A DNA stretch of 64,000 bases. Source: Candidatus Hodarchaeota archaeon (lineage in GTDB: Archaea; Asgardarchaeota; Lokiarchaeia; Sigyniarchaeales; SOKP01). Of this stretch, positions 1-64,000 are shown one piece after another; within the stretch, counting starts at the first letter, position 1, and each line of letters begins with the position of its first letter. The notes under the pieces were generated by a model, which searched no databases, had not been told where the DNA came from, and saw only the letters and a list, made by a program, of their open reading frames with translations. The translations under genes were made by a program, and so were the position numbers. The stretch spans positions 1 through 64,000 of the forward strand of contig JBHLKM010000008.1 in the NCBI GenBank assembly GCA_048886685.1, in the 5' to 3' direction.

Positions 1-15
1 GAATTAGAAATGCTT

Positions 16-159
16 TTAAATACCTTCCATATAAAGGGGAGATATGCCTATTTTTTTATTTTTAACCCAATATCCTCGGGGTGGTAGTATTATGTTATTA
101 TCTCTAACTATCTGTCCTAAACGTGAAGGTGATATCCCATAATATACTTTTTCTATTGA
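16..159 (-). pseudogene. Gene remnant encoding an HTH-like 'YGIS...LPPRGYW' peptide
   Basis: Minus-strand frame reads SIEKVYYGISPSRLGQIVRDNNIILPPRGYWVKNKKIGISPLYMEGI*, preceded by an in-frame TAG and with no usable start codon. Confidence 0.3.
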
Positions 160-339
160 CTATAAATTTACATTTCATAGTATATTTTAAGTAGTAATAG
201 GATTGACAAATTAAAAAGATTAATTATTTATTGAAATATTATGGTTCGTCCATAGTATTGAGCAGAGGAATTATAATCTAACTTTTACGTTTTCAAAAAA
301 CATAAAAAGTCTACATCTTTAAAAGCCGTTAAAGGAATT

Positions 340-1218
340 ATGGTTATAGAAGAAAAAAAGAGAGTTAAAACAAATTTTCTTATGACTGATAATCAACCTT
401 TTGGTTATATATATTTAGCTTTAAATACTTTAAATGGAAAAATATACATTGGAAAAACAGAATATCCTAGGAATATTATCACAAGATGGAAGGAACATTT
501 AAAAGAAGGTAGACATCTTAAGAAATTAAGAAAACAAAATCCAAATAAAAGGATCTCTGATACTCATTTAAATAATGCAATAGCTAAATATGGAGATAAC
601 GTCTGGATTGTAAAAAATGTAGATGTGGCATTTAATTCTGAAGATTTAACAATGAAAGAAAATTACTGGATTAAATATTACGATTCAATGAATAGAGAAA
701 AAGGATATAATATGACAGAAGGAGGTGCAGGAGCGAAATTAAGAGAAGAAGTTAAGCTGAAAATAAGTAAAACTATAAGAAATAAATGGAAAGAACCAGA
801 ATATAGAAGCCCCATTATCAAAAAAATACAAGAAAGATTTAAAGATCCTGAATATAAAAGAAGGGCTATACAAATACTTAAAAGAGGCTCTGAAAAAAGA
901 TGGAGCAATCCAAAAGAACGGGAAAGAATGAAGAAAATTATAACTAAGATTAATAGAGAAAAGGTAAAAAATCCAGATTATATAAAGAAACAAATAAAGG
1001 CCCATAAGAATGAAAGGAAAGAGATTAGAAATATATCGAAATTTCTCCTTGAAATCAAAAATGGGAGAGAAAGCAGAGAATTAACAAAAAAATATTTAAT
1101 GTCTCGACCTACTTTAAATAAAAGGGTTAAAGAAATACTAGGTAAGTATAGTGTAAACAATTTTAAAGAAGCACAAATGTTCCTTAAAGATAAGAGTATT
1201 AATGAGATTTTAAGGTAA
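340..1218 (+). CDS. Free-standing GIY-YIG endonuclease with C-terminal NUMOD3-like basic repeats
   Basis: GYIY...IYIGKT, RWKEH, ENYWI, GYN motifs; repeats KWKEPEYR / RFKDPEYK / RWSNPKER / KVKNPDY. Confidence 0.85.
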   Translation: MVIEEKKRVKTNFLMTDNQPFGYIYLALNTLNGKIYIGKTEYPRNIITRWKEHLKEGRHLKKLRKQNPNKRISDTHLNNAIAKYGDNVWIVKNVDVAFNSEDLTMKENYWIKYYDSMNREKGYNMTEGGAGAKLREEVKLKISKTIRNKWKEPEYRSPIIKKIQERFKDPEYKRRAIQILKRGSEKRWSNPKERERMKKIITKINREKVKNPDYIKKQIKAHKNERKEIRNISKFLLEIKNGRESRELTKKYLMSRPTLNKRVKEILGKYSVNNFKEAQMFLKDKSINEILR

Positions 1219-1267
1219 ATTAGTTTCTAAGGAAAAAGTATTTTTTTGATAATTAATTCTAAATAAC

Positions 1268-1759
1268 ATGGTAAGACCATGGTATTGGCCAAAAGAGGGA
1301 ATGTCTGAGCGAACAGAGCCATTTACTTGGATTATTAAAGGGAAGATGGCTATTTCATGGTGGCCTGATCCTTCTGTAATTGAGATATATCGAAATGAAG
1401 GAATCAAGGTAATTATAAATTGTTCCGAATTTGATAACCGAAAAGATATTCCTAAGGAGTTTGAATATTTCAATATAAGTATACCAGATTATGGCACACC
1501 CACAGAACTCCAGTTAAAAAGATTTTTAGAGATTACTAGTAAATATAGTAATGGTAATAATCCAATTGTAGTGCATTGTGTGGCAGGGTGTGGAAGGTCA
1601 GGTATAATGGTCATAGCTTGGGCTACATATAATGATTATATCCCCAAGGGGATAGATCCAGTAAACTGGATTCGTAAATTAAGATCGTGCTGTTTAGAAA
1701 CAAAAGAACAGATGAATCTGGCTCGTAAATTAGCTAAAAAGTATAGTAAAAGAGATTAA
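1268..1759 (+). CDS. Dual-specificity / protein-tyrosine phosphatase
   Basis: P-loop VHCVAGCGRSG (HCx5R); IPDYGTP general-acid loop; ETKEQ Q-loop. Confidence 0.9.
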   Translation: MVRPWYWPKEGMSERTEPFTWIIKGKMAISWWPDPSVIEIYRNEGIKVIINCSEFDNRKDIPKEFEYFNISIPDYGTPTELQLKRFLEITSKYSNGNNPIVVHCVAGCGRSGIMVIAWATYNDYIPKGIDPVNWIRKLRSCCLETKEQMNLARKLAKKYSKRD

Positions 1760-1778
1760 AGAAGTTTTTTCTAATTAA

Positions 1779-2390
1779 TTAGTTCTCCTCTTTTGCTAGA
1801 GCTAAAATAATTTTCATTAATAGATTAACCAAATCTTCATCGGAACCAAACATGTTTCTGTAATATATATGTCGATGGATTATTGCATCAACTGCTTGTA
1901 AAATTATTTTTTCTTTCCCTTCTATATGGAAATTACTTTTTTTAAACTTTTTTGCGGCAGACAATATTGGTTCTATTATTATATCTGTTACAGGTTCAAT
2001 AAATTCAGATAATTTAAGATATGAATCCATGTTTGACATTATTTCTACTTCCATTGCAGCAGAAAATTCTCGTAATTTTCGATGCATGTCTATATTTCGA
2101 TATAAGATTGTTTTAAGAGCCTCAGTAAAATTATCGAAGTTATTAACGGAAAAAAAATTTCTGATTTCCAGTTTTTCCATAGCATCTTTAAATATTATTT
2201 TCAAAATTTCAGGTTTCCCTTTTTTAAAATGATAGAATAAGGTTCCTGCACTTATATTTGCTTTTCTTGCAATTTCTCTCATGCTTACACTATTATATCC
2301 CTTGCTAGTTATTAAGTCTAGGGCTACTCTTATAATATGATTTCTTGTAGAGAATTCTATATCTCTTTTCTCATTTGAGTTTGGAACCAT
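1779..2390 (-). CDS. TetR/AcrR family transcriptional regulator
   Basis: N-terminal HTH KGYNSVSMREIARKANISAGTLFYHFKKGK. Confidence 0.92.
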   Translation of the reverse strand: MVPNSNEKRDIEFSTRNHIIRVALDLITSKGYNSVSMREIARKANISAGTLFYHFKKGKPEILKIIFKDAMEKLEIRNFFSVNNFDNFTEALKTILYRNIDMHRKLREFSAAMEVEIMSNMDSYLKLSEFIEPVTDIIIEPILSAAKKFKKSNFHIEGKEKIILQAVDAIIHRHIYYRNMFGSDEDLVNLLMKIILALAKEEN

Positions 2391-2424
2391 ATATATTTAA
2401 TAAGTTTTTAAAAATATAAATTAA

Positions 2425-2552
2425 TCGTTCATCGATCGAAAATACAATTCATTGGAATCGTTTGATCATTGATCGATAGATTTAAATGTAGATTATTAAT
2501 ATTTTTTTATTAGTTGATCATTGATCGAATCGAATAAAATGATCATTGATCA
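2425..2552. promoter_or_regulatory. Four palindromic operator repeats (TGATCAnTGATCR) in the TetR/ABC divergent promoter
   Basis: TGATCATTGATC exact at 2463-2474, 2515-2526 and 2540-2551; degenerate CGTTCATCGATCGA at 2426-2439; TATA-like TTTAAATG at 2481; RBS GAGGT at 2555. Confidence 0.8.
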
Positions 2553-2567
2553 AAGAGGTAATTAAAT

Positions 2568-3302
2568 ATGACCTTGAATAAAAAATTTAAACAAAATCAA
2601 TTTCAATTCATTGCTAAAGATGTCAAAAAAAGCTATTGGACAGGAAATATAGAAGTAAAAGCATTAGATGGGATAAGTCTAAATGTTGAAAAAGGGGATT
2701 TTAAAATGATCTTAGGACCATCAGGAAGTGGTAAAACAACATTAATGAATATATTAGGAGGTTTGGATTCTGCAGATTCAGGAGAAATAATAATATATCT
2801 TGGTAATGGAAAATCTAAGGATATAAGAAAATTTACTAAAAATGAATTAACAAATTATCGTAGAAGGCATATTGGGATAATTTTTCAATTTTATAATCTA
2901 ATTCCAATCCTTACAGCTTTAGAAAATGTTGAATTAGCAGCAAGATTTTCTGGAATTTCAAATCCTAAAAAAAAATCTAAAGAATATTTGTCTGAATTAG
3001 GTCTTGGAGATAAGTTTAATCGATATCCAAATCAACTTGCTGGAGGAGAACAGCAGAGAGTTGCAATTGCTCGCGCTTTAGTTAAAGATCCAGCTCTAAT
3101 ACTTGCTGATGAGCCTACAGGTAATTTAGATTCGGTTAAAACAGACGAAATTTATAAGATTCTAAAAAAAATGTCTGAGGATTACAATAAAACGATATTA
3201 ATAGTGACTCACGATGAAGATATGGCAAATAAATATGCAAAAGAGCATATTCACATCAGAGACGGAAAATTTATCAGAAACCAAGGAAAAACTGTGGGGT
3301 GA
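2568..3302 (+). CDS. ABC transporter ATP-binding protein (LolD/MacB-like)
   Basis: Walker A GPSGSGKT, signature LAGGEQQRV, Walker [10 protein letters not shown]-loop VTHD. Confidence 0.95.
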
Positions 3303-3308
3303 AATTCT

Positions 3309-5699
3309 TTGAAAAAGATTTCTATATGGTTTATATGGAAGAAAGCGTATAAAACTCTTTTAAAGAATAAACGTAAAACATTTCCAGTTATAATTCTATT
3401 AACTTTTTCTATTGGATTTGGAACTATATTATTCGATATTCAAGATATTAGGAGTAGAGCTGTGGAGGAAGCAATTGAAAAAACAAATTTTGCAGATAGT
3501 TTTGTATATTTCGAGCCACTTCCTGAAATTTTGATAACTCAACTTATAGAAGATGAGCTTTCCCCATATTTAGATGATTATGAAGTAAATATGTTAGTTG
3601 TCTCAAAATTTGTTATTTCTGGAAAAGATTATGATGGCGTATTAGTTGGCATAAATATATCAAAAGAAAATCATGTAAATAAATTAATAAATGGAGAGAA
3701 AGAAGAGATCGAGGATTATGAATTTGCTCTTAATTGGGCATTTGCTGATGATAATAACATTAAATCAGGAACAGAAATATTATTTTCATATGGTTCTTAT
3801 GAAATGTTAATAGAAATAGAAAACATAGGATATAATCCTGAGTTTCAATTTCTACCTTTATATAAGAATACTGCTTTTCCTTCTATCAGACCTTATCCTG
3901 TATTATATCTTGACAAATTATTTCTAAATAACATGGTTTTGAACTATTCAACGCCCTTAGTAAATTATTTTGTGTACAAATTGAAAGACCAAAGCAATAT
4001 TCAATTAGTAAAAGAGAAAGTTGAACTAATTTTTGGAGAGTATCTTACTCAGCAATTATTACAGGAACAGCATCCTTTTGTAAAAACAATGAGAGAGGAT
4101 GAAAAAAATGATCGGCGCTTAATTTTATTTCTAACGATTATTCTGTTAATTGGAGCCATAATTACGTTAATTTTGGTAATAAATAAGTTAGTAGAGGATG
4201 ACTTGAAATCAATTTCAGTTTTTCAAGCATTAGGGTCAAATAGAAAAGAAATATTAGCAAGCTTCCTTATTTTTAACATGCTTCTAATAAGTTTCTCTTT
4301 CCTTTTTGGTGTTTTATTTAGTATAGGTTTTAATATCCCAGTGAATAATTTTATGATGGATGCGTTGAACATACCATTCGATCTTGGAATAATTATTTCA
4401 TTTAACAATTCACTTTGGATTGGACTAATCTTATTCATAGTATCGATTATTTCTACATTATCTATTGTAAAGAGAACATTTAAAATGGATGTTCAAAAAT
4501 CAATGAAATTTGAAACGAAATTTTTAGAAAAGATTAATATTATAGAAAAACTTTATCGAAAAATAAAAAAGAATCCACATCCCTTAACAAAATATAATCT
4601 TCGAAGAATTTTTGGTAAGAAATTACATTTAATTTCTTTAATTTTAGCTCTTAGCTTTTCTGCATCATTGATTATATTCACTTTCTCATTTCCAAATAGT
4701 ATAAATTATTCCGTGAATCGACAATTTAATGAAATAGAAAAATGGGATTGCTATGCTAATACTTGGCAATATGAGGATGATTTGTTAATAAATTCATCAT
4801 TAAATTCTATAGAAGAGCTTACTCTATATGAATTTGGTATTTCTGATTCCATACTTTTTTCAAAATACAATGATACAGAATTTAAAACTACACATAGATT
4901 AATGGCTTATGAAGAGAATTCAGAATTGCACCGTATTAAAGTTGAAAGAGGAGAGATTTTTGAAGATATTGATGATGTTATTCTTTCGAAAGATATAATT
5001 GAGAAGTATCACCTAGAGATTGGAGATATTATTTATGTCAAAAGCATAGGTTTAGATAAAATATATCAATTAAGAATTGTGGGTTTAGTAAATGATTTAA
5101 CCGCTTCAACATTATATCTAATGATTCCTAAAGCTCAGATAATTTTGAATAGAACCCATAGAATTAACACAATTTATTTCACCTCTAATAATATCGATAC
5201 CTGTGCTGAAAAGGTTCAAAATATTCCAGAAGTGGAGATCGTAGTAAAAATGAGTAGTTTAAAGGAAGATATTAAATATGTCTTGCAAATGATTTCTTCA
5301 TTTTTCATTGTGTTTGGTGTAGTCTTTCTTTTATTTGGAGTACTTCTTTTACTAATAATTTTTAAATCTAATATTGATTATCGTATTGAAGATTATTGTA
5401 GCATGAAAGCAATCGGTTTGTCTAATTTAGAAATTGGGAAAAGTTTATCATACGAATTACTGTTTTATTTCATTGTTTCTTTATTACTGGGCTCTTTTCT
5501 TGGAAACATAATCTCAAAATTTATAATTACTATGTACTCAACAATTATGCCTGGAATCCATTATCATCTATATTCAATTAGTTATTTCTTCTATATTTCG
5601 ATTTTTGGGATTATCATTTTATTATCATTTTTTATTAACCTTCGAAGAGTTCAAAAAGTCCAACTAGCTAAAATGATGAGAGAGAAAACATTTGGTTAA
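3309..5699 (+). CDS. ABC transporter permease, FtsX/MacB-type, internally duplicated
   Basis: Two repeats of TM + extracytoplasmic domain + 3 TM with FQALGSNRKEI and MKAIGLSNLEI motifs; 6 bp downstream of the ATPase; TTG start. Confidence 0.88.
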   Translation: MKKISIWFIWKKAYKTLLKNKRKTFPVIILLTFSIGFGTILFDIQDIRSRAVEEAIEKTNFADSFVYFEPLPEILITQLIEDELSPYLDDYEVNMLVVSKFVISGKDYDGVLVGINISKENHVNKLINGEKEEIEDYEFALNWAFADDNNIKSGTEILFSYGSYEMLIEIENIGYNPEFQFLPLYKNTAFPSIRPYPVLYLDKLFLNNMVLNYSTPLVNYFVYKLKDQSNIQLVKEKVELIFGEYLTQQLLQEQHPFVKTMREDEKNDRRLILFLTIILLIGAIITLILVINKLVEDDLKSISVFQALGSNRKEILASFLIFNMLLISFSFLFGVLFSIGFNIPVNNFMMDALNIPFDLGIIISFNNSLWIGLILFIVSIISTLSIVKRTFKMDVQKSMKFETKFLEKINIIEKLYRKIKKNPHPLTKYNLRRIFGKKLHLISLILALSFSASLIIFTFSFPNSINYSVNRQFNEIEKWDCYANTWQYEDDLLINSSLNSIEELTLYEFGISDSILFSKYNDTEFKTTHRLMAYEENSELHRIKVERGEIFEDIDDVILSKDIIEKYHLEIGDIIYVKSIGLDKIYQLRIVGLVNDLTASTLYLMIPKAQIILNRTHRINTIYFTSNNIDTCAEKVQNIPEVEIVVKMSSLKEDIKYVLQMISSFFIVFGVVFLLFGVLLLLIIFKSNIDYRIEDYCSMKAIGLSNLEIGKSLSYELLFYFIVSLLLGSFLGNIISKFIITMYSTIMPGIHYHLYSISYFFYISIFGIIILLSFFINLRRVQKVQLAKMMREKTFG

Positions 5700-5842
5700 A
5701 TTTTTATTTTTTTTGAAATATGCTAGCATGAAAAATAGCGAGAAAATATCAAAAATAAGATAATGTAAAGTATATAATATCGAAATTAATATTATTATTA
5801 TTAATAATAAAATTTTTCATTGCTGAACTACTCTAAGAATAG

Positions 5843-7018
5843 ATGCCTATGCAAAAATCAGACTACATCTATATGATTGCAGATAACATCATGGTATATC
5901 AAATTACTCTCCCTGAAGATCTTCAAGGAAATAAGTTACACGTACATCTTAACAAATATGATGAAAAATATCTTAAAATTATAGCGGGATTTGATAAAAA
6001 CTTCTTAGAACATTTTTTAATAATATCAAAAGGTAATGATCAGGAAGAACTCGCTGAGACACTTAAAAAAATGGAAAAAATTTCGTTTATGATTGGACCT
6101 ACTGGAAATCTTAATTACCTATCGCCAAATCAGATTCAGTATATTCTTACTAAACTGGGATCTTTAAAATTGAATGAAATAAAGGAAGGAAAAATCAGTA
6201 AAATTGCCGATGATCAATTAGAAAAAGAATTTGGATCTTCTTATTCCACAACTTCAGCAATAGAAAATCAACTCGCAAGTGCTGCTTTTTACCTTCAGCA
6301 AATAGGATATTCTCACCAAGAAATCCAAGAAAAGCTCAATGAAGTCCAACAAGATCCTTCGAAAGTTGATACTCTATTTACTTTGCCCCCAAAAGAAATT
6401 ATCAGTATGCCTTCAGAAATACAACAACGGAGTTCTGCTCCATCAAGGACTCAACCTAGCCAACCTACACCTCAACAACCTCAAATTATTCAAAGGAGTC
6501 AAGCAACAGAAAATGCTATAGAGCATCATATCCAGGCGATTCAACATGAAATTACTGGAGAGAGAGCAAATAAAGTTGAGGAAATCATTCAATTAATTAA
6601 AACTCATGTTAAAGAGAATATGAACGAGAGATACGAGAGAGTATTTAGACAGATACACCCTGATCGATTAAACCGTGCTTATAAAATGTTGAAAGATACA
6701 AAGAGGAAATCAAAAAGAATGAACCTTTATTTAGAATGGTTCTTTTGCACCCATCTTTTATCGAATATTGAAGTAAAGGTTGAACATTGGCAAACTAGTA
6801 GTGCAGCTGGTCATGGAAGTACAGGAGTATATACAGCAGGTATTAATTTTGGACGATATGATCAGATTATAAGAGAGTTTTCAGATAATAAATTAACTAA
6901 AGTTATTAATATAGCCCAAAGAATATTAGAAAATCCTACTAAAAGAGCAATTCAGAAGCTAGGGCAAGATCTAATTGCTGAAACAGGCTTTGACGAACAT
7001 TTATATTTCACAGATTAA
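5843..7018 (+). CDS. Hypothetical protein, two domains joined by a Pro/Gln/Ser-rich linker
   Basis: 391-aa ORF with host-like composition; linker SSAPSRTQPSQPTPQQPQ. Confidence 0.75.
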   Translation: MPMQKSDYIYMIADNIMVYQITLPEDLQGNKLHVHLNKYDEKYLKIIAGFDKNFLEHFLIISKGNDQEELAETLKKMEKISFMIGPTGNLNYLSPNQIQYILTKLGSLKLNEIKEGKISKIADDQLEKEFGSSYSTTSAIENQLASAAFYLQQIGYSHQEIQEKLNEVQQDPSKVDTLFTLPPKEIISMPSEIQQRSSAPSRTQPSQPTPQQPQIIQRSQATENAIEHHIQAIQHEITGERANKVEEIIQLIKTHVKENMNERYERVFRQIHPDRLNRAYKMLKDTKRKSKRMNLYLEWFFCTHLLSNIEVKVEHWQTSSAAGHGSTGVYTAGINFGRYDQIIREFSDNKLTKVINIAQRILENPTKRAIQKLGQDLIAETGFDEHLYFTD

Positions 7019-7181
7019 ACTTTTTTACGAAAAAATTAGCTTTACTTTTTATAAACGGTGGTTCCTCTGACTATTATTTCAATTACTGGGATAAATATGA
7101 TCTCATCAAGATATACCTCAAAAGCGTTTTTATCCAAGAATATAAAATCCGATAATTTTTTTGGATAGAGGGAGGATTGTG

Positions 7182-7991
7182 ATGTCGAAATTTAGATATG
7201 ATGATATTGAACTTTATTATATTAAAGAGGGTGAGGGCGAGCCTTTAGTGCTCCTTAGTGGATTAGGAAGTAAAATGAGTTGGAATTATCAAATCCCATT
7301 TTTTAAACAAAAGATGATGGTGATAGCTCCCCATAATCGAGGTGCTGGTAAAAGTTCCCGACCTGATTATCCATATAACATGGATATGTTTGTAGAAGAT
7401 CTTAAACAATTATTAGAACATTTGGGGATACGAAAAAACATTCATCTTTGTGGACTTTCAATGGGGGGAATGATTGCTCAAAACTTTATTTTAAAATATC
7501 CTCAAATGATTAAAACATTAATATTGTGTGCAACTTTTGCTAGGAATGAAGCTGACTCGTCAAAATCAATAATAGAAGCCCAGAAGCTAATGGAAGATTT
7601 TGATTTAGAACATAAATTCAAGGTGAGAGCTGCTGCATTATATTCACGACCATTTAGAAAAAAACTGAAGCAAGATAAAGAGTTGTACGAGAGTCTCAGA
7701 CGCAATTTTATGGAGGATCAAATAACCTTACAAGACTGGATTAATCAAGGTGCTGCTGTCTCAGAGCATAATACCGAAGACCTTTTACATACAATAAAAC
7801 ACCCAACTTTAGTTTTATTAGGAGATGATGACCATATCATGCCCACGTTAAAGTATTCAAAAATATTACATGAGAAAATTCCAAATTCTAAACTTGAAAT
7901 AATTGAAGGTGTGGGTCACAGATTCACGGATGAAAAGCCAGAAGTAGTAAATAATATTATATGGAATTTTATTAAAGAGTATATGGAATAA
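7182..7991 (+). CDS. Alpha/beta hydrolase (lipase / enol-lactone hydrolase-like)
   Basis: GLSMGG nucleophile elbow, GDDD acid, GH catalytic His; GGAGG RBS before ATG 7182. Confidence 0.9.
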   Translation: MSKFRYDDIELYYIKEGEGEPLVLLSGLGSKMSWNYQIPFFKQKMMVIAPHNRGAGKSSRPDYPYNMDMFVEDLKQLLEHLGIRKNIHLCGLSMGGMIAQNFILKYPQMIKTLILCATFARNEADSSKSIIEAQKLMEDFDLEHKFKVRAAALYSRPFRKKLKQDKELYESLRRNFMEDQITLQDWINQGAAVSEHNTEDLLHTIKHPTLVLLGDDDHIMPTLKYSKILHEKIPNSKLEIIEGVGHRFTDEKPEVVNNIIWNFIKEYME

Positions 7992-8003
7992 TTTAATGAA
8001 TCA

Positions 8004-9599
8004 TTAGTTTTTTTTTTTATATACTGTCTTACCCCTTATAATTGTTTCAAGAACCTGAATTTTTCTAATTTTATCATTTGAGACTTCAAGAGGATTTTTA
8101 TCTAGTATAACTAAATCTGCTAGTTTATCCACCTCAATACTCCCTTTGATATTTTCCTCAAAAGCCGCATAAGCTGCATTAATTGTGTAAGATTTCAATG
8201 CCTCTTCAATTGAAATGCATTGCGCTGGAACAAAACCGTTTCGGTCAACAAGAGCATGTAATCCCATGATAACATTAGGTTCTTCAACGGGGCAGTCTGA
8301 ACCTGATGCTAAAACAATCCCTGCATCAATAATAGATTTCATTGGGTATGTATATTTGCAGCGCTCCGCTCCAATTCTCTTCTCTAACCATGTGTATTCT
8401 GAATTAATAAATGGTGGTTGACAAGAAGCTATAATTCCATAATTTTTCATATCTTTTATGACATCATCAGTTAACATTGAAGCATGTTCGATTCGATGTC
8501 TGTGATCTACTCTTGGAAATTCTGTTAAAAGCCTTTTATATAAGTCAACACAGATTCTATTGCCTTTATCTCCAATAACATGTATAGCTATTTGAAATCC
8601 ATTATTATGAGCTACTTTCATTTTTTCATACATTTCCTCTTCATCAACAACACAAAATCCACATGAATCAGGCTCATCTGAAAAAGGTTCCCACATACAA
8701 GCGGTTTTAGCTCCAAAAGTGCCATCAAGGAATAACTTCAAAGTGCCTACCTTGAACTTGCTATCATCTTTACCTCCATCCAAAGGTGGGTTCTTTAATT
8801 TTATTAGCTTTTTTGGCTTATCTATAGAAACAAAGGCATACCAATTCTGAAGGATGTTATTTTGTATTATTTTGTATATATCTATTCTACCTTCATCTAA
8901 TTGCCCATGAATCGATGTGATTCCATTTTCAGCAAATAGCTTAAATGCACTATCAGCAATCTCCTGTAATACATTAGGTTTGGGTATCAGATATTTTCTA
9001 ATCTTCGAAAACACCATATCTAAAGCATTTTCGGAGATAATCCCGGTTAACTCATCCCTATCGTTTCTTCTAATTTCTCCACCCTCAGGAGCTATTGTAG
9101 TGGAATCAATACCAATCAGTTCTAAAGTTTTCGAGTTTGCAATTCCAATATGACCATCATATCTCACAATAAAAACAGGGTGTTCTGGACAGGCTTCATC
9201 TAAATCCCATCGTGTAGGTAATTTTGGCACATCAAATTCCTCCTCTTTTAGCTTTAAACCATATATAAGATTTCCTTTTTTTATTTTAATTGCTGCATTT
9301 TTCAACAATTTTTGTAGCTCTTTTAAATTTTTAACATTAGATAAATCGAGGTTTAGCAACAGGTATATAAAACTAATTGGGTGCATATGAGAATCTATAA
9401 AACCAGGTAGAAGCGTTTTTCCACTCAATTCTATTATTTCATAATCATCACCCATCTGATCTTTAACCTCATCTAGACTTCCTATAGCGATAATTTTCTC
9501 GTTGGCAATTCCCACGGCATTTACATAAGGTTGTTTAGGATTCATGGTGATAATTGATCCCCCATAAAACACTTTTCTCCTTAATCGATCTGAATTCAT
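8004..9599 (-). CDS. Amidohydrolase family 3 (YtcJ-like)
   Basis: PGFIDSHMH, KLFLDG, IHVIGD, RIEHAS, GSDCPV, GSIEVDKLADLVILD. Confidence 0.92.
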   Translation of the reverse strand: MNSDRLRRKVFYGGSIITMNPKQPYVNAVGIANEKIIAIGSLDEVKDQMGDDYEIIELSGKTLLPGFIDSHMHPISFIYLLLNLDLSNVKNLKELQKLLKNAAIKIKKGNLIYGLKLKEEEFDVPKLPTRWDLDEACPEHPVFIVRYDGHIGIANSKTLELIGIDSTTIAPEGGEIRRNDRDELTGIISENALDMVFSKIRKYLIPKPNVLQEIADSAFKLFAENGITSIHGQLDEGRIDIYKIIQNNILQNWYAFVSIDKPKKLIKLKNPPLDGGKDDSKFKVGTLKLFLDGTFGAKTACMWEPFSDEPDSCGFCVVDEEEMYEKMKVAHNNGFQIAIHVIGDKGNRICVDLYKRLLTEFPRVDHRHRIEHASMLTDDVIKDMKNYGIIASCQPPFINSEYTWLEKRIGAERCKYTYPMKSIIDAGIVLASGSDCPVEEPNVIMGLHALVDRNGFVPAQCISIEEALKSYTINAAYAAFEENIKGSIEVDKLADLVILDKNPLEVSNDKIRKIQVLETIIRGKTVYKKKN

Positions 9600-9729
9600 A
9601 AAAAACCATCTCACTCCTTACTTGAGAAATTTAGTTAGTAAATTAAATACTTTCAAAGATATAAAATTCTTTATCAAAATTAAAAAAAAATAGTTTAAAT
9701 TGTTGAATTTGGTGTAGAAGAAACTAAAA

Positions 9730-10098
9730 TTAATAAATAAATAAAGTTTGGAAAACTATTACTATTGCTAGAGCTATAATAACCATACTAGCAGCAAAAA
9801 CCAATCCTCTTCTAACCTCTCCTGAAAGTGTTCTGTCAACCATTCCCCCCCAAAAAGCAGAAAGGGAAAAAATTATCATCCCTAATTGGAGGAGAAGACC
9901 CGAAAAAGCTGAGAGTGTATACAAAGTATCATAAAACGTTTCCACTTCACCTGGAGTACTAGGATCCGCATAGTTAATATATAAAGTTCTTGCGCATATT
10001 AAAATAACTCCAACAACTAGAAAAATTATAGCTAGGACAAAAGTCTTCATATAGCTTTTCTCTAATATAGATCCACGATCTGATTCCATTGATTTCAC
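9730..10098 (-). CDS. Small membrane protein (about 3 TM)
   Basis: Three hydrophobic segments in 122 aa. Confidence 0.65.
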   Translation of the reverse strand: MKSMESDRGSILEKSYMKTFVLAIIFLVVGVILICARTLYINYADPSTPGEVETFYDTLYTLSAFSGLLLQLGMIIFSLSAFWGGMVDRTLSGEVRRGLVFAASMVIIALAIVIVFQTLFIY

Positions 10099-10165
10099 CT
10101 CTAATTTAAATAAAGAGTATTTACTTTAATGTCAAATACTATATATTTTTACTTCATTTAAATAA

Positions 10166-10744
10166 CTATCCCTTCCTTAGTTTCAATTCTATGTGCTTTT
10201 TAATAGCACATTGATTAAGAGAAGTTTTTAGAATTTTTGATTTAGTTTTTAAATCATTTAGTTCTATTCCTTCTTTTTTAATGTGAGCATTACAATCATT
10301 CAAAGCAAGTTCTAAATCGTCTAGTGGGAGTAAGGCTGTGACAATACAAAAAAAACTTTTTGATCTTCCATCGTTAAAATTTTCCAACATTGTCTCAAGA
10401 AAAATAATTCTTTTCTCTTGCTGTTTAATAAAATTTTCTAATCCTATCTTTCTTATTAAATTCAAATTAATAAGAGAAACTCTATGGCAAATAAAGGAAT
10501 CAACTTTATCCCAATCTTTTAATTTTTGACAAGGAAACTCACTACATTCTGCACATGTTTCAAACTTATTGTTTTTGACACAACAAGTTATTATCGAACA
10601 TGAGGGATGCTTATTAAAGAAATCTGGACCACAACATCCTGGACATCTAGAAGGCCCTTTCGTATAATATGTGGGGCATAAACCACAATCTAAACCGCAA
10701 CAAGCGATAGTAGGGTATGTTTTAACGGGGTAATTTCCTTGCAT
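10166..10744 (-). CDS. Cys-rich DUF3795-like protein
   Basis: CCGLDCGLCP...CPGC...CSIITCC...CAECSEFPC; DGRSKSFFC. Confidence 0.8.
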   Translation of the reverse strand: MQGNYPVKTYPTIACCGLDCGLCPTYYTKGPSRCPGCCGPDFFNKHPSCSIITCCVKNNKFETCAECSEFPCQKLKDWDKVDSFICHRVSLINLNLIRKIGLENFIKQQEKRIIFLETMLENFNDGRSKSFFCIVTALLPLDDLELALNDCNAHIKKEGIELNDLKTKSKILKTSLNQCAIKKHIELKLRKG

Positions 10745-10860
10745 TCTTCATATTATTTCTTATAGATTAAGATATTTATACCTAGATTTTAATATATAAA
10801 AGGTTTATAAGAAAAGTATTATAAATATGAAATAATTCTAAGCATTAAAACATTGGAGGT

Positions 10861-13221
10861 ATGAAAATGAAGCCATCTATCTTGAAAAAATTAAATTTAA
10901 TCATTGAAGAAGCTAATACTTTAAAAGACAAGAATAAATTTCAAAAAGCGATAGATAAGTTCGAACAAGCTCTAAATTTCATTAACATTAAAGTCGATGA
11001 GCCTAGTGATAAAAGAATTGAGATTGAAAACATCAGAAATGCGATGAACCAGACTTATTCAGTTGAGATAAATTATGTTATCCAAGAGGCTATTCAACTA
11101 ACAGCTCAAAAGGAGTTTAACCAAGCTAGAACTTGTTTTCAGAAAGCCTTAAAAATTTGTGAGAAAATAGATGATAAAGATCTTAAAGATGCTGAAAAAA
11201 GTGAAATTAATGAGCTTATTAGTGAAATAGACATACAAGAACTATTAATTAAAGGAATTAAATTAAGAGAAGAAGAAAAGGAGTTTGATGAAGCTATTCG
11301 AGTTTTTAATCAAGGAATAACAATTGTCGAAAAAATTCAAGATTCAGATGGTAAAAAAGACCACTTATCTAATATTAAGGAGGAAATTGAAAATACTTAT
11401 AAAGCACAATTTAAACAAATATTACAACAAGGAATAGAATTGAAACAAGCTGGCCAATTCGAAGAGGCAATTAAACTTTTTGAAAAAACTAAAAGGTATA
11501 TTGAAGATGCGTTTCCTTCTGATACAAATAAAAATGAAATAGTTGACATTAAAAATATGTCTAATGAGATATATTCTAATCAGATCAAACCAATTGTCGA
11601 AAAAGCCAATGAATTATTAACTCAGGGTTCAGTTGAAGAAGGAATCTCTGAATTAAAAGATGCTCTAATGATAATAGGAAAGATGTATGATTCTGATTTG
11701 AAAGATCTTGAGATAAGCCTTATTGCAGAGTTAATGAACCCGATCTATATTGAACGTATTAAAATAATTTTAGATGAAGGAATAGAAATTACTAAAAAAG
11801 AAAATTTTAAGGAATCAAATACCTTGATAAACCAGGCTGTTGATGTCTTTGAGAGCGCTTTAGACATAGCGAAAACTATGATAAATTCAGAAAGAAAAGA
11901 TTTGGAAATTAAAAAAATTTGTGATTCAATCAATCAAGCCTGTTTAACAGGAATAAATACCGTTAAAGATAAAGCAATCCAATTAATAGGACAACAAAAA
12001 CATGAAGAAGCGATTAATGAAGTATATATAGCTCTAAGTCTTGCAAAACGTATGACGTATCCGGAGGAAGAGAACGAAAAACTTGAGGAGTTAAAGAATT
12101 TAGTAAACAAAGTCTATTCAGTAGAAATAAAAAAAGTTATAGACCAAGGAAACGAATTAGTAGTGAAGAAGGAGTTTGAGAAGGCAATCAAGGTTTTCAA
12201 TGAAGCGTTGCAACGAACAGATAAAATGTACTTTACTAAAGAAATGGAAAAACAAGTTAATATAATTAAAAGTCTTATTTACGATGCAGAAGTAGGACTT
12301 CTCGTTGGAGAGGGGAAATTAACAGAAGAACAACAAGCAAAGGAAAAAGAGATCGAAAAATTGCAGAAAAGATTAGATTATGCGAAATCAATTGAGGATG
12401 ATAAAAGGAGAGTTGAAGAAATGAATAAAATCAAGAAGTTGATTGATGATATTCATTCTGAAGAAATCAAATTATTAATCGAACAGGGTAATCAATTAGC
12501 AGATAAGAAGACATTCGGAGAAGCTTTTAAGTTTTATGAAAAAGCTCTAAAAGTAAATGAGATGATGGAAGAACCCGATATTAAAAATAAAGATTTAATT
12601 AAAGAAAGCTATAAAAGAGAACTTATCAATAAAGCAAAGATAGAAATTGAAAACGAACAATATGATGTCGCAATTGAAAATGGAAGAAAAGCTGTTGACC
12701 TTGATGAAAGATTTGTAGATGGTTATCATTACATAGGTGTAGCTTATAATTATAAGAAGAAATATGATGCTGCTATAGAAAACCTTAAAAAAGCATTAGA
12801 TTATGATAAAAATCATATTGAATCTTGGAATCTAATTGGATTAGCATATGAAGCTAAAAATGAATATGAAAATGCTTTAGAGTTCTTAACCAAAGCAATA
12901 GAAATTGATCCTAGCTACTCAAATGGTTGGTATAATCTTGGTAATATCTATAAGCAGAAAAATGAATTTGATAAAGCAATTGAAAGTTATACTAGAGCAA
13001 CCGAAATCGATCCCAAATTCGCAAAAGCTTGGTTTTTCATGGGGAGCACTTATTTTGATAAGAAGGATTATAATAACGCAATTATAAATTTAGAAAAATC
13101 AATTCAAATAGATCCCAATCTTGCCAACCTTGCTCAAGAAATAAATCCAATTATCAAAGATCTAAAAAATATTATTGATAAACTCCAAGAAGCTCTTAAA
13201 TTCTCTTTTATTAATAGATAG
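10861..13221 (+). CDS. Tetratricopeptide-repeat protein
   Basis: Canonical C-terminal TPRs (WYNLGNIY...AIESYTRATEIDPKFAKAW); degenerate helical repeats N-terminally. Confidence 0.9.
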   Translation: MKMKPSILKKLNLIIEEANTLKDKNKFQKAIDKFEQALNFINIKVDEPSDKRIEIENIRNAMNQTYSVEINYVIQEAIQLTAQKEFNQARTCFQKALKICEKIDDKDLKDAEKSEINELISEIDIQELLIKGIKLREEEKEFDEAIRVFNQGITIVEKIQDSDGKKDHLSNIKEEIENTYKAQFKQILQQGIELKQAGQFEEAIKLFEKTKRYIEDAFPSDTNKNEIVDIKNMSNEIYSNQIKPIVEKANELLTQGSVEEGISELKDALMIIGKMYDSDLKDLEISLIAELMNPIYIERIKIILDEGIEITKKENFKESNTLINQAVDVFESALDIAKTMINSERKDLEIKKICDSINQACLTGINTVKDKAIQLIGQQKHEEAINEVYIALSLAKRMTYPEEENEKLEELKNLVNKVYSVEIKKVIDQGNELVVKKEFEKAIKVFNEALQRTDKMYFTKEMEKQVNIIKSLIYDAEVGLLVGEGKLTEEQQAKEKEIEKLQKRLDYAKSIEDDKRRVEEMNKIKKLIDDIHSEEIKLLIEQGNQLADKKTFGEAFKFYEKALKVNEMMEEPDIKNKDLIKESYKRELINKAKIEIENEQYDVAIENGRKAVDLDERFVDGYHYIGVAYNYKKKYDAAIENLKKALDYDKNHIESWNLIGLAYEAKNEYENALEFLTKAIEIDPSYSNGWYNLGNIYKQKNEFDKAIESYTRATEIDPKFAKAWFFMGSTYFDKKDYNNAIINLEKSIQIDPNLANLAQEINPIIKDLKNIIDKLQEALKFSFINR

Positions 13222-13588
13222 CAATTTAAAAAAAAGAATAAGAATTAGATTCTAGAATGTTTTGATACAATATCAATTTATCTTTTATATCTATCTAAAT
13301 AATGTTCAATTTTTTCGAATTCAAATAAAAAGTTTGTGATCTAAAACTGAACAATTTTCCATGAATCAAGAAAATCAATAAGAACTCGTTCATCTTTCAT
13401 TCTCCAAAACTCAATTTTTATTGTTTTTAATATTTTTGCTTTATTATTACAAGTGGGAAAATCATGGGGGAACGTTTAAATAAGTGAAATGGTTTTTATT
13501 AATTAATAGTATAAAAAAAACAAATTGAAAAAAGTTTAGAATTTATTGGAATCAAATAAAAATTGTATATAAAGGTGATGTCAAAAAG

Positions 13589-13774
13589 TTGAATAAATTC
13601 CCATGTGGAGTGAAACATAATTTCGATAATGGAGTTATTTTTACCGAAGATAGAAACAAGTATAGTTGGAATTGTAGCAATTGTGAACTCAAGGAAAGTA
13701 TTGAAGCTGGCAAGGGACTTAAAGATATTAAGATAAATCGAAAGGTTGCATGCCCATTACTAACTTATGAATAA
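13589..13774 (+). CDS. Small Cys-containing protein, possibly zinc-binding
   Basis: 61 aa with PCG, CSNC and CP; GGTGA RBS ~10 nt before the TTG start. Confidence 0.5.
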   Translation: MNKFPCGVKHNFDNGVIFTEDRNKYSWNCSNCELKESIEAGKGLKDIKINRKVACPLLTYE

Positions 13775-13863
13775 AAGTTTTTTGAGAAATATATTTTATT
13801 TTATCTTTTTCTAAAGAACATCGAGTTGTTATATATATTATCCTCAATTTCAAAAAGTTAAGC

Positions 13864-15132
13864 TTACATTAACATAGCTCTAAAAAATTTGGGACTTAAT
13901 GTGAGTTTTGAGAGGGCAGGAAGCATTCCAAACCATTTTTCTCCAACATACCTATCATTGCTGGTGCTATGTGTTGAGAGATCATGATTTATGTAAGCTT
14001 CATATATATATTTCCTGCAAGTCCTGTTTTCCATCAAGAGTTTAGTATATAAGAGCCATAGTGATTTCACGGACGAGCTTTCATTATAAATAAGATATTC
14101 CAACGCATTTCCATTCTTGAAATAAGGAAAAAGTACTCGCTTAACTTCCTTATCATATTTTTGTAGCTCAAGACCGCTAAAATTACTTCCACTTTCAAAT
14201 AGGGGTTTAACAGTATCAGAAGCTATATCGGCACATGCCACCCCTGGCAGTAAACCCTCATAAAAGAAGGCAGTTACTATTCCTGCTGCTTCACCAAGAA
14301 CAAGGGTTCGATCACTTGAAAAGCTCTTAATTGGATGTTTAGAAATCTCCCCTACAACCGCACTAGATAAATTGTATGATAACCCATCTACAACTGGTTG
14401 AATAGGTTTATAATTCTTTAATATTCTTTCGAGTTTTGAAATAATCTCTTCTTTAGATTGCCCCTTTTCACCCAAATAACCTGTTGAAATTCTTTCAATT
14501 CCTTTATTAAAGAAGAAAGGTCCATTCCTAGAAATTTTGGGATTAATATGAAAAGTATAATTAATATCTAAATTCTCATTAATTTTATCCTCATCGCCGA
14601 ATAAGTGGAGATAGACACCTGTATAAGAATCTGGAACCCCAAAACCAAGTGATCTTTGTAATTCAAATCCACGTGAACCAGTCGCTAGTGCTAACAATTT
14701 AGTAGAGTAAGATTCTCCCTTATTGTTGATTAATTCTAAATGATCGCTATGTCTATTAATTTTTGATATTTTTTCATTAGTTTTAAAGCTTCCCTCTTGC
14801 TGCTCTAGCTGATTAATTAATTCTCTAATCAGATTTTCTGTATAACTTACATTTCCTAAAGGAATTCCGAATTCTGTTGAATCAAGAATTCCATTATATT
14901 CATCACTCATATAGTTTGATTTAGTATGAGGAGTCGGAAAAATAATTTTATTCTCCCAGTCAATTTCTTCTTCAATGAATGGTTTATTATGCTCTGGAAA
15001 GATGTTTGTTCTTATTGGTATTTCTTTTTGATAATCTTGAGCCTCAACGAGAAGAGTTTTAGCAAATTTCGATACTTTAGACGCAAATGTCGCACCAGCT
15101 ATTCCCGCACCAACAATTATAACATCATACAT
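13864..15132 (-). CDS. NAD(P)/FAD-dependent oxidoreductase, geranylgeranyl reductase-like
   Basis: MYDVIIVGAGIAG dinucleotide fold; LVLGEAAGIVTAFFYEGL (GDAAG...GEG equivalent); start moved to ATG 15132. Confidence 0.75.
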   Translation of the reverse strand: MYDVIIVGAGIAGATFASKVSKFAKTLLVEAQDYQKEIPIRTNIFPEHNKPFIEEEIDWENKIIFPTPHTKSNYMSDEYNGILDSTEFGIPLGNVSYTENLIRELINQLEQQEGSFKTNEKISKINRHSDHLELINNKGESYSTKLLALATGSRGFELQRSLGFGVPDSYTGVYLHLFGDEDKINENLDINYTFHINPKISRNGPFFFNKGIERISTGYLGEKGQSKEEIISKLERILKNYKPIQPVVDGLSYNLSSAVVGEISKHPIKSFSSDRTLVLGEAAGIVTAFFYEGLLPGVACADIASDTVKPLFESGSNFSGLELQKYDKEVKRVLFPYFKNGNALEYLIYNESSSVKSLWLLYTKLLMENRTCRKYIYEAYINHDLSTHSTSNDRYVGEKWFGMLPALSKLTLSPKFFRAMLM

Positions 15133-15352
15133 AAGATTAATACTTTCAAATGAATCAAAATTATTTTTAATAATACTTTTAATATTTTTAATTTTTAGAA
15201 TTGGTTTTTTCAAATCAAAATTACATAATTATTTAGAAAGAGTTAAATCATAAAGATTCATATCAAGTGATACGACTTCATTTTAAAGACTTAAAAGACA
15301 ATAATTAGTATTTAATTAACTTCCTTATTAACAAGAAGTTTTAGTTTAATTA

Positions 15353-16111
15353 TTATATAATATTAATAACTTTATCAGCAATTCTATCTAGATTTACCTC
15401 AGCCATTCCTAAAGGAACAGTTTTATCATATAATACTACAATTAATAAAGGGTCGAGTTTCCAGGGAATATCAATTATTTTGGACACAACTTTTTGCCCA
15501 TTTTCCAAACGAGAGTATATTTCTGGCAATGTTACTGCCCCAACCATGAACCTAATTTCTAATTCCTTTAAAGAATTCACCAATATTTCATTTGGTAGTG
15601 AGGTATAAATTACATTTCCTTTTGTTGAGAGAAGTGCCGCACCAATTATTTCAGTTTCATACATTAAATCTTTAAATACATCAATTACCTTCTTATAGAA
15701 CACCTTACTCGTATAAATTTCTTCTTCACCTGTAATTATCGTATCAACTAATTCGTCAAATTTGGGTTCTTCAATTTGTTGGTAATCTTTCACCTCACTC
15801 GTATCAGGAAATAATTCAAAAAATTCATCAGCTATTCTTGATAATCGGGAACTAACAAAAATGATACTTGCACTTGAATCCGATAAAATGCTAAAGATAA
15901 AATCTTCCCGAACTGTGAAAACAAATCTTAATTCGCTCATTTCTAGTATTTCAGGTGTTTTTTTAGAGATAACGTTCTCAGAAAAGGAAAATATCGCAGA
16001 GAAAAATGGTGTTATTAAATTAACCTCAATATTTTCAAAATCTTTCGTAAAATTTCGATTATATATGCAAACTCCTGTTTTCTTCAAGATAAAGAGTGAA
16101 TGAATTTTCAT
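15353..16111 (-). CDS. Longin-like plus roadblock-like two-domain protein (Asgard eukaryotic-signature type)
   Basis: IHSLFILKKTGVCIYNRNF...LITPFFSAIFSFSE (longin pattern); IIGAALLSTKGNVIYTSLP (roadblock pattern). Confidence 0.7.
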   Translation of the reverse strand: MKIHSLFILKKTGVCIYNRNFTKDFENIEVNLITPFFSAIFSFSENVISKKTPEILEMSELRFVFTVREDFIFSILSDSSASIIFVSSRLSRIADEFFELFPDTSEVKDYQQIEEPKFDELVDTIITGEEEIYTSKVFYKKVIDVFKDLMYETEIIGAALLSTKGNVIYTSLPNEILVNSLKELEIRFMVGAVTLPEIYSRLENGQKVVSKIIDIPWKLDPLLIVVLYDKTVPLGMAEVNLDRIADKVINII

Positions 16112-16372
16112 GAGGTCATTACTCTTGTAAATACTCGTATTAGTAAAACTAAGGTAATACAATCTTTTAAGTATTTTTAATCGATAATTCGGCTTCAATT
16201 TCAGAAAGTAATTTGTTCTCTATTTCAAATCATCTTTAAAATTCGTTCTAATGCCGTAAATTTTTACTTATAATCCAGATGTTTAAATAAAAAATCTTAT
16301 TTCTTTTAATAAAGAAGCTTAAGAATGATTATGCTAAAATAATCCAGATTTCAATTGGACAATGGGATTATA

Positions 16373-16777
16373 ATGTCTGATAATGAATTAGAAAAAATTA
16401 GGCAAAAGAAAGCAGAAATGTTAATAAAGCTCCAAAAAGTACCTAAGGAAATCATAAGCATTAGAAATGAAGATGATATAAAGAGGATATCAAAAGAATT
16501 TGATGATAAAGTAGTTGTAATAGATTTTTGGGCTGTTTGATGCTCTCCTTGTAAATTATATGCTCCAATTTTGGAAAAAATACAACAAGAATACTATCAA
16601 GACTTTATATTTTCCAAAGTCAAGATTGATGAAAATCACATTGTAGCACAGCAGTACGGTATTTCCTCAATTCCTACGACTTTATTCCTAAATGGGGGTC
16701 AGTTTTTACGTAAGATAGTAGGAGTTGTAAACTATGTCGTATTAAAGCAGGTACTCGAAAAATTTAGAGCTGAATAA
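16373..16777 (+). pseudogene. trxA: Thioredoxin interrupted by an in-frame TGA at the active-site Trp
   Basis: IDFWAV-TGA(16538-40)-CSPCKLYAPILEK...YGISSIPT; ORFs 16355 and 16571 are in the same frame. Confidence 0.88.
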
Positions 16778-16835
16778 CTCTTTATTAATTTTTTTTTAAA
16801 TATTTACGAAGATTTATCTAATTTAAAAAAATTTA

Positions 16836-17054
16836 TTACCACGCAAAGTGGTTTAATAGAGCATCATATGGGCATGTATCTTGACAAGCCCCACATTCAA
16901 TGCATTCACTTATATTTTCTGCATTCACCTTACCATCAATGATTTCATAAACTTCTGCGGGACACACATTCACACATTCCCCGGATGCGCGGCATAAATC
17001 CAAGTCCACCTCTACCCAATGATCTTCTTCTTCCCATCTTTTTACATTTGGCAT
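16836..17054 (-). CDS. Ferredoxin, dicluster type
   Basis: CRASGECVNVCP and CIECGACQDTCP; the first motif lacks its second Cys (3Fe-4S-like). Confidence 0.9.
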   Translation of the reverse strand: MPNVKRWEEEDHWVEVDLDLCRASGECVNVCPAEVYEIIDGKVNAENISECIECGACQDTCPYDALLNHFAW

Positions 17055-17215
17055 AATTTAGTGCCTTTTTTAGTTGTATATTATATAACAGACTTAAAAT
17101 CAATAAGTCTTATAATTTTTAGTCTAAAATAATAAATTTAATAATTTGAGTTTAATTACTTCTTTAGAAAAGCGGAGATCTGCTCTTTCAAATAAAATAA
17201 AATAGTGAAGTTATT

Positions 17216-18349
17216 TTGGAGTTAAAAACTCTATTTGGTCCAAAAAAAATAGGTAATGTTCAGATTAAAAATAGAATTGTACGTTCCGCTACTTTTATGT
17301 TTATGGCTGAAAAATATGGATATGTTGGAGAACGTCTTCTTAATATATATGAAGGATTAGCTAAGGGAGGTACAGGATTAATCATTACGGGAGCTGTAGC
17401 AATAGATCCTAGCGCATCGGGAGGGCCTTATCAGGTGTGTTTGTATGATGATTCCCATATGCCAGGTCACAAAAAATTAGTTAATTTAATACATGATAAT
17501 GATGATACCAGAGTTGCTATCCAATTTAATCATTTAGGGCGTCTAGGTTATCATCCTAAATATCCTAATATTGCGCCATCCCCTATTCCTTATAAAGGAA
17601 CGGGAATTGTACCCCAAGAGCTTACAATTGAAGGTGTAAAAGAGGTTGTAAATAATTTTGTAAAAGCAGGTCTAAGAGCATATGAATGTGGATATGACAT
17701 GGTGCAATTACATGCTGCTCATGGTTATTTCCTTAACAGTTTTATATCACCCCATACAAACCTTCGCTCAGATGAGTTTGGAGGCTCTACTCAAGGGAGA
17801 ACAAAAATCTTAATCGATATCCATGATGGAATTAGAGATGAACTCGGGAATCAGTTTCCAATAATAATAAAATTACAATCTCAAGATTTTATCCCAAATG
17901 GTATATCCGAAGAGGAGGGGATCGAAATCGCAAAAATTATATCTGATAGTGGATTTGATGGAATTGAACCGAGTGGTGGTGGGCGTGAGTCTCTTGAATT
18001 CACGAAAAATGCCCTTCCTAGTCAGATAATAAAGAAATTAGAAAATGAGAATTACTTTTTACCATTTGCTAAAAAGATAAAGCCTTTCATGAAAAATTGT
18101 GCCTTAATACTTGTCGGTGGAATTCGAAATCCCTTAATTGCGGAAAAAATTCTTCAGGAAGGAGATGCTGATTTTATATCATTATGTAGACCATTGATTT
18201 ATGAGCCTGAGCTTCCTAATCGTTGGAAGAGTGGTGATTTGACACCTGCTAAATGTATAAGTTGCAATTCCTGCCTAGCAGTAATGGAGAAGGGACCAGT
18301 TTACTGTGTCACTAAAAAAAATTTAGAAATAAGAAATAAAATGGGGTAG
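17216..18349 (+). CDS. NADH:flavin oxidoreductase (Old Yellow Enzyme family)
   Basis: KNRIVRSAT, HAAHGYFLNSFISP, RSDEFGGS, C-terminal CISCNSC...C. Confidence 0.92.
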   Translation: MELKTLFGPKKIGNVQIKNRIVRSATFMFMAEKYGYVGERLLNIYEGLAKGGTGLIITGAVAIDPSASGGPYQVCLYDDSHMPGHKKLVNLIHDNDDTRVAIQFNHLGRLGYHPKYPNIAPSPIPYKGTGIVPQELTIEGVKEVVNNFVKAGLRAYECGYDMVQLHAAHGYFLNSFISPHTNLRSDEFGGSTQGRTKILIDIHDGIRDELGNQFPIIIKLQSQDFIPNGISEEEGIEIAKIISDSGFDGIEPSGGGRESLEFTKNALPSQIIKKLENENYFLPFAKKIKPFMKNCALILVGGIRNPLIAEKILQEGDADFISLCRPLIYEPELPNRWKSGDLTPAKCISCNSCLAVMEKGPVYCVTKKNLEIRNKMG

Positions 18350-18352
18350 AAA

Positions 18353-19264
18353 GTGGAAAAAAGCACTTATTCAGATCATCTTTTTCAATATCGCTCGGTA
18401 GAGAGGAAACGGCTTGTATTATCACTTACAATAACATTAACCGTTATGGTCATAGAAATAATAGGTGGTTTTTTAACCAACAGCATTGCTTTACTAAGTG
18501 ATGCAGGTCATATGTTTACACATTCCTTTGCTATTGGGATAAGTTTATTAGCGAACTTCATTGCAAGGAAACCTCCTTGTCATCATAAGACTTTTGGTTT
18601 ATATCGAGCAGAAGTTCTTGCTGCTTTTATTAATGGTTTATTTCTCATTCCAATCGTAGGTATTATAGTTTTTGAGGCAATAGTTAGATTTTTAAATCCC
18701 CAAGATGTTATTGGATTTTATATGTTAATAGTTGCGTTTATTGGACTCGCAGTAAACATTTCAAGCATTTTGATACTTCAAGGTAGTCGCGATACCAGTC
18801 TTAATGTAAAGAGCGTATTTTATCATATGATTGCTGACGCTGCATCGTCAATCGGAATTGTGATTGCTGCTTTTATTATTATGTCCACTGGATTCGTGAT
18901 TCTTGATCCTATTGTAAGTTTAGGTATTTCTGCTGTTATTATATACTGGGCCTATGGAATATTAAAGGACTCAACTCGCATATTACTTGAAATGGCACCA
19001 AAAGGAATGAATATAGATGCTATTAATGAAGATTTGAAAGCCAAATTTCCAGAAATTAATGAAATTTACGACACTCATCTCTGGACAATCATTCCAGATA
19101 TGCTTATATATTCAACACATATCAAATTAAATAACGATATGGTAACAGATAATCAAGAAGATTTTATTTTAAAAATTAATGAATATTTATCAAATAAATA
19201 CAGAATAATAGAGTCTACTATCCAGATTATGCCAGAAGATGCTGTAGAAGCATGTAATATTTAA
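18353..19264 (+). CDS. czcD: Cation diffusion facilitator (CzcD/ZitB-like Zn/Co/Cd exporter)
   Basis: SIALLSDAGHM, TFGLYRAEVLAA, HMIADA, LDP, HLWTI. Confidence 0.88.
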   Translation: MEKSTYSDHLFQYRSVERKRLVLSLTITLTVMVIEIIGGFLTNSIALLSDAGHMFTHSFAIGISLLANFIARKPPCHHKTFGLYRAEVLAAFINGLFLIPIVGIIVFEAIVRFLNPQDVIGFYMLIVAFIGLAVNISSILILQGSRDTSLNVKSVFYHMIADAASSIGIVIAAFIIMSTGFVILDPIVSLGISAVIIYWAYGILKDSTRILLEMAPKGMNIDAINEDLKAKFPEINEIYDTHLWTIIPDMLIYSTHIKLNNDMVTDNQEDFILKINEYLSNKYRIIESTIQIMPEDAVEACNI

Positions 19265-19354
19265 ATTCGCTAAATTAAAAAAATATAAAATAAACATTTA
19301 AATAATTGCTCATCAAAAATCTATTATTATAAAAATAAACTATTTAAAGAAGGA

Positions 19355-19795
19355 TTGATAATGTCATCAGAAAGGAAAGTTGATCCATTTGCGGCATTAA
19401 TATTAGTATTAAGCATAATAGGAATAATTTTTATAGCTGCTTTAGATTTTGCTGCTTTAGATTACAATGGGGGTGGAACTAGATGGTCTTGTTTAAGTTG
19501 TGAATATGCTACGGCAGGTGATTTGGCAGCACAAGTTTTGATGTTAATTTTATTAATAATTCAAGTAGTTGTGGTTTTAAACGACCTGGTTCCTAATAGG
19601 TTCATCAAAATGGATTTAGACAAAATTGGTATGGGTTTAGCATTCTTGACATTCCTCCTTGCAATTATCGGTATTTCTTCATTCGGAGCAGAATATAGCG
19701 AATTTGAATGGTGGCCTTTGGAAAGTTTCTATGGCAGCATAATCGCTGGACTACTTAACACAATATTGTTCTTTTTAAAAGATAGAAATAAATAA
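19355..19795 (+). CDS. Four-TM membrane protein with CxxC in loop 1
   Basis: Four hydrophobic segments; RWSCLSCE in loop 1; WWPLESFYG before TM4. Confidence 0.75.
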   Translation: MIMSSERKVDPFAALILVLSIIGIIFIAALDFAALDYNGGGTRWSCLSCEYATAGDLAAQVLMLILLIIQVVVVLNDLVPNRFIKMDLDKIGMGLAFLTFLLAIIGISSFGAEYSEFEWWPLESFYGSIIAGLLNTILFFLKDRNK

Positions 19796-19885
19796 AAATT
19801 TTTTCTTCTTTCTTTTTTTACTTTCAAAATTTAAAAGTCTAAGAGAGTGTCAATGAAATATTAAAATAAAAAAAATAAATTAGGT

Positions 19886-21592
19886 TTATTCCTCTTTAAA
19901 GGCTTGTTCCCTTAATTTTCTTCTAAATACTTTACCAACAGCAGTACGTGGTAAAACATTTAAAAACTCAACTTGTCGTGGATATTTATATCCTGCCATT
20001 CTTTCTTTTGCCCATTCGATTATATCCTTCTCTGTAGTTTTATCTTTGTATTCTGGCTTAAGTACGATACATGCTTTTATTGTTTCCCCAATATTTGGAT
20101 CGGGTGCAGGAACTACACCTACTTCTAAAACAGCAGGATGTTCGTATAATTTCTCTTCAACTTCCCGAGGCATGACTTTATATCCTTTGTACTTTATCAT
20201 GTCTTTTGTGCGTCCTTCAATGTAAAAATAACCTTGTTCGTCCATTCGGGCAAGGTCACCTGTTCTTAACCATCCATTTATAATATTCTTTTCTGTTTCT
20301 TCCGGTTGATTCCAATATCCTTTCATTATCTGAGGTCCTTTAATGAGTAGTTCTCCTATCTCTCCTATTGGAAGTTCTTCTAAAGTTTCAGGATTTACAA
20401 TTTTAGAATCAGTGTTGATTATTGGAACACCAATACTTTCAGATTTTATTTCAGGCATCCAAGTAGTAGCTGTATGTGTTATAGGTGACGCTTCAGTTAG
20501 TCCAAAACCTTGTCCTGGTTTTATACCCGTTACTTCTTCCCATTTCTTGGATATTTCAAGAGGAAGTGCAGCAGAACCGGCACCAGCGGTTTCAATGCTA
20601 GATAAATCTCGTTCTGTGAAGTCAGGAGAATTAACGATCATCTGGAACATGACTGGAACTCCAACAAATCCTTTTACTTTATAATATTCAATAGCTTCTA
20701 ATACCTCAGATGGATTAAAAGATGCGAACATGACTAACATTGCGGCTATATGCATGGCAATAATAACGACTGTAAAACCAAAAGAATGACACAAGGGCAG
20801 AATTGATAAATTTACACCAACACCATAAGCACTAGGTTCATCTTCTGCTGGTTCACCCGCCATATACATTGCTGAGAGGGCATCGGCTACTAAATTATTA
20901 TGAGTTAGCATTACTCCTTTAGGTAAACCTGTTGTTCCGCCAGTATATAATAAAGCAGCAACATCATTTAATGGATCAAATTCGACTTCTGGAGGTTTGG
21001 GTGATTTACCATTAATGAATTCTGTTAATGTAATTGTATCTTCCTTTGCTTCTTCGGTACCGATTAAAATCACATTTTCTAATTCAACTTGTTTTCTAAC
21101 TCGTTTTATTACTCGATATTGATTCTTATGGATGAAAACAGTATTAATGTTTCCGGCGTCTTTAATAATGTGAACAACATCTGCTTCCTTGAGTAGAGAA
21201 TTTATAGGGACAACAGCAGCACCTGTTTCCATGATACCTAGGAGACAAAACAAGAATTCCGGGCAATTACTTGACATCACTCCTACCGCATCACCTTTTT
21301 TAATACCAGCTTCGTGTAAAGCATTTGCTATTTTATCTGCGGTATATATTAATTCTCTATATGTATACTTTTTATCCGATGGTTTATAGTACACACATAC
21401 ATTATTAAGAAACTGCCCAGCTCCTTTTTTGATAAATTCATGTACGGGTATTGGTTCAAATTTTATTGATTTTGGCACATTTTCTGGTCTATATTTAAAC
21501 CAGGGACGATTTGGGTTTTCAATATATGGTGATTCGTTTTCAAAATCTAAAAAAGGTTCCCAATCAGTATAATCTTTCATTTTAATTGCCAC
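19886..21592 (-). CDS. Long-chain fatty-acid--CoA ligase (FadD-like)
   Basis: YTGGTTGLPKG, GFGLTEASP, WLRTGDLA, GRTKDMI, PRTAVGK. Confidence 0.93.
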   Translation of the reverse strand: MAIKMKDYTDWEPFLDFENESPYIENPNRPWFKYRPENVPKSIKFEPIPVHEFIKKGAGQFLNNVCVYYKPSDKKYTYRELIYTADKIANALHEAGIKKGDAVGVMSSNCPEFLFCLLGIMETGAAVVPINSLLKEADVVHIIKDAGNINTVFIHKNQYRVIKRVRKQVELENVILIGTEEAKEDTITLTEFINGKSPKPPEVEFDPLNDVAALLYTGGTTGLPKGVMLTHNNLVADALSAMYMAGEPAEDEPSAYGVGVNLSILPLCHSFGFTVVIIAMHIAAMLVMFASFNPSEVLEAIEYYKVKGFVGVPVMFQMIVNSPDFTERDLSSIETAGAGSAALPLEISKKWEEVTGIKPGQGFGLTEASPITHTATTWMPEIKSESIGVPIINTDSKIVNPETLEELPIGEIGELLIKGPQIMKGYWNQPEETEKNIINGWLRTGDLARMDEQGYFYIEGRTKDMIKYKGYKVMPREVEEKLYEHPAVLEVGVVPAPDPNIGETIKACIVLKPEYKDKTTEKDIIEWAKERMAGYKYPRQVEFLNVLPRTAVGKVFRRKLREQAFKEE

Positions 21593-21872
21593 TTTCTTTT
21601 ATTTTATTTTTCTTTCTATTCGAATTTTTTAATGAGACTTTATTAGGTTAAAAAATAACTCAATTTAGTAATAATGAATTCATTATGTATATAAAAGTGT
21701 TTTTTATAAAGCGACAAATTTGATAAACGTATTTTTATTAATTAGTCTTTATATTATTATTAAAATAAGATTGAAGACATGCCTTTAGGATGCACCTCAA
21801 TTCGGGAACTTAGAGAAAGCTAAAATGAAAAGATGTAATCTAAAGCATCTAATATTAAAAAATAAGCTCTAA

Positions 21873-22892
21873 TTAAGGTTTTATTAAAACCTTTATAGAC
21901 TCATCTGTATTACATTGAGTTTCAAAAGCTTCTTTAGCCCTATCCAATGGAAATTCATGAGAAATAATTTTTGACTGATCTACTTTTTTAGTTTGAAGTA
22001 ATTTTAAGCATTTTTGAACTTCCTCAGGAATAAATCCAAATGATCCCATGATAGTTATTTGCTTTGCAACCAATGCTACAAGATTTAGAGGGATTGTATC
22101 TTCAAATATTCCGTGAATCACGATTCTACCCGTACCTACACTTGCTATATCGATTGCTTGCTGGAGGACTATAGGCCCTTTATGATCTTTCATATGACCT
22201 ACACAATCATATATAACATCAACTTTAGGCATTTTGATATCTGGAGCTTGTGGTAAAGGTATAGATTCAACGAGTTTACTTATTCTTATACGGGGATTAT
22301 TTTTTCTTGCATTGATAACCTCATCAGCACCTAACTGTTTTGCTGTGTTTAAGCGATGATCTGATAAATCAATTACAATCAGTTTATTAATACTAATATC
22401 AAGAGCTTTCAAGCATTGAATTATGCCTAATCCGATTGTTCCAGCTCCAAATATAACGACATTATCTTCTTTAGAAGGATTACCTTTCATCATCGCATGA
22501 TATGAATTGCTTAGAGGTTCAAGTGTCGCTGCTTCTTCATATGAAACTTCTGAAGGTATTTTATACACATTGAATCCTTCAAGAACGGGAACTGGAACAT
22601 ATTCTGCCATACCGCCAGCATTCAATGCTACAACTCTATCACCTTCCTTTATTCCATTTACTTTATTTCCTACTTTTTCTACATAACCACTGAATTCATG
22701 ACCAGGTATTCCCCCCATTGCTAGAGGCCTTACAAGAACCAGAGTAAACAGATTTAATTTATACATGTGCAGGTCTGAGCCGCATATCCCACAAGCCTTT
22801 ACTTTAATAAGAATTTCATTGTCTTGAATTTTAGGTTTTTCCACTTCTTCAGTTCTGATGTCTCTTGGACCATAAAAAACTGCTGCTTTCAT
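21873..22892 (-). CDS. Zn-dependent medium-chain alcohol dehydrogenase (no structural-Zn lobe)
   Basis: CGICGSD, GHE, GAGTIG; the 4-Cys structural zinc loop is absent. Confidence 0.9.
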   Translation of the reverse strand: MKAAVFYGPRDIRTEEVEKPKIQDNEILIKVKACGICGSDLHMYKLNLFTLVLVRPLAMGGIPGHEFSGYVEKVGNKVNGIKEGDRVVALNAGGMAEYVPVPVLEGFNVYKIPSEVSYEEAATLEPLSNSYHAMMKGNPSKEDNVVIFGAGTIGLGIIQCLKALDISINKLIVIDLSDHRLNTAKQLGADEVINARKNNPRIRISKLVESIPLPQAPDIKMPKVDVIYDCVGHMKDHKGPIVLQQAIDIASVGTGRIVIHGIFEDTIPLNLVALVAKQITIMGSFGFIPEEVQKCLKLLQTKKVDQSKIISHEFPLDRAKEAFETQCNTDESIKVLIKP

Positions 22893-23037
22893 TATTTAAA
22901 ACTTCTATTCCAATTTTATTTCAATATAATGTCTGATATTAGTGTGTTAAATTAAAACCTATTTATATTTCTAGGGTTTTTAATTCAAAATTAGATCTAA
23001 AAATAATCTTTTTATTTTTTATTATAAAATAATTAAT

Positions 23038-23901
23038 ATGAAAGAATTTAAAGGTAAGGTTGCCGTTATTACAGGAGCGGGAAGTGGTATTGGTTTTGCT
23101 TTAGCAGAACGGTGTGCTAAAGAAGGTATGAAAGTAATATTGGCAGATATTGATGAAAGATTCTTAAGAAGTGCCCAAAGAAAAATGAAAAGAATTGGAG
23201 CTACATTCATTACAGTTTTAACAGATGTTTCAAAGGTCAACGATATGGAAACATTAGCAAAGAAGACAATTGATACATATGGAGCAGTTCATCTACTAGT
23301 TAATAATGCGGGAATCGGTAATACTAAATACACCTGGAATTATACTCTAAAAGATTGGGAATGGCAATTAGGGGTGAATTTATGGGGTGTTATTCATGGT
23401 GTAAGAATTTTTACTCCTATTATGTTAAAACAAGGCGGTGAATGTCATATTGTAAATGTTGCATCCATGGAAGGATTGGCTTCTGGTTCTGGTCCTGGTG
23501 GTGTTATTTATGGTGTTTCTAAGCATGGTGTAATTTCTTTAACCGAAACCTTACGAACTGATTTAGAAATGAAAGAGTTTAAATTGAAAGTTTCAGTATT
23601 ATGTCCAGGATTCGTTAATACAAGAATTTTCTTAGGTGATATTCATCGCCCAGAAGAATTTCAGAATCCACCAGATCAACTAGTTGAAAGTACAAGAGGA
23701 AAAGATTATTTTGCACATTTTGGATATACACTTGAAGAGCTGGGTAAAGAAACGACACTTATGCCTCCCGAACAAGTTGCAGATATCACATTTCAAGGTA
23801 TTATGGATGAAAAGTTATACATTTTTACCCACAAAGATGCGATCATGAAGAGATTGGTAAAACAACGATTTGATGAGATTCTTAATGAATTGGATAATTA
23901 A
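23038..23901 (+). CDS. Short-chain dehydrogenase/reductase
   Basis: TGAGSGIG, NNAG, YGVSK, CPGFV. Confidence 0.93.
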   Translation: MKEFKGKVAVITGAGSGIGFALAERCAKEGMKVILADIDERFLRSAQRKMKRIGATFITVLTDVSKVNDMETLAKKTIDTYGAVHLLVNNAGIGNTKYTWNYTLKDWEWQLGVNLWGVIHGVRIFTPIMLKQGGECHIVNVASMEGLASGSGPGGVIYGVSKHGVISLTETLRTDLEMKEFKLKVSVLCPGFVNTRIFLGDIHRPEEFQNPPDQLVESTRGKDYFAHFGYTLEELGKETTLMPPEQVADITFQGIMDEKLYIFTHKDAIMKRLVKQRFDEILNELDN

Positions 23902-23919
23902 TATATTAAATGATGAGTT

Positions 23920-24765
23920 ATGAAGAATTTTAAAAATTAAGTAGCAGTTATCACTGGTGCTGCCAGTGGCATTGGCCAAGGGCTAGCAGAGCGATGTACT
24001 AAAGAAGGAATGAAAGTAGTTATATCAGATGTTGATGAGCGACGTTTAAAAAGATTAGAAAGAAAATTAAAAAGAGAAGGGGCTGATACATTATCAATTA
24101 TAGCTGATGTTTCAAATCCTGATGACGTTAATATGTTAGCAAATAAAACTGTGGAAACCTTCGGAGAGGTTAATTTGCTATTTAATAATGCGGGGGTTGC
24201 TATTCCTAACCTTACTTGGGAGTACGGATTAGAAGATTGGGAATTTGTACTTGGAACTAACCTAATGGGAGTAATTCATGGTATTAAGACTTTTATTCCC
24301 ATCATGCTTAAACAAGGTAATGAATGTCACATTGTAAATACTTCATCAATAGAAGGAGTAATCTCCAATGGTGTAGGTGGGGCTACATATGGGACGTGTA
24401 AACATGCCCTCGTGCACCTTACAGAGAGATTGGCTCTTGAATTAGAGGAAAATGGGCCAAATATTAAAGTTTCAGTTCTGTGTCCAGGATTTGTTAAAAC
24501 CAATATATTTCTGTCAGCCCTTAATCGTATATCTGAAGATCGAAGAAAAGAGCTATTAAATCCTGAAGAAAGGGATGAAGAAAGAGCAGAGCAAATAAAA
24601 GAGTTAATGGAAAGCTCTCCTATGCTATTACCTGAAGAAGTTGCGGATATCGTGTTCCAGGCTATTAATAAAGAAAAATTATATATTTTTACTCATAAAG
24701 ATGCATTTTGGAAAGAACGAGTAAAAGAACGTTTCGATGCAATTTTACAATCATTTGATGATTAA
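23920..24765 (+). pseudogene. SDR tandem paralog with a premature TAA at codon 7
   Basis: ATG 23920 MKNFKN-TAA(23938-40)-VAVITGAASGIG... in frame with ORF 24010; the neighbour reads MKEFKGKVAVITG. Confidence 0.85.
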
Positions 24766-24768
24766 ATC

Positions 24769-25809
24769 TCAAGTTTTTATGAAATAGATTTTTTTATCTT
24801 TTTCAATTCTTTTTACTTTATTTTGATGTTCTAAATAAATTAAATGACTTAAAGCTTCCCCTAATCCTAAGTATGTGTTAATCTCATCTAAATCATCTCC
24901 AAAATGAATTTGAGAAATCTTGAAAGGAGTTAATGGGTTATTTTCAATTAACCGAGAAATCTCAGATAACCGATTTCGATGATGTTCTTTCATTTCTAAT
25001 ATTCGCCTATGAGAATCGTAAATGACTTCTTGATGGGCAGGAAAGATAATTTTAGGATGTAGAGCATCAATGCGATCTAAGGATTCTAAATAATATTTCA
25101 AAACATTGTTGAAATCATAACTCTGATAATTTTCTGAGATATCCGCTGGTACCATATAACTCCCTATGTGTGGAGTTATCCTGGATAAAATATGATCTCC
25201 TGCAAATAAGTGAGAAGTATTTTCATTAAAAATGCAAATATGACCTAGTGAATGGCCAGGGGTCCAAATCGTTTTTAACTTGTTGCCACCTATAGAGATT
25301 TCCTCATTATCGCGCAAAATTCTATCAGGTGCCTGATATTGTGTGAAACTTCGCATTGCAGTGAGAAATTTCATAATTCTTTCTCCCTGTTTTTGGCTAA
25401 CACCGTACTTTATCATTTGTTGTGATAATTCCTCAGATCCCTTCTGCCTTTCACTAATATTATCCCTATTTATCATCCAGCTCATACTATCTTGGGTTAG
25501 TTCATGCATTAAGATTTGAATATCAGGATTTTTTCTCTTTAAAGAATTCATTAATCCTAAATGATCTGGATGTTCATGTGTCACTATTAAGTAATCAATG
25601 TCTTCAATAGATATATTTAATTTTTCAAGTTCCGAATAGAAAGATTTCTCCCAATCAGTGAAATTTAATCCCGCATCAATTAAAATATAGGTATCTTCGG
25701 ATTTAAATAAATACATGCACACGAATCTTAAACCGTATGAAGTAGGAAAATCGATTTGAAATCGAAATACTCCATCAATTTCACTTGTTTTAGAATGTAA
25801 CTTATACAA
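24769..25809 (-). CDS. MBL-fold metallo-hydrolase
   Basis: THEHPDHLG, TPGHSLGH, AGDH, PAH; C-terminal winged-helix-like tail. Confidence 0.9.
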   Translation of the reverse strand: MYKLHSKTSEIDGVFRFQIDFPTSYGLRFVCMYLFKSEDTYILIDAGLNFTDWEKSFYSELEKLNISIEDIDYLIVTHEHPDHLGLMNSLKRKNPDIQILMHELTQDSMSWMINRDNISERQKGSEELSQQMIKYGVSQKQGERIMKFLTAMRSFTQYQAPDRILRDNEEISIGGNKLKTIWTPGHSLGHICIFNENTSHLFAGDHILSRITPHIGSYMVPADISENYQSYDFNNVLKYYLESLDRIDALHPKIIFPAHQEVIYDSHRRILEMKEHHRNRLSEISRLIENNPLTPFKISQIHFGDDLDEINTYLGLGEALSHLIYLEHQNKVKRIEKDKKIYFIKT

Positions 25810-26108
25810 AAATAGAACCTACTCTTAGTTCATCTAATATTTGAAATTAAATTTTTATAACCATTTTTAGTTTGGCATTTTATTCTGTTTTTTTCAATTC
25901 TTATAGAATACTGATAAATTGATTTCAGAATAAATAATAGTCAGAGTTCCATTGAAAAAGGGAGAATAGTTAAAATACTAAACAAGTTGATAATATAAAA
26001 GCAAATTGAAAACTTTATAAGTAAAACAAGTTTTTTCAAATGAAATATTTTCGAAAATTATATGAATTAGCATTTCATTATCTAAGATAGCATAATTTAA
26101 AGGTAATT

Positions 26109-26498
26109 ATGATGAGAAGTATTCAAGAAAGTCTAATAACACGTTTAAAAGTCCAAACAAAAATTGGAAATAAAATTAAAGTTTTTAAATGCTCTAAATG
26201 TGGAAATATTAGAAATCCACCAAGAACTTATTGTAATATATGTCAAGGTACTGATTTTGCTGAGGTTGTATTCGGACCTAAGGGTGAGATTACAACCTAC
26301 ACCTCATCATATAAAAGGAAGGAAACCGATAAACAGCTCTTTTTTGGCATGGTCCGGATTTTTTCTGAGAATGGAAAAGATTCTATGGGAGTAAGCGGAT
26401 CATTTGATGTTAAAAGTATCGACGAACTCGAAATCGGGAAAAGGGTAGAGTTAATACCTGATGAGAAGAATAATATATTTAAATTACTGGAGGGTTAA
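26109..26498 (+). CDS. DUF35 Zn-ribbon/OB-fold protein (thiolase partner)
   Basis: CSKCG...PPRTYCNIC, GEITTYT; directly upstream of a thiolase. Confidence 0.85.
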   Translation: MMRSIQESLITRLKVQTKIGNKIKVFKCSKCGNIRNPPRTYCNICQGTDFAEVVFGPKGEITTYTSSYKRKETDKQLFFGMVRIFSENGKDSMGVSGSFDVKSIDELEIGKRVELIPDEKNNIFKLLEG

Positions 26499-26502
26499 TA
26501 AA

Positions 26503-27729
26503 ATGAAAAATGTAGCAGTAGTAGGTGCGGGAATGTCTCCTTTTGGAAGACTCGATGCACTCTTATATCAAGAAATTGGAAGACCTGCGGTAAATGATGC
26601 CATAGAAAATGCCGGAATTGATCGTAAACTGATTGAAAGTTGTTATTATGGCAGTTGTGGGGGTGTAGGTGTTGGTCATGAAATCATGAATGAATGTGGA
26701 ATGATTGGAATTCCGATTACAAGAGTAGTGAATGCATGTAGTGCTGGCTCTAATGCGTTCCGAATAGCTTATATGGACATAGCTTCAGGAATGAGTGACT
26801 GTGTAATGGCAATGGGAATTGAGAAAATGAAAGATGTATCAATGGGTGCTGTTGGTGGAGGAACTCGGTTTCAAATCGAAGCAAAAGCTTTTGCTCACGG
26901 TTCACCTATGGCAGGAGGTGGAGGTGGAGGTGGTGGTATGGCAGCAGGTTTTGCTTTAATGGCTCGAGCACATATGAAGATGTATGGCACAAAAGTAGAG
27001 GACCTTGCCAATATAACAGTAAAAAGCAGAAGAAATGGTTCAAAAAATCCTAAAGCAGAATTTCAGAATATCATGACTTTACAGGAGGTTTTAGATGATG
27101 TTATGATAAATGATCCACTGACTAGATCACAATGTTGCCCTCGAACGGATGGAGCTGCAGCCGTAATACTTATGAGTGAAGATTTTGTCAAAAAACATCA
27201 TATAGAAAGTCCAATTTGGGTTAAAGGAAGTGCTATGGGAAGCAATTTTGGAAGTGCGAATGAAAGAATTTGGTTCAAGGAAACTGGAAGTTATTACCCT
27301 CCAGGATTTCTTACAGATTACTTAATTTCACAGAAAGTTTATAAAATGGCAAAGGTTGGACCAAAAGATTTCTATGACAGAGGTTTCGTTGAATGTCATG
27401 ATTGCTTTTCAATTTCAGAGTATGTTCATTATGAAGATTTCGGTTTCTGTAAAAAAGGTGAAGGTTCTGCCATGATTAATGACGGTGTTGTAGAAATTGA
27501 TGGTGATCTTCCCATAAATCCTAGTGGGGGCTTACTATCTGTTGGACACCCATTAGGAGCTACTGGTGTACGACAGGTAGCTGAAATCTTCTGGCAAATG
27601 ACAAAACATAAGGAAGTCGCTAAACGACAAGTTCCAGATAAACATCTTGATCTTGGACTTCAACATACCTTAGGACAACCAGGTGTAGGTTTTACTAATG
27701 TAATGCATGTCTTTTCAAGAGATCTCTAA
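26503..27729 (+). CDS. Thiolase, SCP2/SCPx-type
   Basis: NACSAG catalytic Cys, ECHDCF, NPSGGLL, GHPLGATG. Confidence 0.9.
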   Translation: MKNVAVVGAGMSPFGRLDALLYQEIGRPAVNDAIENAGIDRKLIESCYYGSCGGVGVGHEIMNECGMIGIPITRVVNACSAGSNAFRIAYMDIASGMSDCVMAMGIEKMKDVSMGAVGGGTRFQIEAKAFAHGSPMAGGGGGGGGMAAGFALMARAHMKMYGTKVEDLANITVKSRRNGSKNPKAEFQNIMTLQEVLDDVMINDPLTRSQCCPRTDGAAAVILMSEDFVKKHHIESPIWVKGSAMGSNFGSANERIWFKETGSYYPPGFLTDYLISQKVYKMAKVGPKDFYDRGFVECHDCFSISEYVHYEDFGFCKKGEGSAMINDGVVEIDGDLPINPSGGLLSVGHPLGATGVRQVAEIFWQMTKHKEVAKRQVPDKHLDLGLQHTLGQPGVGFTNVMHVFSRDL

Positions 27730-27781
27730 ATTTTATATTTATTCTTCTTTTATTTTAGTTATTTTTACTTCTTATTATTCA

Positions 27782-27799
27782 AAATCTATATATAGATTT
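27782..27799. promoter_or_regulatory. Perfect 18-bp palindrome upstream of the crotonase
   Basis: AAATCTATATATAGATTT; ATATAGATTT recurs near 27823. Confidence 0.35.
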
Positions 27800-27864
27800 C
27801 TATCTAAATTTATCTCTAAATAATATAGATTTAAAAAACTTAAATTCTAAAGTGAAAAATTGAA

Positions 27865-28713
27865 ATGTCATATAAAGATTATAAGCTTATAAAGATTCGA
27901 GTTGACCGAGGAGTTCTTTTTGCTACTATCGATAATCCGCCTATCAATTTACTAAATAATGAACTTTATGGTGAATTTGGAAAACTTGCAGTGGAGGTAT
28001 CTAGAGATGATAACGTAAAAGTAATAATATTTGACAGTGCTGATCCTGACTATTTTATTTGTCATTACGACGTAAGACTTCTTCTAGAATATCCCGATGA
28101 AGCACCTCCAAAACCTAAAACTTTACATGGGGGTCACCAATTGCAAGAGGCATATCGTACTATGCAAAAGATCTCAATCGCAAAAATTGAGGGACGAGTA
28201 AGGGGCGGAGGAAGTGAATTTGTATTGTCACTTGATATGAGATTTGGAGCTATTGGAAAGGCTACTTTAAGTCAGTTAGAAATTCCATTAGGAATAATTC
28301 CTGGAGGAGGAGGAACTCAAAGGCTTCCTCGTCTTGTAGGAAGATCAAGGGCTATGGAAATAGTTGTAGGAGGTTCAGATTATTCTGCAGAAATAGCTGA
28401 AAGATACGGTTATATAAATCGTGCCCTTCCCCCTGAAGAATTAACACCATTTGTAGAAGAACTTGCATATAGAATTGCATCATATCCCGCAGAAACGATC
28501 GCCGCAGCAAAAAAGGCGGTATTATTAGCTCTAGAAAAACCTGTTACAGAAGGATTATTAGAAGAACAACACTTATTCAATTTAACATGTACTTCAACTG
28601 CCGCAAAAGAAAGAATGAGTTTGTTTCTTGAAATTGGTGGGCAAACAAGGGAGGGAGAACTTGAAGTTTCAAAATGGGTTAAAAAACTTAATAAAAAACT
28701 TGAGAAAAAATAA
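27865..28713 (+). CDS. Enoyl-CoA hydratase/isomerase (crotonase)
   Basis: IDNPPINL, GGGSE, QLEIPLGIIPGGGGTQRLPRLVG. Confidence 0.92.
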   Translation: MSYKDYKLIKIRVDRGVLFATIDNPPINLLNNELYGEFGKLAVEVSRDDNVKVIIFDSADPDYFICHYDVRLLLEYPDEAPPKPKTLHGGHQLQEAYRTMQKISIAKIEGRVRGGGSEFVLSLDMRFGAIGKATLSQLEIPLGIIPGGGGTQRLPRLVGRSRAMEIVVGGSDYSAEIAERYGYINRALPPEELTPFVEELAYRIASYPAETIAAAKKAVLLALEKPVTEGLLEEQHLFNLTCTSTAAKERMSLFLEIGGQTREGELEVSKWVKKLNKKLEKK

Positions 28714-28920
28714 TTTTTTATTGAAATTCAGTGGATTGAAAAGTTTCATTCCAAAATTTCTTGACAATCACCCAATACTTAGAAAGTTTCAAAAAAATGC
28801 AAAAAATTTCGATTTTTTGTTATCCAAAAGTTATAATTGTATTTCTACTTAAAATAAGTTCATAGAATAAATCAACAATTTAAGGATTTATTTTATGATA
28901 AATGGAGAGGATGAAAAGAG

Positions 28921-29787
28921 ATGAGTTATGACAAACTTAAAATGTTAAAAGTGAGAGTAGACAGGGGTGTTGCATTTGTAACAATAGATAATCCCCCAAT
29001 GAATTTATTAAATCTTCAATTGATGGGGGAATTTGGTATTCTTGCAAATACTGTTAAGAATGATGATAAGGTCCGAGTTATAGTTTTTGATAGTGCTGAT
29101 CCTGATTTTTTTATAGCGCATTTTGATGTTGGAGGATTGGTTACAATGCCTGATGAAGCACCTCCAAAATCCACCGAATTACACCTTGGTCATCAAATAC
29201 ATGAGACATATCGTACTATGTCAAAAGTTTCAATTGCTAAAGTTGAAGGTAAAGTGCGGGGCGGAGGATATGAATTCATTCAAAGTCTTGATATGATATT
29301 TGGGGCTATTGGAAAAGCAGTATTCGGTCAACCAGAAATCGGGGTAGGGATTATACCAGGAGGTGGTGGGACTATTAGAATTCCTCGTTCAGTTGGACGA
29401 AGGCGTGCAATGGAGGTTGTTCTTGGAGGTCATGATTTTCCTGCTGAATTGGCTGAGCTTTATGGGCTAATAAACCGTGCTCTTCCACCAGGTAAGCTAA
29501 GCTTCTATGTTGAAAATTTGGCTTATAGAATTGCCTCATTCCCTGCTGAGTCAATAGCTATAGCAAAAAAATCAGTATTGGCGGGAGTTGAATTACCGAT
29601 TGTAGATGCGCTCTTGGAGGAACAGTACCTCTTCGGAAAATCTGTAGCTTTACCCACCTCAAAGGAACGAATGAACTTAGTTTTAAAGACTGGCACACAA
29701 TCTCGTGAAGTAGAACGCAACACCAACACATTGCTTGAGGAACAAGAAAGAGATCCTTTTTCTGTATTTGAGGAAAAAGAGGAGTGA
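28921..29787 (+). CDS. Enoyl-CoA hydratase/isomerase, tandem paralog
   Basis: IDNPPMNL, GGGYE, QPEIGVGIIPGGGG; colinear with the upstream gene. Confidence 0.92.
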   Translation: MSYDKLKMLKVRVDRGVAFVTIDNPPMNLLNLQLMGEFGILANTVKNDDKVRVIVFDSADPDFFIAHFDVGGLVTMPDEAPPKSTELHLGHQIHETYRTMSKVSIAKVEGKVRGGGYEFIQSLDMIFGAIGKAVFGQPEIGVGIIPGGGGTIRIPRSVGRRRAMEVVLGGHDFPAELAELYGLINRALPPGKLSFYVENLAYRIASFPAESIAIAKKSVLAGVELPIVDALLEEQYLFGKSVALPTSKERMNLVLKTGTQSREVERNTNTLLEEQERDPFSVFEEKEE

Positions 29788-29830
29788 ATAATTATAGGAC
29801 TTAAAAATAGACGAGGTTTGAAAAATTAAA

Positions 29831-31045
29831 TTATACCACATTATTTTTTTTAAAATTTTGAATTTCTTCCTCGGAATAATTAAGAGATTTCAATATTTCC
29901 TCAGTATTTTGCCCAAATTTAGGAGCAAAACTTCTGATTGTAGCTGGTGTCTTAGATAGTTTAATTGGAGAAGCAAGGTTTTGAACTTTCCCTAAAATAG
30001 GATGGTCCATCTTCACAATCATGTTTCTAGCGATTATTTGTGGATCCTCGCACGCTTCCCAGAAATTTTTAACAGGTGATATACAGGTATCATAATTTTC
30101 GAAAATTTCAAGCCATTCTGCTTGCGTTTTTTGTAAAAATTCAGTTTTCACTTCATTGATAACTCTTTCATTCTCTTCCTTCTGTACGAATTGCTTTCCT
30201 TTCAAATCTTTTCTTCCCAATCCTTCACAGAGAGCATGCCAAAACTTTGGCTCAATTGCTCCAACAGCTAGATATTTGTTATCTTTTGTTCTATAAACAC
30301 CATAGTAAGGTGATCCAGTGCCCCTTCCTGAGTTCCACCCTTTTTTTCCACTTAAATCACTCACAAATTTATTTGCAGCTACAATTGGCTGGAAGAAGAA
30401 GGTAGCATCTGTCATAGATATATCTACAAATTGACCTCTTCTTTCAGGGTTTTGTTCTCTCTCAAAGAGAGCACCAAGTATACCTATAGCCGCAACTAAT
30501 GCCCCACCAATATCTGCAGGGGAAAGTCCCGGAACTAACGGTGGTCTCTCTTGATCTTCCTTCCCAAAAATTTTTCTTTCTCTAGTAGCTTCTAATATCC
30601 CACTGATTCCTATATAATTGATATCATGACCTGCTTTTTGTTCATAAGGTCCATATTGACCATAACCCGTCATCGAACAACAGATTATTGAGGGATTAAT
30701 TGATGATAATGTGTTATAATCAATCTTTAACTTTTCCATGACTTTAGGTCGAAAAGTATCCATAACAACATCTGCTTTTTTAACTAATTTGTAGAATATC
30801 TTCCTGGCTTCATCAGTTTTTAAATTTAATGTTAATGATTTCTTATTTCTCATGAGAACTGCGTTAAAAGCACTCTCGTAATAGTTACCCTTCTTAAAGA
30901 AAGGTGGCAAATTACGCATAGGATCGCTTGGGTTTTCTACACGAATAACATTTGCTCCAAGATCTGATAGGATCATAGTACAATAGGGACCAGGAAGCAT
31001 TCGCGACAAATCTAAAATAGTTATGCTTTCTAAAGGTAATGTCAT
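29831..31045 (-). CDS. Family III CoA-transferase (CaiB/BaiF), alpha-methylacyl-CoA racemase-like
   Basis: LDLSRMLPGP, RNKKS, AGHDINY, PADIGG, YGVYRTKDNKYLAVGAIEPKFW. Confidence 0.88.
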   Translation of the reverse strand: MTLPLESITILDLSRMLPGPYCTMILSDLGANVIRVENPSDPMRNLPPFFKKGNYYESAFNAVLMRNKKSLTLNLKTDEARKIFYKLVKKADVVMDTFRPKVMEKLKIDYNTLSSINPSIICCSMTGYGQYGPYEQKAGHDINYIGISGILEATRERKIFGKEDQERPPLVPGLSPADIGGALVAAIGILGALFEREQNPERRGQFVDISMTDATFFFQPIVAANKFVSDLSGKKGWNSGRGTGSPYYGVYRTKDNKYLAVGAIEPKFWHALCEGLGRKDLKGKQFVQKEENERVINEVKTEFLQKTQAEWLEIFENYDTCISPVKNFWEACEDPQIIARNMIVKMDHPILGKVQNLASPIKLSKTPATIRSFAPKFGQNTEEILKSLNYSEEEIQNFKKNNVV

Positions 31046-31385
31046 ACATACTCAAATTTTTTGATTAATTTTTATTTTATGATCTATTCTCTGAAAAAAA
31101 AACCAATAAACTCGAGGTAAAAATTACTCCGATTTTTTAGTCCGATAATCTCCACATTTACCATCCCGATCAGAAAAAGTTTTAGTCAATCTCCATTCAG
31201 AAAACATTTGTCTAATAAAGTCTTCAGTGGTTTTGGTATAATGTGCAAGAGAAACAAAAGGATGTCCAGCACGGACTTATATATTTCCATACTTTAATAC
31301 CAAAAATATTTTTGTCGAGAAGAAAGCTAACAAGAATATAACTATTATGACAAAATTAAAAGAGGGAATTATAATAAAATTAGCT

Positions 31386-33050
31386 TTATTTTTTTACTTC
31401 ATACCCGGCTTTTTCCCTATCATAAGTTGTTTCTGTTACTCCTTCATCTTTAAGGATTTGCTTTAAAGTTCTATGTACTTCACTTTTAGGGAGCGCATCA
31501 ATGAAATTGACAAATCTTGGTATCATAAAATAAGCCATTTTCCCCTGACAATAATCAAGAAGCTCTTCAGGTGTCATTTCCTCACCAGGTTTAAGTACGA
31601 CTGAAACCATTACCTCGTCTTCAGCCACTTCTGAAGTTTGAACCGCGTAGGCAGCAGATTCTAGCACTTTGTCGTTCTGATTTATTACACGCTCGATTGA
31701 CCACGGTGAAATATTCTCACCCCTTCGCCTAATAGAATCCTTTTTTCTATCTACAAAGTAAAACCAGCCATCGGCATCTTTTGTTGCTAGATCTCCCGTG
31801 TGAAACCATAAATTTCCGTCTTTTGCTTTACGAATTTTTTCTTTAGTAGAAGTTTCGTCTTTATAGTACGTAACCTTCCGCATTTCTAGCTCACCTCTAT
31901 TTACTAAAAAAACCAATTCTCCTACTTCATCAGGCCCTAATAAATTTCCTTCCTCATCCATAATACCTGCTTTAGTACCTCCTAAAGGTTTACCCATTGA
32001 GCCTACAGGAACATCCTTTTGGAAAAAAGGACCAAGTAAGTACCCACCTCCATCAACTGCGCCATAAAATTCATTTATCTCTATATTGAAACGCTTCTCA
32101 AATGGTATAACTAATTCTTTAGGACACGCAGCTGAAATTATCAATTTAACATCATTTTCACCATCATTAGGACGCTCTGGTTGTTTTAATAAAAATTGTG
32201 GCATGGCACCTAATAAGTTAAAGGACGTAACCTTGTATTTTCTGCATATATCCCAATGTCGGCTCGCACTAAATCTTTTAGAAATGACTACAGGAGTTTC
32301 TGTCATATATCCCGGCATTGTTGTTATTTGGAGAGCATTTCCGTGAAATAATGGTAAACATGTGAATAATACATTATCTCCACCTCCAAGAAATATTCTT
32401 ACTAAACCAGCGGATGTTTGTAGAGCATTTCCTGCAAGTGTGCGATTATAAATAAATGTAGTAGCTTTTGGAGGTCCTGTAGTACCTGAAGTATACATGA
32501 GATAACATTTTTCTTTAAAATCAATTTCGGCTTCAATATCATCATCAGGTGATTTCATAAGTTCTTGAAATGAAATCATGCCATCTGGAAGCTTAAAGTC
32601 TGCCGGTGCTTCATTTATTTCCACTATAACATGCTTAATTTTGGGTAATTGATCTTTAATGTCCAAGTAAGCATCAATCATACTCCAATGTATCATTAAA
32701 ATCTCTGAATCACTATGATCAATAACATATTGTAATGTTATCCCCCTTAAAGCAGTATTAATTAACACAGCATACCCTCCAAGTTTCCATGTCGCAAATA
32801 AAGTAAATAAAAATTCGGGAGAATTAATTTCCATTAATGAAAGACCAACTCCTGGTTTCAATCCAAATTTTGATAATCCATTTGCCAACCGATTTGAATA
32901 TACATGCATATCTCGATATGTATATTTTTCATCGATTCCTTTATCAAAATCCCGAACATAAGTTAAAAATACCTTGTCGCCTACAGTATCAGCTTTATTT
33001 TTCACAACATCATTAAATGTTGTTGTTGCTGTTATTTTAAAATCAGACAT
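31386..33050 (-). CDS. ATP-dependent acyl-CoA ligase (CaiC/FATP-like)
   Basis: YTSGTTGPPK, LPLFHGNA, RFSASRHW, FHTGD, DRKKDSIRRRGENIS. Confidence 0.9.
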   Translation of the reverse strand: MSDFKITATTTFNDVVKNKADTVGDKVFLTYVRDFDKGIDEKYTYRDMHVYSNRLANGLSKFGLKPGVGLSLMEINSPEFLFTLFATWKLGGYAVLINTALRGITLQYVIDHSDSEILMIHWSMIDAYLDIKDQLPKIKHVIVEINEAPADFKLPDGMISFQELMKSPDDDIEAEIDFKEKCYLMYTSGTTGPPKATTFIYNRTLAGNALQTSAGLVRIFLGGGDNVLFTCLPLFHGNALQITTMPGYMTETPVVISKRFSASRHWDICRKYKVTSFNLLGAMPQFLLKQPERPNDGENDVKLIISAACPKELVIPFEKRFNIEINEFYGAVDGGGYLLGPFFQKDVPVGSMGKPLGGTKAGIMDEEGNLLGPDEVGELVFLVNRGELEMRKVTYYKDETSTKEKIRKAKDGNLWFHTGDLATKDADGWFYFVDRKKDSIRRRGENISPWSIERVINQNDKVLESAAYAVQTSEVAEDEVMVSVVLKPGEEMTPEELLDYCQGKMAYFMIPRFVNFIDALPKSEVHRTLKQILKDEGVTETTYDREKAGYEVKK

Positions 33051-33308
33051 TATTTTCACCCTTTCAATTTTCAAACTTTTCTTATAAGAGATTGTTATAT
33101 TTACTTTAAATAAAAAAATAATAAAAATCTATTTAATAAAAAATTATCTTTTTAATTCATAGTATTTTTCTGGTATTTACAGAATAGTCATGTGAATTTT
33201 TAATCTAAAAAACTGTTAATCTCGCTCACAACAAGATTAACCAATAAGATTGGTATAATTTTATATCTGGAAAAAATTTTTAAAAAAAAGATTAAAATCC
33301 TATTACGT

Positions 33309-35018
33309 TTATCTCTTTATTTCATAACCTGCTTTTTCACGATCATAAGTTGTTTCGACTACTCCACGTTCTTTAAGAAACCTCTTCATTATTCTATGAA
33401 CTTTCGACTTTGGCAACTCATCTACAAAATCTATGAATCGTGGTATTTGGAAATAAGCGAGTTTATCTTGGAGGTAATCTAACAACTCTTCAGGAGTCAT
33501 CGTCTCATTGGGTTGTAATACTACAGCAACCATAACCTCATCTTCGGCATAATCCTCTCCAACTTGATGACCTTTTATACCATAGGCAGCAGATTCCAAT
33601 ACCTTATCATGACCATTAATCGCGCGTTCTACAGTCCAAGCTGCTATGTTTTCTCCACGGCGTCGAATCGAATCTTTCTTTCGATCCACAAAAAAGAACC
33701 AGCCATTTTCATCCTTAGTTGCTAAATCTCCTGTGAGAAACCAAGACCTACCATCGGGAGCTGTTTGGATCCGCGCTGCGGATGCTTCTGGATTTTTATA
33801 GTAAGTTACTTTTCTCATTTCTTTTTCTTTTTCTTTGACAAAAAATACCAATTCCCCAATCTCATTAGGCTCTAAGATATTTAAATCATCGTCCATAATT
33901 TCTGCTATAGCACCTGATATCGGTTTTCCCATTGAACCTACAGGAGCGTCAGGATTACCCTCAGTACTTAAACTAAAATTACTACCATCAACTGCTCCAT
34001 AGCCTTCATGCAATTTTACATTGAACCGTTCCTCGAAATCCCTAACAAGTTCTTTTGGAGCAGCAGCAGAAGAAACTACACGTACTTTATGAGCTTTATC
34101 ATTTAGACGTTCTGGTTGCTTCATAAGATACTGTGGCATTGAGCCTAAAGTGTTAAAAGTTGTAACTTCATATTTTCGTATTATATCCCAAAATCTAGAT
34201 GCTGAAAATCTTTTAGAAAGTACTACAGGGATTTCAGCATAATATCCAGGCATAGTGCATAATTGAAGGGCATTTCCATGAAATAATGGTAAACATGTAT
34301 ATAATTTAGCTCCTGGTTCTTTCCATCTAAGGGCCCATAGAAGTACACCAAGGAGTGCTTCTCCATATACACTTCTCTGAAAAAATGTCGTTGCTTTTGG
34401 CAAACCTGTAGTTCCAGATGTATACATTAATGTTAACATGTCATCTGGTCTTATATCTACTTTAGGATCATCTTCTGACTCATCTTTCATTAATTTCTGA
34501 AGAGATAAAATGCCTTCAGGTAATTTAAAATCAGCTGGAGCTTCATTGGTATCTACAATAACATGCTTAATTTTTGGTAACTGATCTTTTATATTTAAAT
34601 AATTCTCTATTAAAGTCCAATGTAGTACCAATGTTTTACTATCACTATGATCAATGATATATTGCAATCCCTCTCCTTTTAATCCTGTATTCACCAATAC
34701 TACATAATTCCCTATTTTCCATGCGCCAAACAATACAAATAAAAATTCGGGACTATTAATTTGATAAAGAGAAAGGCCTTCACCTCGATTTATTCCTATT
34801 TTTTGTAGGGCGTTTGAAAAACGATTGGATTTTAAGTACATATCTCTATAAGTATATTTTTCATCAATTCCCTTATCAAAATCTCTAATAAATGTTAGGA
34901 AAACTTTATCGCCGGCAACCTCTGCTTTTCGTTTTACAAGGTCAGCAAAAGTGGAGGTGGGGGTAATATTATTCCTTTCTCTTAAATTTTTCCTGAGTGT
35001 TTCAATCGGTATTGACAT
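33309..35018 (-). CDS. ATP-dependent acyl-CoA ligase (CaiC/FATP-like), paralog
   Basis: YTSGTTGLPK, LPLFHGNA, RFSASRFW, DRKKDSIRRRGENIA. Confidence 0.9.
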   Translation of the reverse strand: MSIPIETLRKNLRERNNITPTSTFADLVKRKAEVAGDKVFLTFIRDFDKGIDEKYTYRDMYLKSNRFSNALQKIGINRGEGLSLYQINSPEFLFVLFGAWKIGNYVVLVNTGLKGEGLQYIIDHSDSKTLVLHWTLIENYLNIKDQLPKIKHVIVDTNEAPADFKLPEGILSLQKLMKDESEDDPKVDIRPDDMLTLMYTSGTTGLPKATTFFQRSVYGEALLGVLLWALRWKEPGAKLYTCLPLFHGNALQLCTMPGYYAEIPVVLSKRFSASRFWDIIRKYEVTTFNTLGSMPQYLMKQPERLNDKAHKVRVVSSAAAPKELVRDFEERFNVKLHEGYGAVDGSNFSLSTEGNPDAPVGSMGKPISGAIAEIMDDDLNILEPNEIGELVFFVKEKEKEMRKVTYYKNPEASAARIQTAPDGRSWFLTGDLATKDENGWFFFVDRKKDSIRRRGENIAAWTVERAINGHDKVLESAAYGIKGHQVGEDYAEDEVMVAVVLQPNETMTPEELLDYLQDKLAYFQIPRFIDFVDELPKSKVHRIMKRFLKERGVVETTYDREKAGYEIKR

Positions 35019-35172
35019 AATTTTTTAATAACTAGCAGTAATATTACTTTTAAAAATAGTGTAAAATATAATAAATTGATGATTTGCCATACATTAATAT
35101 GACTTGTTTTATTCCCCTTTTATCTTTCTGAGATCTAAACCAATTTTATTTGTATTTTATTTTTTTGAAGTT

Positions 35173-35658
35173 TTAACATCGATTCCAATATTCTTTCAAA
35201 CGTACTGATACAGACTGTGAAGTAGAAAATATTTTACCTAATGAGTGGATATATATTGGGTCTATCCTTTTTATGAGCAAAATTTTATCAAAATCTATAT
35301 CATGACAATAAATCTCTTGAATTTTGTTTTCTGGTAAACTTGCCACAATTAAGGAGCCCCTTCCTCCAGTTCCATATTGTTCAGCGATCTCAAATCCACG
35401 TAAGATTGAAGATGTAGAAATATCGAGTACATTGATATTTTTCGAGTCAAAAATGGCAATTAACCTTTTTTTAACCTCAACCTCTTTATAGTTAAATGCT
35501 TTAACTAAGGCATGAAAACATTCCATGAATACTATTGATGGGATGCTCACGAGTTCTTTTCCATTAACTATATTTATTAAAAGTCCTTTACAAGGTAAAT
35601 GTTCAGTAAGATCTTTATTTAAAGCATACACAAGGATGTTCGAATCAATTCCCCTCAT
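35173..35658 (-). CDS. vapC: PIN-domain (VapC-like) toxin, possibly degenerate
   Basis: IDSNILVY, FMEC, HDIDFD, RIDP; ATGA overlap with the upstream small ORF. Confidence 0.8.
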   Translation of the reverse strand: MRGIDSNILVYALNKDLTEHLPCKGLLINIVNGKELVSIPSIVFMECFHALVKAFNYKEVEVKKRLIAIFDSKNINVLDISTSSILRGFEIAEQYGTGGRGSLIVASLPENKIQEIYCHDIDFDKILLIKRIDPIYIHSLGKIFSTSQSVSVRLKEYWNRC

Positions 35659-35870
35659 GATTTCCACATACTCTTGCTTGCTTTTATTACATCTACGTTT
35701 TTTAAACCATCCGATAATGGAGTCTCTAAAATTTTCAGAATCTTATCTTTATTATCCATCTTTTTTCTAAGATCATGACAGAAAATAACGTAATCACCAA
35801 TTTTCATATTGAGACGATCTGCTTCTTTTTTGATCTCCCACCATTTATCATTTTGAGGGAATTTTTTCAC
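35655..35870 (-). CDS. Putative VapB antitoxin
   Basis: 71-aa ORF whose TGA overlaps the PIN gene ATG. Confidence 0.6.
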   Translation of the reverse strand: MKKFPQNDKWWEIKKEADRLNMKIGDYVIFCHDLRKKMDNKDKILKILETPLSDGLKNVDVIKASKSMWKS

Positions 35871-35980
35871 AAAAAATATAGGATTTTTTAAGAATTCTAT
35901 AAAGTTTAAAATATTGCTAATTTAATATTTTATAACTTAATATTTTAGTCAATATAAGAAATTAATAGAGAGTATAAATT

Positions 35981-37033
35981 ATGCCATGGGAAAATGTAGA
36001 ACATATTTTGCGACCCAATATGGATGAAATTCATATGGGTGTTATGAAAGTAGATGAAGATAAATGTAATAAATGTGGATTATGCATGGATAACTGCCCA
36101 TTTCGATGTTGGGAAAAAAATGAGGAAGATTTTCCTGTAATGAAGGAGGATTATGCTTGTTTCAGTTGTTATAACTGCAAAGTAGCCTGTCCAAATGATG
36201 CTGTCAATATAATAGATAGTTACCATGTAGATGATGGATTCTGGAAGACTGAACCTCATCCTCTACCTGCTAAATTGCCACTTGAGGCAAAAGATGAGGA
36301 AGGAAATCCAAAAGAATGGAATGAAATTGAAAAAGCGGTTTTTACTCGTCGAAGCGTAAGAAATTATAAGGATAAACCTATACCAGAGACGTTGATTCAG
36401 AGAGTTCTGGAAGCCGGAAGATTTGCCCCAAGTGCTGGAAATTGTCAACCTTGGAGATTCATTGTTATCACTGATAAAGCATTACTTGCTGAAATTGACA
36501 AAACAACTAAGAATTTACTAGCGAATTTATATAATATGTATGTAAATGATAAAACAGTAAAGGGATTAGCATCTATGGTAGAGGGTCCTCCATTCAGTGT
36601 TGCAGCATTTGATCCTCGGGTTATGCTTGGAGGTTTTGGTGTAATGGCTAAACATAAAGAACTTTATCCAAGTATGGATGCACCTGCTGTGATATTATTA
36701 CTCGCTGACGAAAGATCTATAGGAAGTGCTGAATTAAATATTGGTATATGCGGACAGAATATGAATTTAGTCGCAAATTCTTTAGGAATAAAAGCCTGTT
36801 GGAATGGATTTATTGCTGCGGGTATTAATTTTTTCCAACCAATAAAGAAAAAATTAGGTATTAAAAAACCCTGGTCTGTAGCTAGTTCATTATGTCTTGG
36901 TTACCCGAGATTTAAACAAGAAGGGATGGTACCACGTGAATTCAGACCAGTAACTTGGTTTAGAGAAGGTGCAGAGGGTCCTGAAATACAAGAAGAGGCA
37001 AGTATTCCACAAGCAGGAAAACAAGAGGTATAA
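35981..37033 (+). CDS. Nitroreductase family protein with an N-terminal 2x[4Fe-4S] domain
   Basis: CNKCGLCMDNCP, CFSCYNCKVACP; RRSVRNY, APSAGNCQPWRF, LGYP. Confidence 0.92.
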   Translation: MPWENVEHILRPNMDEIHMGVMKVDEDKCNKCGLCMDNCPFRCWEKNEEDFPVMKEDYACFSCYNCKVACPNDAVNIIDSYHVDDGFWKTEPHPLPAKLPLEAKDEEGNPKEWNEIEKAVFTRRSVRNYKDKPIPETLIQRVLEAGRFAPSAGNCQPWRFIVITDKALLAEIDKTTKNLLANLYNMYVNDKTVKGLASMVEGPPFSVAAFDPRVMLGGFGVMAKHKELYPSMDAPAVILLLADERSIGSAELNIGICGQNMNLVANSLGIKACWNGFIAAGINFFQPIKKKLGIKKPWSVASSLCLGYPRFKQEGMVPREFRPVTWFREGAEGPEIQEEASIPQAGKQEV

Positions 37034-37075
37034 AGGAAAATTATAAAAGAAAATAAAAAAAAAATACAATTTTAT

Positions 37076-38305
37076 TTAAGAAAGAGATTCTAAAATTAAC
37101 TCAACTAAATCAGTCATCTTAAGATTTGAATTTAGTTCTTGTATAGCATCAGAAAGATTTCGATAACAGAAGGGACAAGTGCTAACTAGATAATCTGCAC
37201 CTGTTTCTTCAGCTTCTTTAACCCTATTTTTAGCCAAATCCATAGATAATTCTGGAAATCCTTTTCTCACTCCACCTCCAGCTCCACAGCACATTGCCCC
37301 TATACGATTCGTTTTCATCTCTGTTAAATTTGAAATTTTCTTTAATATATCTCTTGGTTCTTCATATAAACCCATATGTCTTCCGATATGACAAGGATCA
37401 TGGTATGTGGTTTTTATATCCAAGTTTTTTAGCTTTACATCTTTTTCTGCTACAATTTTGTTTAAAAATTCCACTGAATGGAGTATCTTGATGCCTTCTA
37501 ATCTATCTCCATAATCCTTTTTAAATGTTCTATAACAACCAGCACAACTTGTGACAATTGTTTTTATTCCTCTATCGTTAAAAAACCTAACATTCTCTTC
37601 TACAACTTTTTCAAATGACTTTCTATCTCCAGTTCGCATAGCTACACTCCCGCAACAAACTTCATGTTCTCCAAAAACTGAAAAATCTATACCCAATTTA
37701 TCAAATATTTTTGCGGTAGCTATTGCAACACGATGGATTAGAGGTGTTAAAGCCGAGGTACATCCAACGAAGTAAAGGGATTCAGCATCTTCTTTGCTTG
37801 CATCTTTAACTTTAAAATCTAGTTCTTTAGTCCAGTCAATTTTGTCTTTATTATCTCGTTCATATGGATTCAATAATTCAAACATTGCTTTATTCATAGG
37901 AACTTGAGACTCAATTGGATATCCAGCTTCAACTAAGTCAGCTCTTAGGGCTTCATATACATTGACATGGTCCATAATTGTCTTCATGGGAAAATCAAAA
38001 TTCTCATTTTGAGAGTTAAAACATAATTCTTCACAGAGTCCGCAAAGTGTACACTGAAATATTAGATTGCTTATTTCTTGGCTTAGTTTTAAATCTCCCC
38101 TAAAAAGTCCTTTTAGAATAACATTTTTACCTCGAGGGTTAAATGGTTCAAATTTTGGCACAATATCTGATTTATACACAGGACAACTATAAAAAATTCC
38201 TTTTGATGGCCAATTAGCAACTCGACATTGTCCACATTGAGCACATGCTATGGCTGCATCTTCAAACACGCTTAAATTCTTTAAACCTTTTTTTATTTCA
38301 GTCAT
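37076..38305 (-). CDS. (Fe-S)-binding CCG-domain protein (GlcF/HdrD-like)
   Basis: CAQCGQC, CTLCGLCEELC, VCCG, CAGC, HDPCH, CCGAGGG, CPFC. Confidence 0.9.
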   Translation of the reverse strand: MTEIKKGLKNLSVFEDAAIACAQCGQCRVANWPSKGIFYSCPVYKSDIVPKFEPFNPRGKNVILKGLFRGDLKLSQEISNLIFQCTLCGLCEELCFNSQNENFDFPMKTIMDHVNVYEALRADLVEAGYPIESQVPMNKAMFELLNPYERDNKDKIDWTKELDFKVKDASKEDAESLYFVGCTSALTPLIHRVAIATAKIFDKLGIDFSVFGEHEVCCGSVAMRTGDRKSFEKVVEENVRFFNDRGIKTIVTSCAGCYRTFKKDYGDRLEGIKILHSVEFLNKIVAEKDVKLKNLDIKTTYHDPCHIGRHMGLYEEPRDILKKISNLTEMKTNRIGAMCCGAGGGVRKGFPELSMDLAKNRVKEAEETGADYLVSTCPFCYRNLSDAIQELNSNLKMTDLVELILESLS

Positions 38306-38317
38306 TTTTAACACCTT

Positions 38318-39829
38318 TTAATAGTTTTCAGTTAGATAAAATTTGCCAGGAGATAGAATTCCGTTAGGGTCAAGCGCTTTCTTTATGGTAATCATGAAGT
38401 TGTAATATTCTTCTGATAATGCTCCTGAATCAACTAAGCTTCTTCCTATAATTTCACCCATCCAGTAGTGTACTGCCCCTAACTCTTTTATCTGAGTAAT
38501 TAAAAAGTCTTTCCATAATTCTATTTGAGCCTCTCTGTGTTCTACACTGCTTAAAACACCAGCCCCACCCGCAACATCAATATATGTTGGATTAACTCCA
38601 AATGCTACGAATTCCGCACCGCCGCCTATCCCTCCCATTTCTGCCATTTTTGCAAAATTACGTTTAATCCAATTATCATACATTATTCTGTACTCTGGTA
38701 ATTGATACGTAGGGCATTTCACACATCCCCCCATACCAAATAAATATCCTCCCGCCCAACTGTGATTAGACCACTGCCACCTTCCATCTTCTTCATAAAA
38801 CCACTTTCCAATATTACCTTCTTCCACAGTAGGACCTAATTTCTCAAATTCTGCATCTTGAGCAATTTTTTCGATTCTTTCCACATTATAGTCTAATTGT
38901 TTTTGAGTATCTGCGACCGTAGTATAAAATAAAGTCGCACCTCTAACTTTTGCATCAATTAAAGGCTTGGCAATTTTTTGTCCTTTTAGTGAGTTTACAG
39001 TAGATTGAGTATAATAAAAGAAATCGTGCAACGGTAATTTATCATGTTGCCATTTGATCATTACCTTCGAAGCTCGTTCTGGTGGAGTCATTTCCTTGGT
39101 TCTTTTAATTACATATGTTGCATATCCTGCATATTCTGGAAGAGAATATATATTCAAAGAGGCTTTTGTCTTTATTCCATGTATTCCAACATCACCTAAA
39201 AATATGCCAGAATAGTCAGCTCCTAACCCAAACCTAGTAAAAGGTTTATCACGAAACGTATTAGCCTTTGCCCCTGTATAAATTATCTCTCCTGTAGGTA
39301 GGACAACCTCTAATCCTACACATTGTTCAGTTACGGCTCCATACATAGCAGCACCCCCACCCCCTACTGTATTATTTGAAAGTCCACCCCCAATAGTTGC
39401 AGAGAATCCAGAAGCAGGACCAGTCGATCCTGTATAATATCCGATTCCTACATTGCTTAATTGCTCACATAATTCACTCCAAGAGATCCCAACTTCAACA
39501 GTGACAATTCGGTTTTCTTCATCAATATCTAATATTTTATTCATACGAGTAACATCTAGAACAATTCCCCCATCGCCAATTGGTTTTGCACCCCCTGTTA
39601 AATCTGCACCATTCCCTCTGGGGATTATCTTTGTCCCGTATTTATTTGCAACTTTTAGGATTTCAGAAATTTCCTCTACAGTTATTGGTTTTACAACAAT
39701 ATCTGGGATGCCTTGTAATGTAAAATCACAATTCATTGAATAAGAATAACAAACTGGTTCAGAATCAGAAACGTATTTAGTACCTACGATGTTTTCTATT
39801 TCTTCATACACATTTTGAGTTTCATTCAT
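38318..39829 (-). CDS. FAD-binding oxidoreductase (VAO/PCMH/GlcD family)
   Basis: PRGNGADLTGG, RMNKIL, ATIGG, GLEVVLPTG, DPNGILSPGK; operon with the Fe-S subunit. Confidence 0.9.
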   Translation of the reverse strand: MNETQNVYEEIENIVGTKYVSDSEPVCYSYSMNCDFTLQGIPDIVVKPITVEEISEILKVANKYGTKIIPRGNGADLTGGAKPIGDGGIVLDVTRMNKILDIDEENRIVTVEVGISWSELCEQLSNVGIGYYTGSTGPASGFSATIGGGLSNNTVGGGGAAMYGAVTEQCVGLEVVLPTGEIIYTGAKANTFRDKPFTRFGLGADYSGIFLGDVGIHGIKTKASLNIYSLPEYAGYATYVIKRTKEMTPPERASKVMIKWQHDKLPLHDFFYYTQSTVNSLKGQKIAKPLIDAKVRGATLFYTTVADTQKQLDYNVERIEKIAQDAEFEKLGPTVEEGNIGKWFYEEDGRWQWSNHSWAGGYLFGMGGCVKCPTYQLPEYRIMYDNWIKRNFAKMAEMGGIGGGAEFVAFGVNPTYIDVAGGAGVLSSVEHREAQIELWKDFLITQIKELGAVHYWMGEIIGRSLVDSGALSEEYYNFMITIKKALDPNGILSPGKFYLTENY

Positions 39830-40050
39830 AATTTATCAATTGTTCACAATCTATTTAATAATTTTTTCAAAATTTTGATAACAAAAAAAGAAGAAAACTT
39901 ATTATTTATTTTTTATATTTTAAAATAGTTGAATAGTTCAATTAAGGGTGATTTTAAAACAAAATTTTATAAATATTAAAACTCAATTATAAAACGGAAT
40001 CTAAAAAATAAATTATAAAATTCATAAAAACAGAATATTTAGGAGTTGTA

Positions 40051-40491
40051 ATGAAAATGGTTGATATGAATTTGGCAAATGAAGTTAGAGAAATGAATGA
40101 AAGTAAGACTATGATGGATGATCCAAAGAATGTTCTTAAATTAATGGAACTTGTGAAGCAAGTAGCAGCTGAAGATGAGGAATTAAAAGAAGAATTAGAG
40201 GATATGGATAAAATTGTTGGACAGATGGTCGTTACAGACAAAGATTTCTCGTGGTGGCTTGCCGCTGGTGAAAGTGCTTTTGATTACGGTGAAGGACAGA
40301 CAGATGATCCTAACTTTACAATGAAAGCTAATTGGGAAACATTAGGGGGAATAATGTCTGGAGATATTGATGGTACTTCCGCCTATATGTCAGGAGATCT
40401 AGTTATTGAAGGGAATCTCCAAGATGTAATGGGTTATGCCGAGTTTATGCGAATAGCTGTTGAGGCTATGGAAAGACTTGCTGATGGATAA
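40051..40491 (+). CDS. SCP2 sterol/lipid-binding domain protein
   Basis: DPNFTM...IMSGDIDGTSAYMSGDLVIEGN pattern. Confidence 0.85.
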   Translation: MKMVDMNLANEVREMNESKTMMDDPKNVLKLMELVKQVAAEDEELKEELEDMDKIVGQMVVTDKDFSWWLAAGESAFDYGEGQTDDPNFTMKANWETLGGIMSGDIDGTSAYMSGDLVIEGNLQDVMGYAEFMRIAVEAMERLADG

Positions 40492-40598
40492 TCCGATTAA
40501 GTAAAATATAATAATTATATTTAATTTCTTTTTTTTTTTATAAAAGCGAAACTGATAATAATATAGCATTATTTTCTTGTATTAATTAGTTTAATTAA

Positions 40599-41849
40599 GT
40601 GATGATTATAAGCGATAAAGTCTATGTATATAGTGTAGGAATGACTAAATTTGGCAAGTTTCTTGATAAGAGCATTAAAGATTTGACTAAGGAGGCACTT
40701 AAATCCCTCCAAGATGACAACGATTTCGATTTAACCAATATTGAAGCTGCATGGTTTTCCAATACTGGTTGGGGAATGACAGATTTTCAGCATAGCATCC
40801 GAGGGCAAGTAGCACTTACTCCTAATGGAGTAGATAAAGTTCCAATAACAAATGTAGAAAATGCATGTGCTAGTGGAAGTACAGCATTCAACGGGGCATG
40901 GACTGCTATTAAAGCTGGAGTATTCGATTGTACCTTAGCTATTGGTACTGAAAAAGTATATCAAGAAGATCGAGCTAAAATGATGGGAGGTTTCATAGCC
41001 TATACAGACGTCGAAATGACAAGAAATCTGATAGCACAAATGCAAAAAGCAGCTAAAGAAAGAGCAGAAAAAGCAGCAAAAAGTGGAGAAAAGAAGGAAG
41101 GGAAGAAGGGAAGTCATTCAGTCTTCATGGATTTCTATGCAGCAGGAGCACGAGCTCACATGAAAGCATATGGAACGACACAGCGACAACTTGCAGCAAT
41201 TGCAGCAAAAAACCATAACAATTCCACCATGAATCCGCTTGCTCAATATACTTTCCCTATGACAGTTGATCAGGTTATGGAAGATTATGAAGTTGCGTAT
41301 CCATTAACTAGAGCAATGTGCGCCCCGGTAGGTGATGGATCGGCTGCTGCAATTCTGTGTTCTGAAAAATTTTTAAAAGAGCACCCTAATGATAAAGCAA
41401 TCCTAGTAAGAGCCTCAATTCTTCGGTCTGGTTCTTGGCAAAAAGATAATGTGTCTGAACGAGCTTCTACAGCTGCTTATAAAATGGCATCTCTTAACCC
41501 AAAAGATATAAATGTTGCTGAAGTTCATGATGCTACGGCTTATGGAGAACTCGAACAGATTGAACAAATGGGATTTTGCCCGGTAGGAAAAGGAGGTCCA
41601 TTTACCGAGAGTGGAGAAACAGAGCTTGGAGGTAAGATTCCAGTAAACCCAAGTGGTGGTTTATTATCTCGTGGACATCCTTTAGGCGCCTCTGGTTTAG
41701 CACAAATCTATGAACTTGTGACTCAGTTACGTGGAGACGCCGGCAAAAGACAAGTTGACAATCCTAAATTTGCCCTAGCTGAAAATGGTGGAGGAACAAT
41801 TGGTTCAGGGCCAGCAGCTATGTGTGTGCATATATTAGAAGCGATTTAA
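40599..41849 (+). CDS. Thiolase, SCP2/SCPx-type
   Basis: VGMTKFGK, NVENACASGS, EVHDAT, NPSGGLLSRGHPLGASG, ENGGG. Confidence 0.92.
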   Translation: MMIISDKVYVYSVGMTKFGKFLDKSIKDLTKEALKSLQDDNDFDLTNIEAAWFSNTGWGMTDFQHSIRGQVALTPNGVDKVPITNVENACASGSTAFNGAWTAIKAGVFDCTLAIGTEKVYQEDRAKMMGGFIAYTDVEMTRNLIAQMQKAAKERAEKAAKSGEKKEGKKGSHSVFMDFYAAGARAHMKAYGTTQRQLAAIAAKNHNNSTMNPLAQYTFPMTVDQVMEDYEVAYPLTRAMCAPVGDGSAAAILCSEKFLKEHPNDKAILVRASILRSGSWQKDNVSERASTAAYKMASLNPKDINVAEVHDATAYGELEQIEQMGFCPVGKGGPFTESGETELGGKIPVNPSGGLLSRGHPLGASGLAQIYELVTQLRGDAGKRQVDNPKFALAENGGGTIGSGPAAMCVHILEAI

Positions 41850-41915
41850 AATATTTTCACATTTCTTTCTTTATTCTCAAATTTTATTTTTCACCTTAAA
41901 ATTCCAAATTGAAGA

Positions 41916-42903
41916 TTGATGAAATTAGACCACTCCGAACCAATAACCATAATCTACGATACAGATATGGATTTGGATTGTGATGATGCAAGAGCTCTTG
42001 CAATGCTTCATGCCTTAATGGATTTTAAGGAAGCTAAGATTTTAGGAGTTATAGTTGACGTTCCATTTGAAGCTTCGGCGAAATGTGTTATGATAATTAA
42101 TAATTATTACTACTGTCCTGAAATTCAAGTTAGATTATTAGAAGATAGAGACTATAAGATGGGGGAAAAAATATCAATTATACCGTGATACTAAAAAGCA
42201 ACTTGCTAAATATGTAAACTATTACGCTGGTAAGATTGTAGAACATTACTCATCAGATATTACAAAAAGTCAAAAGATATGGGAATTCGTTACTTTATAT
42301 CGACATTTATTATCAAACTCCGAAAATCATTCTGTTGTTATTATCGCGGTAGGATTGCTTATTGCATTAAAAGCTCTTTTAGATTCACCTCCAGATAATC
42401 TCTCTCCTCTAAATGGGACAGGTCTTGTGAAACTAAAAGTAAAAAAACTTGTTACTATGGGGATCGGGAGGTTTCCAAGTACTCAAGCAGAATTTAATTG
42501 GTTAATGGACTGGGAAAGTGCGCGTTTTGTTATCATTCATTGGCCTACTGAACTTGTAGTACAATCTAATGGTACTGAGTTCTTTATTGGAAATAAATTG
42601 TCCATTAAAACACCAGAATCAAACCCAGTTCGCAAAATTTATGAAACATGCCTAAAAGATCCTAAAAGAGGGAATTCTAGTTGGGATCTCATAGCAACTT
42701 TCTATGGCGTTAGAGGGTGTGATGTGTACCTCGAAGAAAAAAGAGATTACCGTATAACTCTTGAATCTGAACGCGGGAAAAATCATTGGGTTTCAGATAA
42801 AAATAATGAATTTAATCACTTATTTTTAACTTAAGTACCTCCAATAATAAAATTTAAGGAAGTTCTAGAAGATCTCCTAACTAAACAACCAAATAAAATA
42901 TAA
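41916..42903 (+). pseudogene. Nucleoside hydrolase-like pseudogene
   Basis: DTDMDLDCDDA motif; frameshift in the G5A6 run at ~42161-42171 leads into the ORF 42355 frame (AEFN, SWD); internal TAA at 42832; frame closes at 42903. Confidence 0.8.
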
Positions 42904-42911
42904 AGATAATT

Positions 42912-44585
42912 TTAGTCTCTTTTTATCTCGTATCCCGCTTTTTCTCTGTCATACGTAGTATCTGTTATACCACGTTCTTTAAGGAAACGCTTCATTATTC
43001 TATGTACTTCACTCTTCGGTAATTTTTCTACAAAATCAATGTATCGTGGTATCATAAAATATGCCATTTTGCCTTGGCAGAAATCTAAAAGCTCTTCAGG
43101 AGTCATCGATTCTCCTGGTTTCAAAACTACAGCAACCATCACTTCATCTTCTCCTAATTCTGATTTAACACCATAAGCAGCACACTCTAGAACTTTATCA
43201 TGTAAATTTATTACTTTTTCAATGCTAAACGATGCAATGTTTTCGCCACGCCTTCTAATAGAATCTTTCTTTCTGTCTACGAAGAAATACCAACCATCTT
43301 TATCTTTATATGCCATATCACCTGTATGGAACCATTTTTGACCATCCTTCCCTTCCCGTATTAAGTTTTTTGATGCTTCTTCGTCCTTATAATATTTCAC
43401 TTGCCGTTCTTTCACTTCCGTATCTTTTACGAGAAACACTAATTCCCCAATTTTTTCAGGTTCTTCAAGTATCACTCCGTTATCATCCATGATTCCTGCT
43501 ACAGCACCCATAGCTGGTTTTCCCATCGATCCAACAGGTACTTTATCCGATCCTTGGGCACCTAGAGTAAAACCAGCTCCATCCGTTGCCCCATAACCTT
43601 CATTAATTTTTACACCAAATCGTTCTTCAAAAGCTACCCATAATTCTCTAGGACAAGCAGCTGAACCAATGTTTCTCACATTATGTTCTTCATCATTCGG
43701 TCTTTCTGGCTGTTTCATTAGTATGGGAATCATAGCTCCAAGTGTGTTAAAAGTAGTCACACCATACTTCCGACAAATATCCCAATGACGACTTGCACTA
43801 AATCTTTTACCAAGAATTAAAGGTCTCTCAGCAAAATATGCTGATAAAGTTGTTAAGAATAACGCATTTGAATGAAATAAAGGTAGACTTGTAAAAAGAA
43901 CTTCGTCTTTGGGGATCCTAAAACTAGCAAAAGCTATTAGAGTTTGAAGGTTAAGACCTACGAGCAACCTGCCTTGCCAAAACATTATTGCCTTTGGTAG
44001 ACCTGTAGTGCCAGCTGTATACATAAGCATGCATAGATCATCTACGCTAATCTCAACTTCAATATCTTCTTCAGATGTCTTCATTACTTCTTGAAAAGAA
44101 AAAATTCCTTCTGGTAATTTAAAATCTTCAGCTGCTTCACTGGTGTCAACTATAATATATTTTACCTTAGGTAATTGGGTCCTAATATCTAAAATCGCGT
44201 TTAAGAAAGACCAATGGACAACAACGGCTTTAGCATCTGAATGATCTATTATATATCTTAGCCCTTCTCCCCTTAATGAGATATTAACTAATACAGAATA
44301 CATTCCGGCTTTGAATGTAGCAAATATTGTATATAAAAACTCAGGAGAATTGATTTCCATTAAAGCCACGCCGTCACCCTTTTTAAGTCCTATGTTATAT
44401 AAACCATTTGCTAAACGGTTTGACATTAAATGCATATCCTTATAAGTGTATTTTTCATCGATTCCTTTATCAAAGTCCCTAATGTACGTCATAAAAACCT
44501 TATCTCCTACAGTTTCTGCCTTATTTTTCACAACTTCCCTTAATATTGTATCACTTTTTACTACAAATTTTTCAGTTGTCGACAT
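42912..44585 (-). CDS. ATP-dependent acyl-CoA ligase (CaiC/FATP-like), third paralog
   Basis: YTAGTTGLPK, LPLFHSNA, RFSASRHW, DRKKDSIRRRGENIA. Confidence 0.9.
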   Translation of the reverse strand: MSTTEKFVVKSDTILREVVKNKAETVGDKVFMTYIRDFDKGIDEKYTYKDMHLMSNRLANGLYNIGLKKGDGVALMEINSPEFLYTIFATFKAGMYSVLVNISLRGEGLRYIIDHSDAKAVVVHWSFLNAILDIRTQLPKVKYIIVDTSEAAEDFKLPEGIFSFQEVMKTSEEDIEVEISVDDLCMLMYTAGTTGLPKAIMFWQGRLLVGLNLQTLIAFASFRIPKDEVLFTSLPLFHSNALFLTTLSAYFAERPLILGKRFSASRHWDICRKYGVTTFNTLGAMIPILMKQPERPNDEEHNVRNIGSAACPRELWVAFEERFGVKINEGYGATDGAGFTLGAQGSDKVPVGSMGKPAMGAVAGIMDDNGVILEEPEKIGELVFLVKDTEVKERQVKYYKDEEASKNLIREGKDGQKWFHTGDMAYKDKDGWYFFVDRKKDSIRRRGENIASFSIEKVINLHDKVLECAAYGVKSELGEDEVMVAVVLKPGESMTPEELLDFCQGKMAYFMIPRYIDFVEKLPKSEVHRIMKRFLKERGITDTTYDREKAGYEIKRD

Positions 44586-44715
44586 GCTTAATAACCTAAA
44601 TTTGAATTTTTTAAAATTAATTGAGATTCTATGGTAATTAGTTTTTTATTTTAGAAATTAATGAAGATTTTTATCTTTATTGAAAGCCCTGTTAATTAGG
44701 TTTAAAATACTATTT

Positions 44716-46569
44716 CTAGGTAAAAATTTCTTTTATCAATGATTCTAAGAAAGGAAAGTCTTTTAATTCAAGAACTTGACCTGTCTTGTAATATTTATTT
44801 AGAATTTTTTGAACGGAAGCATCTTTTTGGATTAGTAAGGCAAACTTATCTAATTTTTGGATAGCTTTGTAAGATTGTCCTTTGAATAGATAGCATATTA
44901 AGAAAGGTTTATTTGATCTCATGAGCGCCGTTTGTTGACCAAATTTAACCCGGTCAATCCCTTCAGAGAAGAACTCATCACTTATAGAATTAAATACGGT
45001 TAAAAAACTTCCAAAAAGCTCGTTATCGCGATTCCATTCGTTCACAAAAGGATACGAGAACGTGAGAATACCTCCTTCGGATACAATCAAGAGTAACAAT
45101 GGAGATTCATCGCTTAACTCAGGTGGTTTTATAGCAAGTCTTCCTTGCATCCTATCAACGGTATTGTCTAATAATGCTAAGTCCATTCGCTCAGAAATTG
45201 GTGCTTTAGTGCTTTTAAGAGTTTCCCATTTGTTTAACTGTTCTAATAATCTATCATGTTCACTTGAGATTGCTCGAGCTAATAATTGGAGACCATAAGA
45301 CTCTGCGATATCTTGTGCTTTAGTTAAATACCTTCTTGCATCTCCCATGTTCATTTGAAGCAAGGAAATTTGTCCCTGCAACAAAAGAGTATGACTATGT
45401 AATGAAATGGATTTAGTGCGTTTTGTTTCCTTTAGTAATTTATCGATCAGAGGTATAATATCATCCAGAATTCCCAGGTCATTAGTTGAGCGTAATTCTT
45501 CAAGGTAATAATCGCAAAGTTCAACTATCGGATAATTTGGCCACGCTGATAGGACACCAAGAGTACTACTACTTTTTATTTTATCACGTCTTTCAATTTC
45601 TTGAATAAGAAATCTTTCAGCTTCGGCTCTCTCTCGAGTTCGAGTACTCCTTCGCAATATCCGTGCTTTTGATAATAAATACATGGGAAAATCCTCAGGA
45701 ATTTTGTTTTTTTCAAAGTATTCACGGTATCGTCTTAAATATTTCTGAGCTTGCTCAAACGACTTCTTATCTAACGCGATTTTAATCAGAGAATCATATC
45801 TCCAACCAACCTCATGAAGAAATACGGGAATATTTATGCTTTCAAAAAAAGGAAGACTCTTTTCAATATATTCAATTGCTAAATCTAATTTCCCTTGTTG
45901 ATAGTAAACATTTCCGATGCCATTTAAATTAGAAGCAATAATTCCTTTAGATAATAAATCTTGTCCCTTAGATATGTCTAAGCTTCTCAAGAGATACTTT
46001 AAGGCTTCATCTAATTCTCCTTTTTCTTCATACGAAATTCCGATTAAATATAAGGAAAAAGGTACAAGTCCAGCAAATGACAGAATTTTTTCAAAGGTTA
46101 GAAGACTCTTTTTTTGGTGCTCTATAGCAAGATCATATTTCTGTTCCCACCAATAAAAAAGACCCTTAATGAACGACACTCTAGCTTCCCCCTCTTCAAA
46201 TTCAGAAGAAGGTTCTTGCGCGGCAGATTGGAGCAATATTTCAAAAGTTTCAAGGTCTTTTGAAAATTCCTGAGGTCGCCCAAGAAAGTATAATGCCCAG
46301 AATTTAATCCAAAGCGACGCAATTGAAAGAAGCGGTTTACCTAACTTTTGACTTTCTTGATAAAGTTGTTCCCCAATACTAAGACTTTTTACGAATTCTG
46401 TTTGGTTTAGTTTAACATCCCCTTTAAAAATCTTGAGTCTGAGTTCCTCTGTGGGTGTAAGGTTCATTTTTTCTTTAAAATCGTCTATTAACTGTATAGC
46501 TTCTTTATATTTTGCTTCAATTAGAAGGCGATAACCACGCTCCAGTACTTTATCAAATGAATCGGACAT
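44716..46569 (-). CDS. TPR protein with a C-terminal longin-like domain (Asgard-type)
   Basis: TPRs (LNGIGNVYYQQGKLDLAIEYIEKSL); C-terminal PLLLLIVSEGGILTFSYPF...LFGSFLTVFNSISDEFFSEGIDRVKFG. Confidence 0.75.
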   Translation of the reverse strand: MSDSFDKVLERGYRLLIEAKYKEAIQLIDDFKEKMNLTPTEELRLKIFKGDVKLNQTEFVKSLSIGEQLYQESQKLGKPLLSIASLWIKFWALYFLGRPQEFSKDLETFEILLQSAAQEPSSEFEEGEARVSFIKGLFYWWEQKYDLAIEHQKKSLLTFEKILSFAGLVPFSLYLIGISYEEKGELDEALKYLLRSLDISKGQDLLSKGIIASNLNGIGNVYYQQGKLDLAIEYIEKSLPFFESINIPVFLHEVGWRYDSLIKIALDKKSFEQAQKYLRRYREYFEKNKIPEDFPMYLLSKARILRRSTRTRERAEAERFLIQEIERRDKIKSSSTLGVLSAWPNYPIVELCDYYLEELRSTNDLGILDDIIPLIDKLLKETKRTKSISLHSHTLLLQGQISLLQMNMGDARRYLTKAQDIAESYGLQLLARAISSEHDRLLEQLNKWETLKSTKAPISERMDLALLDNTVDRMQGRLAIKPPELSDESPLLLLIVSEGGILTFSYPFVNEWNRDNELFGSFLTVFNSISDEFFSEGIDRVKFGQQTALMRSNKPFLICYLFKGQSYKAIQKLDKFALLIQKDASVQKILNKYYKTGQVLELKDFPFLESLIKEIFT

Positions 46570-46643
46570 GTTAATTATTTGACATTTTTGTTTTCAAAAC
46601 AATAAAAATATAAAAAAAGATAGAATAAAAATATTGCTTATTA

Positions 46644-48179
46644 TTAATCTTCTACGAGATGTTCTGTATAATCATGGTCGTAAGAATATAAATGGAACTT
46701 ATTTGGGCTCAAGAGGTAGTTTGGATCAACCGCCTTTTTCATGTCTTTAAAGAATTGCATAAATTCGGGAGTATAGGCCCCCGCTTCTACAATTGACTGA
46801 CTAATAGATTCTCCTAACCAGTAATGCGCGCCACCATACCGAACTTGATGCCGGATCTTCTTATGCCAAATGTTCATAGTCGCTTCACGGTTTTCATCAG
46901 TGTTGTCACCTCCGAGACCTCCTACAATCACACAGTTTCCATTGGGCAAAAACATTAAGAATGCGGCAAAAACGGGGTATGGGGGATTCCCCGGTGGAAA
47001 TTCTTTCGCATTGCTTATATTGAATTGTACTCCTTTTTGAACACTTTCATTTAACCTGGAAATCGCAACCTTGTGACATGTTGTACATGAGATTTTAGGT
47101 GGGGCAGTTGAGATATATTTTTGAAAGAAGTTGAACTCTTCTTTTAGTGTGAACTTCCAGTCTTTTGACAATTTCATGTCTAAATCAATCTCCTGCCATT
47201 CAAATGGTCGACACACATCATCTTGTAACATAATCTCATTAGTTTTTTCAAGATAGATATCTAAAATTCGTTGATCAGTTGCTTCTAATGTCACTGAAAA
47301 TACTGGTCCGGTTATTTTTGGTCTTTTACTGGGTTTATTTACAACTTGAGTTGATAATAGTTGAAACAATATGGATGGCCATACCATTAAATCATTTAAA
47401 CCATCCCCCACTTCTTTGCGTAGTTTATGACCAATCTTAAATACCTGATTATAGTCATCCTTTAAAAGCATATAATATCTCCGTACTTTAAATGGAGGAT
47501 CTGGGAATAATCTTAGGAATGCTTTGCATTTAATTCCCATAGTGCCAACATCTCCCATAAATAATCCTGTAAAATCTGGGGCAACACCATATCGGCAGAA
47601 AGGAGTAGCATATTGGTTTGCTGCTGACCCTGTTCTTACAATTGTTCCTTGGGGATTAGGAAGTACTACTTCAACTCCAAGACATATGTCTGGTACTATA
47701 CCATATTTCGTAGAACTAAATCCTACTGTAGCATTTGAGAGTCCTCCACCGATTGTCGCTGAATAACCGCTTCCAGGTCCAAGAATTCCTGTAGTCATCC
47801 CTTTTTTCTGTAATTCTGAGAGCATAGACCCCCATGTGATCCCACATCCAACGATGCAGTAATAATCATCCACGTTAATTTCATGGATTTGGTTCATTCG
47901 GGTAAGGTCGATAAGAATACCTCCTTCAGTAGTTGATCCCCCAACAAGATCTGCACCTCCACCTCGAGGAACCATGGGAATTTTGTATTTATTAGCAATT
48001 TTTACGATTTCAGATACTTCTTCCGTTGTTTCTGGCTTTACAATTATATCAGCCCAGCGGTCAGGAAAAGCAGGATCGACACCTCTCGAGTATGCTGCTT
48101 TCATAAAATCCGCATCGGATATGAAGTCTGATCCAATGACATCTTCTATTTCTTTATACGCATTTTTAACCTTGGACAT
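46644..48179 (-). CDS. FAD-binding oxidoreductase (VAO/GlcD family), paralog A1
   Basis: PRGGGADLVGG, ATIGGG, GVEVVLPN, HYWLGE, DPNYLLSPNK. Confidence 0.9.
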   Translation of the reverse strand: MSKVKNAYKEIEDVIGSDFISDADFMKAAYSRGVDPAFPDRWADIIVKPETTEEVSEIVKIANKYKIPMVPRGGGADLVGGSTTEGGILIDLTRMNQIHEINVDDYYCIVGCGITWGSMLSELQKKGMTTGILGPGSGYSATIGGGLSNATVGFSSTKYGIVPDICLGVEVVLPNPQGTIVRTGSAANQYATPFCRYGVAPDFTGLFMGDVGTMGIKCKAFLRLFPDPPFKVRRYYMLLKDDYNQVFKIGHKLRKEVGDGLNDLMVWPSILFQLLSTQVVNKPSKRPKITGPVFSVTLEATDQRILDIYLEKTNEIMLQDDVCRPFEWQEIDLDMKLSKDWKFTLKEEFNFFQKYISTAPPKISCTTCHKVAISRLNESVQKGVQFNISNAKEFPPGNPPYPVFAAFLMFLPNGNCVIVGGLGGDNTDENREATMNIWHKKIRHQVRYGGAHYWLGESISQSIVEAGAYTPEFMQFFKDMKKAVDPNYLLSPNKFHLYSYDHDYTEHLVED

Positions 48180-48395
48180 TTATTTCACCAATTTTTAAAA
48201 ATATAATAATTAAAAGATAGACCTAATATCCTAATAAACGTTACTTACATAATCGGTAACTTATTAGAATAAGTTTGAAAATATTTGTAAGATTTAAGAA
48301 CTATATATATATTAATTCAAATAAAAGATGAATATAATGAGAATTATAATTAAGATTTTTCGCTGTTTTATTCATGAACCTTTGAGGGGGGGATC

Positions 48396-49478
48396 ATGCC
48401 TGCAGTAAGACCGTCGGATGGTCCGGTTGCGGTGACAGGTGCCTCGGGTTATGTCGGTTCCCATGTGGTGACCGCGTTGATGAGGCATGGGTATACTATA
48501 CATGCTTGTGTGAGAGATCCGAACAACCCTGATAAGACTGACCATTTATTGGCACTTAATGAAGGCGATTACCCTGGTCATTTGGAACTATTTACTGCCA
48601 ATCTACTCGATGAGGGTAGTTATGATACAGCATTTAAAGATTGTAGTGCCGTGCTTCATGTTGGCACACCTATGGGTTATGGCGGCGATAATAATCCCCG
48701 ACAGATTTACAATGGTGCAATAAATGGCACCAAGAACGTCCTCAATTCAGTTAAGAAAGTGGGTACGGTTAAGCGGTTTATTTATACGAGCTCTTTTTCA
48801 GCAATCCATCACCCAATGAAGTCTGGATATATCTTTACTGAGAAAGATTGGGCTTCAGACAATCGTGAGAACGATCCGACCTGGAGTAAAGACAGGATCG
48901 ACCTAGATGGGGAGATGGCTTATTCGATGGCCAAAGTTGAGACCGAGAAAATGGCCTACAAATTTGCTGAGGATGATGGTCGTTTCGATGTTATTTCTGT
49001 CTGTCCCATTGCCGTGTTGGGGCCACTTCTCTCCCGGGTGCATGAGCGACCGGGTTCTTGGCAATGGGAGCTTGGTCGTATGCTAGAGGGCAAAACTGTC
49101 CAACGTGCTTGGAATTGGTTGTGGAATATCGTTGATGTACGCGATGTTGGCGAATCACAGACGCTAATGATCGAGAGTAACGTCTGTAAGAATGGATGGC
49201 GCTATATCTTGAGTGCTACAGACGAATCAGGAGAACTTAACGCGTTACAACTTCAAACGCACCTGCAAAAGTTATTCCCACAAATCGATGTGGGCGGTCC
49301 TCCTGATGAAATCAATGTGATCATCGAAAAATATGGCAATGTCTACCAATCGCCACTCGCCCATTGTGATCGAGCCCGAGAGGAACTTGGTCTCAAGACT
49401 CATGCTATCGAGGATACATTGCGAGAGACTGGGCAAACTATGATCGATTTTGGTCTGGTGAAGCCAGCTTTGAAGTAG
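48396..49478 (+). CDS. NAD-dependent epimerase/dehydratase, dihydroflavonol/cinnamoyl-CoA reductase-like extended SDR; GC-rich
   Basis: TGASGYVG, YTSS, YSMAK, VDVRDV; visibly higher GC than its flanks. Confidence 0.88.
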   Translation: MPAVRPSDGPVAVTGASGYVGSHVVTALMRHGYTIHACVRDPNNPDKTDHLLALNEGDYPGHLELFTANLLDEGSYDTAFKDCSAVLHVGTPMGYGGDNNPRQIYNGAINGTKNVLNSVKKVGTVKRFIYTSSFSAIHHPMKSGYIFTEKDWASDNRENDPTWSKDRIDLDGEMAYSMAKVETEKMAYKFAEDDGRFDVISVCPIAVLGPLLSRVHERPGSWQWELGRMLEGKTVQRAWNWLWNIVDVRDVGESQTLMIESNVCKNGWRYILSATDESGELNALQLQTHLQKLFPQIDVGGPPDEINVIIEKYGNVYQSPLAHCDRAREELGLKTHAIEDTLRETGQTMIDFGLVKPALK

Positions 49479-49539
49479 ATTTGGAAGTTAGGTAGCTTTA
49501 TGTATAAATTTGGTAAAAATTAAATAAATTCCTTATTTT

Positions 49540-50202
49540 TTGAATGTAATGACAGATTTTAACGAAGAATTTAAAGATACATTAAAATCTACATTTTTTT
49601 TAGATTGGAAACATCCATCAGTCTTACAAAAAGCTAAAGAGCTGACAGATGGAATTGAAGATGATATTGGGAAGGCAATTAAACTTTTTTATTTTGTACG
49701 AGACGGGATAAGATATTCAGTTAAAGATTCTCCTTTGTCTTTTAACAAGGAAGAATGGAAACCGAGTTTAACTCTGGAAAAAGGATATGGATTTTGCATC
49801 CCTAAGGCGATTTTATTGGCATCATTAGCCAGAGCAGTTGGAATTCCTTCAAGACTTCATTTTGTTGATATTGTTAACCATATGACTAGTGAGAGGCTCA
49901 AAAAAGATATGGGGAGCAACCTTTTCATATTTCATGGTTTCGTTGAACTTTTCTTAAATGGGAAATGGGTAGAAGCGAATTGTGCTTTTGATAAAGAGCT
50001 GTGTATAAGAAAAAATTTCCCATGGGTAGATTTTGATGGTGTAAAAGACGGACTTTTTGCAAGTACAACTGAAGACGGAGAACCATTTGTGGAGTATATC
50101 AAGGATCGAGGTGTTTACAATGATGCACCTCACCAAGAGATTATGGAAACGTGGGCTATGGAATATCCCAACCGTTATAAAAAGAGTGAGACACCTATTT
50201 AA
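49540..50202 (+). CDS. Transglutaminase-like cysteine protease-fold protein
   Basis: FYFVRDGIRY, GFCIPKAILLASLARAVGIPSRL, FHGF, GKWV. Confidence 0.85.
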   Translation: MNVMTDFNEEFKDTLKSTFFLDWKHPSVLQKAKELTDGIEDDIGKAIKLFYFVRDGIRYSVKDSPLSFNKEEWKPSLTLEKGYGFCIPKAILLASLARAVGIPSRLHFVDIVNHMTSERLKKDMGSNLFIFHGFVELFLNGKWVEANCAFDKELCIRKNFPWVDFDGVKDGLFASTTEDGEPFVEYIKDRGVYNDAPHQEIMETWAMEYPNRYKKSETPI

Positions 50203-50292
50203 TTCATATCTGAAAGCTTTTGGAAAAAAACTCTAAGAAGTAAATTTTATTAGTAGTTCAAATCTAATTCTTTATAACTCATATTAATAAAA

Positions 50293-51840
50293 ATGGCTAT
50301 TACAATGTCAAAAGTTAAAAGTGCATATAAAGAAATTGAAAATGTCATTGGAGAAGATTTTATAACTGATAAAGATTTTATGAAAGCGGCATATTCTCGG
50401 AACGTAGATCCGGCGTTTCCCGATCGATGGGCTGACATGATCGTGCGTCCTGAAACCACCGAAGAAGTGTCTGAGATTGTAAAAATTGCAAATAAATATA
50501 AAATACATATGGTTCCACGTGGGGGTGGAGCTGACCTTGTTGGGGGTTCAACTACTGAAGGTGGAATCCTTATTGATCTTACTCGAATGAATAAGATTTT
50601 GGAGATTAACGAAGATGATTACTATTACGTAGTTGAATGTGGAGTTACTTGGGGAGCATTATTATCAGAATTACATCCAAGAGGTCTAACTTCTGGAGTC
50701 ACAGGACCGGGAAGTGGATTCTCTGCTACGATTGGTGGGGGTCTATCTAATAGCACAGCTGGAGGAGGGTCAACAAAATATGGATTAGTTCCAGACGTAT
50801 GCTTAGGCGTGGAAGTGGTACTCCCTAATCCTCAAGGAACAATTATACGTACAGGATCAGCAGCTAACCAGTATGCTACACCGTTCTGTAGGTATGGCGT
50901 TGCTCCAGATTTCACAGGGCTCTTTATGGGAGATGTCGGCACCATGGGAATAAAGACGAAAGCATTTATGAGGCTTTTTCCAGATCCTCCATTTAAGGCA
51001 TCTCGGACTTATGTGTTTAACAAAAATGATTATAATAAAGTATTTGAGAAGGCTCATAAACTACGCAAAGAAGTGGGAGATGGATTACTTGGTTTAAGTG
51101 TTTTACCATATGAAATAACAATGATAATGGCAGCTCGAATGGCAGCAGAAGGAACTAAAAGGCCACGAATTAGAGGGCCTCTATTGGCGGTGTCATTGGA
51201 AGCTACAGATCAACGAATACTAGATGTATATATTGAGAAAGTTGATGATATAATGATAAAAGATGAATCTACTCGCCCTATTTCACTTGCGGAAATTGAT
51301 CCATCTAGAGCTCGACCTGATACATGGCAATATAACTTAAAAGCAAGTTTTAACTATTTTCACAATTTAATTTCTGTAGCGCCTCCGAAAGTTACCTGTA
51401 CAACATGCCACAAAGTACCAATGTCTGGGTTACCTGAATTATCAAAAAAAGCCCAACAATTTGATATTGACCATAATAAGACTTATCCTCCTGGTACTAT
51501 GGCTATTTGGGCCGGTGTTGTCGCTTTTATGCCTAATGGGAATTGTATATTTGTTGGTGGTTTTAACGCTGATAATGTTAAAGAAAAACGACAGCTCTCT
51601 ATGGATCTCTGGCATAAAAAAATAAGGTACCAAGTTCGATATGGAGGTGTTCACTACTGGCTTGGTGAATCTATCTCACAATCGATTACGGAATCAGGGG
51701 CTTTTACAGATAATTTTGAGCAATTTTTTAGAGATATGAAGAAGGCGGTTGACCCAAATTACTTGCTTTCTCCTAACAAGTTCCATTTGCATACTTATGA
51801 TTCAAAATTCGCAGATTATTATGTACCTGATAAAGAATAA
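50293..51840 (+). CDS. FAD-binding oxidoreductase (VAO/GlcD family), paralog A2
   Basis: Same motifs as 46644..48179; homologous start MSKVK at 50305. Confidence 0.9.
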   Translation: MAITMSKVKSAYKEIENVIGEDFITDKDFMKAAYSRNVDPAFPDRWADMIVRPETTEEVSEIVKIANKYKIHMVPRGGGADLVGGSTTEGGILIDLTRMNKILEINEDDYYYVVECGVTWGALLSELHPRGLTSGVTGPGSGFSATIGGGLSNSTAGGGSTKYGLVPDVCLGVEVVLPNPQGTIIRTGSAANQYATPFCRYGVAPDFTGLFMGDVGTMGIKTKAFMRLFPDPPFKASRTYVFNKNDYNKVFEKAHKLRKEVGDGLLGLSVLPYEITMIMAARMAAEGTKRPRIRGPLLAVSLEATDQRILDVYIEKVDDIMIKDESTRPISLAEIDPSRARPDTWQYNLKASFNYFHNLISVAPPKVTCTTCHKVPMSGLPELSKKAQQFDIDHNKTYPPGTMAIWAGVVAFMPNGNCIFVGGFNADNVKEKRQLSMDLWHKKIRYQVRYGGVHYWLGESISQSITESGAFTDNFEQFFRDMKKAVDPNYLLSPNKFHLHTYDSKFADYYVPDKE

Positions 51841-51946
51841 ATCTTTTTTTTCAGTTTTTTTTATTATATATTTTGAAGTAAATCAGTTATCAACTCAATT
51901 TGCTCTAATTCATTTAATGAAAGGATAGCAAATTATAGAAAGAGAT

Positions 51947-51992
51947 TTAAGAATAATTGTTAAATTTGATTCAACATTAATGGTAAATCAAT
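51947..51992 (+). promoter_or_regulatory. Duplicated promoter element, copy 1
   Basis: 38/46 identical to 53601-53646; contains the imperfect palindrome TGTTAAAT-N3-ATTCAACA after TTTAAGAA. Confidence 0.6.
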
Positions 51993-52020
51993 TAATACTC
52001 AAAATGATGAATAGATAAAA

Positions 52021-53502
52021 ATGTCAAAAGTTAAAGAAGCATATAGTGAGATTGAGAGTGTTGTTGGGGAAGATTATGTATCCGATAAAGATTTCATGAA
52101 AGCAGCCTACTCTAGAAACGTCGATCCAGCGTTTCCTGACCGTTGGGCAGATATTATAGTAAGACCAGAAACTACTGAAGAAGTATCTGAGATTGTCAAA
52201 ATTGCGAATAAATACAAATTGCGTATGGTTCCTAGAGGTGGGGGTGCTGATCTGGTCGGGGGAAGTGTTACCGAAGAGGGGATACTAATTGATATGACAC
52301 GTATGAATAAGCTTGAAGAGTTTAATAAAGATGATTACTATATTGTAGTTGGAGTTGGAATTACGTGGGGAGATTTACTTTCTCAATTGGTACCTCAGGG
52401 GTATACAACAGGGATTACTGGTCCTGGGAGTGGATACTCTGCTACTATTGGGGGAGGTCTGTCGAATAGCACAGCGGGAGGAGGGTCAACTAAATACGGT
52501 CTCGTGCCTGACATCTGCCTTGGAGTTGAGGTGGTGCTTCCCAATCCAGAAGGAACGATAATTAGAACAGGTTCAGCAGCCAACAAATATGCAAAACCTT
52601 TTTGTAGGTATGGGGTTTCACCTGATTTTACAGGTCTGTTCATGGGTGACGTGGGCACCATGGGAATTAAATGCAAAGCATATTTACGAATATTCCGCGA
52701 ACACCCCTATAAAGCTAATCGTGTTTTTCTCCTCAAAGAATATGATTATAATAAAGTTTATTTGTTAGCTAAAAAAATTAGGTATGAAATTCCTGATGGT
52801 CTGCTTGGTTTAAGTGCATTTCCACCATTTTATTTTGCCCAATTTAAAATCCCAAACGCTAAAGGTCCAGGAATTTCAGTTACGCTAGAAGCTATGGAAA
52901 TGGAGATACTTAATATGTGCATTAAAAAACTTGAAGATATCATGAAGGAAGACACAATAATGATACCTGCCGCCCCTGGCGCTAACGCTGAACCTAATTT
53001 GAAAGCGGCTTTTCACTACTTTCAACCTTTGATTTCCCCGGTCCCTGGAAGAATTGCTATGGCAACATGTCATAAAATTCCAATCTCAACTTTAGGTAAA
53101 GTTCATGATGAGAATGTCGAGTGGAATAATAGGCATGCAAAAGATATACCAGGTTCAGTTATGCCAGGAGTATTTGAGGCAACACAGTACTTCTTACCCA
53201 ACGGAAATATGGTAGTCTTAGGAGGGGTAGCAGGAGAAAATAAGGATGAAATGCGGGAGAGGAATATGAAGCTATGGCATTCAAAAATTCGAACCCAAGT
53301 TCGATATGGTGGCGCTCATTATTGGCTAGGAGAATCTATTTCACAATCCCTTACCGAATCTGGAGCGTTTACACCGGAATATGAACAATTCTTCAGGGAT
53401 ATGAAGAAAACAGTTGATCCTAATTACCTTCTTTCGCCAAATAAGTTTCATCTGCATACTTACGATTCAAAGTTCGCAGATTATTATGTAGAACCGGATT
53501 AA
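52021..53502 (+). CDS. FAD-binding oxidoreductase (VAO/GlcD family), paralog B1
   Basis: Same FAD-domain motifs; MATCHKIP; HYWLGE. Confidence 0.9.
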   Translation: MSKVKEAYSEIESVVGEDYVSDKDFMKAAYSRNVDPAFPDRWADIIVRPETTEEVSEIVKIANKYKLRMVPRGGGADLVGGSVTEEGILIDMTRMNKLEEFNKDDYYIVVGVGITWGDLLSQLVPQGYTTGITGPGSGYSATIGGGLSNSTAGGGSTKYGLVPDICLGVEVVLPNPEGTIIRTGSAANKYAKPFCRYGVSPDFTGLFMGDVGTMGIKCKAYLRIFREHPYKANRVFLLKEYDYNKVYLLAKKIRYEIPDGLLGLSAFPPFYFAQFKIPNAKGPGISVTLEAMEMEILNMCIKKLEDIMKEDTIMIPAAPGANAEPNLKAAFHYFQPLISPVPGRIAMATCHKIPISTLGKVHDENVEWNNRHAKDIPGSVMPGVFEATQYFLPNGNMVVLGGVAGENKDEMRERNMKLWHSKIRTQVRYGGAHYWLGESISQSLTESGAFTPEYEQFFRDMKKTVDPNYLLSPNKFHLHTYDSKFADYYVEPD

Positions 53503-53600
53503 AGATAAGATAAGACAAATTAAATTCTTTATTTTTCTTTTATTTTTTATTTTCAGCTAAATTTCTTTTTAAGGAAATCATAATGTAAATGGAATTTGAA

Positions 53601-53646
53601 TTAAGAATAACTATTAAATTAAATTCAACATTAAAAAGAAATCAAT
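53601..53646 (+). promoter_or_regulatory. Duplicated promoter element, copy 2
   Basis: TTAAGAATAACTATTAAATTAAATTCAACATTAAAAAGAAATCAAT, 38/46 identical to copy 1. Confidence 0.6.
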
Positions 53647-53663
53647 ACACATTAACAAAAAAA

Positions 53664-55205
53664 GTGATAAAAATTTCGAAAGTTAAAGAAGCATATAGTG
53701 AGATTGAAAATGTTGTTGGAGAAGACTATATAACTGATAAAGACTTTATGAAAGCAGCTTATTCAAGGAATGTTGATCCGGCATTCCCCGATAGATGGGC
53801 AGATATGATTGTACGGCCCGAATCTACTGAAGAAGTCTCTGAAATAGTCAAGATTGCCAATAAATATAAAATTCGAATGGTACCACGAGGTGGTGGTGCT
53901 GATCTCGTTGGAGGGTCCGTAACTGAAGGTGGGATTCTAATAGATCTTACAAGAATGAATCAAGTTATAGAATTCAATAAAGATGATTACTATATCGTAG
54001 TTGGATGTGGGATCACTTGGGGTGCCTTAATATCACACTTACACCCTACAGGTTATACTACTGGTATCATTGGTCCAGGAAGTGGGTTTTCTGCGACAAT
54101 CGGAGGTGGACTCTCTAATAGCACTGCAGGTGGGGGATCTACTAAGTACGGCCTTGTTCCTGATATTTGTTTAGGTGTTGAGGTAGTTCTTCCAAATCCT
54201 GAAGGGACTATTATAAGAACTGGATCAGCGGCAAATAAATATGCAAAACCTTTCTGTCGTTATGGGGTTTCCCCTGATTTCACTGGATTATTCATGGGAG
54301 ATGTAGGTACCATGGGAATTAAGTGTAAAGCATTCCTGCGATTGTTTCCTGATCCTCCCTACAAGCAGGCACGTATGTATGTCCTTAATAAAGAAGATTA
54401 TAACAAAGTATTTGAATTAACACATAAAATCCGGCATGAAATAAATGAGGGATTGAGAGATCTTTCTGTATTACCTGCAATTTTAATCCAAATGGCAGCT
54501 ACTCAATACCATCAACGAACTGGTGAAAGGATTAAAGCGAGGGGACCTCTAATGAATATAACAATAGAAACCATGGAGGAAAGTACATTAGAACTTAAAT
54601 TAGAGAAACTTGCAAAGATTATGGAGAATGATGCAGTTCAAGTACCTGGTTCATTGATAAATCCAGAATTTGATGATGAACCCAAATTTGGATATGATTT
54701 AGAAGGGACTTTTCATTTTTTTCAAGCATCTATTTCGCCAACACCATCTCAAATGGGAATGGCTACATGTCATAAAATTCCAATCTCACATATGGGTGAG
54801 GTATATAATAAGATCATTGATTTCAGTAAGAAACATGCTAGTGAGATGCAAGGTGCGATCTATCCTGGAATTTTTGCATCTATGCTTTATTTTCTCCCAA
54901 ATGGTAATTATGTAGTTTTAGGCCAAGCTACTGGGAAAAATGTAGAAGAAGAACGTGAAAAGAATATGGAAAGATGGCATAAAAAGATACGACATCAAGT
55001 TCGTTATGGAGGTGCTCACTACTGGCTAGGAGAGTCAATATCACAATCACTTACCGAGGCTGGAGCGTATACTCCAGAATATGAGCAATTCTTCAGAGAT
55101 ATGAAGAAAACCGTTGATCCCAACTATCTTTTAAGCCCAAATAAGTTCCATCTTCACACTTACGATTCGAAATTTAAGGATTATTATGTAGAAGAGGAGG
55201 ATTAG
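53664..55205 (+). CDS. FAD-binding oxidoreductase (VAO/GlcD family), paralog B2
   Basis: Homology to paralogs starts at ATT 53673 (I-SKVKEAY vs M-SKVKEAY); in-frame GTG at 53664; the ORF-track ATG 53589 lies upstream of the duplicated promoter. Confidence 0.88.
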   Translation: MIKISKVKEAYSEIENVVGEDYITDKDFMKAAYSRNVDPAFPDRWADMIVRPESTEEVSEIVKIANKYKIRMVPRGGGADLVGGSVTEGGILIDLTRMNQVIEFNKDDYYIVVGCGITWGALISHLHPTGYTTGIIGPGSGFSATIGGGLSNSTAGGGSTKYGLVPDICLGVEVVLPNPEGTIIRTGSAANKYAKPFCRYGVSPDFTGLFMGDVGTMGIKCKAFLRLFPDPPYKQARMYVLNKEDYNKVFELTHKIRHEINEGLRDLSVLPAILIQMAATQYHQRTGERIKARGPLMNITIETMEESTLELKLEKLAKIMENDAVQVPGSLINPEFDDEPKFGYDLEGTFHFFQASISPTPSQMGMATCHKIPISHMGEVYNKIIDFSKKHASEMQGAIYPGIFASMLYFLPNGNYVVLGQATGKNVEEEREKNMERWHKKIRHQVRYGGAHYWLGESISQSLTEAGAYTPEYEQFFRDMKKTVDPNYLLSPNKFHLHTYDSKFKDYYVEEED

Positions 55206-55216
55206 GTGAAATAAGA

Positions 55217-56422
55217 ATGACAGAGTTTGATCCAAAAGAAAAGTTTAAGCATTTGGCAAAAATTGGTCCAAATGTATTGCAATGTATTGCGTGCGGTGAT
55301 TGTAGAGAACAAACTGATTATACTGGCAATCCACCAAGATGGGGGGTATGCGTTGCCAAAGACCATACTTCTGGATTTGAACCCTATTTTGCAAGGGGGA
55401 AAATGCAGATTATTCGGTCTTTATGGCAGGGTAAATTAGAATTAAGCAAAGAAATGGCAGAAGTGATTTATCAATGTCCTACATGTAACACTTGTGCAGA
55501 AGCATGTGCGTATGATATGGATAATGTTGCATTGTATGAAGCACTAAGAGCCGAATTGGTAGATGCTGGTTGTGGTCTTGAAGTTCATATACCAATGAAT
55601 AAAGCCATGGTTGAACTGTTAAATCCTTATGAAAGAGATAATAAGCTTAAGGCCGAGTGGTTAAAAAAGCTAGATTTCAAGGTGAAGGATGCGAATACGG
55701 AACAAGCAGAAATTTTATATTTTGTTGGATGTACTGCAGCTTTAACTCCGGATATTGAGAATGTAGCAATTAATACTGCAAATATTCTTAAAAAACTAAA
55801 CATAGATTTTTCAGTATTTGGAGAACAAGAAGTTTGTTGTGGGAGCGTTGGAATGCGAACAGGAGACCTAAAAGCTTTTAATTCTGTAGCAACGAAGAAT
55901 TATGAAATGTTTAAGAAAAGTGGAGTGAAAACTATAATAACAAGCTGTGCAGGTTGTTATAGAACTTTAAAGAAAGATTATGCTGATCATATGGAAGATT
56001 TAGGAATTACTGTTTACCATACCATTGAATTCTTAAACAAATATATAAAAGAGAATAATATACAATTAAAGAATTTAGGTTTAAATACCACATATCATGA
56101 TCCATGTCATACAGGACGTCATATGGGTCTTTTCGAAGAACCACGAGAGATTTTGGGGAAGATTTCGAATTTAACTGAAATGAAGACTATAAAACAGAGC
56201 GCAAAGTGCTGCGGTGCTGGAGGAGGAGTTAAAAAGGGATTCCCAGAATTATCATTAGAGATCGCGAAAAGCAGAATAAAGGAAGCTGAGGAGACAGGAG
56301 CAGAATATTTAGTAAGTATGTGTCCTTTCTGTTTTAGGAACTTAGCAGATGCAATAGATGCAAGTGGTTCCAACCTAAAAATGGTTGATTTAACAGATTT
56401 AATAAATCAAGCTTTAGATTAA
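55217..56422 (+). CDS. (Fe-S)-binding CCG-domain protein (GlcF/HdrD-like)
   Basis: CIACGDC, CPTCNTCAEAC, VCCG, CAGC, HDPCH, CCGAGGG, CPFC; GGTGA RBS; 11 bp after paralog B2. Confidence 0.9.
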   Translation: MTEFDPKEKFKHLAKIGPNVLQCIACGDCREQTDYTGNPPRWGVCVAKDHTSGFEPYFARGKMQIIRSLWQGKLELSKEMAEVIYQCPTCNTCAEACAYDMDNVALYEALRAELVDAGCGLEVHIPMNKAMVELLNPYERDNKLKAEWLKKLDFKVKDANTEQAEILYFVGCTAALTPDIENVAINTANILKKLNIDFSVFGEQEVCCGSVGMRTGDLKAFNSVATKNYEMFKKSGVKTIITSCAGCYRTLKKDYADHMEDLGITVYHTIEFLNKYIKENNIQLKNLGLNTTYHDPCHTGRHMGLFEEPREILGKISNLTEMKTIKQSAKCCGAGGGVKKGFPELSLEIAKSRIKEAEETGAEYLVSMCPFCFRNLADAIDASGSNLKMVDLTDLINQALD

Positions 56423-56455
56423 ATCTTTTTTTTATTTTTTATATTTTTTTTATTT
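56423..56455 (+). terminator. Oligo-T archaeal terminator
   Basis: TCTTTTTTTTATTTTTTATATTTTTTT directly after the stop codon. Confidence 0.5.
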
Positions 56456-56487
56456 AGACTTAAATTAATAAATCATACAAAGGTGAA

Positions 56488-58476
56488 ATGAGAAATATGC
56501 CAAGTATATCTGATCCAATTATTATAAGAGGAATGGAAGTAAAAAACCGATTCGGTTTTGCGCCTTGCCTTACCAGTTCATCCGATGCTATGGGACGCCC
56601 TACTCAAAGAACATTTAATGCATATGAAGTAAAAGCCCGTGGAGGAGTAGGGCTAATTACCTATGAAGGTACTGGTGTTGAACCCAGGTCTATTGGTGGG
56701 GCTGGTTCGAATATTGGGAGAGTCAAAAATATCCCAGAATACCGAAAAATGACCGATATGATTCATGAATACGGAGTGAAATGTGGAGTACAGTTAGCTG
56801 AGGGGGGAATAATAACTTTTGCGTTTGCGAAAGCGATGAATCTTTACATTCAACCTTTTGCACCTTCAAAAGTGGATTTATACGATGCAACTTCAGCATA
56901 TAAGTTATTAGTCCCAAATTGGAAAGAGCAGATTGAAAAAGATAATGCTGAAGTAAAAGTAATGAGTGTGGAAGATATTCATCGGGTACAAGATATGTTT
57001 GCTGCTGCTGCGAAAAATGCCATTGAAGCGGGATTTGATTTCATTGAGATACATTCTGCTCACGGGACATTGTATCATACCTTTTTATCGCCTTTTTTTA
57101 ATAAAAGAACTGATGAATATGGGGGATCCTATGAAAACCGGTGTCGTAATGTTCTTGAGACTGTTGGTAAAATAAGGAAGAATATTGGAGATAAATATCC
57201 TATCTTTGTTAGAATTTCCGCTGATGAGCTTTTAGATGACCCTGAAACTAACCATATTAAAGACACGATAGAGATTTCTAAAATTTTGGAAAAGGGAGGA
57301 GTGGATTGTATTGATGTAACTCAGGGTGTTATTTACCGAACACCTTACGGTATTACAATTCCTACCTATATAGATCATGGAGGTTTTATTCACTATGCTG
57401 AAGCAATTAAGAAAAATGTGAATATACCCGTGATAGGTGTAGGTAGAATCAATGATCCTAAAATGGCGGATGACTTTATCCGGCAAGGTAAAGCAGATAT
57501 TATCTATTTAGCTCGTCAATTAATTTGCGATCCTGAAACCCCAAATAAATATTTTGAGAATCGGTATGATGATATAATGAAATGTATTGGATGTTTAGTA
57601 GGATGTGGAAGTGTCTGCGTATTGGATGCATATAGCGGTCAAAATTATGAAGAACTTACCCCATCAAGCGACTTAAAGAAAATTGTAGTTTTGGGTGCTG
57701 GAATTGCGGGAATGGAAGCAGCAAGAGTTGCTAAACTCCGAGGTCATGAAGTCGAAATCTATGAAAAGACTGATAAAATAGGGGGATTAATGCCCCTTCT
57801 TGCTAAAGAATACAAAAAGGACGATTTTATTTTTATCTCTAATTATTTAAAAACTCAATTGAAAAAATTAAGGGTACCTATTCATCTCAATAAAGATTTA
57901 ACAAAAGAAGAAGTAGGTAGTTTGAATCCTGATATATTAGTTTTAGCAGCGGGATCTGAGCCAACAATTCCCGTAAATTTGAAAGGTAAATCAAATGTAT
58001 TAAATCAGGATGAAGCTATTCTAAAGAGTAAGCAGATTGGTAAGAACATAGTTATTTGGGGATTAAATGGCTATTGGCATGGAGGAGCAGAAACTATTCT
58101 TACATTTATCGAAGAGGGGTATAATGTAAAAGCTTTCATGGGACCAGAACCAGTAATCGCTCAAATACTTCCTGGGGGACGAAGATTATGGATTCTTGAA
58201 TATTTGAGAGATAAAAAAATACCTATATATACAAATGCAAAATTATTGGATGTCACTGAAAGCGGTGTAAAATTTCTGGACAAAGATCAAAAAGAGGTGT
58301 TTATTGAGGCAGATAGCTTTATCTACTGTGGTGCTCGTATTTCGAAGGGTAAGAAATTACAGGAAAAATTTGAAGGAGTTGCCCCTCGAATAGAGCTCAT
58401 AGGTGATTGTAAAAGTCCTCGAGATATTCAGTCTGCTATGACAGATGCTGAGAAGTTTGCGAGAGAATTAAATTAA
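56488..58476 (+). CDS. FMN/4Fe-4S/FAD oxidoreductase (2,4-dienoyl-CoA reductase / BaiCD-like)
   Basis: OYE barrel (KNRF, HSAHG, RTDEYGGS), CIGCLVGCGSVC, GAGIAGMEAA, IGDC. Confidence 0.88.
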   Translation: MRNMPSISDPIIIRGMEVKNRFGFAPCLTSSSDAMGRPTQRTFNAYEVKARGGVGLITYEGTGVEPRSIGGAGSNIGRVKNIPEYRKMTDMIHEYGVKCGVQLAEGGIITFAFAKAMNLYIQPFAPSKVDLYDATSAYKLLVPNWKEQIEKDNAEVKVMSVEDIHRVQDMFAAAAKNAIEAGFDFIEIHSAHGTLYHTFLSPFFNKRTDEYGGSYENRCRNVLETVGKIRKNIGDKYPIFVRISADELLDDPETNHIKDTIEISKILEKGGVDCIDVTQGVIYRTPYGITIPTYIDHGGFIHYAEAIKKNVNIPVIGVGRINDPKMADDFIRQGKADIIYLARQLICDPETPNKYFENRYDDIMKCIGCLVGCGSVCVLDAYSGQNYEELTPSSDLKKIVVLGAGIAGMEAARVAKLRGHEVEIYEKTDKIGGLMPLLAKEYKKDDFIFISNYLKTQLKKLRVPIHLNKDLTKEEVGSLNPDILVLAAGSEPTIPVNLKGKSNVLNQDEAILKSKQIGKNIVIWGLNGYWHGGAETILTFIEEGYNVKAFMGPEPVIAQILPGGRRLWILEYLRDKKIPIYTNAKLLDVTESGVKFLDKDQKEVFIEADSFIYCGARISKGKKLQEKFEGVAPRIELIGDCKSPRDIQSAMTDAEKFARELN

Positions 58477-58592
58477 TTTTTTTTTTTTAAAATAAAGTTT
58501 ACAAAAGAAATATTATTAGGACATTTTATAAGATTTTATCTTAAAGAAGAAAATAATAATTAGAAAAAAACATAAATGGAGCTTGAAAAAAT

Positions 58593-60575
58593 ATGGTAAA
58601 ATTATCAGATCCGATTACAATCAGAGGAATGACCGCAAAAAATAGGATAGGTTTTCCACCTATGTTAACATTTTCATCTGATGGGAAAGGAGGTCCTTCT
58701 CCCAGAACTTTTAATGTACATAGATTAAAAGCTCAAGGAGGAGTTGGAATGATAACATATGAGAATACCGGCCTTGAACCTGTGGCGGGGATGGGAAGTG
58801 CAAATATTGGCAAAGATGAACTTATTCCAGCTTACAAAAGTTTAACGGATATGGTGCATAGCCATGGTGCGAAAATAGGAATGCAAATTGGAAATGGGAG
58901 TTTAATAGGATTTTCTTTTGCGAACTTTTTGTTTAATATAAATCCTGGAAATCCTATAGGACCATCTAAAGTGGATTTAGCAAAAGCTACAGATGCATAT
59001 ACATTATATGATCCAACCTGGCCTGATAAACTAAGAAAAGAGAATTTTGAAATGCAAGTTCTTACTAAAGAGCAGATTCTGGCAATCGAAAATCTATTTG
59101 CAGAAGGAGCAAGAAGAGCAATCGAAGCTGGTTTCGATTATGTGGATATTCACTCTGGACATGGTATGTTACATGCTTCATTTTTATCTCCTTGGCTCAA
59201 TAAAAGGACTGATGAATATGGAGGTTCAATAGAAAATCGGTGCCGGTTTCATACCGAGACTATGCAAAAAATCAGAGAAAAAATTGGGGAAGAGCATCCA
59301 ATATTCATACGGTTTTCTGCTGATGAACTTATCGCTGAGGGAAATAGAATTGAAGACGGTATAAAGATAGCCAAAGCGTTAGAAAAAGGAGGAGCTGATT
59401 GTCTAGATATAACTCAAGGTATCATATATAGGAGTCCATTTGGAATTGAAATTCCATCCTACTGTAAACAAGGATGCTTCATTCGTTTACCCGAAGCAAT
59501 TAAGAAGGAGGTTAATATTCCTGTTATAGGGGTTGGGAGAATAACAAATCCAGCAATGGCAGATCAATTTATCCAAGAAGGAAAAGCTGATATTATATAT
59601 ATGGGAAGACAATTAATTTGTGACCCTGAGACACCCAATAAGTATTTCAGTGGACGTGCTGATGAAATCAGGTATTGTATGGGATGTCTACAGGATTGTA
59701 GTCGTGGATGCGTCCAAGATATTTTTGGAGGTCAAACTTACCGAGAGTTAACACCCTCTGAAGAACCAAAGAAAATTGTTATTTTAGGGGCAGGAATTGC
59801 TGGTTTAGAAGCTGCGAGACTTGCGAAACTTAGAGGTCATAAAGTTAAAATATATGAAAAAACGGATAAGGTTGGAGGACTAGTTAGGTTATTAGCAGCA
59901 GAGTATGGGAAATCAGATTACATAAACTCAGTAAATTATTCAGAATCACAATTAAAAAAATTGGGTGTTCCGATTAATTTAAATAAAGAGTTAACTAAAA
60001 ATGAGATTGTTAAGTTAAATCCTGATATTTTGGTTCTAGCAACTGGATCAGAAGCTACATTACCCGTGAAATTGAAAGATAAGCCAAATGTTATAACTCA
60101 AGATGAGTCGATACTTAAAAATAAGCCATTGGGTAAAGATATTGTCATTTGGGGATTAGAAGTTTACTGGCGGGGAGGACTTGAAACATGTATTTCACTT
60201 ATAGAGGAAGGATACAATGTGAAAGCTCTTATTGGTCCAGAAAAATCATTAGGAGAAACGATAAAAGGTCGTCAAGGAAGGAGATTCTGGTTACTCAATT
60301 ATCTAAAGAAAAATGATATTCCAATTTATAAAGAAGCCAAACTTCTAGAGGTAACTGAAAATGAAGTGAAATTCTTGGATGAAAATGAGGAAGAGCAATC
60401 AATCCAAGCAGACACTTTAGTATATTGTGGCTCACGTATTTCACATGGAAAGAAATTAAAAGAAGATTTTGAAGGTGTTGCTCCAGAGATTATTCTTATA
60501 GGAGACTGTAATAAACCAAGAGATATCAATACAGCAATAAGGGAAGCTCAAACTTTTGCTATGAAATTAAAATAA
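58593..60575 (+). CDS. FMN/4Fe-4S/FAD oxidoreductase, tandem paralog
   Basis: HSGHG, RTDEYGGS, CMGCLQDCSRGC, GAGIAGLEAA, IGDC. Confidence 0.88.
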   Translation: MVKLSDPITIRGMTAKNRIGFPPMLTFSSDGKGGPSPRTFNVHRLKAQGGVGMITYENTGLEPVAGMGSANIGKDELIPAYKSLTDMVHSHGAKIGMQIGNGSLIGFSFANFLFNINPGNPIGPSKVDLAKATDAYTLYDPTWPDKLRKENFEMQVLTKEQILAIENLFAEGARRAIEAGFDYVDIHSGHGMLHASFLSPWLNKRTDEYGGSIENRCRFHTETMQKIREKIGEEHPIFIRFSADELIAEGNRIEDGIKIAKALEKGGADCLDITQGIIYRSPFGIEIPSYCKQGCFIRLPEAIKKEVNIPVIGVGRITNPAMADQFIQEGKADIIYMGRQLICDPETPNKYFSGRADEIRYCMGCLQDCSRGCVQDIFGGQTYRELTPSEEPKKIVILGAGIAGLEAARLAKLRGHKVKIYEKTDKVGGLVRLLAAEYGKSDYINSVNYSESQLKKLGVPINLNKELTKNEIVKLNPDILVLATGSEATLPVKLKDKPNVITQDESILKNKPLGKDIVIWGLEVYWRGGLETCISLIEEGYNVKALIGPEKSLGETIKGRQGRRFWLLNYLKKNDIPIYKEAKLLEVTENEVKFLDENEEEQSIQADTLVYCGSRISHGKKLKEDFEGVAPEIILIGDCNKPRDINTAIREAQTFAMKLK

Positions 60576-60641
60576 TACCTTTTTTTTGTAGTCAATTTTT
60601 TTTAAAGAAATTGTAAATAGGATTTCTATAGTTAATATAAT

Positions 60642-60983
60642 TTACATCCATGAAATTATTTTGGAGTTGTTGACAAGAATATCCACGAGATCATCATAAT
60701 CAATTCCTTTTATTTTGTCTCGCAAATTGTTTGGATTTATACTTCTTGCTTTAAGATCTGGGATTAAAGCATAAAAATTTATCGGCAAATTTAACAACGC
60801 AACTAACCCGGAAGGAATTATGCTTTTATTAGATGTGCCAATGACTCCATCATGAATTAATACGATGCTAATTTTACTTCCAATACTAATTTGTTCACTT
60901 ATTATTTTATTGAGATTTACTAGTAAAGAATTTTTTCTTGTACTAAATCCATATAAATAGACAAGAGAATTTGCTTCAATCAT
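60642..60983 (-). CDS. dsrH: DsrH/TusB-like sulfur relay protein
   Basis: VLIHDGVIG, YALIPDLKARSI, IDYDDLVDIL, ISW. Confidence 0.75.
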   Translation of the reverse strand: MIEANSLVYLYGFSTRKNSLLVNLNKIISEQISIGSKISIVLIHDGVIGTSNKSIIPSGLVALLNLPINFYALIPDLKARSINPNNLRDKIKGIDYDDLVDILVNNSKIISWM

Positions 60984-61001
60984 GATTTTTTCCCTCAAAT
61001 T

Positions 61002-61370
61002 CTAATAATGGAAACATACTTCTGCTTTTTCTAATATTTGAGAAATTTCTTTTATACCAATAATTTTTAAATTTTCAATGGAAATAAGATCTGAATGGTT
61101 TAAACCCGCAATTTCAAGAGCCTCATCGTAGACGAAAATTTCTAAACCTGAAAGCTCAACCAACCTCATTATGTTGGTAAATGGTTCAATATTCAATGTT
61201 TCAGGATTTAAGTTTTTGCTAAGAAAATAGATGGCATCCCCCATAAAAATAACCTTACAATCTTCTATATCTCCAATTGCTAAAATTCCCGTAGCCATAC
61301 GGATGGATTCTACTACAGAATTTTTCCCGAAAGGAGAATCCTCACATATAATAACTATTGACTCAACCAT
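61002..61370 (-). CDS. dsrF: DsrF/TusC-like sulfur relay protein
   Basis: SPFG...ESIRMA, VIFMGDAIYFL; middle gene of a three-gene operon. Confidence 0.75.
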   Translation of the reverse strand: MVESIVIICEDSPFGKNSVVESIRMATGILAIGDIEDCKVIFMGDAIYFLSKNLNPETLNIEPFTNIMRLVELSGLEIFVYDEALEIAGLNHSDLISIENLKIIGIKEISQILEKAEVCFHY

Positions 61371-61374
61371 GATA

Positions 61375-61743
61375 TCACCCTCCAGGACCAAAGAAAATAA
61401 CTCTATCAGAACGGACAATTAAATCAGAAAGTCCTCCTAATCCCTCTTGACATGCTCCTTCAATAAATTCTTCAGATTTCATTCCGGAAAAACTAATCCA
61501 GGTACTACACGCTGCTAATTTAGTTTTATGCGTTTTATGAAAGTTTACAAGGCGTTCTGGTAAATTTCGTAAAGAAACATCAGTAATTTCTCTCAGTTTA
61601 ATGCTATGTACACCGCTTCCATAAAAAAAGATTCCTAAGATTTCATGTCCTTTATTGATTATTGCCTCACCTAAATTAATCAATGTGTCTAAAGCTTCAT
61701 ATTTGTAGGGCTCTGCGCATACTACAAAAGTGAATGATACCAT
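61375..61743 (-). CDS. dsrE: DsrE/TusD-like sulfur relay protein
   Basis: EPY, GHEILGIFFYGSGV, AACSTW (sulfur-carrying Cys position), GLGGLSDLIVRSDRVIFF. Confidence 0.8.
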   Translation of the reverse strand: MVSFTFVVCAEPYKYEALDTLINLGEAIINKGHEILGIFFYGSGVHSIKLREITDVSLRNLPERLVNFHKTHKTKLAACSTWISFSGMKSEEFIEGACQEGLGGLSDLIVRSDRVIFFGPGG

Positions 61744-61873
61744 GATTTTGCATTTCCATTTTTAAAAATTATTAAATTGGTGATAAGTTTTAATATTTTT
61801 ATAGTTTAATCTTTTAGAATATAGTGATCTACATACTATGTGAAAATGAACCTTTAACATATTACGACTTATT

Positions 61874-62665
61874 ATGACAATTCTATACGAATCTTTTGGC
61901 AATTTTAATACAGGAGTACCGTCATATAGGTCATTTATCTCAAAGAGATCGCGAGGAGTTATAACATTAGACGAAAAGGCCTTATCTTTTGAATCCGAAG
62001 TAGATAAAATTGTATTTCATGTTAAACTTTCAAAAATTAAAGATTTTTTTATGAGATCCCGCTTTTCTATCCCTTATATTGAGCTCAATACAATTGATGA
62101 TACTACTTATATCTTATATCCATTGAGAAAACATAAAAATTCATATAGCAGTTCGCTTCTAATGACAGAAGAATTATTCAGACAATTAGCAAGATTAATT
62201 TGTAATAAAGACCAGGCAATATACTTCGATGCAATAGGGAGTCTTTATCCTGGTACTTCACAACGTTTTGATCTTAAAGAAAAATCTTTTCAGGGACATA
62301 TTTTCTTGACAGAAAATTATATTTTATTTAAATCCTTTCAAACTGGTGATATTACCAATATTGAAATAGTGGATATTAAATTAATCATAATAGAAATCAT
62401 AGATTCCACTAGATACGTTACCATTGAAATGTTAGAGGGTAGCGTTTTTTCTTTCTTAATCTTAAAAGAAAAGAGAAGAAAATTTGTCAAAGATAAAATT
62501 AAAACAGAGAAATTTTATGATGTTTTGAATAATGCTAAAATCTATAAAGATTCTGAGAGATTAATAGATATAAAAGAAGAAAGAAAAGAAACGAAATGCT
62601 TATTTTGTGGTAATCTAATCAGCCCTACTGAGACAACCTGCCCATATTGTGGAAATAATACATAA
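61874..62665 (+). CDS. Tandem GRAM/PH-like domain protein with a C-terminal zinc ribbon
   Basis: Two repeats: RGVITLDEKALSFES...VKLSKI and QGHIFLTENYILFKS...IEIVDI; CLFCG...CPYCG. Confidence 0.6.
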   Translation: MTILYESFGNFNTGVPSYRSFISKRSRGVITLDEKALSFESEVDKIVFHVKLSKIKDFFMRSRFSIPYIELNTIDDTTYILYPLRKHKNSYSSSLLMTEELFRQLARLICNKDQAIYFDAIGSLYPGTSQRFDLKEKSFQGHIFLTENYILFKSFQTGDITNIEIVDIKLIIIEIIDSTRYVTIEMLEGSVFSFLILKEKRRKFVKDKIKTEKFYDVLNNAKIYKDSERLIDIKEERKETKCLFCGNLISPTETTCPYCGNNT

Positions 62666-62786
62666 GAATCTATCTTCTTATATTTTGAGCCTTAAAGGAA
62701 AGGATCAAGATCAACTTTAAATAAAATGTAATCTGTTTGAATAAGAACTAAACCCAATTTAATTTATTATCAGACTATGATTAAAA

Positions 62787-63947
62787 ATGGGGATTCAAAA
62801 CTTAAAAGATTCTACGTCTGAAGTAGACGTATATAGGCAATTACAACAAACTCTTGATGAAATGCCAATTGGATTTCCACCAACAGAATCAGGCGTAGAA
62901 ATACGTTTACTTAAACATCTGTTTACACCTGACGAGGCTAAAATCGCTGCAAAATTAAAATTTGCATGGAAACCTACAGAATCATTAGAGAAAATCTACG
63001 AGCGATTAAAACCAATGGGATACTCGAAAGAAGAATTAGAAAAATATCTAGATAACATGCTTAAGAAAGGGGCTATATTTGGTAGAAAAGAAGATAGTAA
63101 AAAATATTATGGATTAGCTTTGTTAGTTGTAGGAATTTATGAATATCAAGTAAATAAATTGACAAAAGAATTTCTTGAAACATTCCAGCAATATATCCAA
63201 GAAGCATGGGGAATGGAATTTATGAAAACAGGTATTCCCCAAATGCGTACAATTCCAATTGGGTTAGAAATTGACCATGAAATTGAAATAGCTAATTATG
63301 ATAATATTAAACAACTTTTCGAAAATGTTGAGGGTCCATTTGTATTAATCAATTGTATATGTCGCCAAGAACGTGAATTAATGGGAGAATCTTGCCATGC
63401 TACATCACGACTAGAAGCGTGCATGGGATTTGGCGTTATGGCTCAAACATACATCGATTTGGGCTGGGGCCGTGAAATTTCTAGGCAGGAAGCCCTTGAA
63501 ACCTTAAAAAAGAATGAGGAAGAAGGTTTAATTTTCCAACCAGGAAACGCTCAAAAGATAGACTTTGTGTGTTCATGTTGTAGTTGCTGTTGTGGTGGTT
63601 TAACTAGTTTAAAACAATTACCAAATCCAGCAGATTTTGTAACATCTAATTATTATGCTGAAATTGACCCTGACCTATGTACTGGATGTAAAACTTGTAT
63701 AGAACGCTGTCAAATGGACGCAATTTCACCAATAAATGAAATTTCTGAAGTAAATCGTAGACGTTGTATTGGGTGTGGTAATTGTGTTTATGTCTGCCCT
63801 TCAGATGCAATCAAACTCAATAAAAAAGATAGGCATCATGTACCACCGATGACAGAAATAGATTTGTATAATGAGATCGCTCAAGTCAAAGCTAAAAGAA
63901 TAGCTAAAGAACTAAGAAGGCAGAAAAGACGAGAAATAAGGAAATGA
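62787..63947 (+). CDS. 4Fe-4S dicluster protein with an N-terminal winged-helix-like region and extra Cys motifs
   Basis: GFPPTESGVEIRLLKHLFTPDEA, CICR, CSCCSCCC, CTGCKTCIERC, CIGCGNCVYVCP. Confidence 0.88.
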   Translation: MGIQNLKDSTSEVDVYRQLQQTLDEMPIGFPPTESGVEIRLLKHLFTPDEAKIAAKLKFAWKPTESLEKIYERLKPMGYSKEELEKYLDNMLKKGAIFGRKEDSKKYYGLALLVVGIYEYQVNKLTKEFLETFQQYIQEAWGMEFMKTGIPQMRTIPIGLEIDHEIEIANYDNIKQLFENVEGPFVLINCICRQERELMGESCHATSRLEACMGFGVMAQTYIDLGWGREISRQEALETLKKNEEEGLIFQPGNAQKIDFVCSCCSCCCGGLTSLKQLPNPADFVTSNYYAEIDPDLCTGCKTCIERCQMDAISPINEISEVNRRRCIGCGNCVYVCPSDAIKLNKKDRHHVPPMTEIDLYNEIAQVKAKRIAKELRRQKRREIRK

Positions 63948-64000
63948 ATTCATAGTCAGATTCAATTTCTTATTAAGTATTTTTTTTGATTTTCAGAATA

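Follow-up and report, generated by a model that had tools for sequence, protein, structure and literature searches.

Our analysis of the region between positions 19886 and 60575 of the window (the whole 64,000-nucleotide stretch of DNA that was analysed, from a Loki-type Asgard archaeon) points, with about even confidence, to an accreted, lineage-specific neighbourhood of accessory genes for the catabolism of branched or bulky acyl-CoAs. Searches against Pfam, NCBIfam and the PDB identified four AMP-ligases, an AMACR-like protein, two SCP2-type thiolases, a free SCP2, a DUF35-like protein, two crotonases, SDRs, a Zn-ADH, five VAO-type flavoproteins, two CCG Fe-S proteins and two FadH/NCR-like flavoproteins, confirming every gene class that a sequence-only reading had placed in this island. 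That reading was also correct in reporting that the window lacks an acyl-CoA dehydrogenase (ACAD): none was found on contig C8, and approximately 14 ACADs, together with three ETF pairs, are encoded elsewhere in the genome. A stretch of 34 consecutive ORFs holds 22 genes from 10 island families, compared with at most nine genes and seven families in the best stretch of shuffled gene orders (n = 300); the clustering thus exceeds chance, with the families taken from the island itself and the gene count raised by tandem duplication.

The island has a GC content of 35.1% (30.9% for the genome), which places it in the top 0.3% among equal-sized windows. Since it contains at least 10 strand switches, and at least 10 transcription units interspersed with unrelated genes (PIN, TPR, transglutaminase-like, epimerase, MBL hydrolase and nucleoside-hydrolase-like fragments), it is a neighbourhood and not an operon. 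No regulator or transporter genes were found inside the island, and its proteins all appear soluble. None of its enzymes reached a curated NCBIfam equivalog cut-off, and therefore no substrate was assigned. Genome-wide, the ligase, CCG and VAO families comprise 29, 27 and 17 members, respectively, and such expansion makes some co-location expected, which counts against the catabolic reading favoured here. An MBL-fold hydrolase (24769..25809, minus strand; Lactamase_B, 1.5e-24) occupies the same place in genomes G003, G011 and G023. Outside the island coordinates, a short OYE-type flavoprotein that keeps the HAAHGYF motif (17216..18349, plus strand; Pfam Oxidored_FMN, 1.6e-55) is a conserved backbone neighbour; G003, G010, G013, G014, G023, L017 and L019 likewise have an OYE close to the VAO-CCG core.

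Among the acyl-CoA enzymes, the AMACR/MCR-like family III protein (29831..31045, minus strand; CoA_transf_3, 2e-100) matched M. tuberculosis MCR best in the PDB (5e-54), with the CoA-transferase SUGCT nearly as good (1e-51), and scored 187 bits for MCR versus 130 bits for the BbsF-type transferase. Its AGHDINY, PAD and GAIEP motifs align with His126, Asp156 and Glu241 of the mycobacterial racemase, so that all three catalytic positions are kept, whereas the His and Glu are absent from two transferase-type paralogues in the same genome. These residues bear out the proposed AMACR-like identity, and the product is predicted to be a 2-methylacyl-CoA racemase. SCP2-type thiolase 1 (26461..27729, plus strand; Thiolase_C_1) carries the Cys nucleophile in NACSAG, the SCP2-thiolase motif HDCF (PMC12329534) and GHP, and matched 6esq (207 bits), 6hsj (205 bits) and BbsB (180 bits). 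The start of its gene is overlapped by 38 nt by the gene of a DUF35-like Zn-ribbon/OB protein (26109..26498, plus strand), whose zf-ChsH2 match (E 0.008) falls under the Pfam threshold. DUF35 proteins account for four of its six top PDB matches (E 0.002-0.15), with BbsA seventh (0.47); the DUF35 matches include 3irb, 6htj, 6esq_E, 6ok1_B and 7pxp_A (E 0.002-0.5), and the protein is likely the scaffold partner of thiolase 1. The crotonases, encoded in tandem (27865-28713 and 28921-29787, plus strand; ECH_1, about 1e-33), are 64% identical to each other, and each retains Glu at the two catalytic positions, in its GGGxE and (P/L)E motifs.

The FadD-type AMP-forming acyl-CoA ligase (19886..21592, minus strand; AMP-binding, 2e-86) scored 446 bits against the NCBIfam long-chain ligase model PRK06187 (cut-off 476), and its orthologues adjoin SDR-CCG-VAO genes in G010, G013, G014 and G023. 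Orthologues of the Zn-dependent (MDR) alcohol dehydrogenase (21873..22892, minus strand; ADH_N and ADH_zinc_N) were found only in G003 and G011 among the contigs examined. SDR 1 (23038..23901, plus strand; adh_short, 2.9e-45) reached 302.6 bits for NCBIfam PRK06194, with a cut-off of 308. SDR 2 (23920..24765, plus strand) contains an in-frame TAA at 23938-23940 that precedes the glycine-rich NAD motif TGAASGIG; its Pfam match starts from profile position 25, and the next canonical start is at 24010. Ligases 2 and 3 (31386-33074 and 33309-35018, minus strand; AMP-binding in Pfam), which share an RRRGENI(S/A) motif, and ligase 4 (42912..44585, minus strand) are CaiC/FATP-like and mutually 60-63% identical. 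As anticipated from their FATP-like appearance, all three matched human FATP2 best in the PDB; for ligase 4 this match (1.8e-49, 172 bits) was followed by oxalate-CoA ligase (156 bits).

The free SCP2 (40051-40491, plus strand) is genuine (Pfam SCP2, 1.1e-12) and stands beside thiolase 2 (40599-41849, plus strand), an arrangement found only in G000, G003 and G017. In thiolase 2, HDAT replaces HDCF, so that the cysteine of this motif is missing; the protein matched zebrafish SCP2-thiolase best in the PDB (196 bits), with an archaeal thiolase (190 bits) and BbsB (189 bits) close behind; both thiolases belong to the SCP2-thiolase clade. Further redox proteins include a fusion of a 2x[4Fe-4S] ferredoxin with a nitroreductase-fold flavoprotein (35981..37033, plus strand; Pfam), whose orthologues lie inside the module in G003, G017, G023 and L018, and two tandem OYE, Fe-S and FAD/NAD(P) flavoproteins of the FadH/NCR/BaiCD type (56488-58476 and 58593-60575, plus strand; Oxidored_FMN and Pyr_redox_2). 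This OYE/FadH pair matched NCR (4e-62) and FadH (9e-55) in the PDB and scored 389 bits for NCBIfam BaiCD against a cut-off of 825. Its members carry HSAHGTL and HSGHGML together with a CxxCxxxCxxxC motif, the usual proton-donor Tyr being absent, and their genes also adjoin VAO-CCG in G017, G020 and L018.

The VAO proteins were expected to work with Fe-S partners, and gene adjacency together with a modelled complex supports their pairing with CCG proteins. VAO1 (38318-39829, minus strand; FAD_binding_4) and CCG1 (37076-38314, minus strand; two CCG domains and Fer4_8) form a two-subunit dehydrogenase pair whose genes are 3 nt apart (38315-38317), and the pair is kept in G003. VAO2 (46644..48179, minus strand; FAD_binding_4, 2e-38) is 61-68% identical to VAO3, VAO4 and VAO5, which lie in tandem (50293..55205, plus strand; Pfam) ahead of CCG2 (55217..56422, plus strand; two CCG domains and Fer4_8), an HdrD/TfrB-like Fe-S subunit with TfrB as its best NCBIfam match (228 bits, cut-off 385) and no hydrophobic segment. 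In the VAO proteins, LPNGN and GG(V/A)HYWLGE stand in the positions of the GlcD-type motifs, the metal triad of D-2-hydroxyacid dehydrogenases is absent, and FAD-oxidase_C is barely detected by Pfam. At least 10 further VAO-CCG pairs were found in the genome, and others at L020-L022; these VAO proteins constitute an uncharacterised Asgard-wide clade that is always paired with a CCG protein. The AF2 model of VAO3 has a pLDDT of 93.7, and the modelled VAO3-CCG2 complex reached an ipSAE of 0.89, compared with 0.06 for the best of three controls. Its runs had at least 95% common contacts and a partner pLDDT of at least 91, and that mark was attained for 58 of 80 solved complexes and for 2 of 110 mismatched pairs, counts that hold only roughly because our own alignments were used. 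VAO3 is therefore predicted to bind CCG2, as the modelled binding passes its controls. An ADC-family gene, which in most other genomes goes with the VAO-CCG core, is absent here.

Comparison across the genus revealed the full island in only 3 of 24 genomes, with collinearity in G003 and G017. Its left module (ligase, racemase, crotonases and thiolase) stands alone on G011:C42, while its right module (VAO, CCG, ligase, thiolase and OYE/FadH) also occurs in G020 and G023; the minimal core consists of ligase, SDR, ADC, CCG and VAO. At L018 the right module forms a nine-gene co-directional run (SDR, VAO, Fer4-nitroreductase, ligase, thiolase, ligase, VAO, CCG and OYE/FadH), and in other Asgard contigs (L030 and L031) a trio of ligase, crotonase and racemase-like genes occurs with MFS_2 transporters. 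Relatives thus keep the linkage in part, and the proposal of a single 40-kb pathway gives way to a lineage-specific fusion of separable modules. Since the modules are found apart and the whole island in so few genomes, they may serve different substrates.

Taken together, three smaller conserved modules would have been joined by accretion and tandem duplication between backbone genes, with the short OYE and a CDF transporter on the left flank and DsrE-DsrE-DsrH on the right. In the left module, the AMP-ligases would form CoA thioesters, the AMACR-type racemase would interconvert 2R and 2S 2-methylacyl-CoA, the two crotonases would hydrate the enoyl-CoA, an SDR would oxidise the 3-hydroxyacyl-CoA, and the SCP2-type thiolase would perform the cleavage on its DUF35 scaffold. 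The desaturation step could fall to one of the ACADs located elsewhere in the genome or to the FadH/NCR-like flavoproteins. In the right module, soluble two-subunit dehydrogenases, in which a VAO-fold flavoprotein docks on the ferredoxin-like domain of an HdrD-like CCG protein, would oxidise some group on the same substrate class and pass electrons to Fe-S clusters, not necessarily to O2. Their co-workers would be a CaiC/FATP-like ligase, the second SCP2-type thiolase, the ferredoxin-nitroreductase fusion and the OYE/Fe-S flavoproteins. We infer the catabolic direction, the electron acceptor and methyl-branched or otherwise bulky lipid-like acids as substrates, while naming an isoprenoid, ether lipid or sterol would be speculative. 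Several features weigh against this reading: SUGCT matches the family III protein nearly as well as MCR does, thiolase 2 and the OYE/FadH pair each lack a residue usual in their families, SDR 2 is interrupted by a stop, and the ADC-family companion of the VAO-CCG core is missing.

The reading proposed from the sequence sees in the island the anaerobic archaeal equivalent of the peroxisomal machinery for pristanoyl, bile-acid and ether-lipid substrates, which would scavenge isoprenoid ether lipids or the side chains of sterols or hopanoids, with AGPS-like VAO proteins acting on ether bonds; this reading appears very unlikely. The AMACR-type triad, FATP2 as the best solved match of ligases 2-4, the zebrafish SCP2-thiolase as best or near-best match for both thiolases and the SCP2 adjoining a thiolase are all consistent with it, and the recent duplication behind four of the VAO paralogues hints at several related substrates. 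However, the VAO proteins match AGPS over the FAD domain only (61-79 bits, versus 91-93 for D-LDH/PCMH types), AGPS is missing from the Foldseek top 50, and its N-terminal domain and HHH loop are absent. A specific tie to eukaryotic peroxisomal enzymes likewise found no support, since the archaeal thiolase and BbsB match the thiolases equally well and the racemase reference is bacterial; the same toolkit is textbook in mycobacterial cholesterol catabolism. Moreover, 3-methyl-branched phytanyl chains require alpha-oxidation or carboxylation, for which the island offers no candidate. It is also quite improbable that the island serves as a fermenter's reductive electron sink, in which unsaturated or 2-hydroxy acids are CoA-activated and reduced by OYE/FadH-type enzymes (Fld/Car/Bai logic) with VAO-CCG as redox links. 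Among NCBIfam models the OYE/FadH pair matches BaiCD best, at less than half its cut-off; the ligase, family III protein, SDR and OYE-Fe-S flavoprotein are Bai/Fld enzyme classes, and the island has no ACAD. Lokiarchaeia are described as syntrophic amino-acid fermenters (PMC7015854). Against this, the family III protein has the racemase triad and not a plain transferase site, the thiolases and hydratases imply chain shortening, and a dehydratase, whether of the 2-hydroxyacyl-CoA or the BaiE type, is lacking.

It is unlikely that the island is a beta-oxidation-like route for acids that arise when hydrocarbons or aromatics are activated anaerobically, by alkyl-/benzylsuccinate (bbs/ass type) or naphthoyl-CoA-type ring reduction, although several matches point to it. 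Alkylsuccinate degradation employs a methylacyl-CoA racemase; among solved structures the OYE/FadH pair matches 2-naphthoyl-CoA reductase best, the thiolases match BbsB strongly (180-189 bits), the DUF35-thiolase and paired SDRs resemble BbsAB and BbsCD, and PCMH-type phenol oxidases rank near the top when the VAO model is compared by structure. The genome also encodes six PFL-like glycyl-radical enzymes, and Ass/Bss-like genes are reported in Lokiarchaeota (PMC8163825). Yet the BbsB equivalog model gave 196-207 bits (cut-off 750), the family III protein favours MCR over the BbsF-type transferase, BbsA is among the weakest DUF35 matches, and glycyl-radical enzyme, BbsG-type ACAD and benzoyl-CoA reductase are all absent from the contig. 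That the island has no common pathway, and is a recombination-prone, GC-atypical spot piling up functionally unrelated modules from very large families, seems distinctly unlikely. The genome-wide expansion, GC deviation, many strand switches, pseudogene-like SDR and nucleoside-hydrolase fragments, unrelated inserts (PIN, TPR and an epimerase seen only in G000), and differing gene content among genus members are in line with it, but 10 families share one stretch where shuffles gave at most seven, and the same combinations return in tight co-directional runs of other genomes.

Several known systems resemble parts of this accreted neighbourhood. The VAO proteins share their fold with GlcD/LDHD-type D-2-hydroxyacid dehydrogenases that use GlcF/HdrD-type CCG subunits (GlcDEF; archaeal and sulfate-reducer Dld-HdrD): mouse LDHD is the best Foldseek match (TM 0.76/0.85), the GlcD profile match is full-length but weak, and the adjacent CCG partner is obligate. 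In contrast, the metal and substrate motifs HxGDGNxH and GEHG give way to LPNGN and GG(V/A)HYWLGE, and the genes usually stand next to those of acyl-CoA enzymes or an ADC-family protein and not next to lactate or glycolate genes. AGPS belongs to the same VAO superfamily and its FAD-binding domain aligns, whereas the Fe-S partner implies net redox chemistry, which AGPS lacks. The OYE/FadH pair has the full-length three-domain architecture of FadH, 2-naphthoyl-CoA reductase and BaiCD, but with Thr or Met for the conserved Tyr of HxxHGYL and the cluster motif shortened to CxxCxxxCxxxC. With the bbs operon for benzylsuccinate beta-oxidation (BbsEF, BbsG, BbsH, BbsCD and BbsAB) the island shares a family III protein, crotonase, two adjacent SDRs and a DUF35-thiolase pair, while differing in its racemase-type active site, the lack of BbsG and a BbsB model score far under the cut-off. 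The bacterial 2-methyl-branched and steroid side-chain beta-oxidation (mycobacterial MCR, FadD ligases, EchA19, Hsd4A-type SDR, and Ltp/SCP2-type thiolases with DUF35), with its eukaryotic peroxisomal equivalent (FATP2/VLCS, AMACR, MFE-2 and SCPx), shares both its families and its order of chemistry with the island: ligase, His/Asp/Glu racemase, hydratase, SDR, and HDCF thiolase with DUF35 or SCP2. The island differs in that no ACAD or acyl-CoA oxidase is in the cluster, no equivalog cut-off is reached, the hydratase is crotonase-type and not MaoC/hydratase-2 type, the SCP2 is free and unfused, and the host is archaeal and anaerobic; it also joins to this set the VAO-CCG and OYE/Fe-S flavoproteins, which are absent from the side-chain beta-oxidation pathways.

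Pfam assignment of the 34 open reading frames of at least 90 aa between positions 19886 and 60575, which we refer to as the island, revealed a set of acyl-CoA and redox enzymes. The island lies in the first 64 kb (the window) of the 172-kb contig C8, within a 4.4-Mb genome of 47 contigs. Its close homologues bear Promethearchaeota or Lokiarchaeota names, which identifies the host as a Loki-type Asgard archaeon. From left to right, it comprises a FadD-type ligase (19886-21592) and a Zn-ADH on the minus strand; two SDRs (+); an MBL hydrolase (-); a 129-aa Zn-ribbon protein (26109-26498) that overlaps a thiolase (thiolase 1, 26461-27729) and is followed by two crotonases, all on the plus strand; a family-III CoA-transferase-fold protein (29831-31045), two ligases (ligases 2 and 3, 31386-33074 and 33309-35018) and a PIN gene (35173-35667), all on the minus strand; a ferredoxin-nitroreductase fusion (+); a CCG Fe-S protein (CCG1, 37076-38314) and a VAO-type flavoprotein (VAO1, 38318-39829), both (-); SCP2 (40051-40491), a second thiolase (thiolase 2, 40599-41849) and two weak nucleoside-hydrolase-like fragments, all (+); and a third paralogous ligase (ligase 4, 42912-44585), a TPR protein (44716-46569) and another VAO (VAO2, 46644-48179), all (-). 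The right end, entirely on the plus strand, carries a protein of the epimerase/3-beta-HSD fold (48396-49478), a transglutaminase-like protein, three VAOs (VAO3-5, 50293-55205), a second CCG protein (CCG2, 55217-56422) and two OYE/Fe-S/FAD flavoproteins (the OYE/FadH pair, 56488-60575). This order agrees with the gene inventory of the sequence-only reading, which was also correct in stating that no acyl-CoA dehydrogenase is encoded here: none occurs on the whole of contig C8, and about 14 are found elsewhere in the genome together with three ETF pairs. No island enzyme reached a curated NCBIfam cut-off, the carnitine, BbsB, BaiCD and steroid-ligase models all falling far short.

The families concerned are large genome-wide (29 ligases, 27 CCG proteins, 19 SDRs, 18 crotonases, 17 VAOs and 13 thiolases). 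The island nevertheless holds 22 such genes from 10 families in its 34 ORFs, as against at most 9 genes and 7 families for the best stretch in 300 gene-order shuffles and 9 genes from 4 families in the second-densest real stretch of the genome, a comparison in which the families were defined from the island itself and the gene count is inflated by tandem duplicates. Paralogues within the island are 60-63% identical for ligases 2-4, 61-69% for VAO2-5, 64% for the crotonases, 60% for the OYE/FadH pair and 57% for the CCG pair. The GC content of 35.1% places the island in the top 0.3% of equal-sized windows of the genome (30.9%, SD 1.2%; left flank 29.9%), which could point to horizontal acquisition or to no more than a dense packing of conserved enzyme genes.

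Several smaller features accompany this inventory. SDR 2 (23920-24765) reads ATG-AAG-AAT-TTT-AAA-AAT-TAA, then VAVITGAASGIG, with the in-frame TAA at 23938-23940 directly before the NAD-binding motif and an ATC at 23950; possible explanations of the TAA are a nonsense change from AAA, an error in the assembly and unusual initiation. The two small fragments at 41916-42188 (E 0.15) and 42355-42834 (E 0.011) show weak similarity to inosine-uridine nucleoside hydrolase, in its N-terminal and its middle part respectively, are both kept at 75-79% in the related genomes G003 and G017, and may represent a split or decayed gene. The epimerase/3-beta-HSD-fold and PIN genes had a counterpart in none of the relatives' contigs that were read, and the TPR gene had weak partial ones only; all three look like recent insertions into the island. 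On either side of the island lie a 281-aa protein (15353-16198, -) with weak longin/sybindin-like Pfam matches (E 0.007-0.1) and a 263-aa protein (61874-62665, +) with a weak GRAM match and a zinc ribbon at its C terminus; relatives conserve the two proteins, which are candidates for the eukaryote-signature type.

The family-III protein had been read as AMACR-like, and its active-site residues agree with this reading. Its best solved relative is the M. tuberculosis racemase MCR (5e-54, 187 bits), nearly equalled by the CoA-transferase SUGCT (1e-51, 179 bits). In the alignment, AGHDINY of the window protein falls on MCR His126, PAD (PAD-IGG) on Asp156 (GD156FGG) and GAIEPKFW on Glu241 (GAIE241PQFY), the three active-site residues studied in MCR; His126, in GHDINY, is one of two catalytic bases, and Glu241 hydrogen-bonds His126 of the other subunit (PMC10967716). 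The Asp156 equivalent is not discriminating because family-III transferases have the same Asp. His and Glu are both present in the window copy and in a 65%-identical copy on contig C5, and the two other family-III paralogues of the genome (C11 and C21) carry Met or Phe at the His position and no Glu. With all three AMACR/MCR catalytic residues in place, racemase function is predicted. The C5-type copy occurs in 22 of 23 same-genus genomes, with 43-51% identical copies in other families of the order, and the island-type copy (at least 74% identity) is confined to the relatives G003, G011 and G017 (4 of 24 genus genomes including the window's own), a distribution that marks the island copy as a recent duplicate of a conserved Lokiarchaeial gene. 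No coherent pathway could be made out around the C5 paralogue, whose neighbourhood contains an ACAD 4 kb off, a split TPP enzyme, an LRR gene and a polyprenyl synthetase; on two other Asgard contigs (L030 and L031), the island-type gene again has one or more ligases, one or more crotonases and MFS_2 transporters as neighbours. Homologues in public records are all named 'CaiB/BaiF CoA transferase family protein', an ESM Atlas feature search returned an 'alpha-methylacyl-CoA racemase family' cluster only as its third match (a lead, no test), and our literature searches found no paper linking Asgard and AMACR.

By their scores, both thiolases belong to the clade of SCP2-thiolase, archaeal thiolase and BbsB with no clear preference: thiolase 1 gave 207 bits with the archaeal thiolase 6esq, 205 with the zebrafish SCP2-thiolase and 180 with BbsB, and thiolase 2 gave 196 with the zebrafish SCP2-thiolase (6hsj), 190 with the archaeal enzyme and 189 with BbsB. 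The HDCF motif of SCP2-thiolases supplies the acid/base Cys (PMC12329534). Thiolase 1 has the nucleophile Cys (NACSAG), HDCF313 and GHP362, and thiolase 2 retains the nucleophile and GHP and reads HDAT310, with Ala replacing the Cys of HDCF, such that the SCP2-thiolase signature is absent. The SCP2 protein, a clear Pfam match, is encoded by a separate gene upstream of thiolase 2, unlike the C-terminal fusion of SCPx, and this adjacency is found only in the window's genome, G003 and G017. The 129-aa protein overlapping thiolase 1 contains four Cys in total (CxxC...CxxC) and matches zf-ChsH2 below the Pfam threshold (E 0.008), with its OB part not detected by Pfam; its top PDB matches are DUF35 proteins (E 0.002-0.5), including the archaeal thiolase partner and ChsH2-DUF35. 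Both catalytic glutamates are retained in both crotonases. Among the ligases, ligase 4 matched human FATP2 best in the PDB (172 bits), by only 16 bits over oxalate-CoA ligase and 4CL (156 each), and ligases 2-4 have in common the motif DRKKDSIRRRGENI(S/A) (RRRGENI(S/A)), which we take to resemble FATP and CaiC motifs alike; the best NCBIfam model for the ligases, PRK06155, was far under its cut-off. Assignment to the carnitine (cai) pathway was rejected (the CaiB, CaiC and CaiD models gave 84, 232-297 and 71 bits, with cut-offs of 413, 651 and 500 respectively), as was bbs membership on scores or motifs. The idea of a membrane anchor in the FadD-type ligase was dropped because the hydrophobic stretch (residues about 260-295) falls within the AMP-binding domain.

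The five VAO enzymes had been likened to AGPS, and here the sequence-only reading did not hold. Matches to solved structures cover the FAD domain only, with PCMH/vanillyl-alcohol dehydrogenase types at 93 bits, mouse LDHD at 91 and AGPS at 79 (Dictyostelium) or 61 (mammalian), and the FAD domain of the window proteins begins near residue 45, as against residue 203 in mammalian AGPS, whose N-terminal domain has no equivalent here. An AlphaFold model built from a 70-sequence alignment (pLDDT 93.7, pTM 0.93) retrieved mouse LDHD first in Foldseek (TM 0.76/0.85), followed by PCMH-type phenol oxidases, with no AGPS entry in the top 50. In LDHD and D2HGDH, the His-His-Glu metal site (HxGDGNxH ... 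GEHG) forms the metal/substrate triad. The canonical GlcD-type member of the alignment (P0239) reads HAGDGNLH and GEHGIG, and all five window VAOs and their Asgard orthologues read LPNGN-x-(I/V) and GG(V/A)HYW(L/M)GE in place of these motifs; they therefore have no metal/substrate triad of the D-2-hydroxyacid dehydrogenase kind, and the AGPS HHH loop is likewise absent. Contigs bearing Loki-, Hod-, Heimdall-, Hermod- and Thorarchaeota labels contain homologues that are 64-90% identical, and the clade spans 202 50%-identity clusters at E below 1e-30. No characterised member was found among them, the homologues being named just 'FAD-binding oxidoreductase'. Long relatives (about 890-990 aa) considered as VAO-CCG fusions proved to be tandem FAD_binding_4/FAD-oxidase_C proteins (GlcD-GlcE-like) with no CCG domain.

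The VAO and CCG genes form a unit. They are separated by 3 nt (VAO1/CCG1) and 11 nt (VAO5/CCG2), at least 10 further VAO-CCG pairs exist in the window's genome, and the pairing recurs in other genomes; the contigs of two distant VAO relatives (P0124 and P0125) are too short to show more than the CCG neighbour. The modelled VAO3-CCG2 complex scored 0.89, against 0.06 for the best of three controls, a mark reached by 58/80 solved complexes and 2/110 mismatched pairs, counts that hold only roughly here because alignments of our own were used. Model runs had at least 95% of contacts in common with a partner pLDDT of at least 91, and placed residues 18-99 of CCG2, its ferredoxin-like N-terminal portion, on the VAO FAD domain and part of the cap, which supports a predicted VAO3-CCG2 binding. 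The CCG proteins have no hydrophobic segment and are closest to TfrB/HdrD, under cut-off.

Directly beside the VAO-CCG/OYE end of the island lies a DsrE-DsrE-DsrH (TusBCD-like sulfur-relay) triplet (60642-61743, -), and the same placement occurs on two contigs of other Asgard assemblies (L017:7091-8192 and L019:8815-9912) and in two genomes of the genus (G023:C20 about 13.7-14.5 kb, and G017:C69). HdrD/DsrK-like CCG proteins reduce disulfides or trisulfides, and by this analogy the VAO-CCG enzymes could conceivably use a sulfur acceptor bound to a protein. Across Asgard lineages, the gene that most constantly neighbours the VAO clade is an acetoacetate-decarboxylase-family (ADC, PF06314) gene (L017:9086-9877; L019:11623-12420; L020:8989-9768; L021:9057-9848; G010:C8 33117-33902; G013:C16 9920-10666). 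It is missing from the island studied here, whose genome contains just a remote, weak, fragment-like match at C4 about 165.6-166.0 kb.

The OYE/FadH pair has a complete OYE, [4Fe-4S] motif and FAD/NAD(P) architecture, with NCR as the best solved relative. Where that family reads HxxHGY(L/F), these proteins read HSAHGTL or HSGHGML, the proton-donor Tyr being changed to Thr or Met, and their cluster motif is compressed to CxxCxxxCxxxC. A long last spacer is kept in the short OYE at 17216 and in the genome's two other long paralogues. Membership in the Bai group was rejected, the BaiCD model giving 389 bits against a cut-off of 825.

Comparison with related genomes revealed a patchwork of modules. 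G003:C85 keeps the gene order of the window from 8 kb as far as CCG2, at the end of that contig, and the OYE/FadH genes of G003 lie on another one; in G017, C114 runs from crotonase 2 to VAO5, and C69 carries VAO5, CCG2, two OYE/FadH genes, DsrH/E/E and the 263-aa gene. The left part recurs on G011:C42 as three OYEs, CDF, SDRs, ADH, MBL, DUF35 and thiolase 1, continuing through three crotonases, the racemase-like gene and ligases to the contig end; in this 92%-complete assembly, no VAO orthologue was found with the query used. The right part recurs on G023:C20 (FadD, SDRs, MBL, ligase, Fer4-nitroreductase, VAO, thiolase 2, VAO, CCG and DsrEEH), on G020:C142 (VAO, CCG and OYE/FadH) and, in another Asgard assembly, on the 1.27-Mb contig L018 as a run of nine genes that all point the same way (SDR, VAO, Fer4-nitroreductase, ligase, thiolase, ligase, VAO, CCG, OYE/FadH). 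A minimal core in G010, G013 and G014 comprises only the short OYE, CDF, FadD ligase, SDR, ADC-family protein, CCG and one VAO, and contigs of more distant Asgard lineages hold ADC and VAO (with or without CCG), with OYE, CDF, MFS and DsrEEH genes nearby. Among the 24 genomes of the genus, including the window's own, VAO2-5-type orthologues were found in 9, the island-type OYE/FadH in 5 and the whole island in 3. Since modules recur in relatives, the lack of linkage that the sequence-only reading had named as telling against it was not what we found; module sets are kept, albeit with no conserved 40-kb pathway.

We favour a catabolic reading of the island, at about even odds. The enzyme families, their catalytic residues and the linkage within modules are shown here, together with a contact between subunits in a model; the direction, substrates and electron acceptor of the following route are inferred. 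The four ligases would activate free acids to CoA thioesters, and the racemase-like enzyme would equilibrate the C2 epimers of 2-methylacyl-CoAs. Desaturation would fall to an ACAD/ETF system encoded elsewhere or to the FadH/NCR-like enzymes, unusual in being without the proton-donor Tyr, after which the crotonases may hydrate the product and an SDR may oxidise the 3-hydroxyacyl-CoA. Cleavage would be carried out by the SCP2-type thiolases, one with a DUF35 scaffold and the other with an SCP2 companion, and the VAO-CCG dehydrogenases would oxidise another functional group on the same substrate class, passing electrons to Fe-S clusters; in this reading, they are the evolutionary core.

Competing explanations differ in the substrate, in the direction and in whether there is a pathway at all. 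The substrates could be hydrocarbon- or aromatic-derived acids, as suggested by six glycyl-radical enzymes, PFL-like and about 800 aa long, on contigs C21, C1, C19 and C3 of the window's genome, by the Ass/Bss-like genes reported in Lokiarchaeota (PMC8163825), and by NCR being the closest solved relative of the OYE/FadH pair. Two of the six glycyl-radical enzymes are in tandem on C3 (228-232.6 kb). The genes could also serve a reductive electron-sink pathway of the Bai/Fld type, or belong to no common pathway. The sequence-only reading had proposed scavenging of isoprenoid or ether lipids. Our literature searches on Lokiarchaeota and archaeal-lipid recycling turned up no evidence of lipid catabolism. 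We consider the ether-lipid idea, as well as that of peroxisome ancestry, improbable on present evidence. Very unlikely indeed is the combined proposal, that the VAO-fold/CCG dehydrogenases and the ligase, thiolase, ferredoxin-nitroreductase and OYE/Fe-S flavoproteins linked to them constitute an undescribed oxygen-independent Asgard route for oxidising and shortening methyl-branched (isoprenoid-derived, possibly ether-linked) lipids, and that the AMACR-like, SCP2-thiolase and FATP-like genes are specifically related to the ancestors of eukaryotic peroxisomal enzymes.

No known prokaryotes are closer to eukaryotes than the Asgard archaea, whose diet in anoxic sediment has been deduced mostly from genomes. 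Three findings are new. One is an Asgard-wide VAO/CCG clade with no characterised member found, which has no 2-hydroxyacid metal site, is always accompanied by an HdrD-like Fe-S subunit and is repeatedly joined to acyl-CoA ligases, SCP2-type thiolases and OYE/Fe-S enzymes. Another is a predicted racemase-type gene, unannotated as such, in which a family-III enzyme with the complete AMACR triad is kept across a Lokiarchaeial genus under the public label of a mere 'CoA transferase'. The third is that all modules have accreted together in just a few species; they are mobile accessory units, and they vary from one species to the next within a single genus. Once the substrate is worked out, a real catabolic capacity could be added to models of Asgard ecology, and the origin of peroxisomal branched-chain enzymes would become a testable question.

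The left module functions in the same way as the bacterial and peroxisomal sets for 2-methyl-branched beta-oxidation, and an enzyme set of this type is textbook in mycobacterial degradation of the cholesterol side chain. The resemblance to a peroxisomal toolkit provides no evidence of ancestry; it is not special to Asgard and is common to many bacteria.

What the first reader, a model, noticed from the sequence alone, without database searches (positions are those of the whole stretch)
46644..56422. Array of four FAD oxidoreductases with constant FAD domain and tail, a variable substrate cap, and one shared Fe-S subunit
Seen: the four paralogs are nearly identical over the first ~235 aa and the last ~65 aa (QVRYGGAHYWLGESISQS...DPNYLLSPNKFHL) but diverge strongly, with indels, over the ~200 aa between; only one CCG Fe-S gene follows them. 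Established: in VAO-fold enzymes this middle region is the cap that sets substrate specificity. D-lactate/glycolate dehydrogenases end in a metal-binding EHGxG and AGPS in HHHGVG, whereas all copies here have HYW(L/M)GE plus a TCHK/KCPT motif. Inference: an uncharacterised dehydrogenase clade used as interchangeable catalytic heads on a common electron-output subunit.
Basis: partly seen in the sequence, partly recalled or inferred. Interest (0 to 1): 0.8.

Follow-up and report, generated by a model that had tools for sequence, protein, structure and literature searches.

The report
Flavoenzyme heads sharing one iron-sulfur subunit
A Lokiarchaeon-type (Asgard) archaeon carries four old copies of an uncharacterised flavin dehydrogenase that share one docking surface and catalytic core but differ in their substrate pockets, and they most likely take turns passing electrons to a single iron-sulfur partner, a modular version of a known enzyme type.

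Summary
Largely confirmed, with corrections. Four VAO/PCMH-fold FAD enzymes (A, B1, B2, B3) are 79-88% identical in residues 1-235, 84-95% in the tail and 36-48% in the cap. A lies on the opposite strand, two genes away. A fifth paralog, E (38318-39829), has its own CCG gene. The host is Promethearchaeota. The constant-ends/variable-middle shape is expected, because N-terminus plus tail form the FAD domain.

Sharing is supported indirectly. Of 32 related genomes with 2-5 heads and a cognate CCG gene, 30 have exactly one. A model docks orphan A on the CCG protein (0.92, best control 0.00) through a FAD-domain helix nearly identical in A-B3 but different in E. Each cap is kept in orthologs under purifying selection (dN/dS 0.06-0.13), with copy-specific pocket residues around an invariant Cys/Lys/His/Tyr/Trp/Glu core.

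The D-lactate-dehydrogenase metal site, the VAO phenol triad and the AGPS His motif are absent. The substrate is unknown; neighbours point to CoA-linked breakdown of hydrophobic acids or alcohols. Verdict: a new variant of HdrD/GlcD-type flavo-Fe-S dehydrogenases. First readers of this scan noted the same pattern in other genomes.

The parts
46644..48179 (-). Head A, VAO/PCMH-fold FAD oxidoreductase, 511 aa; divergent orphan with no adjacent CCG gene
   Evidence: 13 ortholog sequences (N-domain 86-94%, cap 84-91% identical); docks on CCG in model
48396..49478 (+). NAD(P)-dependent epimerase/3-beta-HSD-like gene; not seen in the orthologous arrays, probably a later insertion
   Evidence: Pfam PF01370/PF01073; locus maps; higher GC in this stretch
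49540..50202 (+). Transglutaminase-like gene between A and B1; kept in several orthologous arrays
   Evidence: PF01841; 7 loci
50305..51840 (+). Head B1, 511 aa from the ATG at 50305 (ORF open from 50293); folded model
51841..51875 (+). Oligo-T tract after B1, archaeal terminator-like; similar T-rich tracts follow A, B1, B2 and CCG in orthologous loci, but not B3
   Evidence: family D6; function inferred
52021..53502 (+). Head B2, 493 aa; sister of B3, with the longest cap stem branch and two cap deletions
53513..53562 (+). T-rich tract after B2, terminator-like
53673..55205 (+). Head B3, about 510 aa; probable ATT start behind a GTGA box (ORF finder start 53589); 11 nt from the CCG gene
55217..56422 (+). 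HdrD/GlcF-like Fe-S protein, 401 aa: eight Cys for two cubane clusters (C23, C26, C29, C45, C87, C90, C93, C97) and ten Cys in two CCG domains; no transmembrane helix
56488..60575 (+). Two tandem OYE/BaiCD-like flavoenzymes; an OYE lies near the head genes in 16 homologous loci
38318..39829 (-). Fifth paralog E (HYWMGE, CVKCPT), about 35% identical to A-B3, with a different docking helix
37076..38314 (-). E's own CCG Fe-S protein; 31-35% identical to the array's CCG at modelled interface positions versus 61-63% elsewhere

Best explanation
A soluble, modular flavo-iron-sulfur dehydrogenase. Each head binds FAD (probably non-covalently) between the discontinuous FAD domain (residues 1-235 plus tail) and the cap, and oxidises a C-H(OH) or aldehyde-level carbon by hydride transfer, using a metal-free core common to all copies (C368, K370, F352, H452, Y453, W454, E457; A numbering). 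Each head docks, probably one at a time, through helix 23-34 and the flavin-side loop 137-140 on the N-terminal dicluster domain of the single CCG protein. Electrons go FAD -> cubanes -> non-cubane clusters -> an unknown acceptor, possibly a disulfide. The copies are old duplicates retained because their pockets take different members of one substrate class, most likely hydrophobic acids or alcohols entering a CoA-dependent pathway. B3 is co-transcribed with the CCG gene; A, B1 and B2 look separately terminated, so heads could be regulated individually. Shown: sequence pattern, copy counts, purifying selection, missing family motifs. Modelled: docking. Inferred: chemistry, substrate class, regulation, exchange of heads.
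For: Counts in 152 genomes of the order: 62 hold core heads (122 matches), 58 hold the cognate CCG (61 matches), 56 hold both, 88 neither; of 32 with 2-5 heads and a CCG, 30 have one CCG; 23 have one head and one CCG, so one head is a complete unit. The four-copy arrangement recurs in G003, G086, G092, G094 and G095 (five copies). Complex model of A + CCG + FAD + 2 [4Fe-4S]: score 0.92, best of 3 controls 0.00; the mark was reached by 58 of 80 solved complexes and 2 of 110 mismatched pairs (counts hold only roughly here); runs agree in at least 86% of contacts; partner pLDDT at least 92; 32 of 49 interface residues lie in the FAD domain, and loop 139-140 touches residues 27-28 beside cluster ligands C26/C29. 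Helix 23-34 is 83-100% identical among A-B3 but 17-25% to E; modelled interface positions are less conserved than background between the two systems on both sides (head 0.33 vs 0.49, permutation p 0.04; CCG 0.31 vs 0.61). Caps are 77-87% identical within ortholog groups at dS about 0.9-1.5, dN/dS 0.06-0.13; cap/N branch ratio is 4-16 on duplication stems vs 1.3-3.2 within groups. Of 14 inferred pocket positions, 4 are invariant and 7 constant-but-different between copies. Neighbours: ADC-like proteins (25 loci), OYE (16), CoA ligases (15), SCP-x thiolases (11).
Against: No experiment. Only A was modelled, with family alignments, and close cousins of a true partner can pass, so the model shows family-level docking, not that each copy binds. 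Interface conservation among the four is no higher than the rest of the FAD domain (0.81 vs 0.83) and is similar among paralogs that each have their own CCG gene (0.75-0.84). About a third of the modelled interface lies in the cap and is only 50% conserved. The genome has more than 25 other CCG-domain proteins that could serve as partners. Enrichment of constant-but-different sites at pocket positions is not significant (p 0.14), and pocket positions were mapped by sequence alignment, not superposition. Stem ratios may be inflated by past gene conversion in the FAD domain and by rate saturation. Genomes are related and not independent; many are incomplete.
Confidence: 0.62

Rival explanations
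1. Same shared partner, but the heads are isoenzymes for one substrate, differing in kinetics, regulation or dosage; cap divergence is largely drift in the faster-evolving domain.
For: The cap evolves about 3x faster than FAD domain plus tail across the clade (tree length 16.5 vs 5.2). Other paralog sets show the same direction. The catalytic core is invariant. Pocket enrichment is not significant. Some relatives keep only A and B3 (G023, G097).
Against: Four copies persist across species whose synonymous sites are near saturation, each cap under purifying selection, with copy-specific fixed changes such as 348 E/S/A/T, 404 F/W/F/F and 408 L/I/Q/L. B2's cap stem is 0.75-0.99 substitutions per site.
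Confidence: 0.2
2. The heads form an obligate hetero-oligomer with the Fe-S protein, as in GlcDEF or the FAD/Fe-S/FAD benzene-linked flavoprotein, with distinct catalytic and structural roles.
For: GlcDEF and ORM2 proteins 24-26 combine two flavoproteins with one Fe-S protein (PMC13101534; PMC13416013). VAO-family flavoproteins commonly dimerise (PMC5646868).
Against: 23 genomes have one head and one CCG gene. Copy number runs from 1 to 5. All heads keep the full catalytic motif and the same docking helix, whereas the two benzene-complex flavoproteins differ in domain content (PMC13416013). Optional heterodimers are not excluded.
Confidence: 0.08
3. Only B3 works with the CCG protein; A, B1 and B2 use other acceptors (another CCG protein, ETF, ferredoxin).
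For: Only B3 is operonic with the CCG gene. The genome has three EtfAB pairs and many CCG proteins. LctD of Acetobacterium uses EtfAB (PDB 7qh2).
Against: A models on the CCG protein at 0.92 vs 0.00. The docking helix is retained in all copies. A- and B1-like heads are the ones directly upstream of the CCG gene in many other loci.
Confidence: 0.1

Closest known systems
HdrD/GlcD pairs of archaea and GlcDEF/GlcF-type flavo-Fe-S dehydrogenases (PMC10667645, PMC6783470, PMC13101534)
   Same: FAD_binding_4 flavoprotein next to a dicluster+CCG Fe-S protein; best NCBIfam hit is glcD (111-128 bits); at least ten such pairs occur in this genome.
   Different: Far below the glcD cut-off (568 bits); no 2-hydroxy-acid metal site; several catalytically complete heads per Fe-S gene rather than one, or GlcD plus GlcE.
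D-lactate/D-2-hydroxyacid dehydrogenases (mouse LDHD 8jdc, LctD 7qh2, D2HGDH 6lpn)
   Same: Best structural match (Z 32.2, rmsd 3.1 A, 438 aligned, 22% identity); no N-terminal covalent His.
   Different: The positions of R347, H398, H405 and E442-H443, all essential in mLDHD (PMC10589216), hold E/S/A/T, F, V/I and HYWLGE.
4-phenol oxidases: VAO, EUGO, PCMH, vanillyl-alcohol dehydrogenase
   Same: Nearly as close in fold (Z about 30); Tyr453 sits in the GxxxY(R/W/K) loop position of the phenolate Tyr; PCMH also has a separate electron-accepting subunit.
   Different: No Tyr108 or Asp170 equivalent (ADLVGG and Ser137 in the alignment); Trp in place of Arg504; partner is a CCG protein, not cytochrome c.
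Shared electron-output modules in general (ETF serving many acyl-CoA dehydrogenases; from own knowledge, and bioRxiv 10.64898/2026.08.18.745454 for transient ETF binding)
   Same: Many substrate-specific flavoenzymes feed one redox partner.
   Different: Here the shared partner is a HdrD-like subunit with a large modelled interface (about 130 contacts), encoded with its paralogous heads.

Membership tests
VAO/PCMH superfamily | PCMH-type FAD-binding domain plus cap domain, whole-fold match | tested here: met
   PF01565 E about 1e-38; model pLDDT 84, TM about 0.75 and Z 28-32 to LDHD/EUGO/VAO/PCMH over residues 1-506
D-2-hydroxyacid dehydrogenases (LDHD/GlcD/D2HGDH) | HxGDGNxH metal ligands in the cap | tested here: not met
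   All four read FxPNGNxV/I at the matching place; no His at 410 or 417 in 99 clade members. Mapping is by sequence, not superposition.
D-2-hydroxyacid dehydrogenases (LDHD/GlcD/D2HGDH) | C-terminal EHGxG (metal Glu, catalytic His) | tested here: not met
   HYWLGE in 99/99; the same search finds EHGxG in three other FAD proteins of the genome
D-2-hydroxyacid dehydrogenases (LDHD/GlcD/D2HGDH) | Carboxylate-binding Arg (mLDHD R347) | tested here: inconclusive
   The helix has no conserved Arg (position 348 is A/S/E/T/P), but the register is uncertain by a few residues
GlcD equivalog (TIGR00387) | Score above curated cut-off 567.9 | tested here: not met
   111-128 bits
4-phenol oxidases (VAO/EUGO/PCMH) | Tyr108-Tyr503-Arg504 phenolate triad (PMC10404669) | tested here: not met
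   The NFAYGG Tyr aligns to ADLVGG; the C-terminal loop is HYW, not YR. C-terminal register is from motif comparison.
4-phenol oxidases (VAO/EUGO/PCMH) | Asp170-type catalytic residue | tested here: not met
   The position mutated in 8s7t (residue 151, taken from own knowledge as the Asp170 equivalent) aligns to invariant Ser137
4-phenol oxidases (VAO/EUGO/PCMH) | Covalent FAD via a cap His or Tyr | tested here: inconclusive
   No residue-level superposition was available; invariant C368/H369 lie on the same strand region and a covalent link cannot be excluded
Alkyl-DHAP synthase (AGPS) | C-terminal HHHGVG catalytic His motif | tested here: not met
   Absent in A-B3; present (HHHGIG) in another gene of this genome, C18:13758-15236
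HdrD/GlcF-like NCB Fe-S proteins (55217-56422) | Two cubane-cluster Cys sets plus two CCG domains with ten Cys | tested here: met
   PF13183 (E 9e-6, just under cut-off) + 2x PF02754; 18 ligand Cys, 17 invariant and C26 at least 90% conserved in 42 homologs
HdrD (true CoM-S-S-CoB reductase) | Heterodisulfide reductase activity; HdrE membrane partner | not testable with these tools
   Best NCBIfam TfrB 228 bits vs cut-off 385; such domains can be pure electron conduits (bioRxiv 10.64898/2026.08.18.745454)
GlcDEF-type obligate heterotrimer | Two unlike flavoproteins required per Fe-S subunit | tested here: inconclusive
   23 genomes have one head and one CCG gene, which argues against; oligomeric state untested

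The most novel reading that the evidence does not exclude
Beyond protein-level sharing, the array is a recombining substrate repertoire: crossovers in the invariant stretch just before the cap (codons about 165-225), helped by the inverted orientation of A, join one copy's promoter and FAD domain to another copy's cap and so switch which pocket is expressed. Not excluded, because relatives show exact paralog tracts there (190 nt in G102, 59 nt in G017) and one contig of the G017 species (L139) is a clean B1-5'/A-3' chimera. Against: single contigs that may be assembly chimeras, no reciprocal product found, no recombinase seen in the array or its flanks (38-64 kb), N and cap trees largely congruent, and no such tract in this window's genome.
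Probability: 0.12. Interest if true: 0.72.

Novelty: new variant of a known kind. Interest (0 to 1): 0.5.

Why it matters
FAD + HdrD-like gene pairs are common in Asgard and other anaerobic archaea and are usually read as lactate or glycolate dehydrogenases. This clade lacks those catalytic residues, so such annotations, and metabolic models built on them, would be wrong for it. If the heads are interchangeable, the array is a natural series of four pockets on one chemistry and one electron outlet. That makes it a tractable way to find what complex organic compounds these sediment archaea oxidise and where CCG subunits send electrons, and it adds a new Cys/Lys/His/Tyr active site to a biocatalytically used flavoprotein family.

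Tried and rejected
Recent gene conversion as the cause of the constant domains in this genome: rejected; synonymous sites are saturated in all regions, the longest exact shared tract is 29 nt, and within-locus pS equals between-locus pS. General cap swapping between copies: not supported; FAD-domain and cap trees are largely congruent, and 42 of 43 typed metagenome heads have matching N-domain and cap types. Tail as docking surface: not in the modelled interface. Interface more conserved than background among the four: not found (p 0.72 FAD domain, 0.13 cap). RNA runs: none was listed, which is no evidence on expression. Sigma-70 promoter and hairpin terminator scan: at chance level and unsuited to archaea. 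Full 130-sequence IQ-TREE run timed out; reduced sets were used. ESM Atlas gave only generic FAD-oxidase_C clusters. Nine successful literature searches found no paper on this clade; the library is incomplete. A crude genome-wide test of ATH starts gave only weak enrichment (ATT 7.5% vs 5.0%) and is inconclusive. The chimeric L139 protein is on record from one contig only.
Full report
Observation. The region holds four FAD_binding_4 flavoproteins and one dicluster+CCG iron-sulfur gene. A (46644-48179) is on the minus strand. An epimerase-like and a transglutaminase-like gene follow, then B1, B2, B3 and the CCG gene on the plus strand, with B3 and CCG 11 nt apart. Pairwise identity is 79-88% over residues 1-235, 36-48% over 236-440 and 84-95% over 441-497. 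Synonymous sites are saturated everywhere and the longest shared DNA run is 29 nt, so the copies are old and protein conservation in this genome reflects selection. B3 most likely begins at ATT 53673: that codon is homologous to the ATG of the other copies, lies behind a GTGA box, and orthologs often have in-frame stops just upstream.

Host and spread. Close homologs are almost all from Promethearchaeota and other Asgard MAGs. The genome has 18 FAD proteins of this fold, at least ten directly paired with a CCG gene. At 50% clustering the core clade is essentially one cluster within a large uncharacterised group ending in GxxxY(W/R/K) instead of EHG.

Is the pattern special? Partly not. In VAO the cap is residues 270-500 (PMC5646868), so the N-terminus and tail together make the FAD domain, and a conserved-variable-conserved profile is expected. 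The cap tree is three times longer than the FAD-domain tree. Other paralog sets in this genome show N 79-87% and cap 59-64%. A-B3 are more extreme, with caps at 36-48% for the same N-domain identity. Each copy forms its own ortholog clade. Caps are 77-87% identical within clades with dN/dS 0.06-0.13, and the cap/N branch ratio is 4-16 on duplication stems against 1.3-3.2 within clades. This suggests change after duplication followed by constraint, though past conversion of FAD domains could inflate the ratios.

One partner for many heads. In 152 genomes of the order, 62 hold core heads and 58 the cognate CCG protein; 56 hold both and 88 neither. Of 32 genomes with two to five heads and a CCG, 30 have a single cognate CCG gene, and 23 genomes have one of each. 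The A/B1/B2/B3/CCG arrangement recurs in at least five other genomes. These genomes are related and partly incomplete, so this is description, not a statistical test. A complex model of orphan A with the CCG protein, FAD and two clusters scored 0.92 against a best control of 0.00. The mark was reached by 58 of 80 solved complexes and 2 of 110 mismatched pairs (counts hold only roughly here); runs agreed in at least 86% of contacts and partner pLDDT was at least 92. No solved complex of this type was found by sequence, but family alignments were used and close cousins can pass, so this supports family-level docking only. The interface uses head residues 18-34, 115-125 and 137-140, some cap residues (343-363, 426-428) and none of the tail, against the CCG protein's N-terminal dicluster domain; loop 139-140 lies next to cluster ligands C26/C29, a plausible electron path. 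Helix 23-34 is 83-100% identical among A-B3 and 17-25% identical to E, and both sides of the modelled interface diverge more than background between the two systems, as expected if each set is tuned to its own partner. Among the four, however, the interface is no more conserved than the rest of the FAD domain, so it does not prove sharing by itself. T-rich tracts follow A, B1, B2 and CCG but not B3, here and in orthologous loci, suggesting separate transcription units (inference).

Chemistry. The B1 model (pLDDT 84) matches mouse LDHD (Z 32) and the 4-phenol oxidases (Z 30) almost equally, at 20-22% identity. The mLDHD residues needed for activity, R347, H398, H405, E442 and H443 (PMC10589216), have no counterparts by sequence mapping. 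The VAO triad Tyr108/Tyr503/Arg504 and Asp170 (PMC10404669) are reduced to one Tyr, with Trp for Arg and Ser for Asp. The AGPS His motif is absent. Instead F352, T367, C368, H369, K370, H452, Y453, W454 and E457 are invariant in 99 clade members. Of 14 positions inferred to line the pocket, 4 are invariant and 7 are fixed within but different between copies (348 E/S/A/T, 366 T/T/A/A, 404 F/W/F/F, 406 S/G/A/S, 408 L/I/Q/L, 417, 419); the enrichment over the rest of the cap is not significant (p 0.14). The simplest reading is one metal-free hydride-transfer chemistry on several related substrates. The CCG protein keeps all 18 cluster cysteines and has no membrane helix. Such domains can reduce disulfides or merely relay electrons (bioRxiv 10.64898/2026.08.18.745454), so the acceptor is open.

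Substrate class. The window is rich in CoA ligases, SCP-x thiolases, SCP2, crotonases, a CoA transferase, SDRs and OYE/BaiCD-like enzymes. Near homologous heads the recurrent genes are acetoacetate-decarboxylase-like proteins with a GxPKK Lys motif (25 loci), OYE (16), CoA ligases (15), thiolases (11), DsrE-like (11) and glycyl-radical enzymes (6). Loki-3 archaea are implicated in using lignin- and humic-derived acids through beta-oxidation (PMC8027215). I therefore favour oxidation of hydroxyl- or aldehyde-level carbons on hydrophobic (aryl-alkyl, steroid or terpenoid) acids or alcohols, at roughly 40%; the ADC link would fit making 3-oxo acids for decarboxylation. This is inference.

Recombination in relatives. 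Contig L139 has a head that matches G017's B1 (93-100% nt) up to about codon 200 and G017's A (92-100%) after it, followed by a CoA ligase gene like the one after A, as an A/B1 inversion would give. It is one contig and may be an assembly chimera. A second chimera sits at a contig end in G017. Trees are otherwise congruent. Occasional ectopic recombination is likely; programmed switching is not shown.

Comparison and verdict. It works like an HdrD/GlcD or GlcDEF-type flavo-Fe-S dehydrogenase (PMC10667645, PMC6783470, PMC13101534) and belongs to the VAO/PCMH superfamily, but fails the membership tests for D-2-hydroxyacid dehydrogenases, 4-phenol oxidases and AGPS. I found no paper on the clade in the held library. 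What is new is the active-site constellation and the evidence for a lineage-wide many-heads/one-CCG organisation. New variant of a known kind; interest 0.5; confidence in shared partner with specialised pockets about 0.6.

Noticed in passing
window 53673-53675 and about 70 homolog genes: The codon homologous to Met1 is often ATT, ATC or ATA, 4-7 nt behind a GGTG/GTGA box, several times with an in-frame stop just upstream: probable near-cognate AUH initiation in these archaea. A crude genome-wide test was inconclusive.
   Followed up: partly
L139:56-1591 (Ga0114922_10039966); L105:17488-19020 (G017): Chimeric heads: B1 5' + A 3' with one crossover near codon 200; B3 5' + A-type remainder at a contig end. 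Real recombinants or assembly chimeras.
   Followed up: partly
L120:16655-18187 and L120:3802-5331 (G102); L118 (G092): Exact 190-nt and 98-nt tracts shared by oppositely oriented paralogs inside the FAD domain, suggesting recent gene conversion.
   Followed up: partly
genome contig C2:398261-399745: E-like head with no adjacent CCG gene and an E-type docking surface (88% identical at interface positions): a possible second case of sharing, with CCG 37076-38314.
   Followed up: partly
window 60642-61743 (minus strand): DsrE/DsrF/DsrH-like sulfur-relay trio; homologs lie within 4 kb of head genes in 11 loci. Could be an acceptor route for the CCG subunit or just synteny.
   Followed up: no
window 41916-42834: Gene broken into pieces by stops/frameshifts; an intact 331-aa homolog is in L033; nucleoside-hydrolase-like by its DTDxxxDxDD start (own knowledge).
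   Followed up: partly
window 17216-44585: Long catabolic neighbourhood: four CoA ligases, two SCP-x thiolases, two crotonases, CoA transferase III, SCP2, SDRs, Zn-ADH, OYE and ferredoxin-nitroreductase.
   Followed up: partly
genome contigs C6, C9, C10, C12, C13, C14, C18: Expanded repertoire of FAD + CCG pairs with different C-terminal motifs (YKPP, YR, EHG, HHHG) and six glycyl-radical enzymes; one pair has an AGPS-like HHHGIG motif.
   Followed up: no
L115 (G095): Five-copy array with an extra B2/B3-related head carrying yet another cap: the repertoire is still growing in this genus.
   Followed up: no
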